The position numbers and the translations under genes are program-made. Below, one piece after another: positions 1-64,000 of a DNA stretch of 64,000 nucleotides. Under the pieces are notes generated by a model. That model was given only the letters and a program-made list of their open reading frames with translations, was not told the origin of the DNA and did no database searches. Origin of the DNA: Tubulanus polymorphus (lineage: Eukaryota; Animalia; Nemertea); contig NC_134036.1 of assembly GCF_964204645.1 (NCBI RefSeq), positions 1,736,001-1,800,000 of the forward strand. The letters run 5' to 3'. Numbering within the stretch: the first letter of the stretch is position 1; every line of letters starts with the position of its first letter.

Positions 1-592
1 TCCGCAGAAGTTATTCATGATTTCATCCCCAATAACAAACCAAGAGTCCAAGAGAAGTAGTTTAGTACCTAGCCGTCGTTCGTAGGGAACCGGTAACAAT
101 GGCTGGTATTCAGACTACAAGAGATGGTGCCAATGATAGGGTGTTACTACTACTATGTAGTTAGTAACCTAATCGTTGGTGGTAAGCTTTTTATAATCGG
201 ATGGGCTTATACCAACTATAACTATCACTATATGTGGTTTGTGAAAATATCCGATCGTGAAACTAAACTACACTGTCTACAGTCAGGATACTGACTAACT
301 ACTAGGCCTATGCATTTCTATTTCGTTGATTTTGCCCAAAATACATCGCGTATGGCCCATTTCTGAGTTGGAAATATCAGCCTAACCTTATTTGTATATA
401 CTCAATTACTGTCGCAGTTCTCAGCTTCGCGTTGTTGCTTCCAAATAAGTCTAAATTAGATTCCAATGTTTATCAATTTACTCCATCACATTTGCCTTCC
501 GTGTCTACGACCTTCAGAAAATAGATCGCGCGCGACTCGGAGTGTGTTTGGGGCTACCGGGAGTAGCTTCAAGCCAGTTGGGAAACGCGCCA

Positions 593-850
593 AAGGACTA
601 GTGGCCGAATGGTGAAACGCTTGACCACTGGTCAAAGGAATGCTGGTTCGAGTCCCACTGTGGGCAGGATAATTTCATTTACTCTAATTGATAAACGTCA
701 CTTGATTTTTTTGGTGGTTTTGTTTTAAGCTTTAATTCATCACGATTAATCACCCCTACCACCACAAGGATCGTATGGCGACTGACGTGGATCACTGTTG
801 AAACAACCACTCCCGGGACTCTGGGCGAACATGTTTATGATGTTAGGAGC
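593..850 (+). mobile_element. tRNA-derived SINE-like element (3' boundary approximate)
   Basis: A box TGGCCGAATGG (602-612) and B box GGTTCGAGTCC (645-655) at tRNA spacing; non-canonical anticodon loop and no proper acceptor stem; non-tRNA body follows. Confidence 0.65.
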
Positions 851-869
851 GCTTTCCTTAAGTTGCCAA

Positions 870-1043
870 CTCCTATGGAACTTTGGCCACAAAGCAGCAT
901 GTAACAGTAGTGTTGATCTTATGGGTACGGCCCAAATGGTCTCAAGATTTTCCTCGTTGCTCTATGGAACTTTGGCCGTATGAACTGGCCCGCAAATCAG
1001 CATGTGACAGCAGTGTTGATTTTATGGGTATGGCCCAAATGGG
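870..1043. repeat. Two diverged copies of an ~80-90-bp direct repeat
   Basis: CTATGGAACTTTGGCC...CAGCATG...GTGTTGAT...TATGGGTA.GGCCCAAATGG occurs twice. Confidence 0.8.
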
Positions 1044-1089
1044 CGATTCCGACAAAGATGATATTTAGGCCAATCGTCTGACCAATACA

Positions 1090-1167
1090 ACAATTACAAT
1101 AATTCCACGGAAATAAAATACAAGAAAAAACAACTAAATATTTCATCAATTTTTTATTTTTTTTATT
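1090..1167 (-). terminator. Candidate distal polyadenylation signal
   Basis: Two AATAAA hexamers (1167-1162, 1158-1153 on the minus strand) followed by TTAGTTGTTTTTTCTTGTATTTTATTT. Confidence 0.55.
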
Positions 1168-4100
1168 ACATGATGTTTTTTCATTTATTATTATTATCAT
1201 TATTATTATTGTAATTATTATTATTATATTCATCATATAAAGAACAAATATATAAGAAACGTATAAGGTTGATTCTGCTAGTCGCTACTAGATGGCGCTC
1301 AAAATTCGCCATTCTATATGGTACATAATAATGTATATAGTCATATATGTTAATTTCCCCTTGACGACAGATTATTACAAGGACGAAAGTTACGAAGCGC
1401 AGTTTCCATGACGACTGGTATTTACAGTAAAACGAAGAGTGCATTTTTTCACAATCAAATTCAATTAAATCATATTGAGAAACAAGAACAATCCGAGTTT
1501 AGAGAAGTCTGCATAGATATTCATAGTCAGTAGACGATCATCACAATTTCAAATTGCTTGCGTTGGTTTTTGAGCGTGAAACCGAGAAACAAAAAATGAA
1601 AAAAATTCATAATTTTTTTTCAGGCGATAAATAAATTCGGAAACGTTATATTATGCAATTGAGGGGCACGTGACTTGCTCTATTTACAAAAAACCCTTGC
1701 TATGCACTGCGCAGACGCCCAGAGATAACTGATCGTCATAGAAACCAAGCATGCGCAACAGACGTCCGGTAATTTACGGTGTGGGGGAAATAGAAATTGG
1801 ACACAAAAAATGGGTTTTTTGCTTATTTCGAGAGTAAACACTTAAATTTGAGCAAATTTGCGAATTGCACGTACATTCAATATTTAGTAAACCGTCTCAC
1901 TACGAGAGGGCGCTGAAGCCACGTCACCATCTACACGCCAAACATGAAACTAACAATCGACAACCCCTTGAATAAATTTCACTTCAAATTTCAAATTTAA
2001 CCAATTTTGAAATCATGATCGATAGAGGGCGCTGCCAATTTATCACTCGCGTTTAGCCAATAGATGGCGCTTTACGGCGCGACACAACAGAACACATTCA
2101 TTTAAACGACGCCGTCTACCGGACATCTATCATCTCCTCTACTAGACAATTAGTTACAAATGTCCACGGTAGATGGCCCTAGCGTACGCACATATTTCAT
2201 TGTTGTTCAAATGGCAAGAAATGTTACTTAACATATTTCTATCAACTTAATAATAAATTTTCTTTTTTTCCCCAACCAACAACAAAATTGTAGTCCAACA
2301 CACACTTTTACACCACCGTCTAACATCATAGTTAAACCGGAAGTAGAAGTTAAATATACTTCCGGGTTTTTTTTAAACCGATGTATGCACGGTACACATT
2401 AAAGCGCGTAGCAAAACTCGATGTTTACTTTTTTCTCGTGATTTTCGAATAGAAAATATCATATTATTTTTTCTGGTATCGTATTGAGACTCAAAACGAG
2501 TTTCTTTTTAATAAGCTCAACTCGACCATCGGCCAAACACTCACAAACAAACCATACAGAGACAAAAAAAAAACAAACAAACATAAATTTAAGAATCAGA
2601 AAATCTTTTTTTCAGTGAGAAAAAAGAACAAAAAAGAGGCTTGAAAATTAATCGATTGATCTATGTACAAATCGTCATCACCATGGTTACGCATTGTATT
2701 GATTCAGAATAACTTCCGGCGGGACACGTGGCGAGAAATGTCGACAACGGTCACCAGACGGTGCTCCGACACACACCAACACGATACGGACTCACTCTCG
2801 TCGCCGCTAGACGGCGTTATAACGATATATATATATAATCACTAGGATATATCCTCAAGCCTGCCAGTCGACTGAGACAGACAGCGGCAGGTGAGGACGG
2901 TTATGGAATGCATATTATAAGAGGATAATGTAAGTCAAGTATCGATTGGTTTTTTCTGGTGCCGCTAGATGGCGTTTCTCGCCATATGTCCGCCGATCTT
3001 GGTAATCATAAAGCTTGCAAGAAATGAACCTTTTCCAATTAACCTCATTTTCATAGAGATACGAATCAATACTTTTCTTCAACCAAAAAAAAAGAAAAAT
3101 GGCGGCTGCCTAAAGCTCCATATCGAACGTAGGTTATTACGATAATTAGATTTAAGCCACGTGGCTAATTAGCATTATGGAACTTACTAGACCACAGTAA
3201 CGCATATCAAGCCAGCCCTAACGCCTATTTAGACAAAACAGTAATTATTTTAAAGCCTCGAAGAAGCCACATACATCATCGCCCTCTATCGAGCCGATTT
3301 TGAAATAAAATCGATTGATTGCCACAAAGCAAAAGGTGGGCGTGTCGTTAATTTTTTTTTAAATTGAACTGTTTGATTGACATTAGAAAATAAATGCAGA
3401 ACAGAAAAAAACATGATTATGAAATTAATTGCGGAAATAAAACTAAAATTAAGATTTAAAGATTTTCGACTTCACTTCGGAAAGAGTTACAATAAATTTC
3501 TAACGTCCATAGTTATAATGATCATAGTTATTTTTAGTTAGAAATTCTTAATAACATTGATTTTTCCTCAATTTCGACTACTCTTTGGACTCGTCGGGCA
3601 ATCGGTGGAGACGATTGGCTAACAGAAAATTTCAACGAATTTTTTTTTTAAATTCAAACATAACGGTAATGATTATCGCGCGATGGTAACCATAGCCACG
3701 ATTATCGATCGATTGGAAAGCCTATCACAGCGGAATATATATATATAGTTATGAGAAAGATATGGCGCACACAAAAACCGCACGCACACTGCAGTCGGCG
3801 TCGTGTGCGCACCATATAATCGCACACCGCGCTGTAGAAATTACAAATTAACATTGAATCCACGATATCATTTTCTATATACATGTTACATGTTTTAGTT
3901 TATCTGCATAATTCACGCTATGATGAACGCAACCTTGACCTTGGGGCCGATACGATGAACAATAGTATAATAATATAGTAGTATTTTCAAAGAGAAATTG
4001 GTCCAAAAACCCCGAGCAGTGCCCCCTACACACGTGACACGAATTGTGCCTGGCAAACCACTGGTTTAATTGTCGAATTCGATTTCATGATGACATTTTT

Positions 4101-7100
4101 GGATCAGAAGACAAAGTAGAAAGAATTAGAAGAAATTTCTGCCTTGTTCAAAAGTATGAATTCGAAGGAGTACATTAAGATTTTCGAGATCGAATTCGAC
4201 AAATAAAAACTATGACGTTGAACAAGTGCAAATCAGTCACCGTCAGGGGGCACCACTCGAAAACTGCATCCGACTAAGTGCCGTGTTGCGCTTGACACAC
4301 ATCAAGGTTCATTTAATCTAATAATATTTACACGGGATTAACTAAAAATCTGAACCCGGAATAATCATCATTATCGATGATATTATTAATAATAATAATT
4401 ATTATTATCATAATTTGAGCACAGGAGAATCTAAAACGGAACACCATCGAATTCTATATATTATGCTTAGTAACTGGAGCGAACGAACGCAATAAAAAAA
4501 CCTTCAAAATACAACCGGAAAAAATCTCGATAGACACTCGTTTCTATTGGAAACAACACAAAATTTTGTTGTTTGTTTTTGTTGCTATTTTTTTCTAATT
4601 TGATTTTCCTGCTCGCTAGTTGATCCAATTAATTTCGGTGGGATATTCGTTTTAATCATCTCAATTAACGAGTTAATAATTAATCAATAAACTGAATGAA
4701 CTGTTTTCGAAAGACGAGAAAAGGTCGAAATTTCGCTTGGGACAATTTTGTTTTTTTTGCAAGAACAAAATTTCAAAAACAAAAACTTCTAATTAGTCAC
4801 TTAAAATATACCATTTTTTAAGTTGTATTTCGAACTAAACCAAAATTAGGAAGAAAAGTGGAACTTTGTGGTTATGGAACATCTGAAATTTGCGATAAAG
4901 TCGAATGGTATTAACCTATCATTTCAGAAATAAATAAAGCACTTTAGGATGCTAATTTGGATTGATAAAATAATCTACACCAAATCGAAAATTGAGCTGT
5001 CATCAATTAAACAAAATTGACGCGACTGAATCATCCAAGCTCGAACTCGATTCGACCTTAAATTGAAATTTCGTAACGACCTTGACACAGATTCACTATT
5101 AACCTTAACCTAGACCTACTTTTACACGGTTGAGATCGTTTGAAGATGCGTTGTTGATTGATTTTTGCAATAAATCAATAATATTGATCGATATCGATGA
5201 CCAATTAATCGATAATCAATTCTTTTTGAGCGAGTCATTATATTATTTTAACAAAAAGATTAGAATGTAGTTTTTGTTTTCAATAATTTTTAGTTTTTTA
5301 CACATGGCTTGCGCTGTACGTACAGTAGTAACGGAGAACAGAGTTGATCGATAAAATTGTGGGGCTATTTTTAGAAAAAAGTTACACACACACACACAGA
5401 AAACAATATCTGGAGCAAATCGTTTCGGAAATACCCGATAGAGGTCGCCGTTCAGTCGGAGGGATGGATATTTGTATGAGCGAGTTTATATTCGTACAGG
5501 AACACGTAGACGAAAACATCGATACACAAAAAATGACACGTAGGACACAAAAACATTATTTTTAAAATTTCGGACAATAATCGACAAGTTCTGTTTGAAT
5601 AACATTTTTTACGTATTTACAAGCGAGAACAAAAAACAACATAAAATTTGTTTTAAGACCCTTAATTATCATTAGTATCATGAGGGTATTTCTTTATCCG
5701 ATGCCCTGAGATATATATATATGTATGTATGAATTCAAAATTAAGAAAAAAAAACCGTCGGTATATTGTTGGCTAGGGAGATATTCACTACAATGAACTC
5801 CGTTATTTTTACCTTATTCAAAACGACATTTCGAAATTCTATGGGAAATTAGAAACCAGTTTGTTTTATTTTTCAAAGATATTAAATTCAAAGCCAAATT
5901 GAATTCATTAAATTGTGAAACTGGACTTTAAAAAAAGAGAAATTTATAACGCTTCAAAATCATTGGTTAACAAATATTGTCAAATTTTCCTTTTAACGGT
6001 AACTAAGGGTATAATTGCTGAACCTATTGATCAGATAAAAATTTCAACCCCCAATTTGTGCATATATTTTATATCAATTCAGGGACATATCATTACAATA
6101 TAAGGATCCACTGTTTTCATCGCTATCTCTTAAATGATTATTTTTTTCATATTTGTCTCAAGTCATGTATCAGCTCTTTTTTAAGTGAGCAGAAAAACCC
6201 AAACCAGAAAAACACTTTGTTTTCGGCGACATTATTCCAGACAACTTGCACTCGCAAAAAGTAAAAGCAAAAAAGCACAAAATCGAAAAGAAGAAACGAC
6301 AAAATATAAACATAAAAGATTATAATAATTATAACATACTCAATAGAGAAAACGCTTCGAAGCAGTTACCCTGTTTTCATTTTTCCGTTCATCGTCATTT
6401 TCCACGACCCGAAGTTTTGGAGATCGTTTAGGCAGCGATTTCTTGGTTAGTTTACAGATAAGTCCGAGGGTTCGAGGGTTCGAGTCCCATAAATAACCCC
6501 TCAGATCTATTTCGCGCCTGTTGATTATTTTTTTTGTTTTAGCGTATTGCAACACAAAATTGTAAATGAAATGCATTCGTTATGTAGATCGATTCAAACT
6601 TAATTCTTAAATGTCAGAAACCGAGCCCCGCTGCGTCCAAATCACTATATCCAGTCCCACGCCACTTATGCCTTTTATCAAGCCACAAACCTCTGCGGAA
6701 CACTGGGTACAAAGCATTTCAGATGCACAACTATGGAGCCGTCTGACTGGCAAAAAGACCTACACAAAACCGAGGTTTAAATGAAACAATATATGAGTTT
6801 ACCATCTATGAGATTAAAGCAATTGAATATGAGATTATCATGTTTAGTATGATCCACTTAGAGAAAGAAAAAGAATATCATAAATCTCAATTCGATTTTG
6901 AAATATCATCGAACAAAAATATCGACATCGAATAAAAATAAACAATGAAACAAAAAAAAAATCGAATAATTTTATCGATTTTTTACGCTTATTTTTTTCG
7001 GTTACGAATATTTACAAACTTACTATCAAAATATAGATAATTCGATCGACACAGCTTTCCAATATCGAATATCAATCACATATCATTCGAAAGATATCAT

Positions 7101-10100
7101 TTTTGAGATATCGACTTAAAGCAGATCACGAAAAATAACCTGTTATTCTTATTAGATCATTATTTGGGTTAGAGATATCAACATTTCGGAGAGAGATATC
7201 AATCACGTTATTCGAAATAAACATATCTTATTCCAAATATAGCATCTCTTTTTGAAATATGAATATGATATCATTCGAGATATAGATACGATATATCAAA
7301 TTTGAAACGCATGCGCGTGTCGAGTCTTGAGAAAAATTCGAGAAATAATGCGAGCATTTTTACTTACGATCAAATCATATGCGTTACCAAACCGAACATG
7401 CGCATACAACCAGGCGTACCACATACATTATGATTATTCAATATACATATATCATATAAGAAAAAAACCGAAAGAAATCCTAGCGTAACAACATACTCGA
7501 TTACACATACACATATCATATATCGTTTATCAGATATCATCAAAAATTGCATACAAAGGTCATGATATTATCATAGTTATAATTATTACCATATTTCATA
7601 CCGATTTTTGTACGCGCACAATACTACCTCTATTTTACGTCGAAGAAAATCATGTTATCATCATGATCGATAATAGAGGGCGTTACGATCATCGCAACAC
7701 TAAGGATAAAAATTCCCCGATCCCTATAAGAGCCCCCCGTCCCCCAAACTAGATATATAGTCCGCGCACACCCTATACCTCATTGAAGTTATTCGTTTTT
7801 CGGTTTCTAGAAGTTTAATGTTCGTTGCACAGTTTAACAAGTGTCGAGTCTGTATTTTATCATCAATATATATATATATATATATTTATATATAGATATA
7901 TGTTTATCAACAAAAAATTATTATATAATTATAATAATCGTAATAATTATATCAATATCGATAATCATATAATTAATAAAGTTAGTATAATGTTAATTAG
8001 TTTGAGTAGAATTTGCAATGGTTCTCTGAGTAATCGTTATAGACAAGTGAAAGTAAAGAATCAGTCATGGAATTTTACAGTACTGATGATTGACAGCTGT
8101 CAATTGCCATGTGTTGACGTGTGATTGGCTTGGCAAGAAAGAAGGTGGGTGTATTCAACGACAATTTGATTAAAATGGCCCTACCCCTTTTTCAAATTGA
8201 GATGTGCTAGTTATTGGTTAAGTGGAGCCACCCGGGACACGAAATGTTCTAGTGCGACCCCTATCGGTTAGGAATGCAATTATGCAATGGCGACGACGTA
8301 TGCTCACGTAGCGCCATCTATCGAATAAAGAAAATCCCGTTACCGCGGTGCACGAGGGCAACAATGTGATAAAATTTGCATGCATAATTTTCTAGAAAAT
8401 GTGAGAGAGCCATTTCCTACACGCGCATGTAAAAATAGACATGCGCCTGTCAGAATAGCACATGTACATGTCACCATTGACATGCGCATTTTCGATATAG
8501 GTGGCGTCTCGGTAGCGCGGTGAATAGGTTGAGTTACGCGTACAATAATAGACACTTAAGAATTAATTATACGACATTTATAGAACGAAGATTAAAAATA
8601 TTACAATGAATTTACATCACATTATCATCATCGTCATCATATCATTAGCATATCATTGGCATTTAATTATCATTAATTGATTAATCAATATTCAACCATA
8701 GTTTTGTATGTATATATATATATATGCAGTATAAGGGACTCAGATCACAATTTGCCTGCACAATGAAGTCCTAACCTCATTTTGTTTGTGTGTTTATGCA
8801 TATCATTCGAATTGGAATTCTTTCAATTCCCCTTTTACACCAATCACCCACCTCTCAGACGAGAGAGAGAGAGAGAGAGAGAGAGGAGGAAAAAGAGGAG
8901 ATGAAGAGGGAAAGAGTCTAGAACGACGTATTATGCAAATGCATGTACATACACGTATACTATAGTCCACAATATTGATTTTTTCTCTTTCATTTCATTT
9001 GTGATTCAAGCATTTTAATGTTTCTCAAAATGTATACATATTAGTTAAACACGTGACGTATCATTGCTTGCATAGCCTCAAAATGACCCCTGAACTCTGC
9101 ATCAGGGCCGATAGGGCGCGCCACGCATCATTCCGCACCAAAACGATCCACGCCCCCTGGCATTCAGTTAATGAACTGATAGAGCTTAACATAAAACCAG
9201 TGTTGATTTGGTCGCTGTTCGAATCGTCAGGTGCGGGTGTGCGCATGCGCGTTACCAACGACGAAACACAGTCGCTAAAAATCACCATGGTAACAATAAC
9301 ATCATCATCTCATCGTCATCGTCATCATGATTCAATAATTAATATTCATGAGTTTAATAATTATAATAATAGTTGTAATAGTTAATTTATTAATATTAAC
9401 GAGCTGCAAAGAGCTCATTAAATATGCGATATGTAAATGAACCGAGTGAAAAGAACGACTGGACGGAGACTAACATTGTTTATCATTATCATTATCATTA
9501 TCAAAGTTTGGTTTTTTGCTTTGTTGCACGTGTGATTATGTGTTTCAGGTGTTCATGTGTGTGCGCGTGTTCACGGAGTGTCCACTTGCGGACACTCGCG
9601 CGGACACTTACTCTCTCGATCGCCACAACAATACACTAATAAAAAATTTCATCTTCTCGCGAACCGTTTTCAGTTCGTACTAATTTTTACCACCATAATA
9701 ACTAATAATAATAATCATATATTGGACGTTAAAAAATAAAAACGAACGATTAGAAATTCTGCATATATTCCTTTTTTATACCGGACCCAAACGGCACCGA
9801 CCCTACCTGAGTAACCATGGCAACCAGAACAAAATGGCCGAAATGCTAATTCTATAGAATAGAAAATATAACCGTAAGTTTACACGATACACTTCTCAAT
9901 GTTTACTGGAAAGAATTTTCTTCGCAACATTCAAGTCGGCCATCTTGTTTTCCTACGGTTGCCGTGGTTACGGTCAGAAGAGCTGTACCAATGGGTGATA
10001 ATGAGACTGCGACACACACACACAAACATACACATTACATCTTATAGTATATCTTACGTAATATATATCGAGATATTTAGACGCTTAGTATTATTATTAA

Positions 10101-10701
10101 TATTATTATTATTATTATTAACTAATCGATTACTCGAATTAATTAACAACAATTTAAAAACAACGGTTCTACGGTAATTAATATAAATATCAACGAATTT
10201 TGCAAATATTTCTTTTTTTCACTAATCATAAATTTGCTGACATGGTCTGAGCGACTGAACGATTCCGTATTCCTATACGTTACTACACACACACACATCG
10301 ACGTCGGCAACGCGAGTAAATGTTCGTTGTCATGGAAACTAGAATAGTAAAATCTCGTAGTCGTCATTGTTGTCGTCGTCGACGCGTCGTGTGAACGGTT
10401 ATATGAAGAATATCGTTGATGCGGTGCTGATTAAACGGGGCTTGTAAATGTGGTGAGATTGTGTGTGAGAATGAAAATTTCGATATCTCAAAAAAGAACG
10501 ATTTTTCTCGAAACGTCGATATTTTGATCTCCTCCGGTGCGCGTTGGCATTTTCAGTTGCGGGTGCGTCTCGTGCCGAGTCTCTCCTCTATGAACAAAAA
10601 CAAAAAAACAATCCGTCCATCCGTCCGTCCGTCCGTCTGAGCGGTGTGCGCGGTTGTTATTGTTGTTAGTTGGTTGTCATGGTGATGCTTTAACGATAAT
10701 T
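1135..10701 (-). other. Probable very long 3' UTR of cpo (up to ~9.5 kb)
   Basis: No further coding exons found; U-rich on the sense strand; lacks the intronic satellite families; six UGUAHAUA elements; ends at paired AATAAA followed by a U/GU-rich tract. Confidence 0.5.
1285..3291. promoter_or_regulatory. Cluster of CTCF-like motifs near the gene's 3' end
   Basis: AGATGGCGC/AGAGGGCGC-type cores at 1285, 1900, 2019, 2057, 2166, 2804 and 2962 (forward) and 2110, 3280 (reverse). Confidence 0.45.
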
Positions 10702-10761
10702 TTAAAATGCAGGCTGAAGTAGGGACTGAGACATCAGAGAAACATCTTCCTTGACTCGACA
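10702..10761 (-). CDS. cpo: Probable last coding exon, [19 protein letters not shown]
   Basis: Very strong polypyrimidine tract TTTCTTTGTTTTCTTTTTCAATTTCAG; phase 0; TAA at 10704-10702. Confidence 0.8.
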   Translation of the reverse strand, partial: CRVKEDVSLMSQSLLQPAF

Positions 10762-13700
10762 CTGAAATTGAAAAAGAAAACAAAGAAATGAATACGTCGT
10801 ATATGAAACAAACTAAATTGAAGTCTCCTCAACATCTGGAATGAGTTTAGTTCAGTTCAAAAAGTGACTTGGATTTTAAGTTGTGAGAGAGATTAGCTAT
10901 AGAACTAATAATGAGCCTAGACTGGCCTCATATGAGTAGCTAGATTGGTTATAGAAACAAACTTAAGCTTCGACTTGTCTCAAATCTAAGTCAAGGAAGC
11001 TTTGCCACCTTGTCTCAAGGAAGCGATGATGTTTGTATGCCAACCATTCTACCTATGGGTTTGGTTTTAGCGGAAAGTGGTTACCATCCCCATAACATGG
11101 ATCAGATTATAGCCCTCCAACTCCAGGGTCCATTTCTCCTTTTTGTTTCTCTACCACTTCGTTGTGTTGAAAGCCATAAGAAAATATCGTAAGCCAAGTT
11201 TTGACTCCACGTCCAGAGTTCATCAGTACGTTTTAGAATTGAATATGGGCTTCGACTGGTCGTTTGATTGTTTGCTCAGCATTCAACCTATGGGTGTGTT
11301 GAACCTCTCCATCCCCTGTTACAACTACACGTGAACCTCTCCATCCCCTGTTACAACTACACGTTAACCTCACCATCCCCTGTTACTACTACACGTGAAC
11401 CTCTCCATCCCCTGTTACAACTACACGTTAACCTCTCCATCCCCTGCTTACTACTACACGTGAACCTCTCCATCCCCTGTTACAACTACACGTTAACCTC
11501 TCCATCCCCTGCTTACTACTACACATGAACCTCTCCATCCCCTGTTACAACTACACGTGAACCTCATCATCCCCTGTTACAACTACACGTGAACCTCACC
11601 ATCCCCTGCTTACTACTACATTACACGTACCGGTTCTCCCATTTTATTCTTGGCGTATTCAATGCGTATTCCACCACGTTCACAAGTCGGTAAAACCACT
11701 CCGTTCAAAGCCTTCATCGCTTCACTCGCATAGGCAATGTCCTGTTTATTACATAGAAAATAAAAGAAATAACTACACGTGCGATCGATGTCTTCAAAAA
11801 GATGGATGCCTTCTTTATCCCCCCAATGGCATTGTCTAAGTGTGGCCATAATTATATTTATGTGGTTGTCTTCATAGCTCCCCAAATAGATCCTTCAAGA
11901 AAAGAAGGCCGTCTTCATAAATCCCCTATGACATCATCAAATTGATGCGATGATAAAGACACGAGTAGAAAAATAAGTGGTTGTTCCCATAAATCCCCCT
12001 ACGACATCAGAAACGCACAAAAGTGTGATTCCATCAGAAAAAGATGGATGCCTTCATAAATCCCCCAATGGCATCATCAAAGACATCACTTTATCCACGT
12101 GATGCATTAAAGTAACGATGGTTGCCTCCATGTGTCCATCAATGACATCATCAAACTAGTACAACAATTCATCCATGATATCATTTGAATAAAGATGTCA
12201 TAAGCGAGTCTACGAAGGCGGGCATTATTTATGTTATGACCCTCAGTATCTATCATCACATCATTTGATGACGTCATAGGGGGATTATAGTTAGGTTTAC
12301 TTACAGCAAATTCAACAAAGGCAACAGGTGCACCTCCTTTTGTATGCATGCGTATTCTGCTAAATCCGGGGTATCTGTTCGTATTATGAAAAGAGAAGAT
12401 AAGCGTTAAATATTGCGGAAAGATCTTCAACCCACGATCACTGACCATCGAATTGAAAATATACGATTTTACACGATTAGCTAGAAATAGAGAATGAACG
12501 ATTTTTCACAGACTACACGATCAATTAATAGAATACAGTTTAACGGAAAAGATTTCTCCGAGATTTCATGTAAGATGTTTAACACGGTGTAGTTGTGAAC
12601 ATCTAAGTGATTAATACATACTGGGAGAGGAACAAACTTCAACAAGGTGTTTCTTTGCAAATTCAAATTTTTGTATTCCAAAGTCTTTTTGCATATGGGG
12701 AAGATGTTCTGGCACTTTTTCTTAGTCGAAATGAATTCATTTTCGATATCAAGTTATTTCTAATCGAGTCTAATATTGACTCTCGATTCTAGAGAGCTAT
12801 GAGCTACTGGCTCCTCTGAGATGCTAAATTCAAATAAATTTATTGAAGATAGAGACAAGTTTAGTACAGATTTGATTGGATATTTTATAAAACTATTTGT
12901 AATATTCATAATGGTAAATACAATATTAATAATATTATAATAATGAAGATAATGAGATAATATAGTTTCAATCACATCTTTTTAATGACTATTATGTGTA
13001 AATTGCGCTGACATGATTGATATGAGGACATTATTGCAATCCAGCCAACTTTTTTACTCTAAATAACGTTGGAAAAATGTTGGCATACACCGAATTTTAT
13101 TCGATAACATAAATAACTAAATTCTAACATAATATCGAAATCAACGATTGAAGCAGAAAGTGCAAAAAATACAGTGACCAAGATTTCTAATAATAATAGT
13201 TCGGTTTAGTCGCGTATGAAATTATGATTCAAGCAAAAACTGATCAATACTGTACGATTATTGTAAAAAAATGTACGAATATGAGAAAATGTGTCAGTTT
13301 CGAAAATTTGTTATTTCTACTATCATTTAATAAATGACGAAAGTTAAAGCGATTTGAATTAAAAATTGCAGAAAGAAGAAGATGTTAAGTTTTAATGACA
13401 GTAGTTCAGTATGCTGACTAATGAATTAATAAAGTTGCCATCTATACATGTTAAAGCTTTTGCAAATGATAACATTTCTATTTTGCACATAGTGTCTCAA
13501 CAATATTGGGGCGGGTCTTTAGTAAGATTGACAAGGTAATTTGCATAATAGTTCTGCGATGCAACAAAATGCGACAATTATAACGGGGCTTAGAAAACTT
13601 AATGTCGGAGCCAGTGGCGATGAAATATCCGCGCATAAGACTTAATACGGAAATTCCTGGTTAACTCTATCCCAATTCTGGGTCGTATTACTCCGGCAAT

Positions 13701-16700
13701 AAAAGAGCATGCAACAACAAGCCACCATACGTTTTTTTTACGAGAAAACACACGACCATAGTTTAATACCGAGTGCTGTACATAGGGTGCGCTAGTGAGA
13801 CGGGTTTAAAATGATTGTTGCTGTTGTTTCACGTTAAAGTTAAAGGATTTTGTCGCCTTTGATTTTGTGATAAGTGATAACTCGAGTGATACGGTGAAAG
13901 TCTGCGGGGATACGTACTCAAAAGGTGACGAGAGTGATTTGAGTTTTAGCAGTGCTTTGAATGTGAATTGAAATTTACTAGTCAATCTTGTGATCACCAG
14001 ATGGTGCTCCATCAGCTGGAAGACTATCAGACCTATTCTTAGTGTACGAAAGAGGTTTATTGCGGCAGGAATGCCACGACGAATACTACTTCATCTTCCT
14101 CCAAGATATTGCTTAGTTCTTATTTTTTTTCCAAAATGAAGTCATCCTGAATTTCAACCACATACGTTTCAACGTTTTGCTCCGGTTTTTCGACGACTAA
14201 AATGCGTTAAAGGTAGTTGGAAGATGTGGCTATAGCCGAGTATGCCATCACCATATTTCGGAATGTCTATAGTGCTATCTTCTAGCTTAGTTACAATGAT
14301 TCTAGTTTTGATATTTAATGGATGTTTTGGAAGACTTGGCTGATCTGGAGGTTTTAGCAACTTGCACGTAGAGCATAGCGATTCTATCACTAGTGCCTTG
14401 CCTTCGTTTGGTATCAGTTTAGAAACAAAATGGCCGACTTAACTTTTTGAATGTTTTGTAAGTTGGTAATTATGGAAGAAGCAAAAGGGCGATTCTCTGA
14501 ACTTTTGTGTTTTTTTTCATTTGGTATCGGTTGCGCCAAGGAGGCGCTGAAGGGAACCTCCTCGATCTGATGGACTTACCGGCTAAAGACCTCTTTCAAT
14601 TCGGCTTCAGTGCAGTTAGGGCCGATATTGGCCACAAATAAAGTTGAGCACGGTGCAGTGAGAGGGGAGGTGCTTGTTGACACTGTGCTGGGAGGCGTGC
14701 TACAGTTTGCCCCGCCCACGCTGACTCCTCCCACACTAGCTCCGCCCACACTTACTGGACTGCCCAGCATCGGGCTGGCCGCCAGCTGCGGGTGCGGGTT
14801 CGGAATGGCGGAGGCGTGGTGAGATGTTGGCGCTACGACGGCACCGGGATGGTGCGCCATGGCGAGAGGTGTGTGTACCTACAAAGACACAACGATTATT
14901 GATATCAAGAAAAAAAGAAATACAAGCGAGCGGCGGCGACAACGCCATCTACTGGCAGGATTATGAATAAGCGAAGATTTTACTGAATATAAAAACGCGT
15001 GTGTAATAAAAACGGTTGTTGTAGGTGCAAAGAGTCGAGACGACGACGTTACCGACCGAGGAATGCCAGAACATCGGCAATAACGAGTTTACTTCAAATG
15101 ATGATGTTCAGATCATAGATGCCTCTAGGTGTTGGATGCTGAGGAACTTAATGATTTTCATTTTTTAGAGAGGACATCTTCAGATGATGAAGGCCGAAGG
15201 ACTGATTCCAATCCAATGGTTTGTATTTTTTGTAAAAAGATGCCTCTAGATAATGGAGGCTGAGGAAGTAATTTCTTAAATGATTTTATTGTTTAAGAGA
15301 GGACACCTAGAGACGATGAAGTCTGGGGAACTAAACGATTTTTAGTTTTAGAGAGGACACCTTCAGATGATGAAGGCCGAAGGACTGATTCCAATCCAAT
15401 GATTTTCATATTTTTCAAAAAGATGCCTCTAGATGATGGAGGCTGAGGAAATAATTTCTGATTTTAATCAGAAGGACAGCTAGAGATGACGAAGGCTGGG
15501 GAACTTATTGCAATCAGATCATCTGCACGTTTTGAAGATGATGCTTCTAGATAATGGGACGAAATATGGTTTAGTGGTTTTAAAAGTTTAAAGAGATAGC
15601 TCTTGGAGGCTAAGGGAATAATTTGGATCTAAGGATCTTCATGTTTTTAAGCGGGCATGTTCCAACGAAGGCTTTGAACTCAATCAGATGATTACCCACG
15701 TTTAATGTCAATGTCAGTGAATTTCAAGGCCGGTTCAAGGCCGACGACTCGAAACATCGTTTAATGTTACAAGCCAAACACCTGACGCTAAATTAATGAA
15801 GCCGATGTTACGGGCTCGTTGCAGTGCACCAAAATATCATATTACATCACCGTACTCAAATACAATACGTTCGTTTACAATGGAAAATATCGATGAAACA
15901 CTCCCAGTCCGTGTCCGTGTTTTAACGATACAATAATACCCCACAACAAGAAAAAAAAAACAACCTGATTGCTGAAGATGACGATTTGGATAAAGTCGAA
16001 ATGAATAATCAATTCAAGGCATAATTTCGGACACCCCCTTCTTCTCAGAGTGAGATTTTATATCTTATCATTACAATATAAAACATTGTAAACTCAGTAT
16101 TTTCATGAATACAATAGGACACAATGTGTTGATGACAACAATATTCTTTTTACAATGTAAGTTAACACATTGTACAGGTTTTAGAGAAATATATATACAG
16201 TAAATAGCTGATAACGACATGCTTATTTTCTCCAATAGCTTCTAAAAATTGAATTTGACTCTTAACCAGAAATGATCATGAAACATGAAACATGAAACAT
16301 TCTTAAAAACAATGATTTTTTCTTTGTACAGTTCTGGAATCCAGATATTGACATAACCATTAACTTATATTAATATTGTTTGCTCTATCCCAAAGTAAAC
16401 CCTGGCAAGTGATTGTGTATAAATTAAACATTCCGATAACGAAAGTGGAAGAATGGCATCTTTCATTGACGTCATAGGGTGATCAATCGCCGTGTCGACG
16501 GTGGTGAGGTGGACGAAAAGAAATACGAAAGTATGAACTTAAAATTGAAAAGAAAATTTCAGAAAACTGAACATGAACCGTTGAATAAATAAATTATCCA
16601 TATTTTGGTTGAAAACCAACGTAATAAAATATATCTGAATTGTATTGCGTGAAATTGACAACAATTATAAGGTGATGGTAAAAAGTGATTGTTAAAATTG

Positions 16701-19700
16701 TATCCAAAAACTGAGATTCGACGGAGGGAAATTTAGAGAATTTACGAAAATTATCAATGCTGCGTTCATCATTATCATTAAATGAGATCACAGCGTGAGG
16801 GTCTAAAAGGAATTTGAGAAACAAAATTTCGTTGTCGTTGGTCAGTTTTTGAATGTGCCCAGTTAGAGTATGGATCGATGTTTTCTTGAGATATTTGGCA
16901 GACAATGTTATTCAGAGTTAACGACGAAGATTTAATCGTTATCTCTGAATAACATTAACTGGCCTTGATTAATCACAAAATGTCATCATTAAAAAAAATG
17001 ATCCATACAAAACATAATAGGTTGTGGTTAGAAACTACGGTGCAGAACGTTGGACATAAATATAAAATATGTTGTTAATAATCATAATAATAATAATGAT
17101 CATAATAATCATTATTATTATCATCGTGATAGTATTTGAGATAAAATGAAATAATCTCGATAATTATCGACCAGAAAATCGATAATATTCAAATTGACAT
17201 AGAAAATATCATCAATTAATCATCAAGGATAATAATTGATGATATTTATAAATATATATATAATATATATTTATATATTTAACATATGAGTATAAAAACA
17301 TCAATGTACCTGTGATAGACTGTTGCTAGGGTGCCACACCTATCAACGGAAAACAAGTTGTCATAGCAACAGTGTTAAAAGAGCGCAACACAATAACGGC
17401 ATGAACGATTTGTAAAAAAGAAATCAATAAAAAACGTAATGAAAAAATTCGTCGGAAGGTGGCGCTGTAGGTGGGTGCGATGACACGTGGTCTCCATGGC
17501 GACGGGTGTTCATTGTTGTTGTTGTTGTTATTAGTAATAAGGAAGAGGTGAGGAGAGCCCGAATAATCGTGATACTTGTGTGATTGGATGATGTTAGGTG
17601 AATTTAATCGACAGTGATTCGTACTTGCGGTGACCAAAAATGGTTGATTAAAGGATAATCCGCACTAATCCATCCCTTAATCCCTCATACAGTTACCAAA
17701 CAGTTCCCATAATCGCAAAAAAACAACGGGTCATCATCATACTGACCACGACTTTTATTCCACTGAACGGAGCAAAAGGCAGGGGACGACTGATTTATCA
17801 ATATCGACTATAGAGGGCGTTGTATATCGAAATGACGACGAGCCACAAAAACAAAAGCTGAGCAGCTTAATAATTATAAGGATACACGCGTGGCATTGAA
17901 TGGGAGGAGTATAAAAAAGAAGACAAAACAATTTAGGAATAATATCGCCATCTCTGTGTCATAACAAAGACCATAATAAAACCATAATTTTTTTGAAATA
18001 ACAAATATTCGGTTGTCAAATGCTTGGCTTATGTTGAATTTCCATTATCAAACTAACATAGGTCTAGGCTATTGAAAGAATACCAAAATCGGGCCTAGTA
18101 GGTTTTTGAACTATGGACAAGGTTTATATTGTAATTATTTGCGACAGTACAGGGCAGCAAGAATGTAATATTTCTCAACAGATTAGTCTAGGAATCACGT
18201 CAACAAAATAATTAAACACACTTTGGACGAAATAAAGCGCAAGAACTTTCTGGGTTAAAGGTGTATATATGATAATATTCGTAGCGAACGAAAAATACTC
18301 TACGAGAATATCATAAAACTCAATATGAATGACTGACACTCAAGCAATACGATAACGAGGAGATAAAAAATGAGCATTGGCCAGATGATGATAAGCGGTT
18401 ATCATTGCGAAAAAGGTTTCATAAATGCCACCGCTGAAATTGTAGGGAACCGTATATCTAAAAAAATGACTTAATTGGGGAAAAGGTTTCGTTCGTACGT
18501 ATTAGAAACAAACAAATGAATAAAAAGTGCATTTTCACAATGCATTTTCAAATGAAAACGAAAGCCTTTCGATTCGTTATGAGATTCTAAATCAGGCAAC
18601 CGAAACCTTTTTCGACTTTTAACGATAGGGCGCTTTACAGGGCTGATATGTCTTAGCAAGTGATCCAGCAGGATTTAATATAACGAATGAACTTTCCTAG
18701 ACTTTGATATAGCGACATTCGGTAAAGTCTATTGTTGCGATGAATCAGTGACGTTATCGTCACCATCTAAAAAGCGGCAATGATACGACTTATGGAATGA
18801 ATTTCGAAAAATCTGACATTGACCAACCAACCAAGACGACTACTTTTGAGGAATTAGAACAAAGAAACGACACGCCCAGTCGAGACAGAAAATAAAGGCT
18901 ACTACGTACTTATAAACATGCAACACTGCATAAACTGGGCGTGTCTCTTTCCGTTTATGCAAATGAGTTTATGATTGACGTATCAATATTATCTTACATT
19001 CATATTGGATATATTGGCCATGCCCTTCTTGTCTATAGTGGGCCATGCTGCTGAACCGTCCGCTAACATGAACTGAAATTATACCAAAGAACACCAAAAC
19101 AATGATGAGGATATTGAAAAATGAGGTGAATGTGAATTAGGCTTGCTTGGCCTTGGACGAGCAACCTTCACAAGTGATCGTACACTTGACCTCGCTTAAG
19201 CCGTCTGATCTATCGTTCAATGTTGATGAGTTATCATCCAAATACAGATTACTTCGATAATGTGACGATTTATCAAAATGACGACATACGCTTAGTAAAT
19301 TGAATACAGAGATGACTTCAGCGATGTAATGACTCAAGCGAGGACAATTGTAGCACATATAGCATAACGCCCGTTCTGTTGTTTAAGTTATCAGAAGTTT
19401 CTTCTTATTTTCTTATAAGGCCTAATTAGCTATATAGTGTATATATTGCTATCTTGCTATCTTGACAACATTTACAACTCTCTTGACAAATATCAACTTG
19501 ACTTCTGATAACTTAAAATGTTGCGCCCAGTTCCACAACACATATAATTTGACATAGGGAATGAGGGATGAACAGATTTCAGAGATTCGTGTTGTGGAAT
19601 TGGGTCGCAGGTGATACATCTCAACAAAAGCAATTTAAAGAACAAGCTACAAGCATTAGTCTTTAGGCTCGCTGTGTACGATTTCAACTTCAAATGAACA

Positions 19701-22700
19701 CACGATCAAAGGTTTTTTTAGTTACTCTAAAAGAATTAAGTTATAGGCTAAGAATATCATCTAAGGTATGTAAGAGTGCCCAAGAATAGGACTTCAGTCG
19801 TGCTTAATGTATACTACGTAACTATTGGTAAGGCTTAAAGAAACATATACACTCTTGCCATGGATGGAAATAATCAATGATGGAATGGTCTACATCCATA
19901 TCCCAATCCCAATAAATTGAATGGCTATTTTCCTTAAATGTTCCCTTTTACTTGAAAGCTTGAAGCCCCACCACAATAATTTGCTAAGGTGTTCGTTCTT
20001 GTACATGCAGCGAGTGCCAACTAATACGTTGAAATGAATGATCGTACACTGAACAGAGACAGAGAAGTCAAAAGAAGATCAAGATCTCTTTTCGTTCGAG
20101 CTCGACCGCGATGAACCAAATGTGCATAAGCATGAATGGTGTGAAGTACGTATCTTCAACAGCCCAGAAAGTTCAGCACTTTTCGAGGAACACGGGCCGT
20201 GTGTTCAGCTTCTTTCAAGAAGCATAAGGGATAGAAAGAAAACCATAAACTTGGGGGCCATGTGTTCATTTCTTGTAACCACGAGTATAAGCATGGATTA
20301 TGGATGCCTCCCAGAACAAGTGATGTTTGTGTCTCGAGTCTGGTAACGATGACCAACCCAGAACAGCTGCCTCCCAGGGACTATGGACACCTAAACACTG
20401 AAGACAGTAGATTGTCCAGGTTTCATTACTTCAGATATCGATAACGCGAATAATAACTAATAATGGGAAAAGAGATAATAAAAAAGATAACGTTGTGTCA
20501 GTGATAACTTACCCTCATTGTCGGTACCTGTGTTAATGCAGGATGCTGTATTAAAGCTGGATGGTGTAATGTGGCAGGAGATAAATCTGCATATGCTGCT
20601 AACGCCGGATGATGCGCCCAGGCTTCTGGTGTACCGGGGAAAAATGCCGCGCCAAGATCTTCTACAATACAGAGACAATAGAACAGGGTATAATCAAGGT
20701 TACAATGTCTCCTCTTCAGCGCCACCTAACACCTTAAACATAAACAACTATTGCTATTGACCATTGCTGTTTTGGGAGGTTTGTAAAGCTGGGATGTTTT
20801 TTATTGCAGCCATTTCCAGTTTGAGTGTGTAGGTGTTTTTGTGGATGTGTGCGTATACAAAGTGCTTGAGTACCTCGATAAGAGGAACCAACAAAACTAC
20901 GAATTACGCCCTATCATTTGTAACTTCACCAGTTGAGTATGAAAGATGTTTCGTACGAAAGATTTCTTTTCTACGTAGAGAAAGACAGATGACCGAGCAT
21001 TGCGGATGTCTTGCAAGTATTTCTTGCCAGTGGAAAAATAGAGGGAATACAGAAGCCACCGAGAAAGGATTTGAACGAAGAAGAGCAAAGGAAAGAAAGG
21101 GGAAAAAGGATAAAAGCGAGATTCACAAAGACGAAAGGTTCCTGTTAAAGCTCCCTCTAAATCCAGTACTCGACGTCGATAAAAAAGTTACTGTTACTTA
21201 CTACTAACAATTCGGTTTAGATGTGAAAAAGCTTTTTGTGTAAATGTTGGTCAAAACGTCCTTTGTGGCTGTTTCAGTTTCTTTTAACGATTGCACAAGT
21301 TTCTTATTTACAGCATTTTCCAGATTCGGCAAGTAACGGAAAATTCAGGGAAAATTCAGCTTCCTAAACGCAGATCTCTGCGGTTATTTAAACCTAAAGG
21401 TCCGTTCCAACTTCAGATTTCGGGTATACGGTATTTTCGTGATAAATGCCCGTTATTTGAGGGATACCGATGGATTCATCACATCTTGTTTTTTTTGGTT
21501 CATAGTCTACTCTCCATCTTCCATCTTGTGAGCATAGCTGACATTTGCACGGTCAAGTGACCACCGAATGAGACGAATTGGTCCTCCAGTCTTTGGCGAA
21601 TGAGGTAATGCCTCCCCATTTGACTTTGATTACGCTTTCCAATGAATCTATGTAATCCCAATCTAAGTTAATTTCCATCACCCACCACCTTATAGAAAAA
21701 ACTGATCCATTCTTCATATTCAATAAATCAATTATATTTTCTTCCAATATAACTATGTACACATAAGTAAACAGACAAAAGTAGCCTACACAAATTGTGA
21801 TATGCCAAAGTGATCGAATAAATTGTCATGGATATAAACTACCACCGTTCATCATCTCACGTATCAGCAGTATTTGCCAAAGTATTTACAACGGTTTCTT
21901 GTCTTGCTAAAATTTGAAATAAAATTTTCCTACCATCCCCGAAAATTTTAGGTCTAAAAATTGTGGAAAAAAAACGCTCGGACGAAAGTCCGATCGTCCA
22001 AAAATAAATAAGGAAGTGGCCATAACTAAAAAGAGCATGCCCGACCAGCTCAACAGTAGGATCAGGCAAATAGGCAAAACTATGAAAAGAGGGTCCATAA
22101 CACACTGAATCTGTGAGAGACATAGTCTGTTATGGGCGTGAGTGTATGTGAGCTCAAAATTATGATTTGATAAGTGGCATCAGTCCCCGAACTCCAATAT
22201 TGAAGCTTCTTTTTCAAATCTCGATTTAGATCCCCAGAGAAAAGAAATGCAATATTGTAGCGACCTCTCGTTGCTCTAGAGAACGTGTGCGATTGTCATT
22301 GTTGTTTAAAATATTGTTCGTATTGTTGCAGTGTTGTTGCCGTGGGTGCGCACTGGTTGTTGTTGCCCAGTGTGTTGATTGTCGTGGTGTGCGCTAGTCT
22401 TTGCCACGGGTGACTGACGGTGTGCTTCAAGTGAATGGGTTATATTTTCGTTTGAGCCCGGTGTTCATCACGGCTGTGTTGGGAGCTCCCGCGTCCCAGA
22501 AACGTAACAGATCATCCCAGGTAACATCTGCGTGGATATAAACATCATAATCTGACATTGGATTTCGATTCAAGTTACTGAAACGGACAGGTATATTGTG
22601 CAGTGTACTGATACTGTCCTAGTCCAGGTATTTTGGATGGAATGGCACAGGAAAGGAACACTGCATAAGCCAGGTATGCCGTATCAACTATGCAAGATAC

Positions 22701-25700
22701 ATTTTCGGTATACTGTAATGCATTGAACCTTGACATATGTTGACAAGGCATTCGATGCCTTAATAATTACATTATTGATAGTATATTGTGTGCGGCTTGC
22801 TGATATTCATAATACAGAAAAACTGGTATTAGAAAAAGGTTTCTGGTACTGAAACAGCTTGAGATGGATCTTCAGATTAAACAAGGTCCGGACACCTACC
22901 TACCTTCCTTTCTCCTCCGGGAAACCGCAGTTGGGCTTTTCTTTTCGTTGGACCTGTTCAATAACTTTGTTCCAAGATCCATCCCTTTAACTATTTGCAC
23001 AAGTGGGACAGGGATAATTTTAACTGTGGCACGGGTAATCGATGGACAGTGAAGGGAAACAACAATCGGATTTTTCTCTTCGTTGGACCTGTTGCTTTCT
23101 AGAAATCCGAAATCTACGCTTCAACAAGTTCGATAACTTTGACGTTAAGCGGGACAGGGATAGCTTGGACGTGGTACACGTAATCGATGTTACTAACTCT
23201 CATGAATTGATGAATACTTACGGCCGGCTAATGGATGTGGAATTAAAGTTGGATGGGTAGCGGCTGGTTGTGGAGATTGTTGTTTCGGTTTCGTTACTTT
23301 GGTATTGCTCTTGGCGAATTCTAAACGTAACGTTTGTGGCAGGTCCGGGTCAAATCGAACGCCCTGAAAATATAAAAAGACACAAAAACATGAATTCCTG
23401 AAAAAACAAGTCAACATTGGATATGAAGAACAATCGAAGAAGAAACCCATCCTAAGAAGTAAAACTGTGATGTTGTTGATGATTTTGAAAATTAATCTGG
23501 CATTGATTGGTGCATTTGAGTCGTTTTAGTTTCTAATTCCAACTTTTTCAATTAGTCTGGCATCTTCATGGGATATTTTACGAAATATTTTGATTGAAAA
23601 TTTCCTCATCGTGTAAGGTCCAACATTTGACGTGGACAAGTCGTGATGACACCAACAAGAACAACCCAGCATTGAGTGGCATCTGATGAAGGCTTAGTAA
23701 CTACAAAGCAATATCTACATTGCTCAGGGCCCAATGTATGAAAAGCTTCAAGCTTAAAGTAGTCAAGTTTGAATATTTGCCCTCGTTGAAAACGATAGGT
23801 AATCAATAGCAACTGAATGAAAATATCTCAGTTTAACTTTTTCGTGAAACTGGACTCAGGAAAACTTGGGTAATCTCTACAGCTCTTCTTTCTTGCGGGT
23901 TTCACTAAGTGGTTGACACATGCCGCAGTGTAAATAGCAACAAGTAGGGATGAGTACTGAAGTGTTATTCGATTAGGATAACTGAGCTGAGATTGCCGAA
24001 ACTAATCTACCCAGTCGACACCTGCGTCCCGAGGCAAAATAATCAACTTGGTCGACCGTAGCGTTCTCGTTACCAGAGCGATAATTAACGTTCAGACGTT
24101 TTAACTTCATCAAAGGGAATATTGTCTAACCGTTAATAGTTCGTCGTCAGGCAACCGACTCCATTCTCAACGGGGTAATGAAAAAACCGAGCGCGGAAAT
24201 AGCGATAGAAATATATGGGGCCGACGACGAACGCGCGGAGAAGAAAATAGGATCGTACGTGACGTGTTAATCTGATTTGCATTTTAAAGAAGTTTCGACG
24301 TTTTCTGGGGAGCGCTTTATCATTAGAAACATTAGCTCTGTGGTATTCGATCCTGTGGGCGTCATCTTCAACATGCTTGTACTGTGAAATGTCTAATGTC
24401 TGGTGTTTGTGGTTCATGTTCAATTAAAAATGTCCCAAGTGAAGCACTGGATACGTTTAAAGTGCGGATGATCATAAATTTGAAGAATGGTTATGAATTA
24501 TCGAACTTCTGCGTTGGTCGGTCATTGCGACTGAAAAAGTGATGCGCCTTCTTCTTCTTATTGGCTTTTTGAATGCTGAACCTCCATCAGATTACTGACC
24601 CATGTAACACTACCCAGTTCTATGGCTTACCTGTAAATCTTGTTTGGCAGACTCAGCTGCTACACGTGAACTGAACGTCACGAACCCAACAGGCTGAAAT
24701 TGAGAAATAGATTTCGTTAAATTACATTCACAAAAAGAAATCATTTTCAGAATTATTTTCAAAACTTTTGTAATGATTATAAATTGAATAGTAGCGAGAA
24801 ATGAAGCCCCACCCCTTAAGAGATCTGTCAATCATCTTTTCTTCGAGTATTGATTTTAGATAAATTTGAATATTCAAAATAAGATTTAGTTTTTTAAAAT
24901 CTGAACTTCAGTAAGATATTAATAAGAAATTGCTGCCATCTGCCGAAGAATAATCGAACTACCAACTTGTCGTTATCTGGTTGTTGATTTCTATCGACAG
25001 ATGGCAGCACTAGTCGTTTCGTGAAGGAATTCAGTGATGTGACTGAGGTGAACAAATGACGCGTGAAGGAACGCACACGTTATCTTGGGTTCATTTATTT
25101 CGCTGCGAAGTCCATCAGATGGCTGACATTTTTGTTGGACCATCTTCTCTAAATTTTGGAGGGTATTCGAAATTCATGAAGTCAATTGGTGGTGAAATTC
25201 ACTAGCTTTTTACTTTTGGTTCTAAGATCGAACGTTCAAATTATTTCGATTATCGATAAGAATAAAATTGAAGGTAGTTTGGAAATTGGGAGGTATAGGT
25301 AACGCGGACAACTATTTCATCTGTGAAGTAAATTCGGGGAGCACGACGATAAAATTTAGCGAAAGAAGCGGAAATTACATTTATTTGAAAAAAAAAATAT
25401 ATATATATATATACTGCTATATTGAAAATGTGTGGGAAAACCATGCACAACACAAACACATACGTCACACGTAAGCATGCAATTGAGGAAACAATGGATT
25501 TTAATACTACCCGTTCACTGCGGACTGCACTTAATCTCGACATTAATAACTTACTTAAAAACTCAATCAGCATTCCAGATTAAAATCAATTTTGATTAAT
25601 TCAGTTTTTTTTCTATAGTCGAGATTATGATAGAGTCAATGGCTTTTCCGACTCCAGCATATATCTGGCTTGTTGACAACACAATGATGGTTTATTTTGA

Positions 25701-28700
25701 CTCGTGGTGGTAGATTTCATTCCTTTTTTGTTGAACGTTTTTTCAAACAACAAATCTTAATGGGTTCGAGAATAGAACACTGATCTGTAACGGAGTCATT
25801 CTTACTAAAAGAAAGGTTACCCATTCCGACGCTTTCCATTAAATCGAGTCACGGGAACTCAAGCAACTCGTGGCGAATTTCATCTTTTTTAAGAACGTTT
25901 TTAAGACCGTTTTTTGAAAAATAAATCCTAACCAAGTCGAACATGGAACGAATGTCGATAACAAAAGGTAACCCTCCCCTTCCATGGGTTTATCTGAACT
26001 CGAGAGCAAGAGCATCAACCTATCCTTCACAATTCGATTTCCGATCACTGAGAATAAACTCGGTGTATAAATATCGAAGATTCTTCTCGCTCCAATGGAA
26101 AATAATGGGATTTTATATTCGATGACGTCGTCGCTATTGGCGACACACGAAAGGAGAGGCTCGTTTATCTAATACACACGACCACACCCAAAAATATACC
26201 GTTAACTAGATTCAGCATTAGATACTCAGCACGTGTATATAATAATTTTCCAGTATAGAATTACGTAATTCAGGAGTTCATCAATATCAACTGAATAAAC
26301 GTGTAAAAGTTTGTATTGATTTTTAATTTAAATTCTAATTTAACTAAATATCTTTTATGAAACCGTATTAATAATCATTTTCCAGTATAAGTTAATGATT
26401 ATGGTTATGGTCAAAGGATTTATCAATTTGTATTAATTTTTTAATCAATATTAACGTTTGATATAGATGGTGATATAGGTGATATGTTATTGATGGTAAG
26501 AATTTATACCAAAAAAAAATTACTCATTTAAATAGCGATTTTTTCATCATAATTCATTACTATAAAACAGTTACTAATAATGATATTATGATATTTTAGA
26601 ATTTATTAATAAGATTGTCTATTCTGCAGATGGAATTCTTGATATATACAATATCAGTAAAAAATAAAATGATAAAATGATAATAAATCATAGGCAGATA
26701 GATAATTCTGTACGAATTTTCAATTGTATCCAAATCCACAAAAGTTGGTGTTTCTAGTAGGTTTACAACTAAGACATAACCAAGAAAAGCATAGTTTTTT
26801 CATCGATTTTCAACCAATCGATGGAAGGAGAGATGAAATTGGAAGATGAATACAGAAAGCATAGATTTTACCACGAGCAGTTTGTAGAAACCCAAGTTGA
26901 CATCGATAAGGAGCTTCAAGAGACTAACTAAGATTTGGATCTACAGAAGATTCGGCCACAGAAAGCATAGATTTTTTAAGAGCAGTTAAAATGGCTGCAG
27001 TATCTGATATTTCACACGAACATGATTATATGATATATCTAAGCGAAAGGAAGTCTATTTTTTTTAAATTTCGATTAAGATGGGACAAAATGCCTGAACT
27101 AACAACACAAATTTCTAGAAATACAATTTTCATTCCACTACAAATTAAATTTAGGATACCAGAAAAAAAAGGAAATTGGAATATGTAAATTGAGTATACA
27201 ACGTAACGTCTAGTTTTACGAAAATAATGATAGAACTGACTGCATGACAAATTTAGACATTCATAGAGGCACATACGAAACGGGACGTAACCAGTCTCAT
27301 ATAGATGCAGGGAATTACGAATAGTAGCGGGAACCAGTCCATATATACGGGAGTGTATACATTGTATGATTTGCATTCCTTACACCAGAGGGCGGGAGTT
27401 CACGGGATAATTCATTTTATTGATATGCATTCCTAACACCAGATAGCGGGATTCTAACGATGAAGATAGAGACCAGGCGGTGGCGCCCCTAACGGCTCCA
27501 CTTGACCTTGAAACAGACGTAAGTTGGATACGGCGGCCTACGGTTACTTACCGACGTGCTTTTGCCGTTTTTGCCCGTTACTTTGAGAAGTGAACCTTCG
27601 TAGCCCTGAAAAAATGTACAAAGAGGCGACGGAAACGTCGCGGTGAACGAACAACATTGATTGAAAACCAAAATCGTTGAGGGGGGTGGGGTGAGTTTGT
27701 TGTTAGAGGGAGCAATGAAGGACATGTTGCACCTCGTGGCTCTACAGTTGTGAATAGGTTAGATTTAATTACATCGACTTCGAATTCGTTGATTCAGTAG
27801 TCGGGATATCACTCAATAGAAATCAGATTTAGTTTGTTTTGATTCGAAATTCAAATTCAACCGCTACAACTGTAGAATCACGGCGGTCCCTGGTGGCGAA
27901 TTCTGATCGGTTGTTAGTCGATATGCCAGCCTGCCTGCTGCGGCAAGTGAGGGGGTGAAGTGACGACAATATATTCTCTGATTGAACGGTGGTGATGCAT
28001 TGTATGTGATCACACCCGGGGTGACGCGCACCTGACTGCAGCGACGCGCAAAAAACCAGCATGCAACGCGCGTCGCGTCGTCAGGGCATCGTGTGGCGCT
28101 AGAAAAAAACGAACAAAAAACTATAAAAAAACACATCTAGAATTGTTTTTTTTTCTGCGCGCTGGTGCCGGTTTCCGTGGTGATTGTTATGTCACGTGGT
28201 GTGCTCGTAGTGAACGCGATCGACTGTTGCCACGAGTGACGGTTGCCACGGGCGACGCTGTCTCTACTCACTGCATTGTTTTTGCCTGTTTTACCCATTA
28301 CTTTGAGCAGAGCGTTCTCGTAACCCTGAAAATAACAACATAAACAACGCCCCCTGCTGGTCAGTTCAACTGTCTTTTAAGAAACCATGCCTACTACTGA
28401 ATATAAACAGCTGGTAACGCCCCCTAGTGCAACCAAAATAACGATCTTTTAAACGAGGGTACCCTTTGGTTAACCGATGTTTTAGCACGCAAGGTTAGCA
28501 TATTTTGCGAGATAGAGTCGTGTAATTCTTTAGGCAAACTGACCATTAAACATAAAGAAGCGCCCCCTGGTGACTGCCCTTGCGGTAATCGGTAAACACT
28601 AATCTCATATCAGATAATGATACGCCCCCTGGCGGCGAGTAATTAATTACTATCTATGGTTTAGAGGGGAACGACATAATAAAACTAGGTCGACCAATGC

Positions 28701-31700
28701 GCCCCCTGGTGACAATGACTAATTAAATTATCCCGCTACAATACTTTTCGTGTCCCGAATGGAGAAATGGAAACTGCTAGAAATCGAGGGGGGTCGGGGA
28801 TAATTAGAGCTTTCACTAATGAGAGAGGACAAACGTACTTATTATCAATACACAATCAGTCTACATATACTGCCCGTATTGATATACCTGATACCGACAG
28901 GTAACCATAGTAACGACTGCGTCGGCGCGCAATGGGGACTAGTTACAAATTTATTAGTTATGTAAATACGTAATTCGAGTATAAGCCAATCAGATCGACT
29001 GGTTTATCGGGTGTGATCAAACTGCTAGTGTTTGTCACGTCGATAAGACCATCTGGGTTAATGAAGGTATCAACACTTTCTTTTTGTTTTCGATGGAAAA
29101 ATGTGTTTATTTTCACATCCATTTTCCTCTCTGCATTTCATCAATAAGTGATCAATTTCATTCGGATATTTTCTCCAGGATAACGAAGTAATTTCTGCGC
29201 TAAGAAAGTATAATGAGTTTTAAAAGAATAAATAGATTTTACTAATCTTAATTTTGTTTGCACAAAAAATTATTGCAAATTAACATTGCGGTAGACTGTC
29301 ATCGTCTTAAATTTTATCGTTTTAATTTCCATTTATTTGCGAGGAGAGCGGGGCTGAAATAGCGTCGCACGAGTGTTGAATATTTAGAAAAACATTTCGA
29401 ATCATAGCCCCGATCTTAACCAAGTATCATCAGAAAAAAATTGTCACTTCATCTTGGGAAAATATCAACATAAATCTCTACCGACAGAAAGAATACATTT
29501 CATTTTGGGAAAGAAATGTTCGAAAACTGTTAATTTTTCAAAATATTAATTTTTACCTTATAAGCCCTGAACAGAAGGTAAAGTTCTCGTGGTTTTGCAT
29601 CCATTGGTAATCCGCTAACGAACAACGTTCGTACCTAAAAATAGACGAAATAAAAACTATATTTAGAAACAGATTTTAATCGAGCAATTAATTCCTAAAT
29701 TCAGACCGTATTAAGCTCATTATTCGGTTCTATAACCAATTTAACAACTTAAGACCAGCCTAAACTCATATTTTGTTCTATTACCAATCTAACAAGTTAA
29801 GACCAGTATAAGCTCATTTTGGTTCTATAACCAATCTAGTAACTTAAGACCAGTCTAAGCCATGTTGGTTCTAAAACCAATCTAACAAAATACAATCCCA
29901 TGGCCGGTCTTCAGTGAAAAATCATGTAACACAATCTAACGGTATAAACCTTCACGATAGTACAAGTCATTATCTTTATACCAGAGAGCATATATTCTAC
30001 TTCGGAAAATTTCATGAAAAATTCATACGAAATTGAAACTGCCTATTTCCCCCTTTCCCTCTCTTTCTCTTTCTCTCTCATCTAGTGTTGACGTGATAAT
30101 GTGGCAATGTCGTGATTTCTAAGAGCTTCTCCGACGTCGCCGGGGAGTCGTTAAATACGTTCGCAACTTTTCCGTATCGGGAATTAATTACTTCGTTGGA
30201 AATTATTTAATTAGAAATTGATGCGCGATTCATTTAAAATTTATGAATTCGTCGATTCATCTGCGCGTCGTTTAAGTAACGAAATATGGCTTTAGATCGT
30301 TATTTAATCAAACTTGCGACGTTCATAATTTCCTCGTCGAGAAAAATATCCGATCAATTCTGCCGTTCTGATTATTTTGATATTCGACGATGATTTTTCT
30401 TCGGTTCGGATTTTAGAAATTAAACACCCCGAATCGCATTAGCTAGCCCTAGCCAAGCAACTGGCCCTAAACTGCCCAAACCAACGGCTACCCCTTACGA
30501 GAACTCGTATAAAGCCAAGGCTAGTCAAAAACCCTACCATTTACTGGAAAGGGACCCCGCCTTTCGGAGACCTCAATCCCCATGGGCACTGACACCGATA
30601 TTCTAAACTGGTATTCAACTTTTAATTTACTTCACTTAAACGTTCATTATAACTCAAACCACATTGCATTGAGGATACTGATTATGATTCACGTATATAA
30701 AATATAAGATCCGTTCGATCCAAGCCATAAGGACGTGGCGCCATCTGCCAGCTACGTATTTAACTAACACTCGCCGTAAAACAAACATTCCGATACGTGC
30801 TCGGGGGGAAACGAACGACTCAGTCGCGCGGCCTAATTATATTTAATAATTCATCATATCGCTGTAGGTAACCACAACAATGGTCACGTCTTTCCGGTCG
30901 TCATAGGTAACGAGGGAGATTATCAGGTTTCCTAATAACGGGAAGTAGGCAGCGAAGAGATGTTGAGATGATGACTGATATAAAAGCAGCCAAGAGGTCG
31001 AACTAAGAATTCCGCGGCGAAGGGATCATCACGAATTCGCTGATCGTCAGATGTTACTGGAATGTACCAACTTAATAATACTAATAAATATCTTCTATAT
31101 GAAATTTTAAAAATAAAAAAAATAATCAACGTCTTGTATTGTCGTCACTTAATCGTACAATTTTCGAGTATCTTCGGTTTTCAGAAAAAGAAAATGTTCA
31201 TTTGTATTTTTTCCAACTCGCCGGTCATTTTACTAGATTTTTTAAACATCTACTTTATTCCAGACCTATTTCCAATCCGTTTCAATATATTTCGTCTGAA
31301 AATTGTAGTTCAGTTACCGAGAACTAAGAAATATTGTTTTCGGAATAACATTTGTCCAACTCGAACCGGGAATCTAACCTGAACGGCTCATTCATTATTC
31401 GTGACTAAGTAAGAACCGGATTAATTCGATTTAACCAGTCTTAACATAAACCAGGTTCAACACTGCCTTCATTACTTCGTTTTTCGAATGGCAAAATATG
31501 TCAGGTTTTCGCCGAGACTATTTTTAACTTTTTGAACAATAGCGGTGCTGGTTAACTTATACCCTACGACACTGATTCAACTGATCTCATGAGAGAGGAT
31601 GTTCCCACCAATCTAACCGTATACCCACCACCACACCCGTCCATCCAGCCGTTAAACAGCCGAGCACAATTTAAGACAATAGCTTATGCGTCATCGCTGA

Positions 31701-34700
31701 TGTAGTTGCCGAAAGCTATCGGCCCAGACTAGCGACAGTCATAATGGACTAAATCATTAAATACTTCCACATGGTCGAACACTGACCATACACACACACA
31801 CACTAAATCGACTTATAATACACTTGCATAAGCTTGTCATCAACTGTTAAGTAACACAACAAAGCCACCACACTCGCTTGCCAGGGTAGACTCGCGCTAG
31901 CGAAACAATACCATCGCCGACAACAATAGCGTCCATAGCAATTTCACCTACGATAATTACGATCCGTTTCGTCGTCATAACGACGACGGCCGCGCGCAAC
32001 AATGGTTATCATCGTCATCGTCGACGATCGAAAGAAGCAACAATGCCGGTATTGTTGGGGTATCTGCGCGGTTAATTTGACGGCATCGGTTGCTGTAATT
32101 CGTCTATTGTACGTAGATAATAATTGATACATGTGAAGAAGAGTTCGATGTGAAAATCCCCTTCTTGCTTTTGGCTACCGCATTTCCTTTTGATGAGGAA
32201 TTATTACGTTGGGATTTCGAGCCCGGCGTCGTCTTCGGTGCTGAGTGAAATTAAACCCACACAATTGTGAAACTGGGCCGCAGGAGCAATTTTCATGAAA
32301 AAGATCAACTTAAAACGGTTACGTTTGAATTGTTGAATGCTCAAAATACGAAGTACATTATTTCAGATCTTTCGTTAAACTGGACCATCAAAAAAGCAGT
32401 CAAACCTTTCAAAAAATTATTCTAAATGGGCCCAAGATCAAGACACAAGACTCTTCAAGCAAGACTCCTTTAACAAAATATCCCCGAACGGACAAAATCG
32501 AAGACGCAAGAAATAGTTTCACACACAATCTATCAGGGAGACCGTGATGTATGTCGCATTCTTGGGTCATAACTCAGCAGGTGACATACCGAAAAATAAT
32601 ACCGAGTGAATGATAAATATGTGTTTTACAATGCTAGGTATGTTTTCATACAAAATACAAGTCGTAATCAGAACCGTGGCTGCCAGACAACTGATAGTAA
32701 GGGTTACAATGTACTATCTTCTTGTTACTTTTTTTATCGATAACAACTGAAATCCCAACTGTGGTACGAATGCGGTTATTAATATCCTCATCCTGGGACC
32801 TGCGCCCCTTCAGACATTTACTTTTCTGAAATTTACACGTAGATCGTGGAGTGAGGTGAAATTGTGCTGATAAAATGTCTAACGTCTGGCGTTTGTAGTT
32901 CATTTAGAAATTATAAATGTCTCAGATGAAGCACTGAACACATGAAGTGTGGACGATCAGTTTTTGAAAGTGTGCTGATAAAATGTCTAATATCTAATAT
33001 CTAGTGTTTGTAGTTCATTTTCAATTAGAAATGTCTCGGGTGAAGCACTGAACACATGTTAAGTCACCGTGGACGATCGGTTTTGGAAGTGTGCTGATGT
33101 GAATCTCTCAAATGAAGCCATGAACAGGCGGAGTCGACGCCTGCATCAAAAGAAACGAAACCTAGACAGTTATAAGTTTCGTCGGGTCACAAAAAAACTC
33201 TAACGCCCGAACTTCAGCTAATTCTTTCTTCGAGTGCGCGGACAATTAGCCACATGCTCATTGCCTTCGCAATTATTTTGAATTAAGCGTCGACCATTCT
33301 GGAGAAATAATTCGTTTTGGGATCGTCTCGAATCACCGTGCTAATCTCATTATCCTCACTTGCCGCAGACGGCACATGCGCCTCGACGTATTCTGGTTAA
33401 TTTACTAATCATCTAAAACTCAATTTTCCGTCCTCGCTTGCCCCGGATCGGTGTCATATACAATGAGTATCTGTCTGATTTGATCTCGTGGCGAAAATAC
33501 AAAAAAGAGACAAAAAAGCCGTGTCTGTTGTTTGAACTGTAAACGGCCGCGTTCACACGGAACGATTTGGGGCCAAATATGCCCCATTATGGCACCCGTG
33601 CGAACAGTTGGCCCGTGCCAAAAATCCCTCTTGGATCGATATCAGCCTTGGCTATCTATCTTGGCTATCTGACCATCTATCCAAAATAAAACAGAATCGT
33701 GTTTCTGATATTGAACAACATGTTGTATTGTCTTTTTTGCTCTAAGCAAATTTATTTTTGTGAGCAATAAAATATATTCTATTCTATTCTATTCTATTCT
33801 ATGTGATCGTGGCTAATGTTTATCTGGAGCCTGGAACCAGCAGCCTTTCGGAAATTCATCGATTCGATGATCACATCATTATTTACGACCAAAAATGCCC
33901 ATTGGCCTTCGATAAGACAACCTCTTAGTTTGAATATTTAATGCTTCTTAGTAAATTAGGTACTAAACCCCTTGTAACGTATCTTGTAAAATATACCGAG
34001 CTGCTGAAGTTTGCAAAGCGGACGATCGGTTTTTGAAAATGTGCTGATGAAACGTATATAAGATGCTAAGAATGGCGATGAAGTATCGAATGCCCGAAGA
34101 GAACCCGTGTATCAGATATGATAACCTACAATTAGACAGATTGTAGACTGGCCGCAAAAAAGAGAAATTCTCCACAATTTCTTTCTCTCCCCTAAAAACA
34201 TATGAACCTCATCGTGATTGGTAACACAATATAGTCGAATCACGTTAATCTCCGAGGACACGATAAGACAGACAGTGGGAATGGGAGCGATAAGAAGAAC
34301 TCGGGTCTTATCACTCTATCTGACTGATAAGTAGTTATTCGTGTATGCTCGGAATTTCGGTTTTCTCCATAGGTTAACGAAGTGTGTATCGTCAGCTGTT
34401 CATCGTGTAGATTGAGAGCAGACGGCAACCTACGTAAAATACGCCTATGACGTCATATAGATTCGTTGCGGTGACACTGAGCCTTTCAGAAATTATGACT
34501 TCCGCCTTAAATTACCGTATAACATCATCAAATTGGTGTAGTGATGCTGATCCATTTGGATGAAATGGAAACTAGAAATGACGATGGGCAACCTTCGTTA
34601 ATACGCCAATGACATTGTAGAATCGTTGTGGTGACACTAGGCCTTTCAGAATTGATGGCTACCTCCAATGATTCCCCCTATGACATCATCAAATTGTAGT

Positions 34701-37700
34701 GATACCGAGCCTTTTGGATGAAATGAATACCTCCATAAATTCCCTTATGGCATCATCAAATTGTCCGGTGCCTCAATAGATATTCCTCTTTGACTTTTAG
34801 AAAGATGGCTGCCCGCATGATCCCCCTGTGACATCATCAAATTGATGCGAGATTATACAGAACGGTTTCATTTCTAAGATGGCTTCCACCAGAGATCCCA
34901 CTATGACGTCATAATAATGATGTAAAGCGATTTTTGATGGATCCACTTACGCCTAAGAACGGCTGCGATATATCCTGAATTTTGTAGGATTTATGGGACA
35001 ATAATTCGCCGTATGAACGTCATAATATCTCTGACTAGATCGGGGTACTTGATGCCATTTTATCCTCATTTAATCTATCTTAATATGATAGTAATCCCGG
35101 AGTAATATGGCAGGATTAATACGGGATTAAGCGACGTCAGCTGTGGTGTGCACCACATTTACCGAGGAGAGATGTCAAATTCACGAAACACGTATCGAAG
35201 TCGTTAAAGCTAAACTTTTGAAAATGATGGTGTATAGATTTGATGAGCATTTCAGCACTACTTCCAACCCGTGCAAGGAGATAGCCCTGGACCACTAGTT
35301 AATCATGTTTCCCCAAATTGACCCTTTGTTTATCAGTAATTTATGATGGTACCAACAATTTCAGTGACCGTAAGACCTCTTCAGTAAAAAAATAAAATAG
35401 CCCTGGACCACTTGCTATATCTGTATCCTCAAATGGACCCTTCGTTTATCAGTAATTAATGATGGCACCAACAATTTCAGTGACCGTAAGAACTCTTCAG
35501 TAAAAAAATAAAATAGCCCTTGACCACTAGCTATATCTGTTTCCTCAAATAGACCCTTCGTTTATCAGTTATTAATGACAGCACCAACAATTTCAGTGAC
35601 CGTAAGAACTCTTCAGTAAAAAAATTAAAGAACTCGTTTTGAAATTCACATAGGCTTCACATGCATTATATAAAAGTTGAGTTTTAAGCTTTTGAATGGA
35701 TTATTTCCGTTAAAATCGTCATTCAGGCAACTGGTACGAGCTTTAAAGGCTTTACTTCGCATAAGCTGAACCGATTATCTCTTAAATTAATGAATTCAAA
35801 CTCGAAAATATATTCTGAATTAATTCTTTCGCGGGCCCCCAGATTGTTGTCGGAGTCGCGACTCATTTGATATCAATTAAGGAATTGTTCATCTCTTTAA
35901 AATCCGACGTTTTAATCTACGACCGACTTTTAGCCGATGATATCGGGTCTCGTGAAGTGTGTAGGATACACGAATTAAAATTCAACCACACCGCAACCGC
36001 TGGAATTAATTTACAACCTGAATTATTCATGATATTTCACTTCTAGCATTTCGAAAGTCGCGGAAACGAATGACGCTGCATGTCTCGAGTCTGCTGGTTT
36101 TAATGCATCCGTTCTGCTGACGACTGTTTGCGAAAATCATAATATTATATATCAGCCTTGAAGTGTGTGGTGTGGACGATCAGTTATTGAAATCTGAGCT
36201 GATAAAATATTCAATGTCTGATGTCTGAAGTTCACTTTCAATTAGAAATGTCTCAGATGAAGCACTGAACACATGTGAAGTGTGGACGATCAGTTTTGAA
36301 AGTGCGCTGATAAAATGTCTAATATCTGGTGTTTGTAGTTCATTTTCAATTAGAAATGTCTCAGATGAAGCACTGAACACATGTGAAGTGTGGACGATCA
36401 GCTTTTGAAAGTTTGCTGTTAAAATGTCTAATATCTGGTGTTTGTAGTTCATTTTCAATTAGAAATGTCTCAGATGAAGCACTGAACACATGTGAAGTGT
36501 GGACGATCAGCTTTTGAAAGTTTGCTGTTAAAATGTCTAATATCTGGTGTTTGTAGTTCATTTTCAATTAGAAATGTCTCAGATGAAGCACTGAACACAT
36601 GTGAAGTGTGGACGATCAGTTTTTGAAAGTTTGCTGTTAAAATGTCTAATATCTGGTGTTTGTAGTTCATTTTCAATTAGAAATGTCTCAGATGAAGCAC
36701 TGAACACATGTGAAGTGTGGACGATCAGTTTTTGAAAGTGTGCTGATAAAATGTCTAATATCTGGTGTTTGTAGTTCATTTTCAATTAGAAATGTCTCAG
36801 ATGAAGCACTGAACACATGTGAAGTGTGGACGATCAGTTTTTGAAAGTGTGCTGATAAAATGTCTAATATCTGGTGTTTGTAGTTCATTTTCAATTAGAA
36901 ATGTCTCAGATGAAGCACTGAACACACGTGAAATTGATTCGTTGATTTTCGCGTCTTTTGATTTTGAACTCGGAAATCAGCGTAATTACGCAACATAGAT
37001 GGCGTTAATATCGCTATGTGATGATTGGACGGACAAGGGGAGTCAGACACACAGGTAGTTAAATGAGGTACTTGATGATTATGAAGAGGCCACTTAGAAC
37101 TCACGTGATGCTTCTATCTCAGCCGAGAGAGAGAGAGAGAGAGCAAGTGTTTCCGCTAAACGTGAAGTAAGACACACGAAATATCAAATAAGCCGTTATA
37201 AATCTTTTCAAACTAAACCAGTGATAATTCATGAGTTTCCCTCGAATATTGCTTTCTTCACGTTCCTCAGATTCTTTCGACCGTTCGAAAACCTTTGACC
37301 TTGAAAATACAATTGTCTAACCATATCTACAAATTGAAATCTCAATTGAAATCTACTAATTGTCGCTAAACGAAAGACTTCTGTGGATCAAAACGAGTTC
37401 TAAAAAGCATTTGACATTGAAAAATACCGTGTACATCGAATTCTAGGAACAATCGGTTTTTTTCTACGCTAAATGAAGAAACCCTTCGCAAACCGCAATG
37501 GATTTTTATCGATTTCTAAAAAGCGAACATACTATTGCCTTTAAATCCTGCACATACACGGCCATACCCTCGTTTTTATTGGCAACCGTCGTAATTATTG
37601 GCTTCTTATCACTCAAGTAACGCTCGATAATAGACTCTTAACGTGGGATTGTATCGACTTCTTAAAAGCGTTTGACTTTAGAAAACAAATAAGTCGAACT

Positions 37701-40699
37701 ACATAAGTAGTACAGAAATCCACGTAGATTGCGTCGCTCTCATACCATTTCTTCAGAAGTTTGCTGGGAATTCCGCGTATGATTTTTAAGATGCAAAATA
37801 ATTTCAATTGAAATCCAAAATGGCGGACATCAGCCAAATATGGACCATGTATTACGTCATCCGTTTTGAAACAAAAACAAAATTTTTATCTAATTGATTC
37901 TTCCGAACGAACGTAAACCTTAGAGTAATTACCTGATTACTCCAAGCATAAACCAACCCATTATCTCGTTGTACGTTAGCTGATATCTGAGCGCTTAGTC
38001 TGCGTGATTTGCGTTTAGTTTTCACCGAGAACCAGACACAAATAAATAAATTGATGCGTCCATTTCAGTAAATAGTGTAACATCTCGTAGTAAATTACAC
38101 TGATAAGAATTACTCAACAACGGAAGCACTTATCATCCGGCTTATCACGTCTCACGGATCGTAGATGTGTAAAACGCCGTTCGACTCTAGACAGGTAAGC
38201 AGTGATAAGAGAAAGACTAGTTAGAGAGAGTATCTCGCAGCCAGTGGTAAGAAGCCGAATAACGGCAGGATATTACGAGAAAGTGAGGTTATCGGTAACC
38301 ATTAACACCACTGCGAGGTGGGCGTCTTATCATCCCGTTGTACCCGTTGACTAACAACCCGTCAAACCGACTTCAAAAATGACGTAATTCATCTAAAAAT
38401 TCGATACAAGATCGCAACCGGTGGTTATAGGGGTTGGGCAGCAGGGAAGGTCGTTATTTAACTGACACGTGAAGGAAGTGCGTGTGTCATCTAAAACGTA
38501 GAAACATCGATATCTACTCTAGCAAAAAAACTATGAATACTCTCGGAATGTTTACACGTGGAAAACGTCCAATATATATATAAATTATATTATATATAAA
38601 TGGACAATATATTACATTAAACTACAATTGTAACTAACGAATCTCAGGGTCGGGTCTATGGCCCCAAAATAGGGCATATCTTAAAATTAATTACAAGGGC
38701 TCCAAATCAAGAAAGCTTATCGGAAAACGTAAACTAATTTTTGGAAATACAAAGTACAAAGTTATCAATTTAAAATTTTTTGGTATAGGTTTGATATTTT
38801 TCATATTTACGTAAAATTTCCAGGTTATTGTAAAGCAGCAATGGCAGTTCTAGGAATTGGGTGTGCCGCCAAAGAAACTCGCTGTTTCAAAGTCAACAAA
38901 ATATATGTATCAGTTGTTTGTCTCGCCATTTAACATCGTTAGCACGTCAGTAGTTTATTACGTGAAGGATGATTGTTTTCAAAGCCCGGCCAAGCTTCTT
39001 ATGGCGAATAAATCGATGATTTGAATTTTACTTTGAAATCTTTTTTTCGAATTTACGCCAGCCAGGGATAAACTCTTCTCTTGAACCCGAAGTCGAAATA
39101 GGATTATATGAAACCAATAATCTCAATCAAATCTCGATAATTGAGTCTTTGATGATTTGAAATATCGTAATCACTATTTCAGAATTAAATTAAATTCAAA
39201 TTCGTATGACGGGGATTTATTATTATGAAGTTTTGAAACTGATCTCTGGAAGTCGGATTTTGGGGGAGAGGATTGTGTCGTCTGTCAGTGTCGTAATAAT
39301 CGTAATCAGGATTAAAAGATAAATCGATTCGGAGGAAGATCAAACGAATTATCTAGCAAACTCTTAGTCTTAGTTCGAGCACCGTTACGTTAAGTCTCGA
39401 TAGGTCCCTGATCACAGGATGTTGTCCTCGGGGGACCGGCTCCGCTGCTACGTAAAGTCTAGGATAAACAGCTCCGCAGGGACCAACTCGAGTGAGTAGA
39501 GAGGAGCTCCGTAAAATGCGATTAGTTAGATAATTATTTGGTGAACGCTAATCCGGATTAATCTAATCTACTGACACGCGAGGTATATAGGCCTATTCTA
39601 TCACACAGACACAGACCAATAGGGGGGATGGCCTACTCTATCACACAGCCAAAAGGGGGGGGGTGGACTGCTCGCGGGGTATTCGCGCTACATAGCAAGA
39701 ACTGTATTGTTCATCTCTCCGATCGCACTTAATCAAGACCAGTAATATAACCGATCTAACTCATTCTAAACTCAATTTGGTTGCATAACCAATCTAACAA
39801 CTTAAGACCAGTCGAAGTTCATTTTGTAACAACTTAAGATCGGTCTAAGCTCATTTTGGTTTTACAACCAATCTAACAACTTAAGACCAGTCTCAGTACA
39901 TATTAGTTCTGTAGTCAATCTGACAAGTTAAGACCAATCTTGTAACTCAGACCAGTCTCACGACTTGCTTCAGTAAGACTGGATGCTGGTGTCGATCGTT
40001 ACGGAGAAGAAACTGCGTGTGAGTAGTTGTAACAATGAAGCAGTTTATCGGCTAGTAAGGCAAGCAGTAACGGCCACCTGGGGATTTGGAAACGTCAAAC
40101 GAGATGTCTGTTGTTGCGGTGGTCTTCGCATAAGTTTTCGTTACCGATGCACACGTTGGGTTTAGATTGTTCAGGGACTTTGAGACTGCAATCTACACCA
40201 CAGAGGTATATAATAATAATGAACCCGTTTGGATGACGTTTCGTTTTCAACTTGGTTCGGGTTGCCTATTGTTGCTGCTTTGGTCGATATTATCGCTATT
40301 GCTAGTGTTGCTGCTGCTGTTGTTGCTGCTGTTGCTGCTGCTGCTGTTGTTGTTGCTGCTGTTGCTGCTGCTGATGGTGGTACTAATGCTGTTGATGTAG
40401 CTGCAGCTGCTGCTGCTGCTGCGATGCTGCTGCTAGCAGTAAAACCCAATATTCATCTCGGCGCAAGTATTCCCAATATGGTCGTCTTAGAATCAGTTGA
40501 TTACTCAATGAACACCTGCGTTCCATCTCCCTCTGTGCTACACTGTGTTTGCGTGTACGTGGCAGCATCAATACTATCTGTAGCATCTGATCTATGCGCG
40601 ATGTCACTGCATCCAAGGCATGGATAACTTTACAGCCATCATGTCCCATTCCGACATTCTTCCGTCTTGTCGCAACATGAATAGCACAGACAGCAGCAT

Positions 40700-40762
<63 letters not shown>

Positions 40763-40838
40763 CATCAACAGCAGCAGACATATCAGCAGCAGCAGACATA
40801 TCATCATCAGCAGCAGCATCATCAGCAGCAGCAGACAT

Positions 40839-40934
<96 letters not shown>

Positions 40935-41772
40935 ACCGACAGTCAGAGCAGCAGCTGCTGTCGCCGCATTAACAGGACCAATAGCAGAAGCAAAGGCGTC
41001 ATCGATATAATTGAATTATTTTTCATTTCCTAAGAATTTTCATCCATAATCATAAAATTATCTAACGCGAATTGGAAATTCTAAATGTTCTAACCCTACT
41101 TGACTTGACTACATGCAAAACGCGTTCATCAACCAGAAATTCATTACTTCAATTCTTACCTGAAAAATACAAAGGAGAAAAGAAATTAAGTGAAAATGAA
41201 ATAAAAGAATTTCTTTCTATTTACCTGGAAGTAAAATATTCCAGTGTCAACCAAAAGATATCATAAGGTTAAAAGCGTTGAATCCTGGCGGTGACCAAAA
41301 ATATCTTCGTCTGCATCGTTGGGATGTAACGATAATGAAGTGAGTAGCGAAAAGCGGATCGTCTGAGAGTTTATAATAAAAAACAAGTTCTCAACTTCAA
41401 TACTATTCTCACAGTATCGGAAATTACAAAAAAAATCCAAACAACACTGAACGGGTTAACACTGAAACACCATTTGAATTATACACGTCCATCCCCTAGG
41501 TCCAATCGTCCCTTCTCTTCCCTGACACACGAGTTTCTGGAGTAGGTAAGAAGTCGATGTAATTGTCCCCAGTTACACGCAAGACGAATCGACCGCTTTT
41601 ACGTAAAAGGACCCGTCTTACGTTACATGAAGAAACCAATATCGGCGCACTTGACCGACATGAGGCAAAGCCATCAGTAATATGACTCGGGGGGGGGGGG
41701 ATGGCGAGGGGGGCTGCTTATACATCGCGGTATACAGTAACAGGTCTATTTACATCATGCGAGGGCTTTTGC

Positions 41773-41809
<37 letters not shown>

Positions 41810-44800
41810 GAACCACCATTATCAGGAGAGTCGGGTGAGACGCGGCAAATGGAAAATTTTCGATGTTCATGAAATTTGAGAATTTTCGAAATTAAATTGA
41901 TATTCACCGATATATCGAATACGCGATATTGAGTTAATGGGTGACTCGAATGTCACATGGTTATACAAAGGCACATAACGGCCGTTCCCAGACAGCAGAG
42001 GCGTTGACAGTTTTCGAAAAACCGATTTTTTATTTACGAGAAATAAAATGCTTATTCTCAGATATTTGGACCGGTCCAAAAGTTCGTTACGGCCTCACGT
42101 CCCAGAAGGAATGAAGGTGTCATTGTCAAATATTTGGCCTGAGACCAAAACGTAACGACCAAAAGTTCGTTACGTCCCAGAAGGAACGAAGGTATCAGGG
42201 AACAGGAAATGAATTAATGAGTAATTAATGAGTCAAAATCGAATCTTTTGCAACCTCTAGTTTATAGTGGGTTTTTGAGTTATCATCTATTCCGCATGTC
42301 GAGTCTACGATGATACAGTCTATAGTCGAATATGATGTAAAATATGACCAGGCTGGGCCTGAACGAACAAGGTATCGGACAACTATTATTTCTCAGGTAA
42401 CACAAGCGATATCATAGTTGTTATCAATTTGTCAATATGTGCTTGATCTATTTGCGTCTGCAAACAGGTTATTATGTTTGCAAGTGGACAAGGAACAAAC
42501 ACGACTCGAACCTCGATCATGACTTTATCGTATGATGGGGTGAAAACTTCTTGACTTCTTCGACGGCGGAATAAGAAGAAGAGACGATCGGCGAGATTAT
42601 TGTCGCAGTTAATAAGGATGTTTACACATAGCTTGGTCTGTGTGTGACAAACACTGTATTAGCATAAAGGTCTTTTCGAGTGTCGGCGTTGTGGTCTTTG
42701 GTTTGTGTCACTTAAATGTCGAAGCGTTTGTTTATAACCAGTTCGAATTCGTGTTTGTTCGGCAAATTTGCGCGCTTATGTCAAAGATGCAATTTGACGA
42801 TTGGTCATATATTCGGGCACCGGTAAATAAATAAATTTCCAGGTGGTTACATAAAAGTTTGACGTATTTACAGGAAAATACACCGTAAAAAACCCATTAA
42901 GTCAATAGTCGAATAAAATGCTGTAATGCTTGTAATGTGTCGACATGAATTAAGAAGTTCCACAATAGAATATTGTATGATAAAATAAATCAAAACGAAA
43001 GCACAACGTTTTGGCTGTTGACTCGCACAACTAACATCAGTCTTCTATAACCAATCTAACAACTTAAGACCAGTCTAAGCTCATCTTAGTTCTATAACCA
43101 ATCTAACAACTTAAGATCAGTCTAAGCTCATTTTGGGTTATATTACCAATCTAACAACTTTAGACCAGTCTAAGCTCATTTTAGTTCTATTACCAATCTA
43201 AAAACTTAAGACTAGTGTGAGCTCATTTTAGTTCTATTACCAATCTAACAACTTAAGACCAGTCTAAGCTCATTTTGGGTGCTAAAACCAATCTAACAAC
43301 TTAAGACCAGTCTAAGCTCATTTTGGGTTCTATAACCAATCTAACAACTTAAGACCAGTCTCTCCAGGTGTCATTTTAATAGATTTTATCATATAAAATT
43401 CTATTGTGGAACTTCTTGATTCGACCCATAAAGTGTTAAGTAACATCAGGGACAACTATAGGTCCAAAGGAGGAGGTGGCTCTATTTTTTTTTAATTCTC
43501 TTTTTTGTGGTTAAAATCAACTTGGCCCTTAGCTGTAAAATGCCAGTGTAATTCATGGCCATATCTACTCGAATTTGGGATGAGATTTGTATATAAATTA
43601 TGAGCCCGTTAAAAGGATAGTAATCATTAACGGAACTATTACCCGGCAGCCTGTAGCCCGTACGTACCGGTTACTCGGCAACTAAACTGGCGAACATTAA
43701 CGTCAACCTGTGGTAGTAAAGTGATGGATAGGGGGACACGTATCTGCAGCATCCGAGAGGATTACACAACCCGTCTGTAACCGAGCTACCTGCCTGCTGC
43801 AAAGCCAGCATCTAACCATCCATCAAACTTCCATCATCATCAGATGGTTCCTGGTCGATAAGAGCGTATCCGACCACGAATATAGAAAAAGACGAATTCT
43901 TTGCCTAGTTTAATCGGGTGTCCATATCAATGTTAAGTAATAACCACGACCATGAAAAATACCCTATTCACGCAATCAACCTTAGGGCAACCCCATCGTT
44001 AACCGGCCTGGATTCAACACCCCTTCGGACGTTTACCATTTGCAGTGTGATACGAGGACAATCAGTTTTTGAAAGTTGCGCTGATCAAATGTCCAATATC
44101 CGGTGTTTGTAGTTCATTTTCAATTAGAAATGTCTCAGGTGAAGCACTGAACACATGTGAAGTGTGGACGATCAGTTTTTGAAAGCGAGCTGATAAAATG
44201 TCTAATATCTGGTGTTTGTAGTTCATTTTCAATTAAAAATGTCTCAGGTGAAGCACTGAACACATGTGAAGTATGGACGATCATAAATTGCAAGTTCGTC
44301 AAGTGTCAAATATCAAGAGGGATTGCCGGGTTCCGACTATAGATTCATACATGCAACAATACTGACAAATAGCTATGGGAATCTACAATTGCTACAACGA
44401 CTATAACACGCAGTATATAGCGGTATAGAGGCCAAAAATAATTGGTTGATTATTATAACTATTGAGACAAATTAACCTGAATTGCGGCCCAACATATCAA
44501 AATATATGTATGCGCATGTTGATATATTCATAATGTGCTTGCCGGCGTATTGAATCTATTTAACCCTAATATCGCCTATTTATGTATTGTACGTCGGTAT
44601 TGTACGAACGGCTTTGTGAGCAACATGGACCACAATTTGTCAAAATGGATCAATTTGCGTCTATCAAAATGTGTGAATGAATGAATTAGTTGATGTAAAC
44701 ATAATGTATGGCATTGATAATGTTTTTATACACGTATCAACCAATATTTTCAGCCTTTGGGACAAGTTTTGAAGACAGCACGATCAGTTTTTGAAAGTGT

Positions 44801-47800
44801 GCTGATAAAATGTCTAATATCTGGTGTTTGTAGTTCATTTTCAATTAGAAATGTCTCAGGTGAAGCACTGAACACATGTGAAGTGTGGACGATCAGTTTT
44901 TGAAAGTGAGCTGATAAAATGTCTCGTGTCTGGTGTTTAAAGTTCATTTTCAATTAGAAATGTCTCAGGTGAAGCACTGAACACATGTGAAGTGTGGACG
45001 ATCAGTTTTTGAAAGTGAGCTGATAAAATGTCTAATATCTGGTGTTTGTAGTTCATTTTAAATCAGAAATGTCTCAGGAGAAGCACTGAACACATGTGAA
45101 GTGTGGACGATCAGTTTTTGAAAATGTGCTGATAAAATGTCAAATATCTGGTGTCTGTAGTTCATTTTCAATTGAAAATATCTTAGGCGAAGCACTGAAC
45201 ACATGTGAAGTGTGGACGATCAGATAATCAATTATACATGATATCTTCTAGGGATAATAGGGTCCTATAATGAACTGATTGATTACTCTTGTACTGAAAG
45301 CCCTCGATCCTAATCGACAAAAAACAACCTAAACCGTCCCGAGAACAAACACGCGAACAGTAAGGACGTGCACAAGACCGATTCGGAGACGATATATATA
45401 TGTATATATTTATCGATTTCCTACCGATAACTCCACAGTGGTTACACAGTATACGGCGAGTTAATGGAGTAACGGTGTAATACAGCGATGCCACGAATGA
45501 GGTCCTTTGTTCTCAGGTTGCGATGTTTGACGTGTTTTTCCATCGACGTTTCGGTCATGAGGATTTTTTTGTCGACCCGCGACTCAGCGGGGATCGAAGT
45601 AATGGAAGCGGTCGGGTTTTTTTTTTTTAATTCACCGCCGCTGCTGTCACGGTAACGGCGTGTTGTCATCATTGTTCGGTCGTTAAGTCAGCGACGTCGT
45701 CGTCGCGGAGAATTTCATCACATCGCATCAATAACTCCCGAAACCTAATATCGTTAACCTTTTATTTCATTTTCGACTAACAGCAATTTCTTTGCGACAC
45801 ATCTTCGAACGTCGCGGGAATGCAAAGACCAAGTTGATACACTTTTTAGGGACGCATCGAAATCACGAGGAAATAAAGCGATAATAATAATAATAATAAT
45901 AATAAAAATAATAATAATCATAATTATAAAAATAATAATAATAATTGTCATGATAATATTACTTAAGATGATAGCACTGATAATTGAAAATGAAAACTTT
46001 GTGATTAATTTGTAGGTCTTAATTATTTTTGTTTCGTCATCATCAATAGAATTTTTTTATATCATTTAATTCTGATTTGCGTTTTATTCCCCTACTATCG
46101 TTTATTCATTATGTTTAAGGTAAGAATCTTGAGTCGTATTGGTTTCGTAACGTCATTAAGAACTTTGAGGTTGTAACTGTTTATGTCAATAATTGCGAAC
46201 TGCAAACATATCAACAACAACTACAAATGTCGACATGTTGACGATACAAGATACAAGTCAATCTATTCGGGGTGTGTCGCGCTATATTTCATATACTGAT
46301 GAATAATCAACTTTTAAACTCATCCATCTAGCTTCATATCAATATACATATATATCACAAAGCCGTTATCTATGGATCTTACAGAATGTTGCATTTACCC
46401 CAAGGGCAAGAAGCCTTAGATATATACAAATATCTATATTACATAACTCGAATTTCCGCTGACTTTAGAAAAGCTTTCAATAGAAAAATGCATTTGATAC
46501 TGTTGTTGCGTAATAACGGAATCGCACAAAATATTCAATTCAGGATACCGAATATCTGCCGACTTTAACAAAGCTTTTGATAATGAAGTCTAAAATGCGT
46601 TTGATACTGTCGTTACAAAAACAAAAAACGCACAAAGAATTGGAATTTTTGATGACTTTAACAAAGCATCGTTTTCGAGGGCATTCAACAAACCAGAAAA
46701 AAAAATACACAAAAATTTCGTCTCCCGATACTGCAACGAAAGCTTTCTAGTTACAGAATTGATTTTTGAACGGTTAAATCGAAAAAGAATATACCACCAC
46801 AGGCAATGGCACCCTTTTTGGAACGTACACGAAAATTCTGAAACCATTCTAAAAATAATTTTTTTTCGGCGAAACTGCTGCGCAATCTAAAGGCGTTGCC
46901 GAACAATTATCGGTGAATTTCCAAACTTATTTTTCGATTAAAAAAAGATCTTTGTTTGATATGGAAATGGATAACATTATTGATATCCTCGGCAGATATG
47001 AGACCGCCCGGAGTATGAGAGCTCGGTTTCGAGGAACGAACTACCGCCTGAAGCAGCTATGAAATAAACTTAATCGTCAAATTCTTTGTTTCGTTTTTCA
47101 AGTTTGATATCTATTTTTTCAGCGGATCATTTCGAATATATTTGAAGTACATTTCAAAATTAAGCATTGCGCTTTCAAATAGCCATTTCTTCCCTAAGTT
47201 TGTTTTTAGATACATTTTACAACAACAATTCGACAGAACTTGGGTTTGCAGAAGGTCGCCATCGTCATCTGATAAGTGGTCACATTACTGAAGTCATCTC
47301 CTACTTCTACGATGTGTATTTCTAATTCACTTTACTAAGTGTTAGCCATCAATACGACGATCAACACTTAAGTAACGTCGACCTATCTCATATCAACTTG
47401 ACAGTAGCAAAAAGGAGGAAATTTCATTTAAGTTTTCAAGGAATTTTTCACAATGTTTTTTTTAATGAATGAATGAATGGATGAATGAATGAATGCATGG
47501 ATCTTTATCAATAAAGGCTACGTAGAGATTGCAATTTCAGTATCGCTCATTTAAAAGAGCGAAGACTTCTGTAAATAATTCTTTTTTTTTCTAAAGTTTG
47601 AGATCGATATATTACTTTTAAGGAGCGGAGCCGAGTTCTAGGCAGATAGAAAGCTGCATGAATCGTGTTTGCGCAAAAGCACACGATGCGTCTCAAGGGA
47701 TCAACGTTGTCATAAAATCATTACCAGTCAGGTTTATTCAAACGCTATTTACATAAAACTCTGGAAACATTCGCAGATAAACATTCAGAGATACAGAAAG

Positions 47801-50800
47801 AGAGAGAGAGAGATAAAGGTTTCAATCCTCGGAGACTGGCAGCTTTTTGAGAGTTAATCTCACGCTATGTTTTGATATCTCAAAATCAGATCTTGAAATG
47901 AGATCAAAATATGCGAAGTATTGTCGCATAGGTAAAAAATTAATACCTCATCATTTAGAGCATCCCCAAGGTCCTTGGATGTCAGAAAGTTAATGAGAAT
48001 TTCAGTGACATTGATATCATAATAATATCATAATTTTACTGAATCGTTGAAGTCATCGAGAATGAGAAGGTCGTCATTAGTAACTAATCATAATTTTACT
48101 GAATGGTTGAAGTTATTGAGAATGAGAAGGTCGTCATTAGTAACTAATCATAATTTTACTGAATAGTTGAAGTTATCGAGAATGAGAAGGTCGTTATTAG
48201 TAACTAATCATAATTCTTACTGAACCTGGTCATTGAAAATAGGTATTTTTTGGTCATTGGCACCAACCCCATTAGCGACGTCATTTCATTTTGTGAAACA
48301 TGACCCTCGGGGTACGCAGCAAACGATACCTTTACACACAATAGCTGCATCGTCATCAGCAGCACGATATATCGTATGATTACCAGAGAGATTCCGAACC
48401 ACAATTTACAAATATTGACAGTTTATCATCTCGTGAAATAAACTCGTTTACCCCCGCGGCGAAATTTTAATGATCACCCAACTAACGGCTCCACCGATCT
48501 ATATCTTATACTATATAGATATGGAGGGTGTGAAGCAAGGTGATATTAATAGGCATGCATTTTTGGGATACGCTCGCGCGTTCGAGACTTTGTTTTCGCC
48601 GGAGGGCAGGGTGGAGCTCCATGCTCTATCCGTCGACGTAAGCTAATTCAATATTCGGTGAATAATATCTACCGAGGTTTTGCAGACGTTTGCGTTTTAA
48701 AATTCGATCGATATTTTCGAACCGTTTCGACGTTAAGATAACGATGATGATGGCAGCAGGAGACAAAGGGAGTAAAGTTTGTCGAATGTGAAGAGAAAAA
48801 TTTGTCGAATATGATGTTTAGTGTTCTTGAGGAGGGCTCGGGAGACTATTGGGAGGAACTGAGACCTATTTGAGGAACTGGGGCCCGCTGCTGCTGATAA
48901 ACAATTGGTAACCCGGTTAGCCAGTGAATAACTGACAAAGCGAAAATCGAATTGTGGTCATCATTTTTTTTTCAAATTTTGTTAAGTTATCAACTGGTTA
49001 ATTGTTGTTAAAATTGTTGAGCAACTTGTGGCACCTGGATGGCGCACAATATTGAACAAGCTGAACAGAAACAGATTTGAGGACTGCTGTTGCGGGCACC
49101 ATGTGGACCATCTATGCAATCGATTTGCTGAGGCAAGTGACAAACACACACTAAACGAGGGATGGGCCACTTACAGTCGAATGGACAAGAATTCGTGGTC
49201 ACAGATTGGACTAAAGCTGGTGCAAAAGAAATCAATTGATGGAAATCATTGCTGTAGGTTTGTTCTTCTTTATGCTTGCCAATAGGCGACGACCACCAGA
49301 CGACAGGTTTGGCAATATTTTAAAAGTTAACCCGAATGCGGACATCTTGTAAACTATGAATGGAGTTTCTTTGTACAAACAAGCCTTATAAATGGGGACA
49401 TCTTGCAAATCATGAATCGTGGCAATTAATCAGTTACTGGATGAAGGACATGTTCACAAACTTTCACGAGGTTAATGTGAACAAACACTAAAGGACGCAA
49501 GCAGGGTCGGGCTTGTAAACAAATCAGTCACGCTCTCGGCAAACAAATGACCAAGGCTGTTGTGGCTGTCGGTGAACTGATAAATGAAATTAGCGTAACA
49601 CATGATGCGCGAGCATGGACCGAGAGGGCCACTTCAAGTTTCCGTCTGGTTGGACACCATGGCATCGTCGTTGTGGCGTGGCCGCAGCTTGTGCGAAGCT
49701 CAACAAGTCAACAGAGAGAACGGGAGGTAAATCAATTGATTTATTGGCAAAATATCGCCATCAATAGACGCAGTAACATGTGTCGCTTACTGTTGACCAA
49801 ACGACACATCTTTTGTTAACTAATCCGTCGAGTGTTTACAAATAATAAGCAACAGAGAAATGCGTTATAACGTGTAGTTGCCTGGAAACATGTTGACCGA
49901 AAGTTTAGGGCATCTAAGGCCCGGTTTTATAGACCGGTGTTAACTTAAACCAGGTTCCAGTTCCACAGTCGCAAGTTTGAGTTAAGATTAGATCATTTTC
50001 AATGAGTTAGCTCTGAGTCAAATCGTAACTCACAACTCTTGAGCCAGAACTGTGGAACTGGGCCCAGGATATTAACTTAAACCAGGGGTCCAACTTCATC
50101 ATCATCTGAGTTTACTCCTAGGTTTAAGTTAATACCAGTCTATAAAATAAGACCCTGGTTTATACGCCCATGCTACAACGTATTGCTGATCTCCGAAGAA
50201 GGCGGTTCAACTTAAACTGCGATTTTTCGCCCAGAAATATAAAAAGAGGGGAAATTATCCCAATATTCCAGGATCAACAAAGGATCTGCTGTCTTCCTAG
50301 AACTTCCTCGTATCGACCAGGGTTATAGTGTGCACCCTCACCCGAGTCAAAAACCTGAAGGACTTGTTGTAATGAGTGCTCCTGACGAGGACATTGACGT
50401 GCGCATTGAAAGCCGTGATGTTTTTCTGCAGTAATCCAATTGTCTTCATTTGTTACCTTTCATTGGTACGCGTCGGTGTAGTGGGCTCAACCCGGTTACT
50501 CTCAATATGCTAGGGCAGGGTTTCAGATGGCTTTCTTCGAATCCCAATGAGGCAAAAAATTGATCTCTTCTTTCTTATTTATGCTGAGCTTTAAAGTAAC
50601 CTTTTGCACATTACTTTTTTAGAAATCATGATCAATTTAACAACAACAAACTCGGCAGTTATAGAAATGAATTTTATTGCAGTTTACTGAAGAGACCCGG
50701 CCGATTAGGAGAAACAAGGTATCATTTTATTTTAGCCTAATCACCGCCTTTCTTTAATAACAGACCCGGCAGTTTTAGAAATGAACTGATTATAGTTTTC

Positions 50801-53800
50801 ATTGCGGTTTACAAAAGTGACCATTGGCCGATTAGATGAAACAAGGTATCATTTTATTTTAGCCTAATCACCGCCTTTCTTTAATAACAGACTCGGAAAT
50901 TTTAGAAATTAACTGATTACAGATTGTATTGCATTTTACTACAAAAGTGACCAGGCCAGTGAGAAACAAGGTATCATTTTGTTGTGTCAATGTGTAAGAT
51001 TTCAAAGACTTCCTCGAATCCCAATAAAATTGAAGAAACCACCCAAGCAAAAAACACACAAAGGAAGTGGAATACTAATGATTTTTTTCGCACATTAAGA
51101 TCACACGCAGCGATCAACTCCTCGACGTTAGAGAGAACTAACGTAACTAGACAATGGAATTGCCGGTTACACCCAAACAAGGTTAAACGATCTGCTAGGG
51201 CGCGGTTGGTTTCTCCATTTGTGTTATGATTTGTGAAGGTATTTTGTGCCGAGGCGTGGAAACGATGTCGGCTATGACGGCACGATATCAGTATATATAT
51301 TTATAAACATTGTTGATTCAATTCGGTAACGAAAAAATTGACTATGAATTTATTTAGAAGGAACGCCTTGTTGCAAAGTTCACAGAATTGGAAACCTTTT
51401 TTCCGATTTTTATCTAGTTTTGTTAGTTCTAAAAGAATCAGTTGCCATCGAATATTACGTAAATGTATATCGAATATTACGTTATTAAGTAAACGGGAGG
51501 TTCGAATAGGGATTTCGATCAAGCGGCTTCTAAGTTCGTGAAAGAATGATTTTACAGGTCTTGAGATGAGTTTTTCTAAACTTTGCCGCAATTTCGTAAA
51601 ATGTCACGGACACAATTTGATATTTCGTTCAGTTCAACCTCAATTTTGATCTTTCTTCGGAAAATTTTTCAGAATACTTTTTAAGGATGGAATTCTTAAG
51701 GGACCTCGACATTGGATCCTACTTACTGGGTGGATCGCTATTGTCCTAATTAATTGTGAAATCTATCTTCAAGACAAACTTTGTTTCCGATATTTCAATA
51801 TTCTTATCTTCGGTATTCGCGTTGTTTTCCTAATACGATACACCATGACGACGACGACACTGCGTCGATCCGACCCGCGGGATTGTTACCGTCGTCGCCA
51901 ATAACGACCGTAAAATTCGCGTCGTCAAGGGAGACGAGATGAGCTGTTTAAACCTGGATGTAAAAGTCATTATCGCCGTAAGCGGTAAAGACGACTTTTA
52001 CGGAAAGCAGTCTTCTAATCCACTGATTACCTAAAACGTATAAACACCACGTCGCGGCACACGGTGTCCGCCCGAATACGGCCCCTAGGGGGCGCAGCGG
52101 GCGCGATGGGGCGGACTGATAATCCCCTCGGGGTCGCTGTAAGTACGGAGGCTATACTCGAGGGGCGTTTGGAAAAGTAGATAATGCTCGTTCGGTCGTG
52201 TAGACTGGCGCGCAGCTGAAAATGACTTCTCGCGAGTAATGCGCGGAAAAACTACACGTTTGTATTAGGAAATTAAGTAATTGGTTTTTGAAACGGAAAG
52301 CAGAGCCATCTGGTGTCGACGAAAGGAAATTAACAGCTACGGTTGGACAGACAAGATACACTCTCATGTTTTACCATGTCCTTTACTGTCTTCATGATCA
52401 AGCTTGGCAGCCCGGCTAAAAAAAACCTATATACCTTGTTTATCATTTCTGTTGGGCTCGTTTAAAAGTTGACTTCTCATTTCTGCTGAGTTTAAAAGTT
52501 GACCCGACCGGCTGCCTTTCTAACCTGTACATTACTTTTTTTTTAAATCATGATCAAGCTAACAATAACAACCCGACAGTTATAGAAATGAACTGATTAT
52601 AAATTCTATTGCTGATAACAAAAATGACCTCGCCAATACGTAGAAACAAGGTATCCATTCTTGTATAGCCTAATAAGCACGCAATAATGTATGTACAACC
52701 AATACCGTAATTAGCTACGCCTTAAGGCAGCCATCTTGAAAATGTTCACTCAAACGTGACCGAAATGTCTGGTGATTAGGCATGACATATGGAACTTGAG
52801 TAATACCTACAGGTCACCGACGACATCTTTGAAGGTCAGCGTTTACTTTACAAGTTTTCCTCTCGTTAATATGTATCAGATGACACGGTAAACAATTTTC
52901 TATGGCAGCCATCTTGAAATTCGACAAATTAGATTTGAACGTATTGATAATATATCATAACGATGTTGAACACTTTGATTTGATATTTATGTGATAACAA
53001 AACACAATTCGATATAATGTCACATGACAGCCATCTTGGGAAATGTCGACCGATATAATACGGCAGCAACCCTAAAACTTCTACGAATTAGATTTCACAC
53101 GAATAATACGTCACGTGATGGCAGCCATCTTGGAAATGTCGTCAGCAAATCTGTGTTTCGTAAAGGTCAAACGTTGAAACGATGCAGCGATTATATCATC
53201 GATATCAATTTCGAAAACAGACGAAACAAAAATGAATAATGTCATATGGCGGCCATCTTTATTATTATTATGACGACGCGAACGCGGCCATTTATCAATC
53301 AGTATTCGGAGTCTATCAGTCTAATAGCGCAACAGAGTAAAAACTATAAAGCGGGAATAAAGATTGATAACGACAATGAGAAAGAAGTTAATGGCATCGA
53401 AAGCGTTCCGTGTCACGAGAAGTTATCAGAATTATGATGGAACAGTGTGTGTGTGCTCAAACAGCACCGGGTAAAGATCATTCACTAACCAACAGAACCT
53501 GACTTAATTAATAAACCTACTGATTAGGAGCTGCTGTATCAGTCGGTTGGTGGTGTAGAGATCTATCCGTCATTATTAACTCTCATAACACCGAAAACGT
53601 GTTCGGCACCGAAACCAAAACGATATCGATACAAAGTTCACATCGGTCGTTTTACATCGTGGGATGCCACGAAAAAAATGGCCGCCTCCATAAATCCCTC
53701 TATGACCATAATCATAGTTATATAAACCCTTCTAAAACGATGGCTACCTCCATAAAACCCCCTATGATATCATGGTTATATAAACCCTTCTAAAACGATG

Positions 53801-56800
53801 GCTACCTCCATAAAACCCCCTATGATATCATGGTTATATAAACCCTTCTAAAACGATGACTGCCTCCATAAAACCCCCTATGATATCATGGTTATATAAA
53901 CCCTTCTAAAACGATGGCTACCTCCATAAAACCCCCTATGATATCATGGTTATATAAACCCTTCTAAAACGATGGCTACCTCCATAAAACCCCCTATGAT
54001 ATCATGGTTATATAAACCCTTCTAAAACGATGGCTACCTCCATAAAACCCCCTATGATATCATGGTTATATAAACCCTTCTAAAACGATGGCTACCTCCA
54101 TAAAACCCCCTATGATATCATGGTTATATAAACCCTTCTAAAACGATGGCTACCTCCATAAAACCCCCTATGATATCATGGTTATATAAACCCTTCTAAA
54201 ACGATGGCTACCTCCATAAAACCCCCTATGATATCATGGTAATATAAACCCTTCTTAAACGATGACTGCCTCCATAAAACCCCTACGATATCATGGTTAT
54301 ATAAACCCTTCTACAACGATGGCTACCTCCATAAAAACCCCTATGATATCATGGTTATATAAACTCTTCTAAAACGATGGCTACCTCCATAAAACCCCCT
54401 ATGATATCATGGTTATATAAACTCTTCTAAAACGATGGCTACCTCCATAAATCCCCCTATGATATCATTATGGTACTACAGCCCCTCTAAAAAGATGGCT
54501 ACCTCCATAAAACCCTCTATGATATCATGGTTATATAAACTCTTCTAAAACGATGGCTACCTCCATAAATCCCCCTATGATATCATTATGGTACTACAGG
54601 CCCCTCTAAAAGGATGACTGCCTCCATAAATCCCCCTATGATATAATCATGGAACTACAGGCCCCTCTAAAAAGATGGCTGCCTGCATAAATCCCCCTAT
54701 GATCTGATCTGATAGTTTAAGTTCTGACACTAAATGAAATATATCATACTATCCACAACCACAGATTGTAATTTAGATTTAACTCAAGATCTTGAATCAG
54801 TCCATGATTATCGTTGGAACCGGATGCTGTTCCAATCACCACTGCTCACGTGATCCTTTTATCATTCTGGCTGAATGTTCGGCGCGAGGAAATTGTAAAG
54901 GCCTACGCGTTCTCGTTCAAAGAGTCGGCTTTCTGGAAATCGAGTCCAGAAATAACCTTTCGGAACCGATTATTAATCTAAAATTCTCCGTCCTTTCTAT
55001 TTTCTATTTACGTTTTTCTTAAGGACTCGAAAACAGCGGAAAGCTTTCAATTTGCAACGGTATCGATCGGTAATCTGCGCAGCAACAACAACATACGAGC
55101 GCTTTTCAAAAAGGAACCACCGCTGGGTCGTTTTCTTTTTAGGTCCCACCGTCGATCCGGTGATTAGTCATAACCGAGGACGACGACGACCTTCACCTTC
55201 GCGTCGCGTATGAATACCGACCGAGTCCGCTCCATCGATTTAACACAACCGCGTAATTATAACGTCCGCCGAATCCGCATACCCGGAAAATCGATTTGTA
55301 GGTTCGTTGACGAGATATTAATTAATACTCCTGCGTTAATCATACTCCGCGAGTTAATTAATCGTGCCGTATAGGTAAAGACTAGAGACAGAACCGGATT
55401 TTACTTACAGCAGCGGCGGGAGGAGTACAATGGCAGACGATCAAAGCAGACGCTGATGATGATGTGACTAATCGATTTTTGTTTAAAAAGTTTTCGTCAA
55501 CCGATTCTGTTGTTGTCTGGTTGCGTAGTTCGTGCGTTACCGTCGCTGGGGTCAACGAGTGCGTGGCGACTGGGAGAAGATTAATTTGTTGACGAAAGAT
55601 GTACCAAAAATAAGCAGTACAACGCAGGCACTAGTGGTGGCCCAAAAAATTGCCTGGGCGTACTGAAGTCCTAGACGGAGGATAAAGAGAGGAGGGAGAC
55701 GGGAGGGAAACGAATACATTTTGACAAAACATGCTCAAAAAAGTATAGCGGAAATAAGATGGGATTTCGAATTCTAATGGAAGACCTAGATGAAGAGAAA
55801 AGGGAGGAGGAGGAGGGAACGAATCTTGCTGACATAAAATGTACCGCTGAAGTACAATAAGAGTAGAGTAGGCTATAATGGCCTTGTCATACTTCGCATG
55901 AAACAAAGTGAGCGATAAATATAATGAGCCTTGTTAACAAGAAAGCACAAAGATTTTGAATAAAAAAATAAGACAAAGACATATACACATATAGACTGAA
56001 CGCGAGACGAAGACCCTGGGGTAAACATGATAACCGCATTCACATGTACACCCGAACGGCAAAATCTACGTCTCGGTTTAATTAGGTTGGAATTAGGTTA
56101 ATTAGGTCGAATCGACTGTAATCACGTCTTGGAAAACTATTTAAAGGGTCATACCTAAGTAGCATACTTCATCCGAAAAAAAATCAGTCCAGATTGCTCA
56201 GTAAAAAGCTTTAGCCTGATCTTAGCCCAAGTCGTGTCGGTTTAATTGGCGATTCTGGACCCAAAATTAATGTGGTTCCAGGGTTTGATTGCCATCCTCC
56301 GAAGCTCAGGTGGCCAACACAAGCCCTAGCCGCAGACCCTTCATTGGTCTATCACATTGCACGAGATTTCTTGGATGGACAGGTTGCCGCTTAGCGGTCA
56401 CTAGTCTATGTATTGAGCCAATCAGTTGCGATGTTTTTCACCGCTAGGTTTGTCAACACCACGCATCGAAACCTGGCAAGCGACGGTGGTCTGATAGGGA
56501 TATGGATCCATCACATTGAGTCTATAACAGTATTTTAGCGATCCCGGTTTTAGAAAGTGAAAATCAATACTTATAGCTCCAATGAGGCAGTTCGTACAGT
56601 CAGTTTAGGGTATCATTGGTAGCTCGAGTAACCACGTAATCAGAAACCACGACTGTGCGCATAACAGCTGTCGTCGTAAAAAATCACCAGGTGGCGACAC
56701 CGGACACTTTGTATATCCGCTTTCATCGCATTGAATTATATAGGCCTATAGCGATTCAAATGCTTAGGTGAAAACTAGATATGAACAGAATAAATTAGGA

Positions 56801-59800
56801 AATGTGGAACCCATCAAAATAGAAGGGCTTAAGCTGAGAAAAAAAGACTGCGGAAGTGACTGCGGAAGTGCGAGACTTAAGATATCGCCTTGCGGGACTC
56901 CATTAACTGCATTTGCGGCATTTCTGCAGAAATTCGGCAGAAGATTTATTGCCCACTAAGGCCTACATTGATACTGGGAGCTACTGAATTTTTTTCAACT
57001 TAGGGTAGCTTCCTCTACATGTCATAGGAAAGTAAAATGAGTGATTTAAGATAACACCTTGTGGTACACCAGCTGTAACTTGCGGTTAACTAGCTAGCAC
57101 AGTCTTTAATTCACCTGGGGCTAACAACGTTGAGGGTTTAAAGTCACCACCTTGTGGTACACCAGCTGTAACTTGCGGTTAACTAGCTAGCGCAGTCTTT
57201 AATTCACCTGGGGCTAACAACGTTGAGGGTTTAAAGTCACCACCTTGTGGTACACCACCCGTAACTTGCAGTCGACTAGCTAGTATAGTGAATGCTTCAC
57301 CCGGGGCTAACAACGTTGAGGGTTTAAGGATACCACCTTGTGGTACACCTGTTTTACAATATTCGCTCGTCAATTCAGCCAAATTTATTCCACTAGATGA
57401 GCACTATTTGAAGTGATTTCTATGATTCACCGGCTTTACGGCTGGTCACTTGGCTTTTAAACAAACAAACAAACAAACAAATCGAAATTGAAAATGTGTC
57501 CGCATTTTACTGAATATATTTGTTTTTCGGACTAGAACCGCTTAAACCAGAGATTGTGTCAAGTTGTGAACTAGGACGTCGAAACACTGAACACCTCGTT
57601 GAGTCACCACCACCACCACCACTGATATTTGACTAGGGGGTTACCACACGCAGACGACCTTTCCTTTTATCGTCCATAGTGTAAATATTTATTTCGCGTC
57701 AATAAAGTTTTATTGTATTGTACTTTCGTGTAATTGAATTTTGTTAACAACCGACTGAAAGGTCGTAAACCGAGTCGACCACACCCACCAGAGAATTGTG
57801 CATGTGACACAAATGAATATGGTATTTTAGCATTTATTCACACATCACAAGTCTACAGTTTTCGATTCTGTGATTTCTGGTTTTGACTTAGGACCACCTA
57901 GAGACCAATGTTGCATCTGGGGTGATGACCAGCAGAGCAGCCCATAAAATCCAGGATCCACCCCTGGACAAAGTGTTTTAATAATTGTTACATACATGTA
58001 ATCCTCGCCTGGGCTCAGTTTTATAGACTGGTATTACCTTTAACCCGGGGGCTAACTCAATTCATTATCAATTGAGTTAGCCCCCGGTTTAAAGGTAATA
58101 CCAGTCTATAAAACTGGGCCCCGCATATGAAGCATATAAACAAAACGGTTTGGGGCCTGACGATGATTTGCATATCCTTCGGTCAAATATGTCGCCGATT
58201 TACATAAACTTTCATTAAAACGACAAATAAAGATGTTACCCTCTTTCATGAGCACCGAGAACAAATATGGCGACCACACATAACAAAATCGATTCCATAC
58301 GAAGATTTCAAAATCAGTGATTTATAAAACATTAGACAAATACAAGAGACACAAATGTGACGGATGAAGGTTTATTGCCAGCTGTCGGTTTACTGATGAC
58401 AGCTGATCTATAAGGCTCTCACGTTTCGGCCAATGTCATCTGAAGTTCGTATTAAGTGTTTACGAATTTCTCTCAGCCATTTGCGGCCATTGTTGTCCGT
58501 CAAGTCGAGCGAGAACCAACACGCGTTAAATGTTCGCTTTTGATTTTCACATTCATGCGACATGTTTCTGAGTCACAGGTGGTTCGTTCTCAAGTTAATT
58601 AGAGCTTAAATTTACCTCCGCACGAGTTGGCACTGAATGAATTATATTTGAAAAGTAATTTTGAGGGGATTTCTCAACTACATGAGTAATGGACAATGGT
58701 TTCTATAAGGGAAGATGTTTTTGTAACCACCGTCAGGGAAGAAGACCTCCCCGCTTTTGCAAAGGATCTGTATGCCAACGGTAGTTTTAATGCCATCTTA
58801 GTTCCATAATCTTACAACTTAAAACCCATTCCTACGACCTGAGACCACAATTGAAATTCTTTAGTCACGCCTGATGGATCTTGAATAAATCGGGCTCAAT
58901 GTACAGGGTAGACTTTTAAGCTTAGCAAAAATGAGAAACAAGGCATCTTTCTTTTAGCCTAATCCTACAAATGTAAGACCACTTTTACGATTTAAAACCC
59001 CTATCAGACTTCTATAGTCTTGAATGAGGGATCCTTAATTAGTTGGGCATTGGAGTCAAATGATTAATCCAAGGTTGGGCTCACAGTGTGACCTTTGTTT
59101 TGATTGAACTTTCTTTATCTTTATTTCAATGTCTTTCGTCTTATCAACCTCAACTCGCGTCATTCACTGGTCAACGTGATAATGATGTCTGGGGTCAAAT
59201 ATATACAATACATGATAAGATAGAATTGCAATTCTGAATCAAATAATGTTGTATGGTATAGGTTTTATGCCTCAAATATTATGGTTATCCTGGATTAATA
59301 AACGAAGGAAAGAGAGCTCGCATGGATGATAAACTTTCCTGGTCGCTGACCATGTCCAACTACCCAAAGCCAGACCAGTTGTATACCACATGCATAAAGC
59401 TCATAAAGTCTAATGACATCTTGGTCAAATAATAATAATCATATAACATGTCTTTATCGAACTCCTTTTAAACAAACTAATGTTTCTTTTTCATTAAAAA
59501 AATATCTATCGGGGAAAGGACATTAGGCAAGCCATGAGGATGCACTGCATATTGCCTCATTTTTGATTAAGTATATCGTTTAATAGCCAACCAAGCAACT
59601 GTGGCCTAGAATATGCATATCTTGGTCCAATAGCCTTTTTCTAAAACAAGTCGGGACTGTAGGAACTGGATCGTGGACTACGCAGACAAATCCGATCCCG
59701 GCGAACCACCTAGGAATCAATCTTGGTCCAATAGCCTATCTACAGTTAAGTCAGAACGGCAGTACCTGGATCCTGGACTGCGTATACAAATCTGATCCGT

Positions 59801-62800
59801 AGAAATCAGCTGCAATGTGTTTTTAATTTGAAACCGAACACAGATACGTGTTATCGACCAGTCAGAGGAAAAACAACCTATTCTATATTCAATTGTTCTA
59901 AGCTAATTATTATATTACGAGAACAATATAATGTTTGTACGTACTCTATGTATGTGTGTGTGTTGGCAACGAATTCAGGTTAATTAAACCTAATTCAAAA
60001 CCCACAAAAATATCTATATTTATCATACGCGCTTGCGCACGAGAGAATGTTATCTATATGAGTACGATTTTGATGAAACGGTTGTTGCAAGATGGAAGAT
60101 TTCTCGAAACGTCGTGTTTTGAGAAAAGCATAATACAGCAAAACCTTATCAATAATGCATCGATATCTCTTCATCGATAATTTCAGTTTTTCAAGTAATT
60201 TAACAAATTAGAGAATTGAAACGAATCTTTTTTTTACAAATGTCAATGGGATTGAATGACTATTTTGCAATTGATTTGTTACATTACTTTGCACAGTAAT
60301 TTTCCAGAAACAAAATCGACACGTTATTGATAAGGTCTAACAATTTTGCTGTCATGCTTTTTTCTCAGATGATTTGATGTAAGAATTCAAAACCTTCAAT
60401 TTTTCAAATTTTTTACTAAATGGCTACGACTTCTTTGTTACGTTACTTAAGACAAAAAGTTTCCAGATATTAAGTTGTGAGAAAGGTCGATGGATCTATT
60501 TCCAAGCTCCATTTTTCGATGCTGATGTAGGTGCCTTTTCCAAATGACTTCACCGTGGTCAAGCACAGAAATATAGATTTATATGACAGACCCTCGATAT
60601 TTGTAAATTCCCTGACTACATCTTATTGTCAGGTATCTAGCACCGGTTTCTAAACAGACTAATCATCTCGTCACGCACTGGTCTCAAATCGAAACAGGTT
60701 ATTGGGTTCGAATACCGTTATGGCGGCGGGGCAACCACTATCGATCATTACACGCAAACGTGAAAAAAAAACGTAATACAAAGACCACATTAAATCATTA
60801 CCATATTGGGACCATAATGGACCTTAATAATACTATCGTTATTATGGTATTATATCGCACGAATAATAGTCGCGTGGAAATACTAACACGCAAACTATGA
60901 GTAAAAATATTACAGAGTCCTAATCTGAGTGGCTTGCGATCGCAGTACGGTTGACCGGTTCACCACGAAGCTTTCGGCTCACGGTCGACGACAGCATAAT
61001 CAACCCGTGAAATGGAGCTCAACGGGGGAGCGCCCTACGTCACTAGCCTCTAATAACCCGTTTACAAATAGAAATCGCCATGGTGACCTCGATATATTGA
61101 TTGATATTGTTTGGGCGCAAAAAAATCGATACCGTTCCCTCTATCTCTCCATTGGACGCCAGGCACTGTATCGGAAATATTTCGGTTGACTATTAGTAAT
61201 ATTATCAGGAAATGAAAATAGAAAATGTTGTAATTGCCCAAGACAAAGACATTCTTCAATTTTAAATAACTCTCAAATCATGTGACTTCAGTGGTATTAC
61301 ATCATGAGACTGGTCTTATTGATAAGTGTTGGCTATAGAAGCAAATCTATGCCTTAACTGCACCAATCTTACAAATTGAAGCCTATGGGGAAAGTGATTT
61401 GAAGACGTTGTCCAAGAGGACGTTCTTGGGCACTCGAGTCGTGAGTGTTATTAACGAGACTTGTCTTATTGATGAGTATCGGCCACAGTAGCTAAGCCTT
61501 GACTGTTATAGCAATCTAGCAAATCGGAGCCTACGATAAAACCAGCAAGACCCGGTTTCACTAAAAAAAACGATAGACCTAAATCCATCACCTTAAATTT
61601 TTGAAATAAACGTGAAACTAGGTTTGTTCCTAGTTCGTCTCGTTGACCGTGAACCGTTTGCAAACAGGTACAGTCAATACACAAAGCGAACATCATCAAC
61701 CCGATCAGAAACCATGCGCGTATCGCGTTGCTAAGCACCGTCACCTTGACGACGACGACGAACCGGGATGCTTTTTATTGAGTCGATTCTTTTCTTCTGT
61801 CCCGTTTTTATCGGCTGCTAATTCATAAATTCGCTGTGAACAGCAGCAGCAGCAGCATCACGTCCGTATTTTCAATACCTCGTGTTCGCGTTCAGGTTTT
61901 TTAAATTTTCCAATAAAGGTCGACTCGGTACAACGAGAAGATTATGATTATCATTTTTCAAGCTAACGAAACGCGAATGTTTCATCACAACAACAGCTAG
62001 GACCGTTACTATATGTTGGGATAATACGAAACATTTGCAGCTGATGATGAAGAGACAACAAAAGTTTTTACAAAAATAAAATTGGACGAAATCTGTATCC
62101 ATTCATTTTTTAAGCATTTGAAAATGCTTTTGATCCAGTGGAGGGATCGATCAAATAGGAAAAATAACTCAAAAAGTTAACTCGCTTTAAAGGTTCTTCT
62201 TCGAATATTTCCATAAATACACGTTACGAATAGAATACGAATGTTATCGGTAGAAACTTCTGAAGAAAGCGTCTCGAGTAAAAAAAATTCCACGATCTTC
62301 AAAAAGCTTTCGAAACTTTGGGCGCATACAACCTTTAGGGAAGCAAGCAACATTGACATTTCTATAGTCTTCTTATTACGAGACTTGAGACTTTTTAGGC
62401 CACAAAGAATTCAAACTTGAATTCAATGACATTCGATAAGGGTAGATATGTAGGTCTTTTTATAACAAGACTCGAGACTTTTTGGCCACAAATAACTTCA
62501 ATTCAATGACATTCGATAAGCGTAGTCACTTCTTCTGAGACCACCTTTGTCGCCGAGCACATTCAGCCAAGCACAAGACGCTGCTTGCCTGAATTCCTAT
62601 TCGAACCATCGGAAAATATTGTCGTCGATATTTTGAATTTCTCCGCACGGACGCAGACGACGACGCAGAGAGCTATCTGTTCAATTAATATCAATACACC
62701 GATCAGGCGATCACCTGGGAGACGATGACGCGTTACCGTGGCGACCGAGAAACAAAGGTAACCGGTAGACGGATGGACGGGCAGCGTTCTCCGTTCAGCG

Positions 62801-63663
62801 GCACCGGTGGGGGATTTTTTGATATTTTAATTCATTGACGTTGTTCTTTACCTCGTAAATAATAGTTATCGACAAGGATTAAAAATGGCCACCTTCTCAA
62901 AATTGATATTTCCATCTACTTATTCGTAATAATGAATAACAATTTAGCCATTCTTAAGACTAATTAACTCAAAAGTTGCGGCAACAACAGCAGCATATGT
63001 ATTTGTAAATCCTGGTTTAACACCAGGGATATATGCTACACTAATACCGCTTCGTAAACAAAATGGATAGAGGGCTCATCTTGCATTTGTTAAAGACAAG
63101 CTTCGGAAACTTAACCTTTGGGTCAAGTTTTATAATTTCAATTTTGCCACTTCAAACTTGGATTTTTTTGTGTTCACTATTAGTTAACACAAAAAAATCT
63201 GCTGTATTAATTGAGCAATCTTGTTTTGGGATGTCTAACCATGAAGAAATTCATGAACAAATAATTAACTAATTGTCATGAATTAACGTCGGTCATTAAC
63301 GTATATGGTGTAACACCGGTAGCTAATTAACTGAGCAATTAATGTTAATTACCTAATGAGCATTAATTAACATTAGCTACTACGGAAAACAATAATTAAA
63401 CAATAGACGAAATAACTAATATTCAAGCAAATAAATTAACAAGAAAAAGGTTTTTTGTAATGATCATAATAATAATAATAATAATAATAATTAAAAAGCG
63501 TTATCTCTACCTGATCCTCAATATCCGTAGTTCCGTTCGTGCCATTATTCTCACACAAGGTGGCGTTACTGACAGTGGTGCCGGCTGTGTTGGCAGTGTT
63601 GGGGATGTGGTATGGTGGGTACGTGCACGGGCGCTTTGCAGGTGGGTATGGTGCACCACTTAC
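10702..63663 (-). CDS. cpo: Couch potato / MEC-8 / RBPMS-family two-RRM RNA-binding protein; multi-exon, 5'-partial (start codon upstream of window)
   Basis: Exons with GT-AG boundaries and compatible phases: 63663-63511, 29634-29557, 27605-27552, 24693-24631, 23363-23222, 20661-20513, 14878-14580, 12374-12305, 11741-11631, 10761-10702. The join gives ...[93 protein letters not shown], the diagnostic cpo/RBPMS RRM1, followed by a His/Pro/Ala linker and RRM2 ([11 protein letters not shown]...VAFVEFA...[12 protein letters not shown]). Confidence 0.96.
11299..11620. repeat. 32-bp minisatellite, ~10 copies, next to the last donor site
   Basis: Unit GTGAACCTCTCCATCCCCTGTTACAACTACAC. Confidence 0.95.
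11631..11741 (-). CDS. cpo: cpo RRM2 C-terminal exon, 111 nt, [14 protein letters not shown]...[13 protein letters not shown]
   Basis: AAACAG acceptor, CCG|GTACGT donor; [10 protein letters not shown] motif of MEC-8-type RRM2. Confidence 0.93.
12305..12374 (-). CDS. cpo: cpo RRM2 exon, 70 nt, (R)[23 protein letters not shown]
   Basis: AACAG acceptor, GCT|GTAAGT donor, phase 2 to 0; RNP1-like PVAFVEF. Confidence 0.95.
14580..14878 (-). CDS. cpo: cpo exon, linker plus RRM2 start ([11 protein letters not shown]...[24 protein letters not shown]), 299 nt, ends in phase 2
   Basis: TGTCTTTGTAG acceptor, CG|GTAAGT donor; RNP2-like TLFVANI. Confidence 0.95.
15090..15560. repeat. Degenerate tandem repeat (~184-bp higher-order unit built from ~60-bp subunits)
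   Basis: GAGAGGACA.CTTCAGATGATGAAGGCCGAAGGACTGATTCCAATCCAATG occurs twice; AGATGCCTCTAG...GGCTGAGGAA recurs. Confidence 0.8.
17310..17339 (-). CDS. cpo: Candidate 30-nt microexon, [10 protein letters not shown]
   Basis: TTGTTTTCCGTTGATAG acceptor, CAG|GTACAT donor, phase 0-0; composition like the adjacent His/Pro/Ser/Gln linker. Confidence 0.55.
18998..19072 (-). CDS. cpo: Candidate cassette exon, 75 nt, [25 protein letters not shown]
   Basis: Pyrimidine-rich tract ending TAATTTCAG; AAT|GTAAGA donor; phase 0-0, stop-free; TGCATG about 76 nt downstream. Confidence 0.7.
20513..20661 (-). CDS. cpo: cpo linker exon, 149 nt, (Q)[18 protein letters not shown]...TQVPTMR
   Basis: TGTATTGTAG acceptor (TAG-AAG tandem), AGG|GTAAGT donor, phase 1 to 0; FFP..PEAW..P motif typical of the family. 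Confidence 0.93.
22427..22527 (-). CDS. cpo: Candidate alternative terminal (or stop-containing) exon, coding part: (H)[32 protein letters not shown]
   Basis: TTTATATCCACGCAG acceptor; open for 33 codons in exactly the phase (1) left by the upstream exon; followed by CAC-rich, UTR-like sequence, three Pumilio elements and AATAAA at 20805-20800. Confidence 0.6.
22930..23190. repeat. ~134-bp local duplication
   Basis: TTTTC..TTCGTTGGACCTGTT...GGGACAGGGATA...CACG..TAATCGATG occurs twice. Confidence 0.65.
23222..23363 (-). CDS. cpo: cpo exon, RRM1 C-terminus plus linker start ([23 protein letters not shown]...HPLAG), 142 nt, ends in phase 1
   Basis: TTTTCAG acceptor, C|GTAAGT donor; family motif RFDP...[11 protein letters not shown]. 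Confidence 0.97.
24375..24490. repeat. Single degenerate 109-bp family monomer
   Basis: GAAATGTCTAATGTCTGGTGTTTGTGGTTCATGTTCAATTAAAAATGTCCCAAGTGAAGCACTG. Confidence 0.8.
24631..24693 (-). CDS. cpo: cpo RRM1 exon (RNP1/alpha2), 63 nt, [21 protein letters not shown]
   Basis: TTTCAG acceptor, CAG|GTAAGC donor; RNP1-like PVGFVTF. Confidence 0.97.
27552..27605 (-). CDS. cpo: cpo RRM1 exon, variant B, canonical ([18 protein letters not shown]), 54 nt
   Basis: TTTTTTCAG acceptor, TCG|GTAAGT donor; canonical family sequence GYEGSL.K.T. Confidence 0.96.
28272..28325 (-). CDS. cpo: Duplicated RRM1 exon, variant A ([18 protein letters not shown]), predicted mutually exclusive with 27552-27605
   Basis: TTGTTATTTTCAG acceptor, GCA|GTGAGT donor, 54 nt, phase 0-0; 11/18 aa and 37/54 nt identical to the canonical exon, including synonymous third-position changes. 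Confidence 0.88.
28348..28712. promoter_or_regulatory. Five co-oriented CTCF-like motifs (CGCCCCCTRS) upstream of duplicated exon A
   Basis: At 28348, 28418, 28561, 28623 and 28700; resemble the reverse complement of the CTCF core CCASYAGRKGGCR. Confidence 0.5.
29557..29634 (-). CDS. cpo: cpo RRM1 exon (RNP2/beta1-alpha1), 78 nt, [26 protein letters not shown]; absent from the ORF track
   Basis: TTTTAG acceptor, AAG|GTAAAA donor; translation matches the canonical cpo/RBPMS RRM start. Confidence 0.97.
29700..29890. repeat. 47-bp repeat family, ~4 copies
   Basis: ACCAATCTAACAA.TTAAGACCAG units, as at 43043-43362. Confidence 0.88.
32860..33125. repeat. 109-bp satellite family, ~2.5 copies
   Basis: Same unit and orientation as 36165-36930. 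Confidence 0.9.
35281..35625. repeat. 116-bp tandem repeat, 3 copies
   Basis: ATAGCCCT.GACCACT at 35281, 35397, 35513. Confidence 0.92.
36165..36930. repeat. 109-bp satellite array (~7 copies) of a dispersed family
   Basis: Unit ...GTGTGGACGATCAGTTTTTGAAAGTGTGCTGATAAAATGTCTAATATCTGGTGTTTGTAGTTCATTTTCAATTAGAAATGTCTCAGATGAAGCACTGAACACATGTGAA; the ORF-track ORFs here recur every 109 bp. Confidence 0.97.
39735..39960. repeat. 47-bp repeat family, ~5 degenerate copies
   Basis: ACCAATCTAACAACTTAAGACCAGTC units. Confidence 0.85.
40303..40437. repeat. (GCT/GTT)n trinucleotide tract
   Basis: Directly visible in the sequence. Confidence 0.95.
40691..40960. repeat. Interrupted (CAG)n tract including (CAG)19 and (CAG)28; reads (CUG)n in the cpo pre-mRNA
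   Basis: Pure runs at 40703-40759 and 40847-40930. Confidence 0.97.
41154..41215 (-). promoter_or_regulatory. Intronic recursive splice site (ratchet point) CAG|GTAAGA
   Basis: About 50 nt of AG-free, pyrimidine-rich sequence (TTCTTTTATTTCATTTTCACTTAATTTCTTTTCTCCTTTGTATTTTTCAG) joined directly to GTAAGA; no coding exon follows. Confidence 0.75.
42947..43422. mobile_element. MITE-like element: ~40-bp terminal inverted repeats enclosing a 47-48-bp tandem array (~7 copies)
   Basis: Left GAATTAAGAAGTTCCACAATAGAATATTGTATGATAAAAT is the near-perfect reverse complement of right ATTTTATCATATAAAATTCTATTGTGGAACTTCTTGATTC; internal unit TTCTATAACCAATCTAACAACTTAAGACCAGTCTAAGCTCATTTTAG. Confidence 0.75.
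44050..44285. repeat. 109-bp satellite family, ~2 copies
   Basis: Same unit and orientation. Confidence 0.92.
44780..45223. repeat. 109-bp satellite family, ~4 copies
   Basis: Same unit and orientation. Confidence 0.94.
48027..48240. repeat. 60-bp tandem repeat, ~3.5 copies
   Basis: TAATT.TTACTGAA at 48031, 48091, 48151, 48211. Confidence 0.92.
49918..50155. mobile_element. Nested MITE-like hairpin elements with GGGCCCAGTT-type ends
   Basis: Outer arms GGCCCGGTTTTATAGACCGGTGTTAACTTAAACC / GGTTTAAGTTAATACCAGTCTATAAAATAAGACC; inner arms CCAGTTCCACAGT / ACTGTGGAACTGG. Confidence 0.7.
50640..50985. repeat. ~127-bp tandem repeat, ~3 copies (related copy at ~52530-52675)
   Basis: GAAACAAGGTATCATTTT recurs at ~50711, ~50838 and ~50964. 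Confidence 0.85.
52025..52050 (-). promoter_or_regulatory. Weaker candidate ratchet point TAG|GTAATC
   Basis: GGTGTTTATACGTTTTAG|GTAATC; lies almost exactly one third of the way along the 33.9-kb intron. Confidence 0.35.
53677..54703. repeat. 58-bp satellite array (~17 copies); degenerate relatives at ~11790-12290 and ~34440-34920
   Basis: Unit CATGGTTATATAAACCCTTCTAAAACGATGGCTACCTCCATAAAACCCCCTATGATAT. Confidence 0.97.
57055..57349. repeat. 93-bp tandem repeat, 3 copies
   Basis: CACCTTGTGGTACACC at 57055, 57148, 57241, 57334. Confidence 0.93.
58011..58121. mobile_element. Palindromic MITE-like element (~52-bp arms, 7-nt loop)
   Basis: GGGCTCAGTTTTATAGACTGGTATTACCTTTAACCCGGGGGCTAACTCAATT-cattatc-AATTGAGTTAGCCCCCGGTTTAAAGGTAATACCAGTCTATAAAACTGGGCCC; same family as the outer element at 49918. 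Confidence 0.85.
63511..63663 (-). CDS. cpo: cpo N-terminal coding exon, 153 nt ([12 protein letters not shown]...DIEDQ), phase 0-0
   Basis: Branch-like CACTAAT plus TGTTTTTGCAG acceptor; CAG|GTAGAG donor; 51 open codons ending in the acidic DIEDQ that precedes VRTLF in this family. Confidence 0.85.
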
Positions 63664-63681
63664 CTGCAAAAACAATTAGTG
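63658..63681 (-). promoter_or_regulatory. Recursive-splice-type junction CAG|GTAAGT at the start of the 153-nt exon
   Basis: Minus strand reads CACTAATTGTTTTTGCAG|GTAAGT: an acceptor directly followed by a perfect donor consensus. Confidence 0.65.
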
Positions 63682-63762
63682 AATAGCAGATAGTTTGTTT
63701 GTTTGTAAAAACTACGTTCATATATGATATACAAAGATATATCTATGAACCCCATTCAACAA

Positions 63763-63861
63763 GGCCCAGTTTTACACAAAAGGTTTACATCGATTTTTTG
63801 TTTTTTTTTTAAATCAAGCTGAATCGATTTGAGATTAGATCCCTTTTGTAAAACCGGACCC
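63763..63861. mobile_element. Degenerate MITE-like element with GGCCCAGTTTTACA ends
   Basis: GGCCCAGTTTTACACAAAAGG...CCCTTTTGTAAAACCGGACC inverted ends. Confidence 0.55.
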
Positions 63862-64000
63862 GGAAGTCAGCTGCTCAACTGTTGGTTAAAGTAAACCATC
63901 TCTTAAATACGGCAGTTACAATGCATAGGGGCTGCAGTTGGCCAAAAGTTTGTTACAAATAACCAGGGGATAAATACCATAGTAACAATGAACTTTTAAT

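Follow-up and report, generated by a model that had tools for sequence, protein, structure and literature searches.

[quoted passage not shown] In a stretch of 64,000 nucleotides from the nemertean Tubulanus polymorphus (NC_134036.1, positions 1,736,001 to 1,800,000; referred to as the window, in which all positions given here are counted), a gene of this family harbors two versions of the exon that encodes beta2 and the beta2-beta3 loop of RRM1. This locus raises the question of whether the second version, exon A, is a maintained coding exon, whether it is used instead of the canonical exon B, and what such a swap would change in the RRM. The reading we favor, with a probability of roughly 70%, is that a tandem duplication of the 18-codon exon preceded the divergence of nemerteans and molluscs and that both copies have been retained as coding exons ever since. 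Transcripts would normally use either A or B, so that the two resulting RRM1 versions would differ only within these 18 residues, and, judged from a nematode structure, the swap would alter how the 5' guanine of GCAC is read. In that case, an exon conserved across two phyla would replace the guanine-contacting part of an RRM and thereby supply a natural, testable pair of versions, differing in specificity, of a protein that acts as a master regulator of splicing.

A homologous exon pair in RRM1 of a couch potato/RBPMS-family gene

Re-reading of the window returned both exons as initially annotated: each is intact, 54 nt long, in phase 0-0 and bordered by AG/GT splice sites, and the two share 11/18 amino acids and 37/54 nucleotides across a distance of 666 nt (Table 1). 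As also claimed, four residues common to A and B (G1, E3, L6 and G11) are encoded by codons that differ synonymously and at the third position only. A repeat search put the length of the duplicated segment, splice sites included, at 68 nt with 74% identity; beyond these 68 nt, the flanks of A and B did not align, matching the earlier impression that the flanking introns lack visible similarity. The ends of the neighboring exons, i.e., the E1 donor at 29557 and the E3 acceptor at 24693, were likewise found where they had been placed. When B was compared to all 18-aa stretches of the whole window in six frames, the best match apart from A (11/18) reached 7/18. The two neighboring exons therefore share length, phase and detectable homology, by which mutually exclusive tandem duplicates are recognized.

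Table 1 Exons and other features of the locus (positions in the window) and A-type segments of related species.
Feature	Position	Strand	Remarks
RRM1 exon E1 (beta1 + helix alpha1; 26 aa)	29557..29634	minus	read and translated; phase 0-0
Exon A (alternative; beta2 + beta2-beta3 loop of RRM1)	28325-28272	minus	ttttcag/GGT...GCA/gtgagt; read and translated, 18 aa
CAC-rich stretch, candidate RBPMS-family binding site	28122..28271	minus	just downstream of the A donor; 8 CAC, 2 GCAC in 150 nt
A-B intron	27606..28271	minus	666 nt; too long for steric exclusion
Exon B (canonical)	27605-27552	minus	ttttcag/GGC...TCG/gtaagt; read and translated, 18 aa
RRM1 exon E3 (beta3 + alpha2; 21 aa)	24631..24693	minus	read and translated; tblastn
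RRM1 exon E4 (beta4 + linker)	23222..23363	minus	exon-level protein search (47 aa) leads to couch potato/RBPMS family
A-type segment, oysters and mussels			18 aa; 16/18 identical to window A
A-type segment, unionid			GYETALLKMMGKPGKNNS
A-type segment, veneroids, Dreissena, Mya			19 aa
A-type segment, scallops			21 aa
A-type segment, abalone			GFENGLLKVMGKPGKNNC
A-type segment, octopods			17 aa
A-type segment, Lineus longissimus (nemertean)			GYESSLLKVMAKAGKNNA; 14/18 to window A

The host gene, which is the single copy of a couch potato/RBPMS-family gene in the genome, was characterized by searches that were run exon by exon, with database proteins bearing identical flanking exons standing in for a spliced model of the window. 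E1 is 100% identical to the protein P0271 and, as far as the two align, to the T. polymorphus RefSeq protein P0296 (tblastn). The closest counterpart is the couch potato-like gene of Lineus longissimus, the same gene in the same phylum, whose isoforms X1 (XP_064645689.1) and X2 (XP_064645690.1) are identical to the window in E1 and E3, and X1 also in exon B; both are computed RefSeq models, and the gene spans a range of 134 kb. The Lineus isoforms match the solved structures 5BJR, 5DET, 5CYJ and 2M9K with E values of 1e-36 to 1e-39, and the conserved N-terminal RRM is thus close to the solved RRMs of the family. [quoted passage not shown] In MEC-8, the dimer interface is formed by Asp41, Lys43, Arg45, Glu46, Tyr48, Leu49, Leu50 and Arg52 (PMC5311487); in the alignment, a 13-aa stretch of E1, which contains the interface residues of helix alpha1, is identical to MEC-8. 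With the protein P0005 from Owenia fusiformis as the query, the closest proteins were of spiralian origin (nemertean, annelid and mollusc) and not from arthropods, by which an arthropod host is rejected.

P0296 (LOC141914044), annotated with a single isoform, could be placed on the individual exons of the window with 96-100% identity, down to position 10705. Its exon B is identical to that of the window and of Lineus X1 (P0193). As P0296 holds B only, exon A is unannotated in T. polymorphus, and our analysis adds a coding exon to this gene model. The first residue of P0296 is a Met inside E1 (29557-29604; MDAKPRELY...), while its relatives possess about 30 further N-terminal residues; the 5' exons of the gene are therefore probably unannotated as well and located above 29634. 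Contigs from three DNA-like runs of T. polymorphus displayed polymorphisms within the introns and none inside A or B, which is uninformative for exons of 54 nt, and one small run that is possibly RNA gave no match over 24400-29900.

Age and conservation of exon A

According to the initial annotation, no such exon pair is known from Drosophila cpo, nematode mec-8 or vertebrate RBPMS. This was true for the arthropod, nematode and vertebrate members we retrieved, all of which lack it; but the pair is present in RefSeq entries of a nemertean and of molluscs. In Lineus X2, the A-type segment GYESSLLKVMAKAGKNNA takes the place of B, in contrast to T. polymorphus with no annotated A isoform. Among molluscs, A-type exons occur in bivalves, gastropods and cephalopods, in isoforms named couch-potato-like or 'U1 snRNP A-like'; those of Saccostrea echinata (X2, XP_061191054.1) and Magallana gigas (X9, XP_065944117.1) are identical to window A in 16/18 positions. 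As in the window, A lies upstream of B in the molluscs, with a similar intron layout (locus L004); unlike the window, A ranges from 17 to 21 codons (cephalopods, veneroids, pectinids), and many models include both exons or skip both. Outside Mollusca and Nemertea, no A-type exon was found among the arthropod, vertebrate, nematode, annelid, brachiopod, rotifer, bryozoan, echinoderm and cnidarian matches, although missing annotation does not equal absence. The A/B pair as alternative isoforms is already on record in RefSeq for Lineus and molluscs; new here are exon A in T. polymorphus, the cross-phylum orthology with its statistics on selection, and the placement of the swap on guanine-reading residues. 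In the literature, we found neither a published description of the A/B exon pair nor a structural or biochemical study of an A-type RRM1 (Met at 65).

For a direct comparison at the nucleotide level, we used the bivalve-like genomic locus L004, which reads E1, A, B, E3, E4 in the same A-then-B order as the window. Window A and L004 A are identical in 16/18 amino acids and 77.8% of nucleotides (E 3e-9), with pS 0.96 and pN 0.10; for the B exons of the same two loci, pS was 1.0 and pN 0.10. Alignments of the window with L004 or with the spiralian locus L005 (ENA ERZ22147071) were confined to exons, and no alignable sequence was present in the introns. Saturated synonymous changes along with few non-synonymous ones indicate that A has been under purifying selection equal to that on B since before nemerteans and molluscs split. 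Exon A is thus an ancient orthologous exon and not a decaying copy, and the sequence comparison bears out the earlier view that the pair arose by an old tandem duplication and has been kept by purifying selection.

The same data bear on the alternative that exon A is a silent relic in T. polymorphus, intact by chance or because of recent disuse, with only B being spliced in. While the single B-only isoform of P0296 fits such a scenario, that model itself looks incomplete, given its start at an internal Met of E1. In addition, the frame and both splice sites of A are intact, 16/18 residues have been kept in common with bivalve A despite saturated synonymous sites, and Lineus, the other well-annotated nemertean, uses A. 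We therefore regard a silent relic as highly improbable.

Several further features were noted at these loci. The intron lengths of the window between 29557 and 24693 (E1-A, 1231 nt; A-B, 666 nt; B-E3, 2858 nt) resemble those of L004:4628-9716 (about 1301, 705 and 2834 nt) despite the unalignable sequence. L005 carries a third kind of upstream duplicate with 23 codons (L005:4514-4582; GYSSSLLKITAKQPPKLQHLPNC), in which Thr is kept at position 10 and which lies 1409 nt ahead of a B exon identical to window B. In Candidula unifasciata, the partial model P0051 contains a divergent A-like exon, GFETGLLKIMDKNIITDNDNY, at L002:10001-10063, and no B-like exon was found within the 16.7 kb before E3 at this locus. 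Most likely, P0051 is either a partial model or a copy that has diverged; in the latter case, it may be a gene copy that retained only the A lineage.

Use of the two exons and the choice between them

Substitution by tandemly duplicated, homologous exons is a known class (PMC9741552, PMC9013439). The pair described here resembles this class in that two ancient homologous exons lie next to each other, agree in length and phase and swap one structural element of a domain; it differs in that we found no enforcing mechanism for the cpo pair and that the annotation of relatives includes co-inclusion. How the exons are used was assessed in related species. In L. longissimus, the RefSeq isoforms X1 and X2 are both 360 aa long and differ at 7 residues, all of them in the A/B exon. 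X6 is also of A-type, and each of the six Lineus isoforms contains just one exon of the pair. Two de novo assembled Logan contigs read E1-A-E3-E4 (L006 from SRR30522647, 1500 nt; L007 from ERR3342472, 1389 nt), and so do two ENA proteins; among the de novo assembled transcript representatives, four had A only and none had A+B. A-only and B-only mRNAs or models in L. longissimus and many molluscs support the claim that the gene yields two RRM1 versions.

The picture in molluscs was more complex. Among 134 RefSeq isoforms, listed from ten 90% clusters, 49 were B-only, 39 A-only, 38 A+B and 8 had neither exon; as Gnomon merges junctions into models, these counts do not represent abundances. The A+B models within this census belonged to Magallana, Mytilus, Ostrea, Haliotis and Octopus, and further ones beyond the 134 counted were seen in Argonauta and Babylonia. 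No A+B form occurred in the isoform lists of Saccostrea, pectinids and Dreissena. A-to-B junctions probably exist in molluscs, and given the A+B models strict exclusivity is not established. The proposed mutual exclusivity of the two exons consequently agrees with the Lineus isoforms, but not with the 38 A+B models from molluscs, and in its strict form is only partly supported. Models that join E1 straight to E3, namely P0008 and the eight mollusc RefSeq isoforms (e.g., Mya arenaria WAR29486.1), would be without beta2 while keeping the dimerization helix.

Exclusivity had originally been deduced from the assumption that inclusion of both exons, or of neither, would break the fold. An AlphaFold2 model of an A+B RRM (P0158:31-142, alignment A2) retained the RRM fold: beta2 was formed by residues 31-38 within A, and residues 41-63, comprising the rest of A and all of B, appeared as a loop with pLDDT under 50. 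This prediction is weak evidence against a broken fold, and together with the A+B and neither-exon models in molluscs it leaves that assumption unsupported in the form stated.

These observations also bear on a different view, in which A and B are independent in-frame cassette exons and A+B is a regular product, with one copy forming beta2 and the other a long loop. The mollusc counts (38/134 with both exons, 8/134 with neither), the fold predicted for the A+B form and the negative outcome of the search for a mechanism based on steric exclusion, NMD or conserved RNA structure (see below) are all consistent with it. However, both exons together occur neither in the six Lineus isoforms nor in the Saccostrea, pectinid and Dreissena lists, the de novo transcript representatives comprise four A-only and zero A+B forms, and the mollusc numbers count Gnomon models rather than abundances. 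Taken together, we consider regular co-inclusion unlikely and favor a gene that normally takes A or B.

If A or B is normally taken, the choice has to be made somehow. The A-B intron makes steric exclusion impossible, and the AG-free zone ahead of B measures only about 125 nt, so that exclusion by steric hindrance or by a distant branch point is ruled out by the distances. As all four combinations of A and B remain in frame, NMD is unable to act. Thus, the initial annotation was right in stating that neither steric clash nor NMD can enforce exclusivity. Inverted repeats flanking the exons (I17, I21), which could loop out A or A+B, are 15-17 nt long with mismatches, unconserved and, by our estimate, at about chance level for 5 kb; within the A-B intron, a hairpin rich in GC (about 28031-28085) folded no better than shuffled sequences (z = -0.84). 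We therefore found none of the known enforcing mechanisms (steric or branch-point exclusion, NMD, competing RNA pairings) at this locus, the introns of which are unconserved relative to L004 and L005. As no structural mechanism enforces the choice, exclusivity would be a tendency and not absolute. The pair is a clean example of ancient homologous exons for which regulation, and not a mechanical constraint, appears to account for exclusivity.

A possible hint at such regulation lies in the CAC-rich stretch following exon A. Within 150 nt downstream of the A-type exon, CAC occurs 8 times in the window, 6 times in L004 and 8 times in L005, compared to intron means of 1.8-2.7 (1.8 in the window). 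As 3% (window), 14% (L004) and 4.5% (L005) of intron windows reach the observed count, the enrichment is modest in each species. This sequence pattern hints that a protein of the RBPMS family, perhaps the one encoded by the gene itself, may act as a regulator. The choice between A and B would then be made by trans-acting splicing regulators, which may include the cpo protein itself, acting through the CAC cluster downstream of A.

Guanine recognition by RRM1 and the surroundings of the pair

Proteins of the RBPMS/couch potato/MEC-8 family bind tandem (G)CAC RNA. In the structure of MEC-8 RRM1 with AGCACA, the guanine is read by the hydroxyl of Thr65, which bonds to guanine N2, and by the carbonyl or hydroxyl of Ser73; Lys63 can bond adenine, and CAC is read by Phe34, Phe77, Glu109 and residues 110-116 (PMC5311487). 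Replacing the G lowers the affinity of the cpo RRM 7-14-fold (PMC5311487). [quoted passage not shown] Exon position 8, equivalent to Lys63, is the same in A and B. Position 10, equivalent to Thr65, is Thr in all B-type variants retrieved across Metazoa except one (tick, KMNT), and Met in every A-type variant found; the upstream exon of L005 has Thr, so that Met would not be universal if this exon is an A orthologue. At position 18, equivalent to Ser73, the two nemertean A exons encode Ala and those of oysters and mussels Ser, with Cys or Asn found elsewhere. The CAC-reading residues are located in other exons and are unaltered by the swap. From these positions, we infer that an A-type RRM1 would keep CAC binding and dimerization, but would lose or alter the preference for the 5' guanine.

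Taken further, the pair might constitute a spiralian-specific switch of Cambrian age, in which the Thr65/Ser73 version reads G and the Met65/Ala73 version does not, with the protein steering its own switch via the CAC cluster. If true, an RNA-binding protein would retune its own specificity through autoregulated homologous-exon substitution. We regard this extended version as rather doubtful and advance it only tentatively.

The same residues bear on the suggestion that the swap is mainly a phospho-switch, in which Ser/Thr phosphorylation sites of B are missing from A. B indeed contains T10, S16, T17 and S18, compared to only T13 in window A, and the activity of RBPMS is regulated by phosphorylation (PMC9723635). 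However, the phosphosites reported in that study are Thr113 and Thr118, which adjoin the RRM and belong to another exon, and the A exons of oysters and mussels retain the final Ser. Moreover, the residues that are missing from A match positions in direct contact with RNA, namely the guanine-contacting Thr65 and Ser73 of MEC-8, and a change in these contacts explains the loss of Ser/Thr better. A phospho-switch, for which we found no supporting evidence, hence appears very unlikely, and we favor altered guanine reading as the consequence of the swap.

Finally, the surroundings of the pair contain conspicuous repeats. Co-oriented copies of a GCGCCCCCTGGTG-like motif are located just upstream of exon A (28347-28713) and also at 27883-27897 and 28925-28939. 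The window contains CGCCCCCTRG in 6 copies, with 4 of these lying within 28418-28709, compared to 0.03 expected. On the gene strand, motifs of this type read CCACCAGGGGGCG, which resembles the CTCF core motif. In addition, the summed depth of DNA contigs rises to 10^3 to 2x10^5 at 29552-29900 and 24400-24583, compared to about 30 elsewhere, with many rearranged joints; these stretches have the appearance of a repeat present in many copies, either dispersed or in tandem (unit of about 55 nt, ttagattggtt...ggtcttaa), beside E1.

Follow-up and report, generated by a model that had tools for sequence, protein, structure and literature searches.

Recursive splicing is an established process in flies and vertebrates. 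In Drosophila, zero-nucleotide ratchet points are known from genes such as Ubx, kuz, osp, fz, Bx, and cpo (Hatton 1998; Burnette 2005; Duff 2015; Pai 2018; Joseph 2018/2021), and consensus ratchet points in Drosophila number more than 500 (PMC8605326). A collection of 197 fly ratchet points displays a prominent pyrimidine tract, with TT at positions -5/-6 in 99.5%, and most branch points used in fly recursive splicing map between -36 and -21; one intron of Drosophila couch potato (cpo) is removed recursively by way of two ratchet points (Duff et al., bioRxiv 10.1101/006163). Recursive segments in flies average 9.1 kb (PMC6110457), and fly ratchet points are reported to require a short (~50 nt) cryptic RS-exon that is closed by a weaker donor (Joseph et al., PMC8605326). 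For nemerteans, the literature searched contains no report of recursive splicing, only two passing mentions of the group together with molluscs.

The DNA analysed here (the window) is a stretch of 64,000 nucleotides from the nemertean Tubulanus polymorphus (NCBI RefSeq assembly GCF_964204645.1, contig NC_134036.1, positions 1,736,001 to 1,800,000). Its minus strand carries a member of the RBPMS/MEC-8/couch-potato (cpo) family. The gene is single-copy, with no paralogue in the 268-Mb genome. Protein comparisons were made exon by exon, with no joined exon model. Searched singly, exon 29634-29557 matches MEC-8, RBPMS, and RBPMS2 chains with E values of 1e-10 to 9e-10, and exon 23363-23223 matches RBPMS, RBPMS2, and MEC-8 with E values of 3e-8 to 1e-4; the matches are RRMs of solved structure, from human (RBPMS, RBPMS2) and C. 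elegans (MEC-8). The host-gene exons display the RRM family signature of RBPMS, MEC-8, and Couch potato, and further exons 3' of 29557 encode, for example, GYEGSLLKV.. and PVGFVTFSS... Exons for a second RRM follow downstream (Table I), and with two RRMs the host gene would presumably resemble MEC-8.

The first-pass annotation had described a long intron (63510..29635), and its coordinates and its length of 33,876 nt are correct; the intron is GT..AG on the minus strand. The intron begins at a weak donor, CAG|GTAGAG (score 1.9), and ends at the acceptor tttttag| (score 7.7). From the reading frame and the splice signals we infer that 63511-63663 is an exon and that it is spliced onto 29634. 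An exhaustive representative search for protein relatives of this 51-aa exon returned one spurious repeat protein, and a word search returned none. When 100 kb was searched for open frames with strong donors, no convincing additional upstream exons emerged. Rfam and tRNA scans for nested RNAs were both empty, and all intron ORFs of at least 110 aa derive from trinucleotide repeats, namely the long (TGC)n and (CAG)n arrays listed in Table I. The kilobase that bears these arrays is the most GC-rich of the intron (50%). Satellite arrays with units of 109, 47, 58, and 93 nt also occur in the intron, the last of these holding the middling AGGT sites 57115 and 57208.

Splice sites were scored with simple weight matrices, using generic metazoan frequencies and not trained on this species. 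On this scale, the acceptor at 41160 (10.7) is the best among 1,721 AG dinucleotides on the sense strand of the intron, and 41159 is the sole donor scoring at least 6 among 2,038 GT dinucleotides on that strand. The best acceptor and the single strong donor of the intron share one bond, 41160|41159. All six real cpo acceptors of the host gene score below 41160 (1.1 to 7.7), and the real donors of the gene range from 1.9 to 7.2. The intron contains 109 AGGT tetranucleotides, or one per 311 nt on average, where 122 are expected from composition. With all 109 scored, the combined score of 41160|41159 is 14.0 and that of the runner-up 2.6; the bond is also the highest-scoring AG|GT in the whole window on both strands.

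The junction reads ...cacttaatttcttttctcctttgtatttttcag|GTAAGAATTG, i.e., CAG|GTAAGA. The AG-free pyrimidine tract, which had been put at ~50 nt, measures 51 nt and is 92% pyrimidine from -26 to -3, with T at both -5 and -6 (...gtatttttcag|) as is typical of fly ratchet points. The site unites a strong acceptor with a strong GTAAG-type donor, the combination expected of a ratchet point. It is a sense-strand site, with the predicted donor of the intron 22.4 kb away and the predicted acceptor 11.5 kb away. As first noted, no coding exon stands behind 41159, the three frames stopping at codons 17, 1, and 3. The 401 nt around the junction are single-copy in the genome, and the site is therefore not repeat-borne.

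Table I. Positions of the host-gene exons, the candidate junctions, and the repeats (window coordinates unless marked as contig coordinates)
Feature	Position	Strand	Remarks
Second-RRM exons	11616-14860	minus	Downstream of the RBPMS-type RRM
Downstream exon, first RRM1 exon	29557..29634	minus	26 aa; matches MEC-8/RBPMS/RBPMS2
Host intron	29635..63510	minus	GT..AG, 33,876 nt; precedes the first RRM exon
Upstream exon (predicted)	63511..63663	minus	153 nt; open through 51 codons, in the frame of the RRM exon
Acceptor half of candidate ratchet point	41160..41212	minus	51-nt AG-free, pyrimidine-rich tract ending in CAG
Candidate branch points (yUnAy)	41186..41202	minus	A at -27, -32, -38, -43
Donor half, GTAAGA	41154..41159	minus	Full donor score 7.0; the first step would recreate CAG|GTAAGA
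Possible 60-nt cryptic RS-exon (41159..41100) plus donor	41094..41159	minus	Weak donor caa|GTAGGG; in-frame stop
Weak AG|GT, ttccag|GTAAAT	41219..41230	minus	65 nt upstream; acceptor 0.7, total 2.2
TTTTAG|GTAATC	52025..52037	minus	Exists, single-copy; judged a chance AGGT
Ratchet-like ctttttag|GTAAGT	contig 1830084-1830279	minus (host-gene strand)	GTAAGT donors at +96 and +196
Long (TGC)n	40309-40434		230-850 nt downstream of 41160, together with (CAG)n
(CAG)n, ~81 copies	40691-40932		As above
109-nt satellite unit	36170-36932, 44056-44283, 44780-45223		Three arrays
47-nt satellite unit	29712-29888, 39795-39940, 43043-43361		Three arrays
58-nt satellite unit	53678-54703		17.5 copies
93-nt satellite unit	57055-57349		3.2 copies

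The anatomy of 41160|41159 is best explained by a ratchet point of the Drosophila type, through which the 33.9-kb intron would leave in two steps and not three; the probability of this reading is put at roughly 55%. In the first step, the weak donor 63511|63510 (CAG|GTAGAG) would pair with 41160, the strongest acceptor of the intron. A branch-point A at about -27 to -43, followed by the 24-nt pyrimidine tract, would serve this reaction, and a 22,351-nt lariat would be released. Ligation would recreate, at the new junction, the donor CAG|GTAAGA, which is much stronger than the host donor (score 7.0 vs. 1.9). The rebuilt donor would then pair with the acceptor at 29635, releasing an 11,525-nt lariat. 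The final mRNA junction would be identical to that of one-step splicing, and 52031 would take no part. The coupling of a weak authentic donor to a strong rebuilt one suggests a role for the site in which the donor is "upgraded" midway across a long intron. We infer the use of 41160|41159 as a splice site from these signals, and the site is to be regarded as a well-characterised candidate, not as a demonstration.

The acceptor at 41160 shares with Drosophila ratchet points its strong pyrimidine tract, its TT at -5/-6, its branch-like motifs in the appropriate range (-27 to -43), and a CAG set against a GTAAG-type donor. Like them, too, it is a sense-strand site in an intron of more than 30 kb, with no coding sequence after the junction. 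The host gene is orthologous to Drosophila cpo, a likeness at the level of the gene. In contrast to the fly examples, the host is a nemertean and thus a spiralian, its genome lacks hundreds of consensus ratchet sites, and 41160 is a candidate site. A further difference from fly ratchet points is that no clear downstream donor defines an RS-exon after 41160 (the best lies at +60 and scores 1.9). The two segments implied are 22.35 and 11.5 kb, compared with the fly mean of 9.1 kb (PMC6110457).

A strong acceptor and a strong donor may also come to share a bond without function, a good tract and CAG happening to adjoin GTAAGA at a place that the spliceosome ignores or uses as noise. Such a chance juxtaposition is considered unlikely. 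When the intron was simulated 300 times with a second-order Markov model, no run reached a score of 14 and four reached 10; composition alone predicts 2.5e-4 sites at or above 14 per intron. Across both strands of the 268-Mb genome, however, the composition model predicts ~4 sites of this strength, so that the scan-wide significance of 41160, which was picked out by a scan over many windows, is modest. Genome-wide motif counts also favor chance. The motif TTTTTYAGGTAAG has 69 matches vs. 100 for its reversed control, and Y10NYAGGTRAGT has 7 vs. 15 for its control; because the controls are at least as frequent, the genome displays no class-wide excess of ratchet-type motifs. That no downstream RS-exon donor stands out is likewise in keeping with a fortuitous site. 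Beyond the low expectation per intron, a fortuitous origin is opposed by the location of 41160 in a long intron, on its sense strand, in the one member of the gene family with fly precedent, and by two more sense-strand AG|GTAAGT junctions in and around the host gene where the antisense strand has none. In addition, with an authentic donor this weak, an unused site of such strength would act as a dangerous decoy.

In score, 41160|41159 ranks top among all 69 TTTTTYAG|GTAAG sites in the genome. Approximately 24 of the 69 fall in three repeat families, and ~45 are unique. An extended pyrimidine tract (-22..-9) is present at 12 of these ~45 unique sites, where ~2 would be expected, and at 8 of the 12 all three frames encounter stops within ~30 codons downstream. 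This suggests that the extended-tract sites are a small set of real acceptor-plus-donor junctions, either ratchets or untranslated exons that start with GTAAG.

It is similarly improbable that 41160|41159 is the edge of an unannotated exon instead of a zero-length ratchet. An exon starting at 41159 could be a 12-nt in-frame microexon (gaa|GTAATG), a 60-nt cryptic or poison exon that contains a stop, or an alternative last exon. Alternatively, 41159 could serve as the donor of a 65-nt frameshifting exon (41224..41160), for which ttccag|GTAAAT is the nearest acceptor, or an internal first exon could end at 41160. Weak signals for such exons are present: an acceptor at 41225 (0.7) and donors at +12 (-0.2) and +60 (1.9), as well as the GC-rich trinucleotide repeats 230-850 nt downstream. 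Exons of this kind are also the means by which recursive sites of flies and vertebrates are recognised (PMC8605326). However, the partner splice sites are no better than random; caa|GTAGGG at +60, the best donor within 200 nt past 41159, lies at or below the 75th-90th percentile of random 150-nt windows. An exon that ends at 41160, whether 65-nt internal or first, leaves the 51-nt AG-free pyrimidine tract and CAG unexplained, and one that begins at 41159 leaves unexplained the strong donor at its start. The reading frames end early and have no known protein relatives.

Like cryptic or poison pseudoexons, 41160 presents a strong, isolated splice signal deep in an intron; unlike these, in which acceptor and donor lie apart, it has both on one bond, with partner sites at chance level. 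It differs from expressed RS-exons in that no credible donor follows to close a frame-preserving exon, a likeness that belongs instead to exon 63663-63511.

The first-pass annotation had proposed recursive splicing at two junctions that divide the intron into three near-equal steps of ~11 kb. One candidate ratchet point, 41160, survives on sequence, and the second, 52031|52030, is unsupported. The weaker junction TTTTAG|GTAATC does exist there, but it is indistinct from its background: where 41160 leads the scoring of every intronic AG|GT, 52031 has a total of -3.2 and ranks 11th of 109. All six real cpo acceptors outscore its acceptor half (-3.4), and its donor, GTAATC, scores 2.1. The stretch upstream is 58% pyrimidine, GC-rich, and interrupted by purines, with a single branch-like motif, at -11, outside the usual range. 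Neither half has the strength expected of a ratchet point. The lengths given for the three pieces (11,480, 10,871, and 11,525 nt) are arithmetically correct. Within the 22.35-kb first segment, however, nine AGGT score equal to or above 52031, and the chance that one of nine halves the segment as evenly as seen is ~22%; because an even split arises this readily, the three near-equal steps rest on selection by position. Neither sequence nor position statistics support 52031|52030 as a ratchet point. A three-step model in which 52031 and 41160 both act as ratchet points, at ~11 kb per step, is hence very improbable on the acceptor, donor, tract, rank, and spacing just described, despite the TT at -5/-6 of 52031, the nearness of ~11-kb segments to the 9.1 kb that recursive segments average in flies (PMC6110457), and the two evenly spaced ratchet points of fly kuz (PMC8605326).

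The two-step reading at 41160 gains context from other AG|GT junctions in and around the gene. Over 184 kb, comprising the window and its flanks, three sense-strand AG|GT with good donors reach totals of at least 9.4, namely 41160 (14.0), 63664 (10.4), and a site 30,279 nt past the window end (9.4); the antisense strand over the same 184 kb has no AG|GT with a good donor at that level. The junction at 63664 forms the start of the upstream exon. This exon (63663-63511; 153 nt, frame-preserving) opens with CAG|GTAAGT, a donor scoring 8.7, and closes at the weak CAG|GTAGAG (1.9), in which it resembles Ubx mI/mII and vertebrate RS-exons (Sibley 2015; Blazquez 2018, PMC6224609). In RS-exons of this layout, competition between the donors decides inclusion vs. 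skipping (PMC8605326). By such competition, exon 63663-63511 should often be skipped. The site 30.3 kb past the window end appears ratchet-like, with potential RS-exon partners (Table I).

Given these two further sense-strand AG|GTAAGT, which may belong to the same transcription unit, the recursive step at 41160 may be a link in a longer chain. It is tempting to speculate that recursive splicing of the long intron before the cpo/RBPMS RRM exons is common to the nemertean and Drosophila, by protostome descent or by convergence, with a chain leading from the site 30.3 kb past the window to the RS-exon at 63663 and on to the ratchet at 41160, which would make this the first spiralian case of recursive splicing; this broader proposal is distinctly doubtful. 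If 41160 is used, it would show recursive splicing in Spiralia, in the nemertean orthologue of a gene, cpo, that is recursively spliced in flies. The locus would then be one at which to ask whether recursive sites are ancient or have evolved repeatedly in the same long neural genes.

Some AG|GT junctions in this genome are carried by repeats. A dispersed short element ends in ...AAATTCCCTGACTTTTCCCTTTTTTCCAG|GTAAGTGGCCACCCTG, i.e., in a ready-made acceptor-plus-donor junction. The element pattern CAGGTAAGTGGN{0,2}CACC has 118 matches genome-wide and none in the reversed control. Copies are alike over ~250-300 nt upstream of the junction, and the similarity ends ~19 nt past AG|GT. An inverted CAGGGTGG.. 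~175 nt upstream in one copy suggests that the element may be a MITE. Its ends account for 3-4 of the 7 Y10NYAGGTRAGT matches, and the first 17 nt of exon 63511-63663 match the end of the element (window 63647-63666). A second dispersed repeat, with ...ccagttcggccatttttcag|GTAAGCAAACGTC, contributes 17 of the 69 TTTTTYAGGTAAG matches and has a poor upstream pyrimidine tract.
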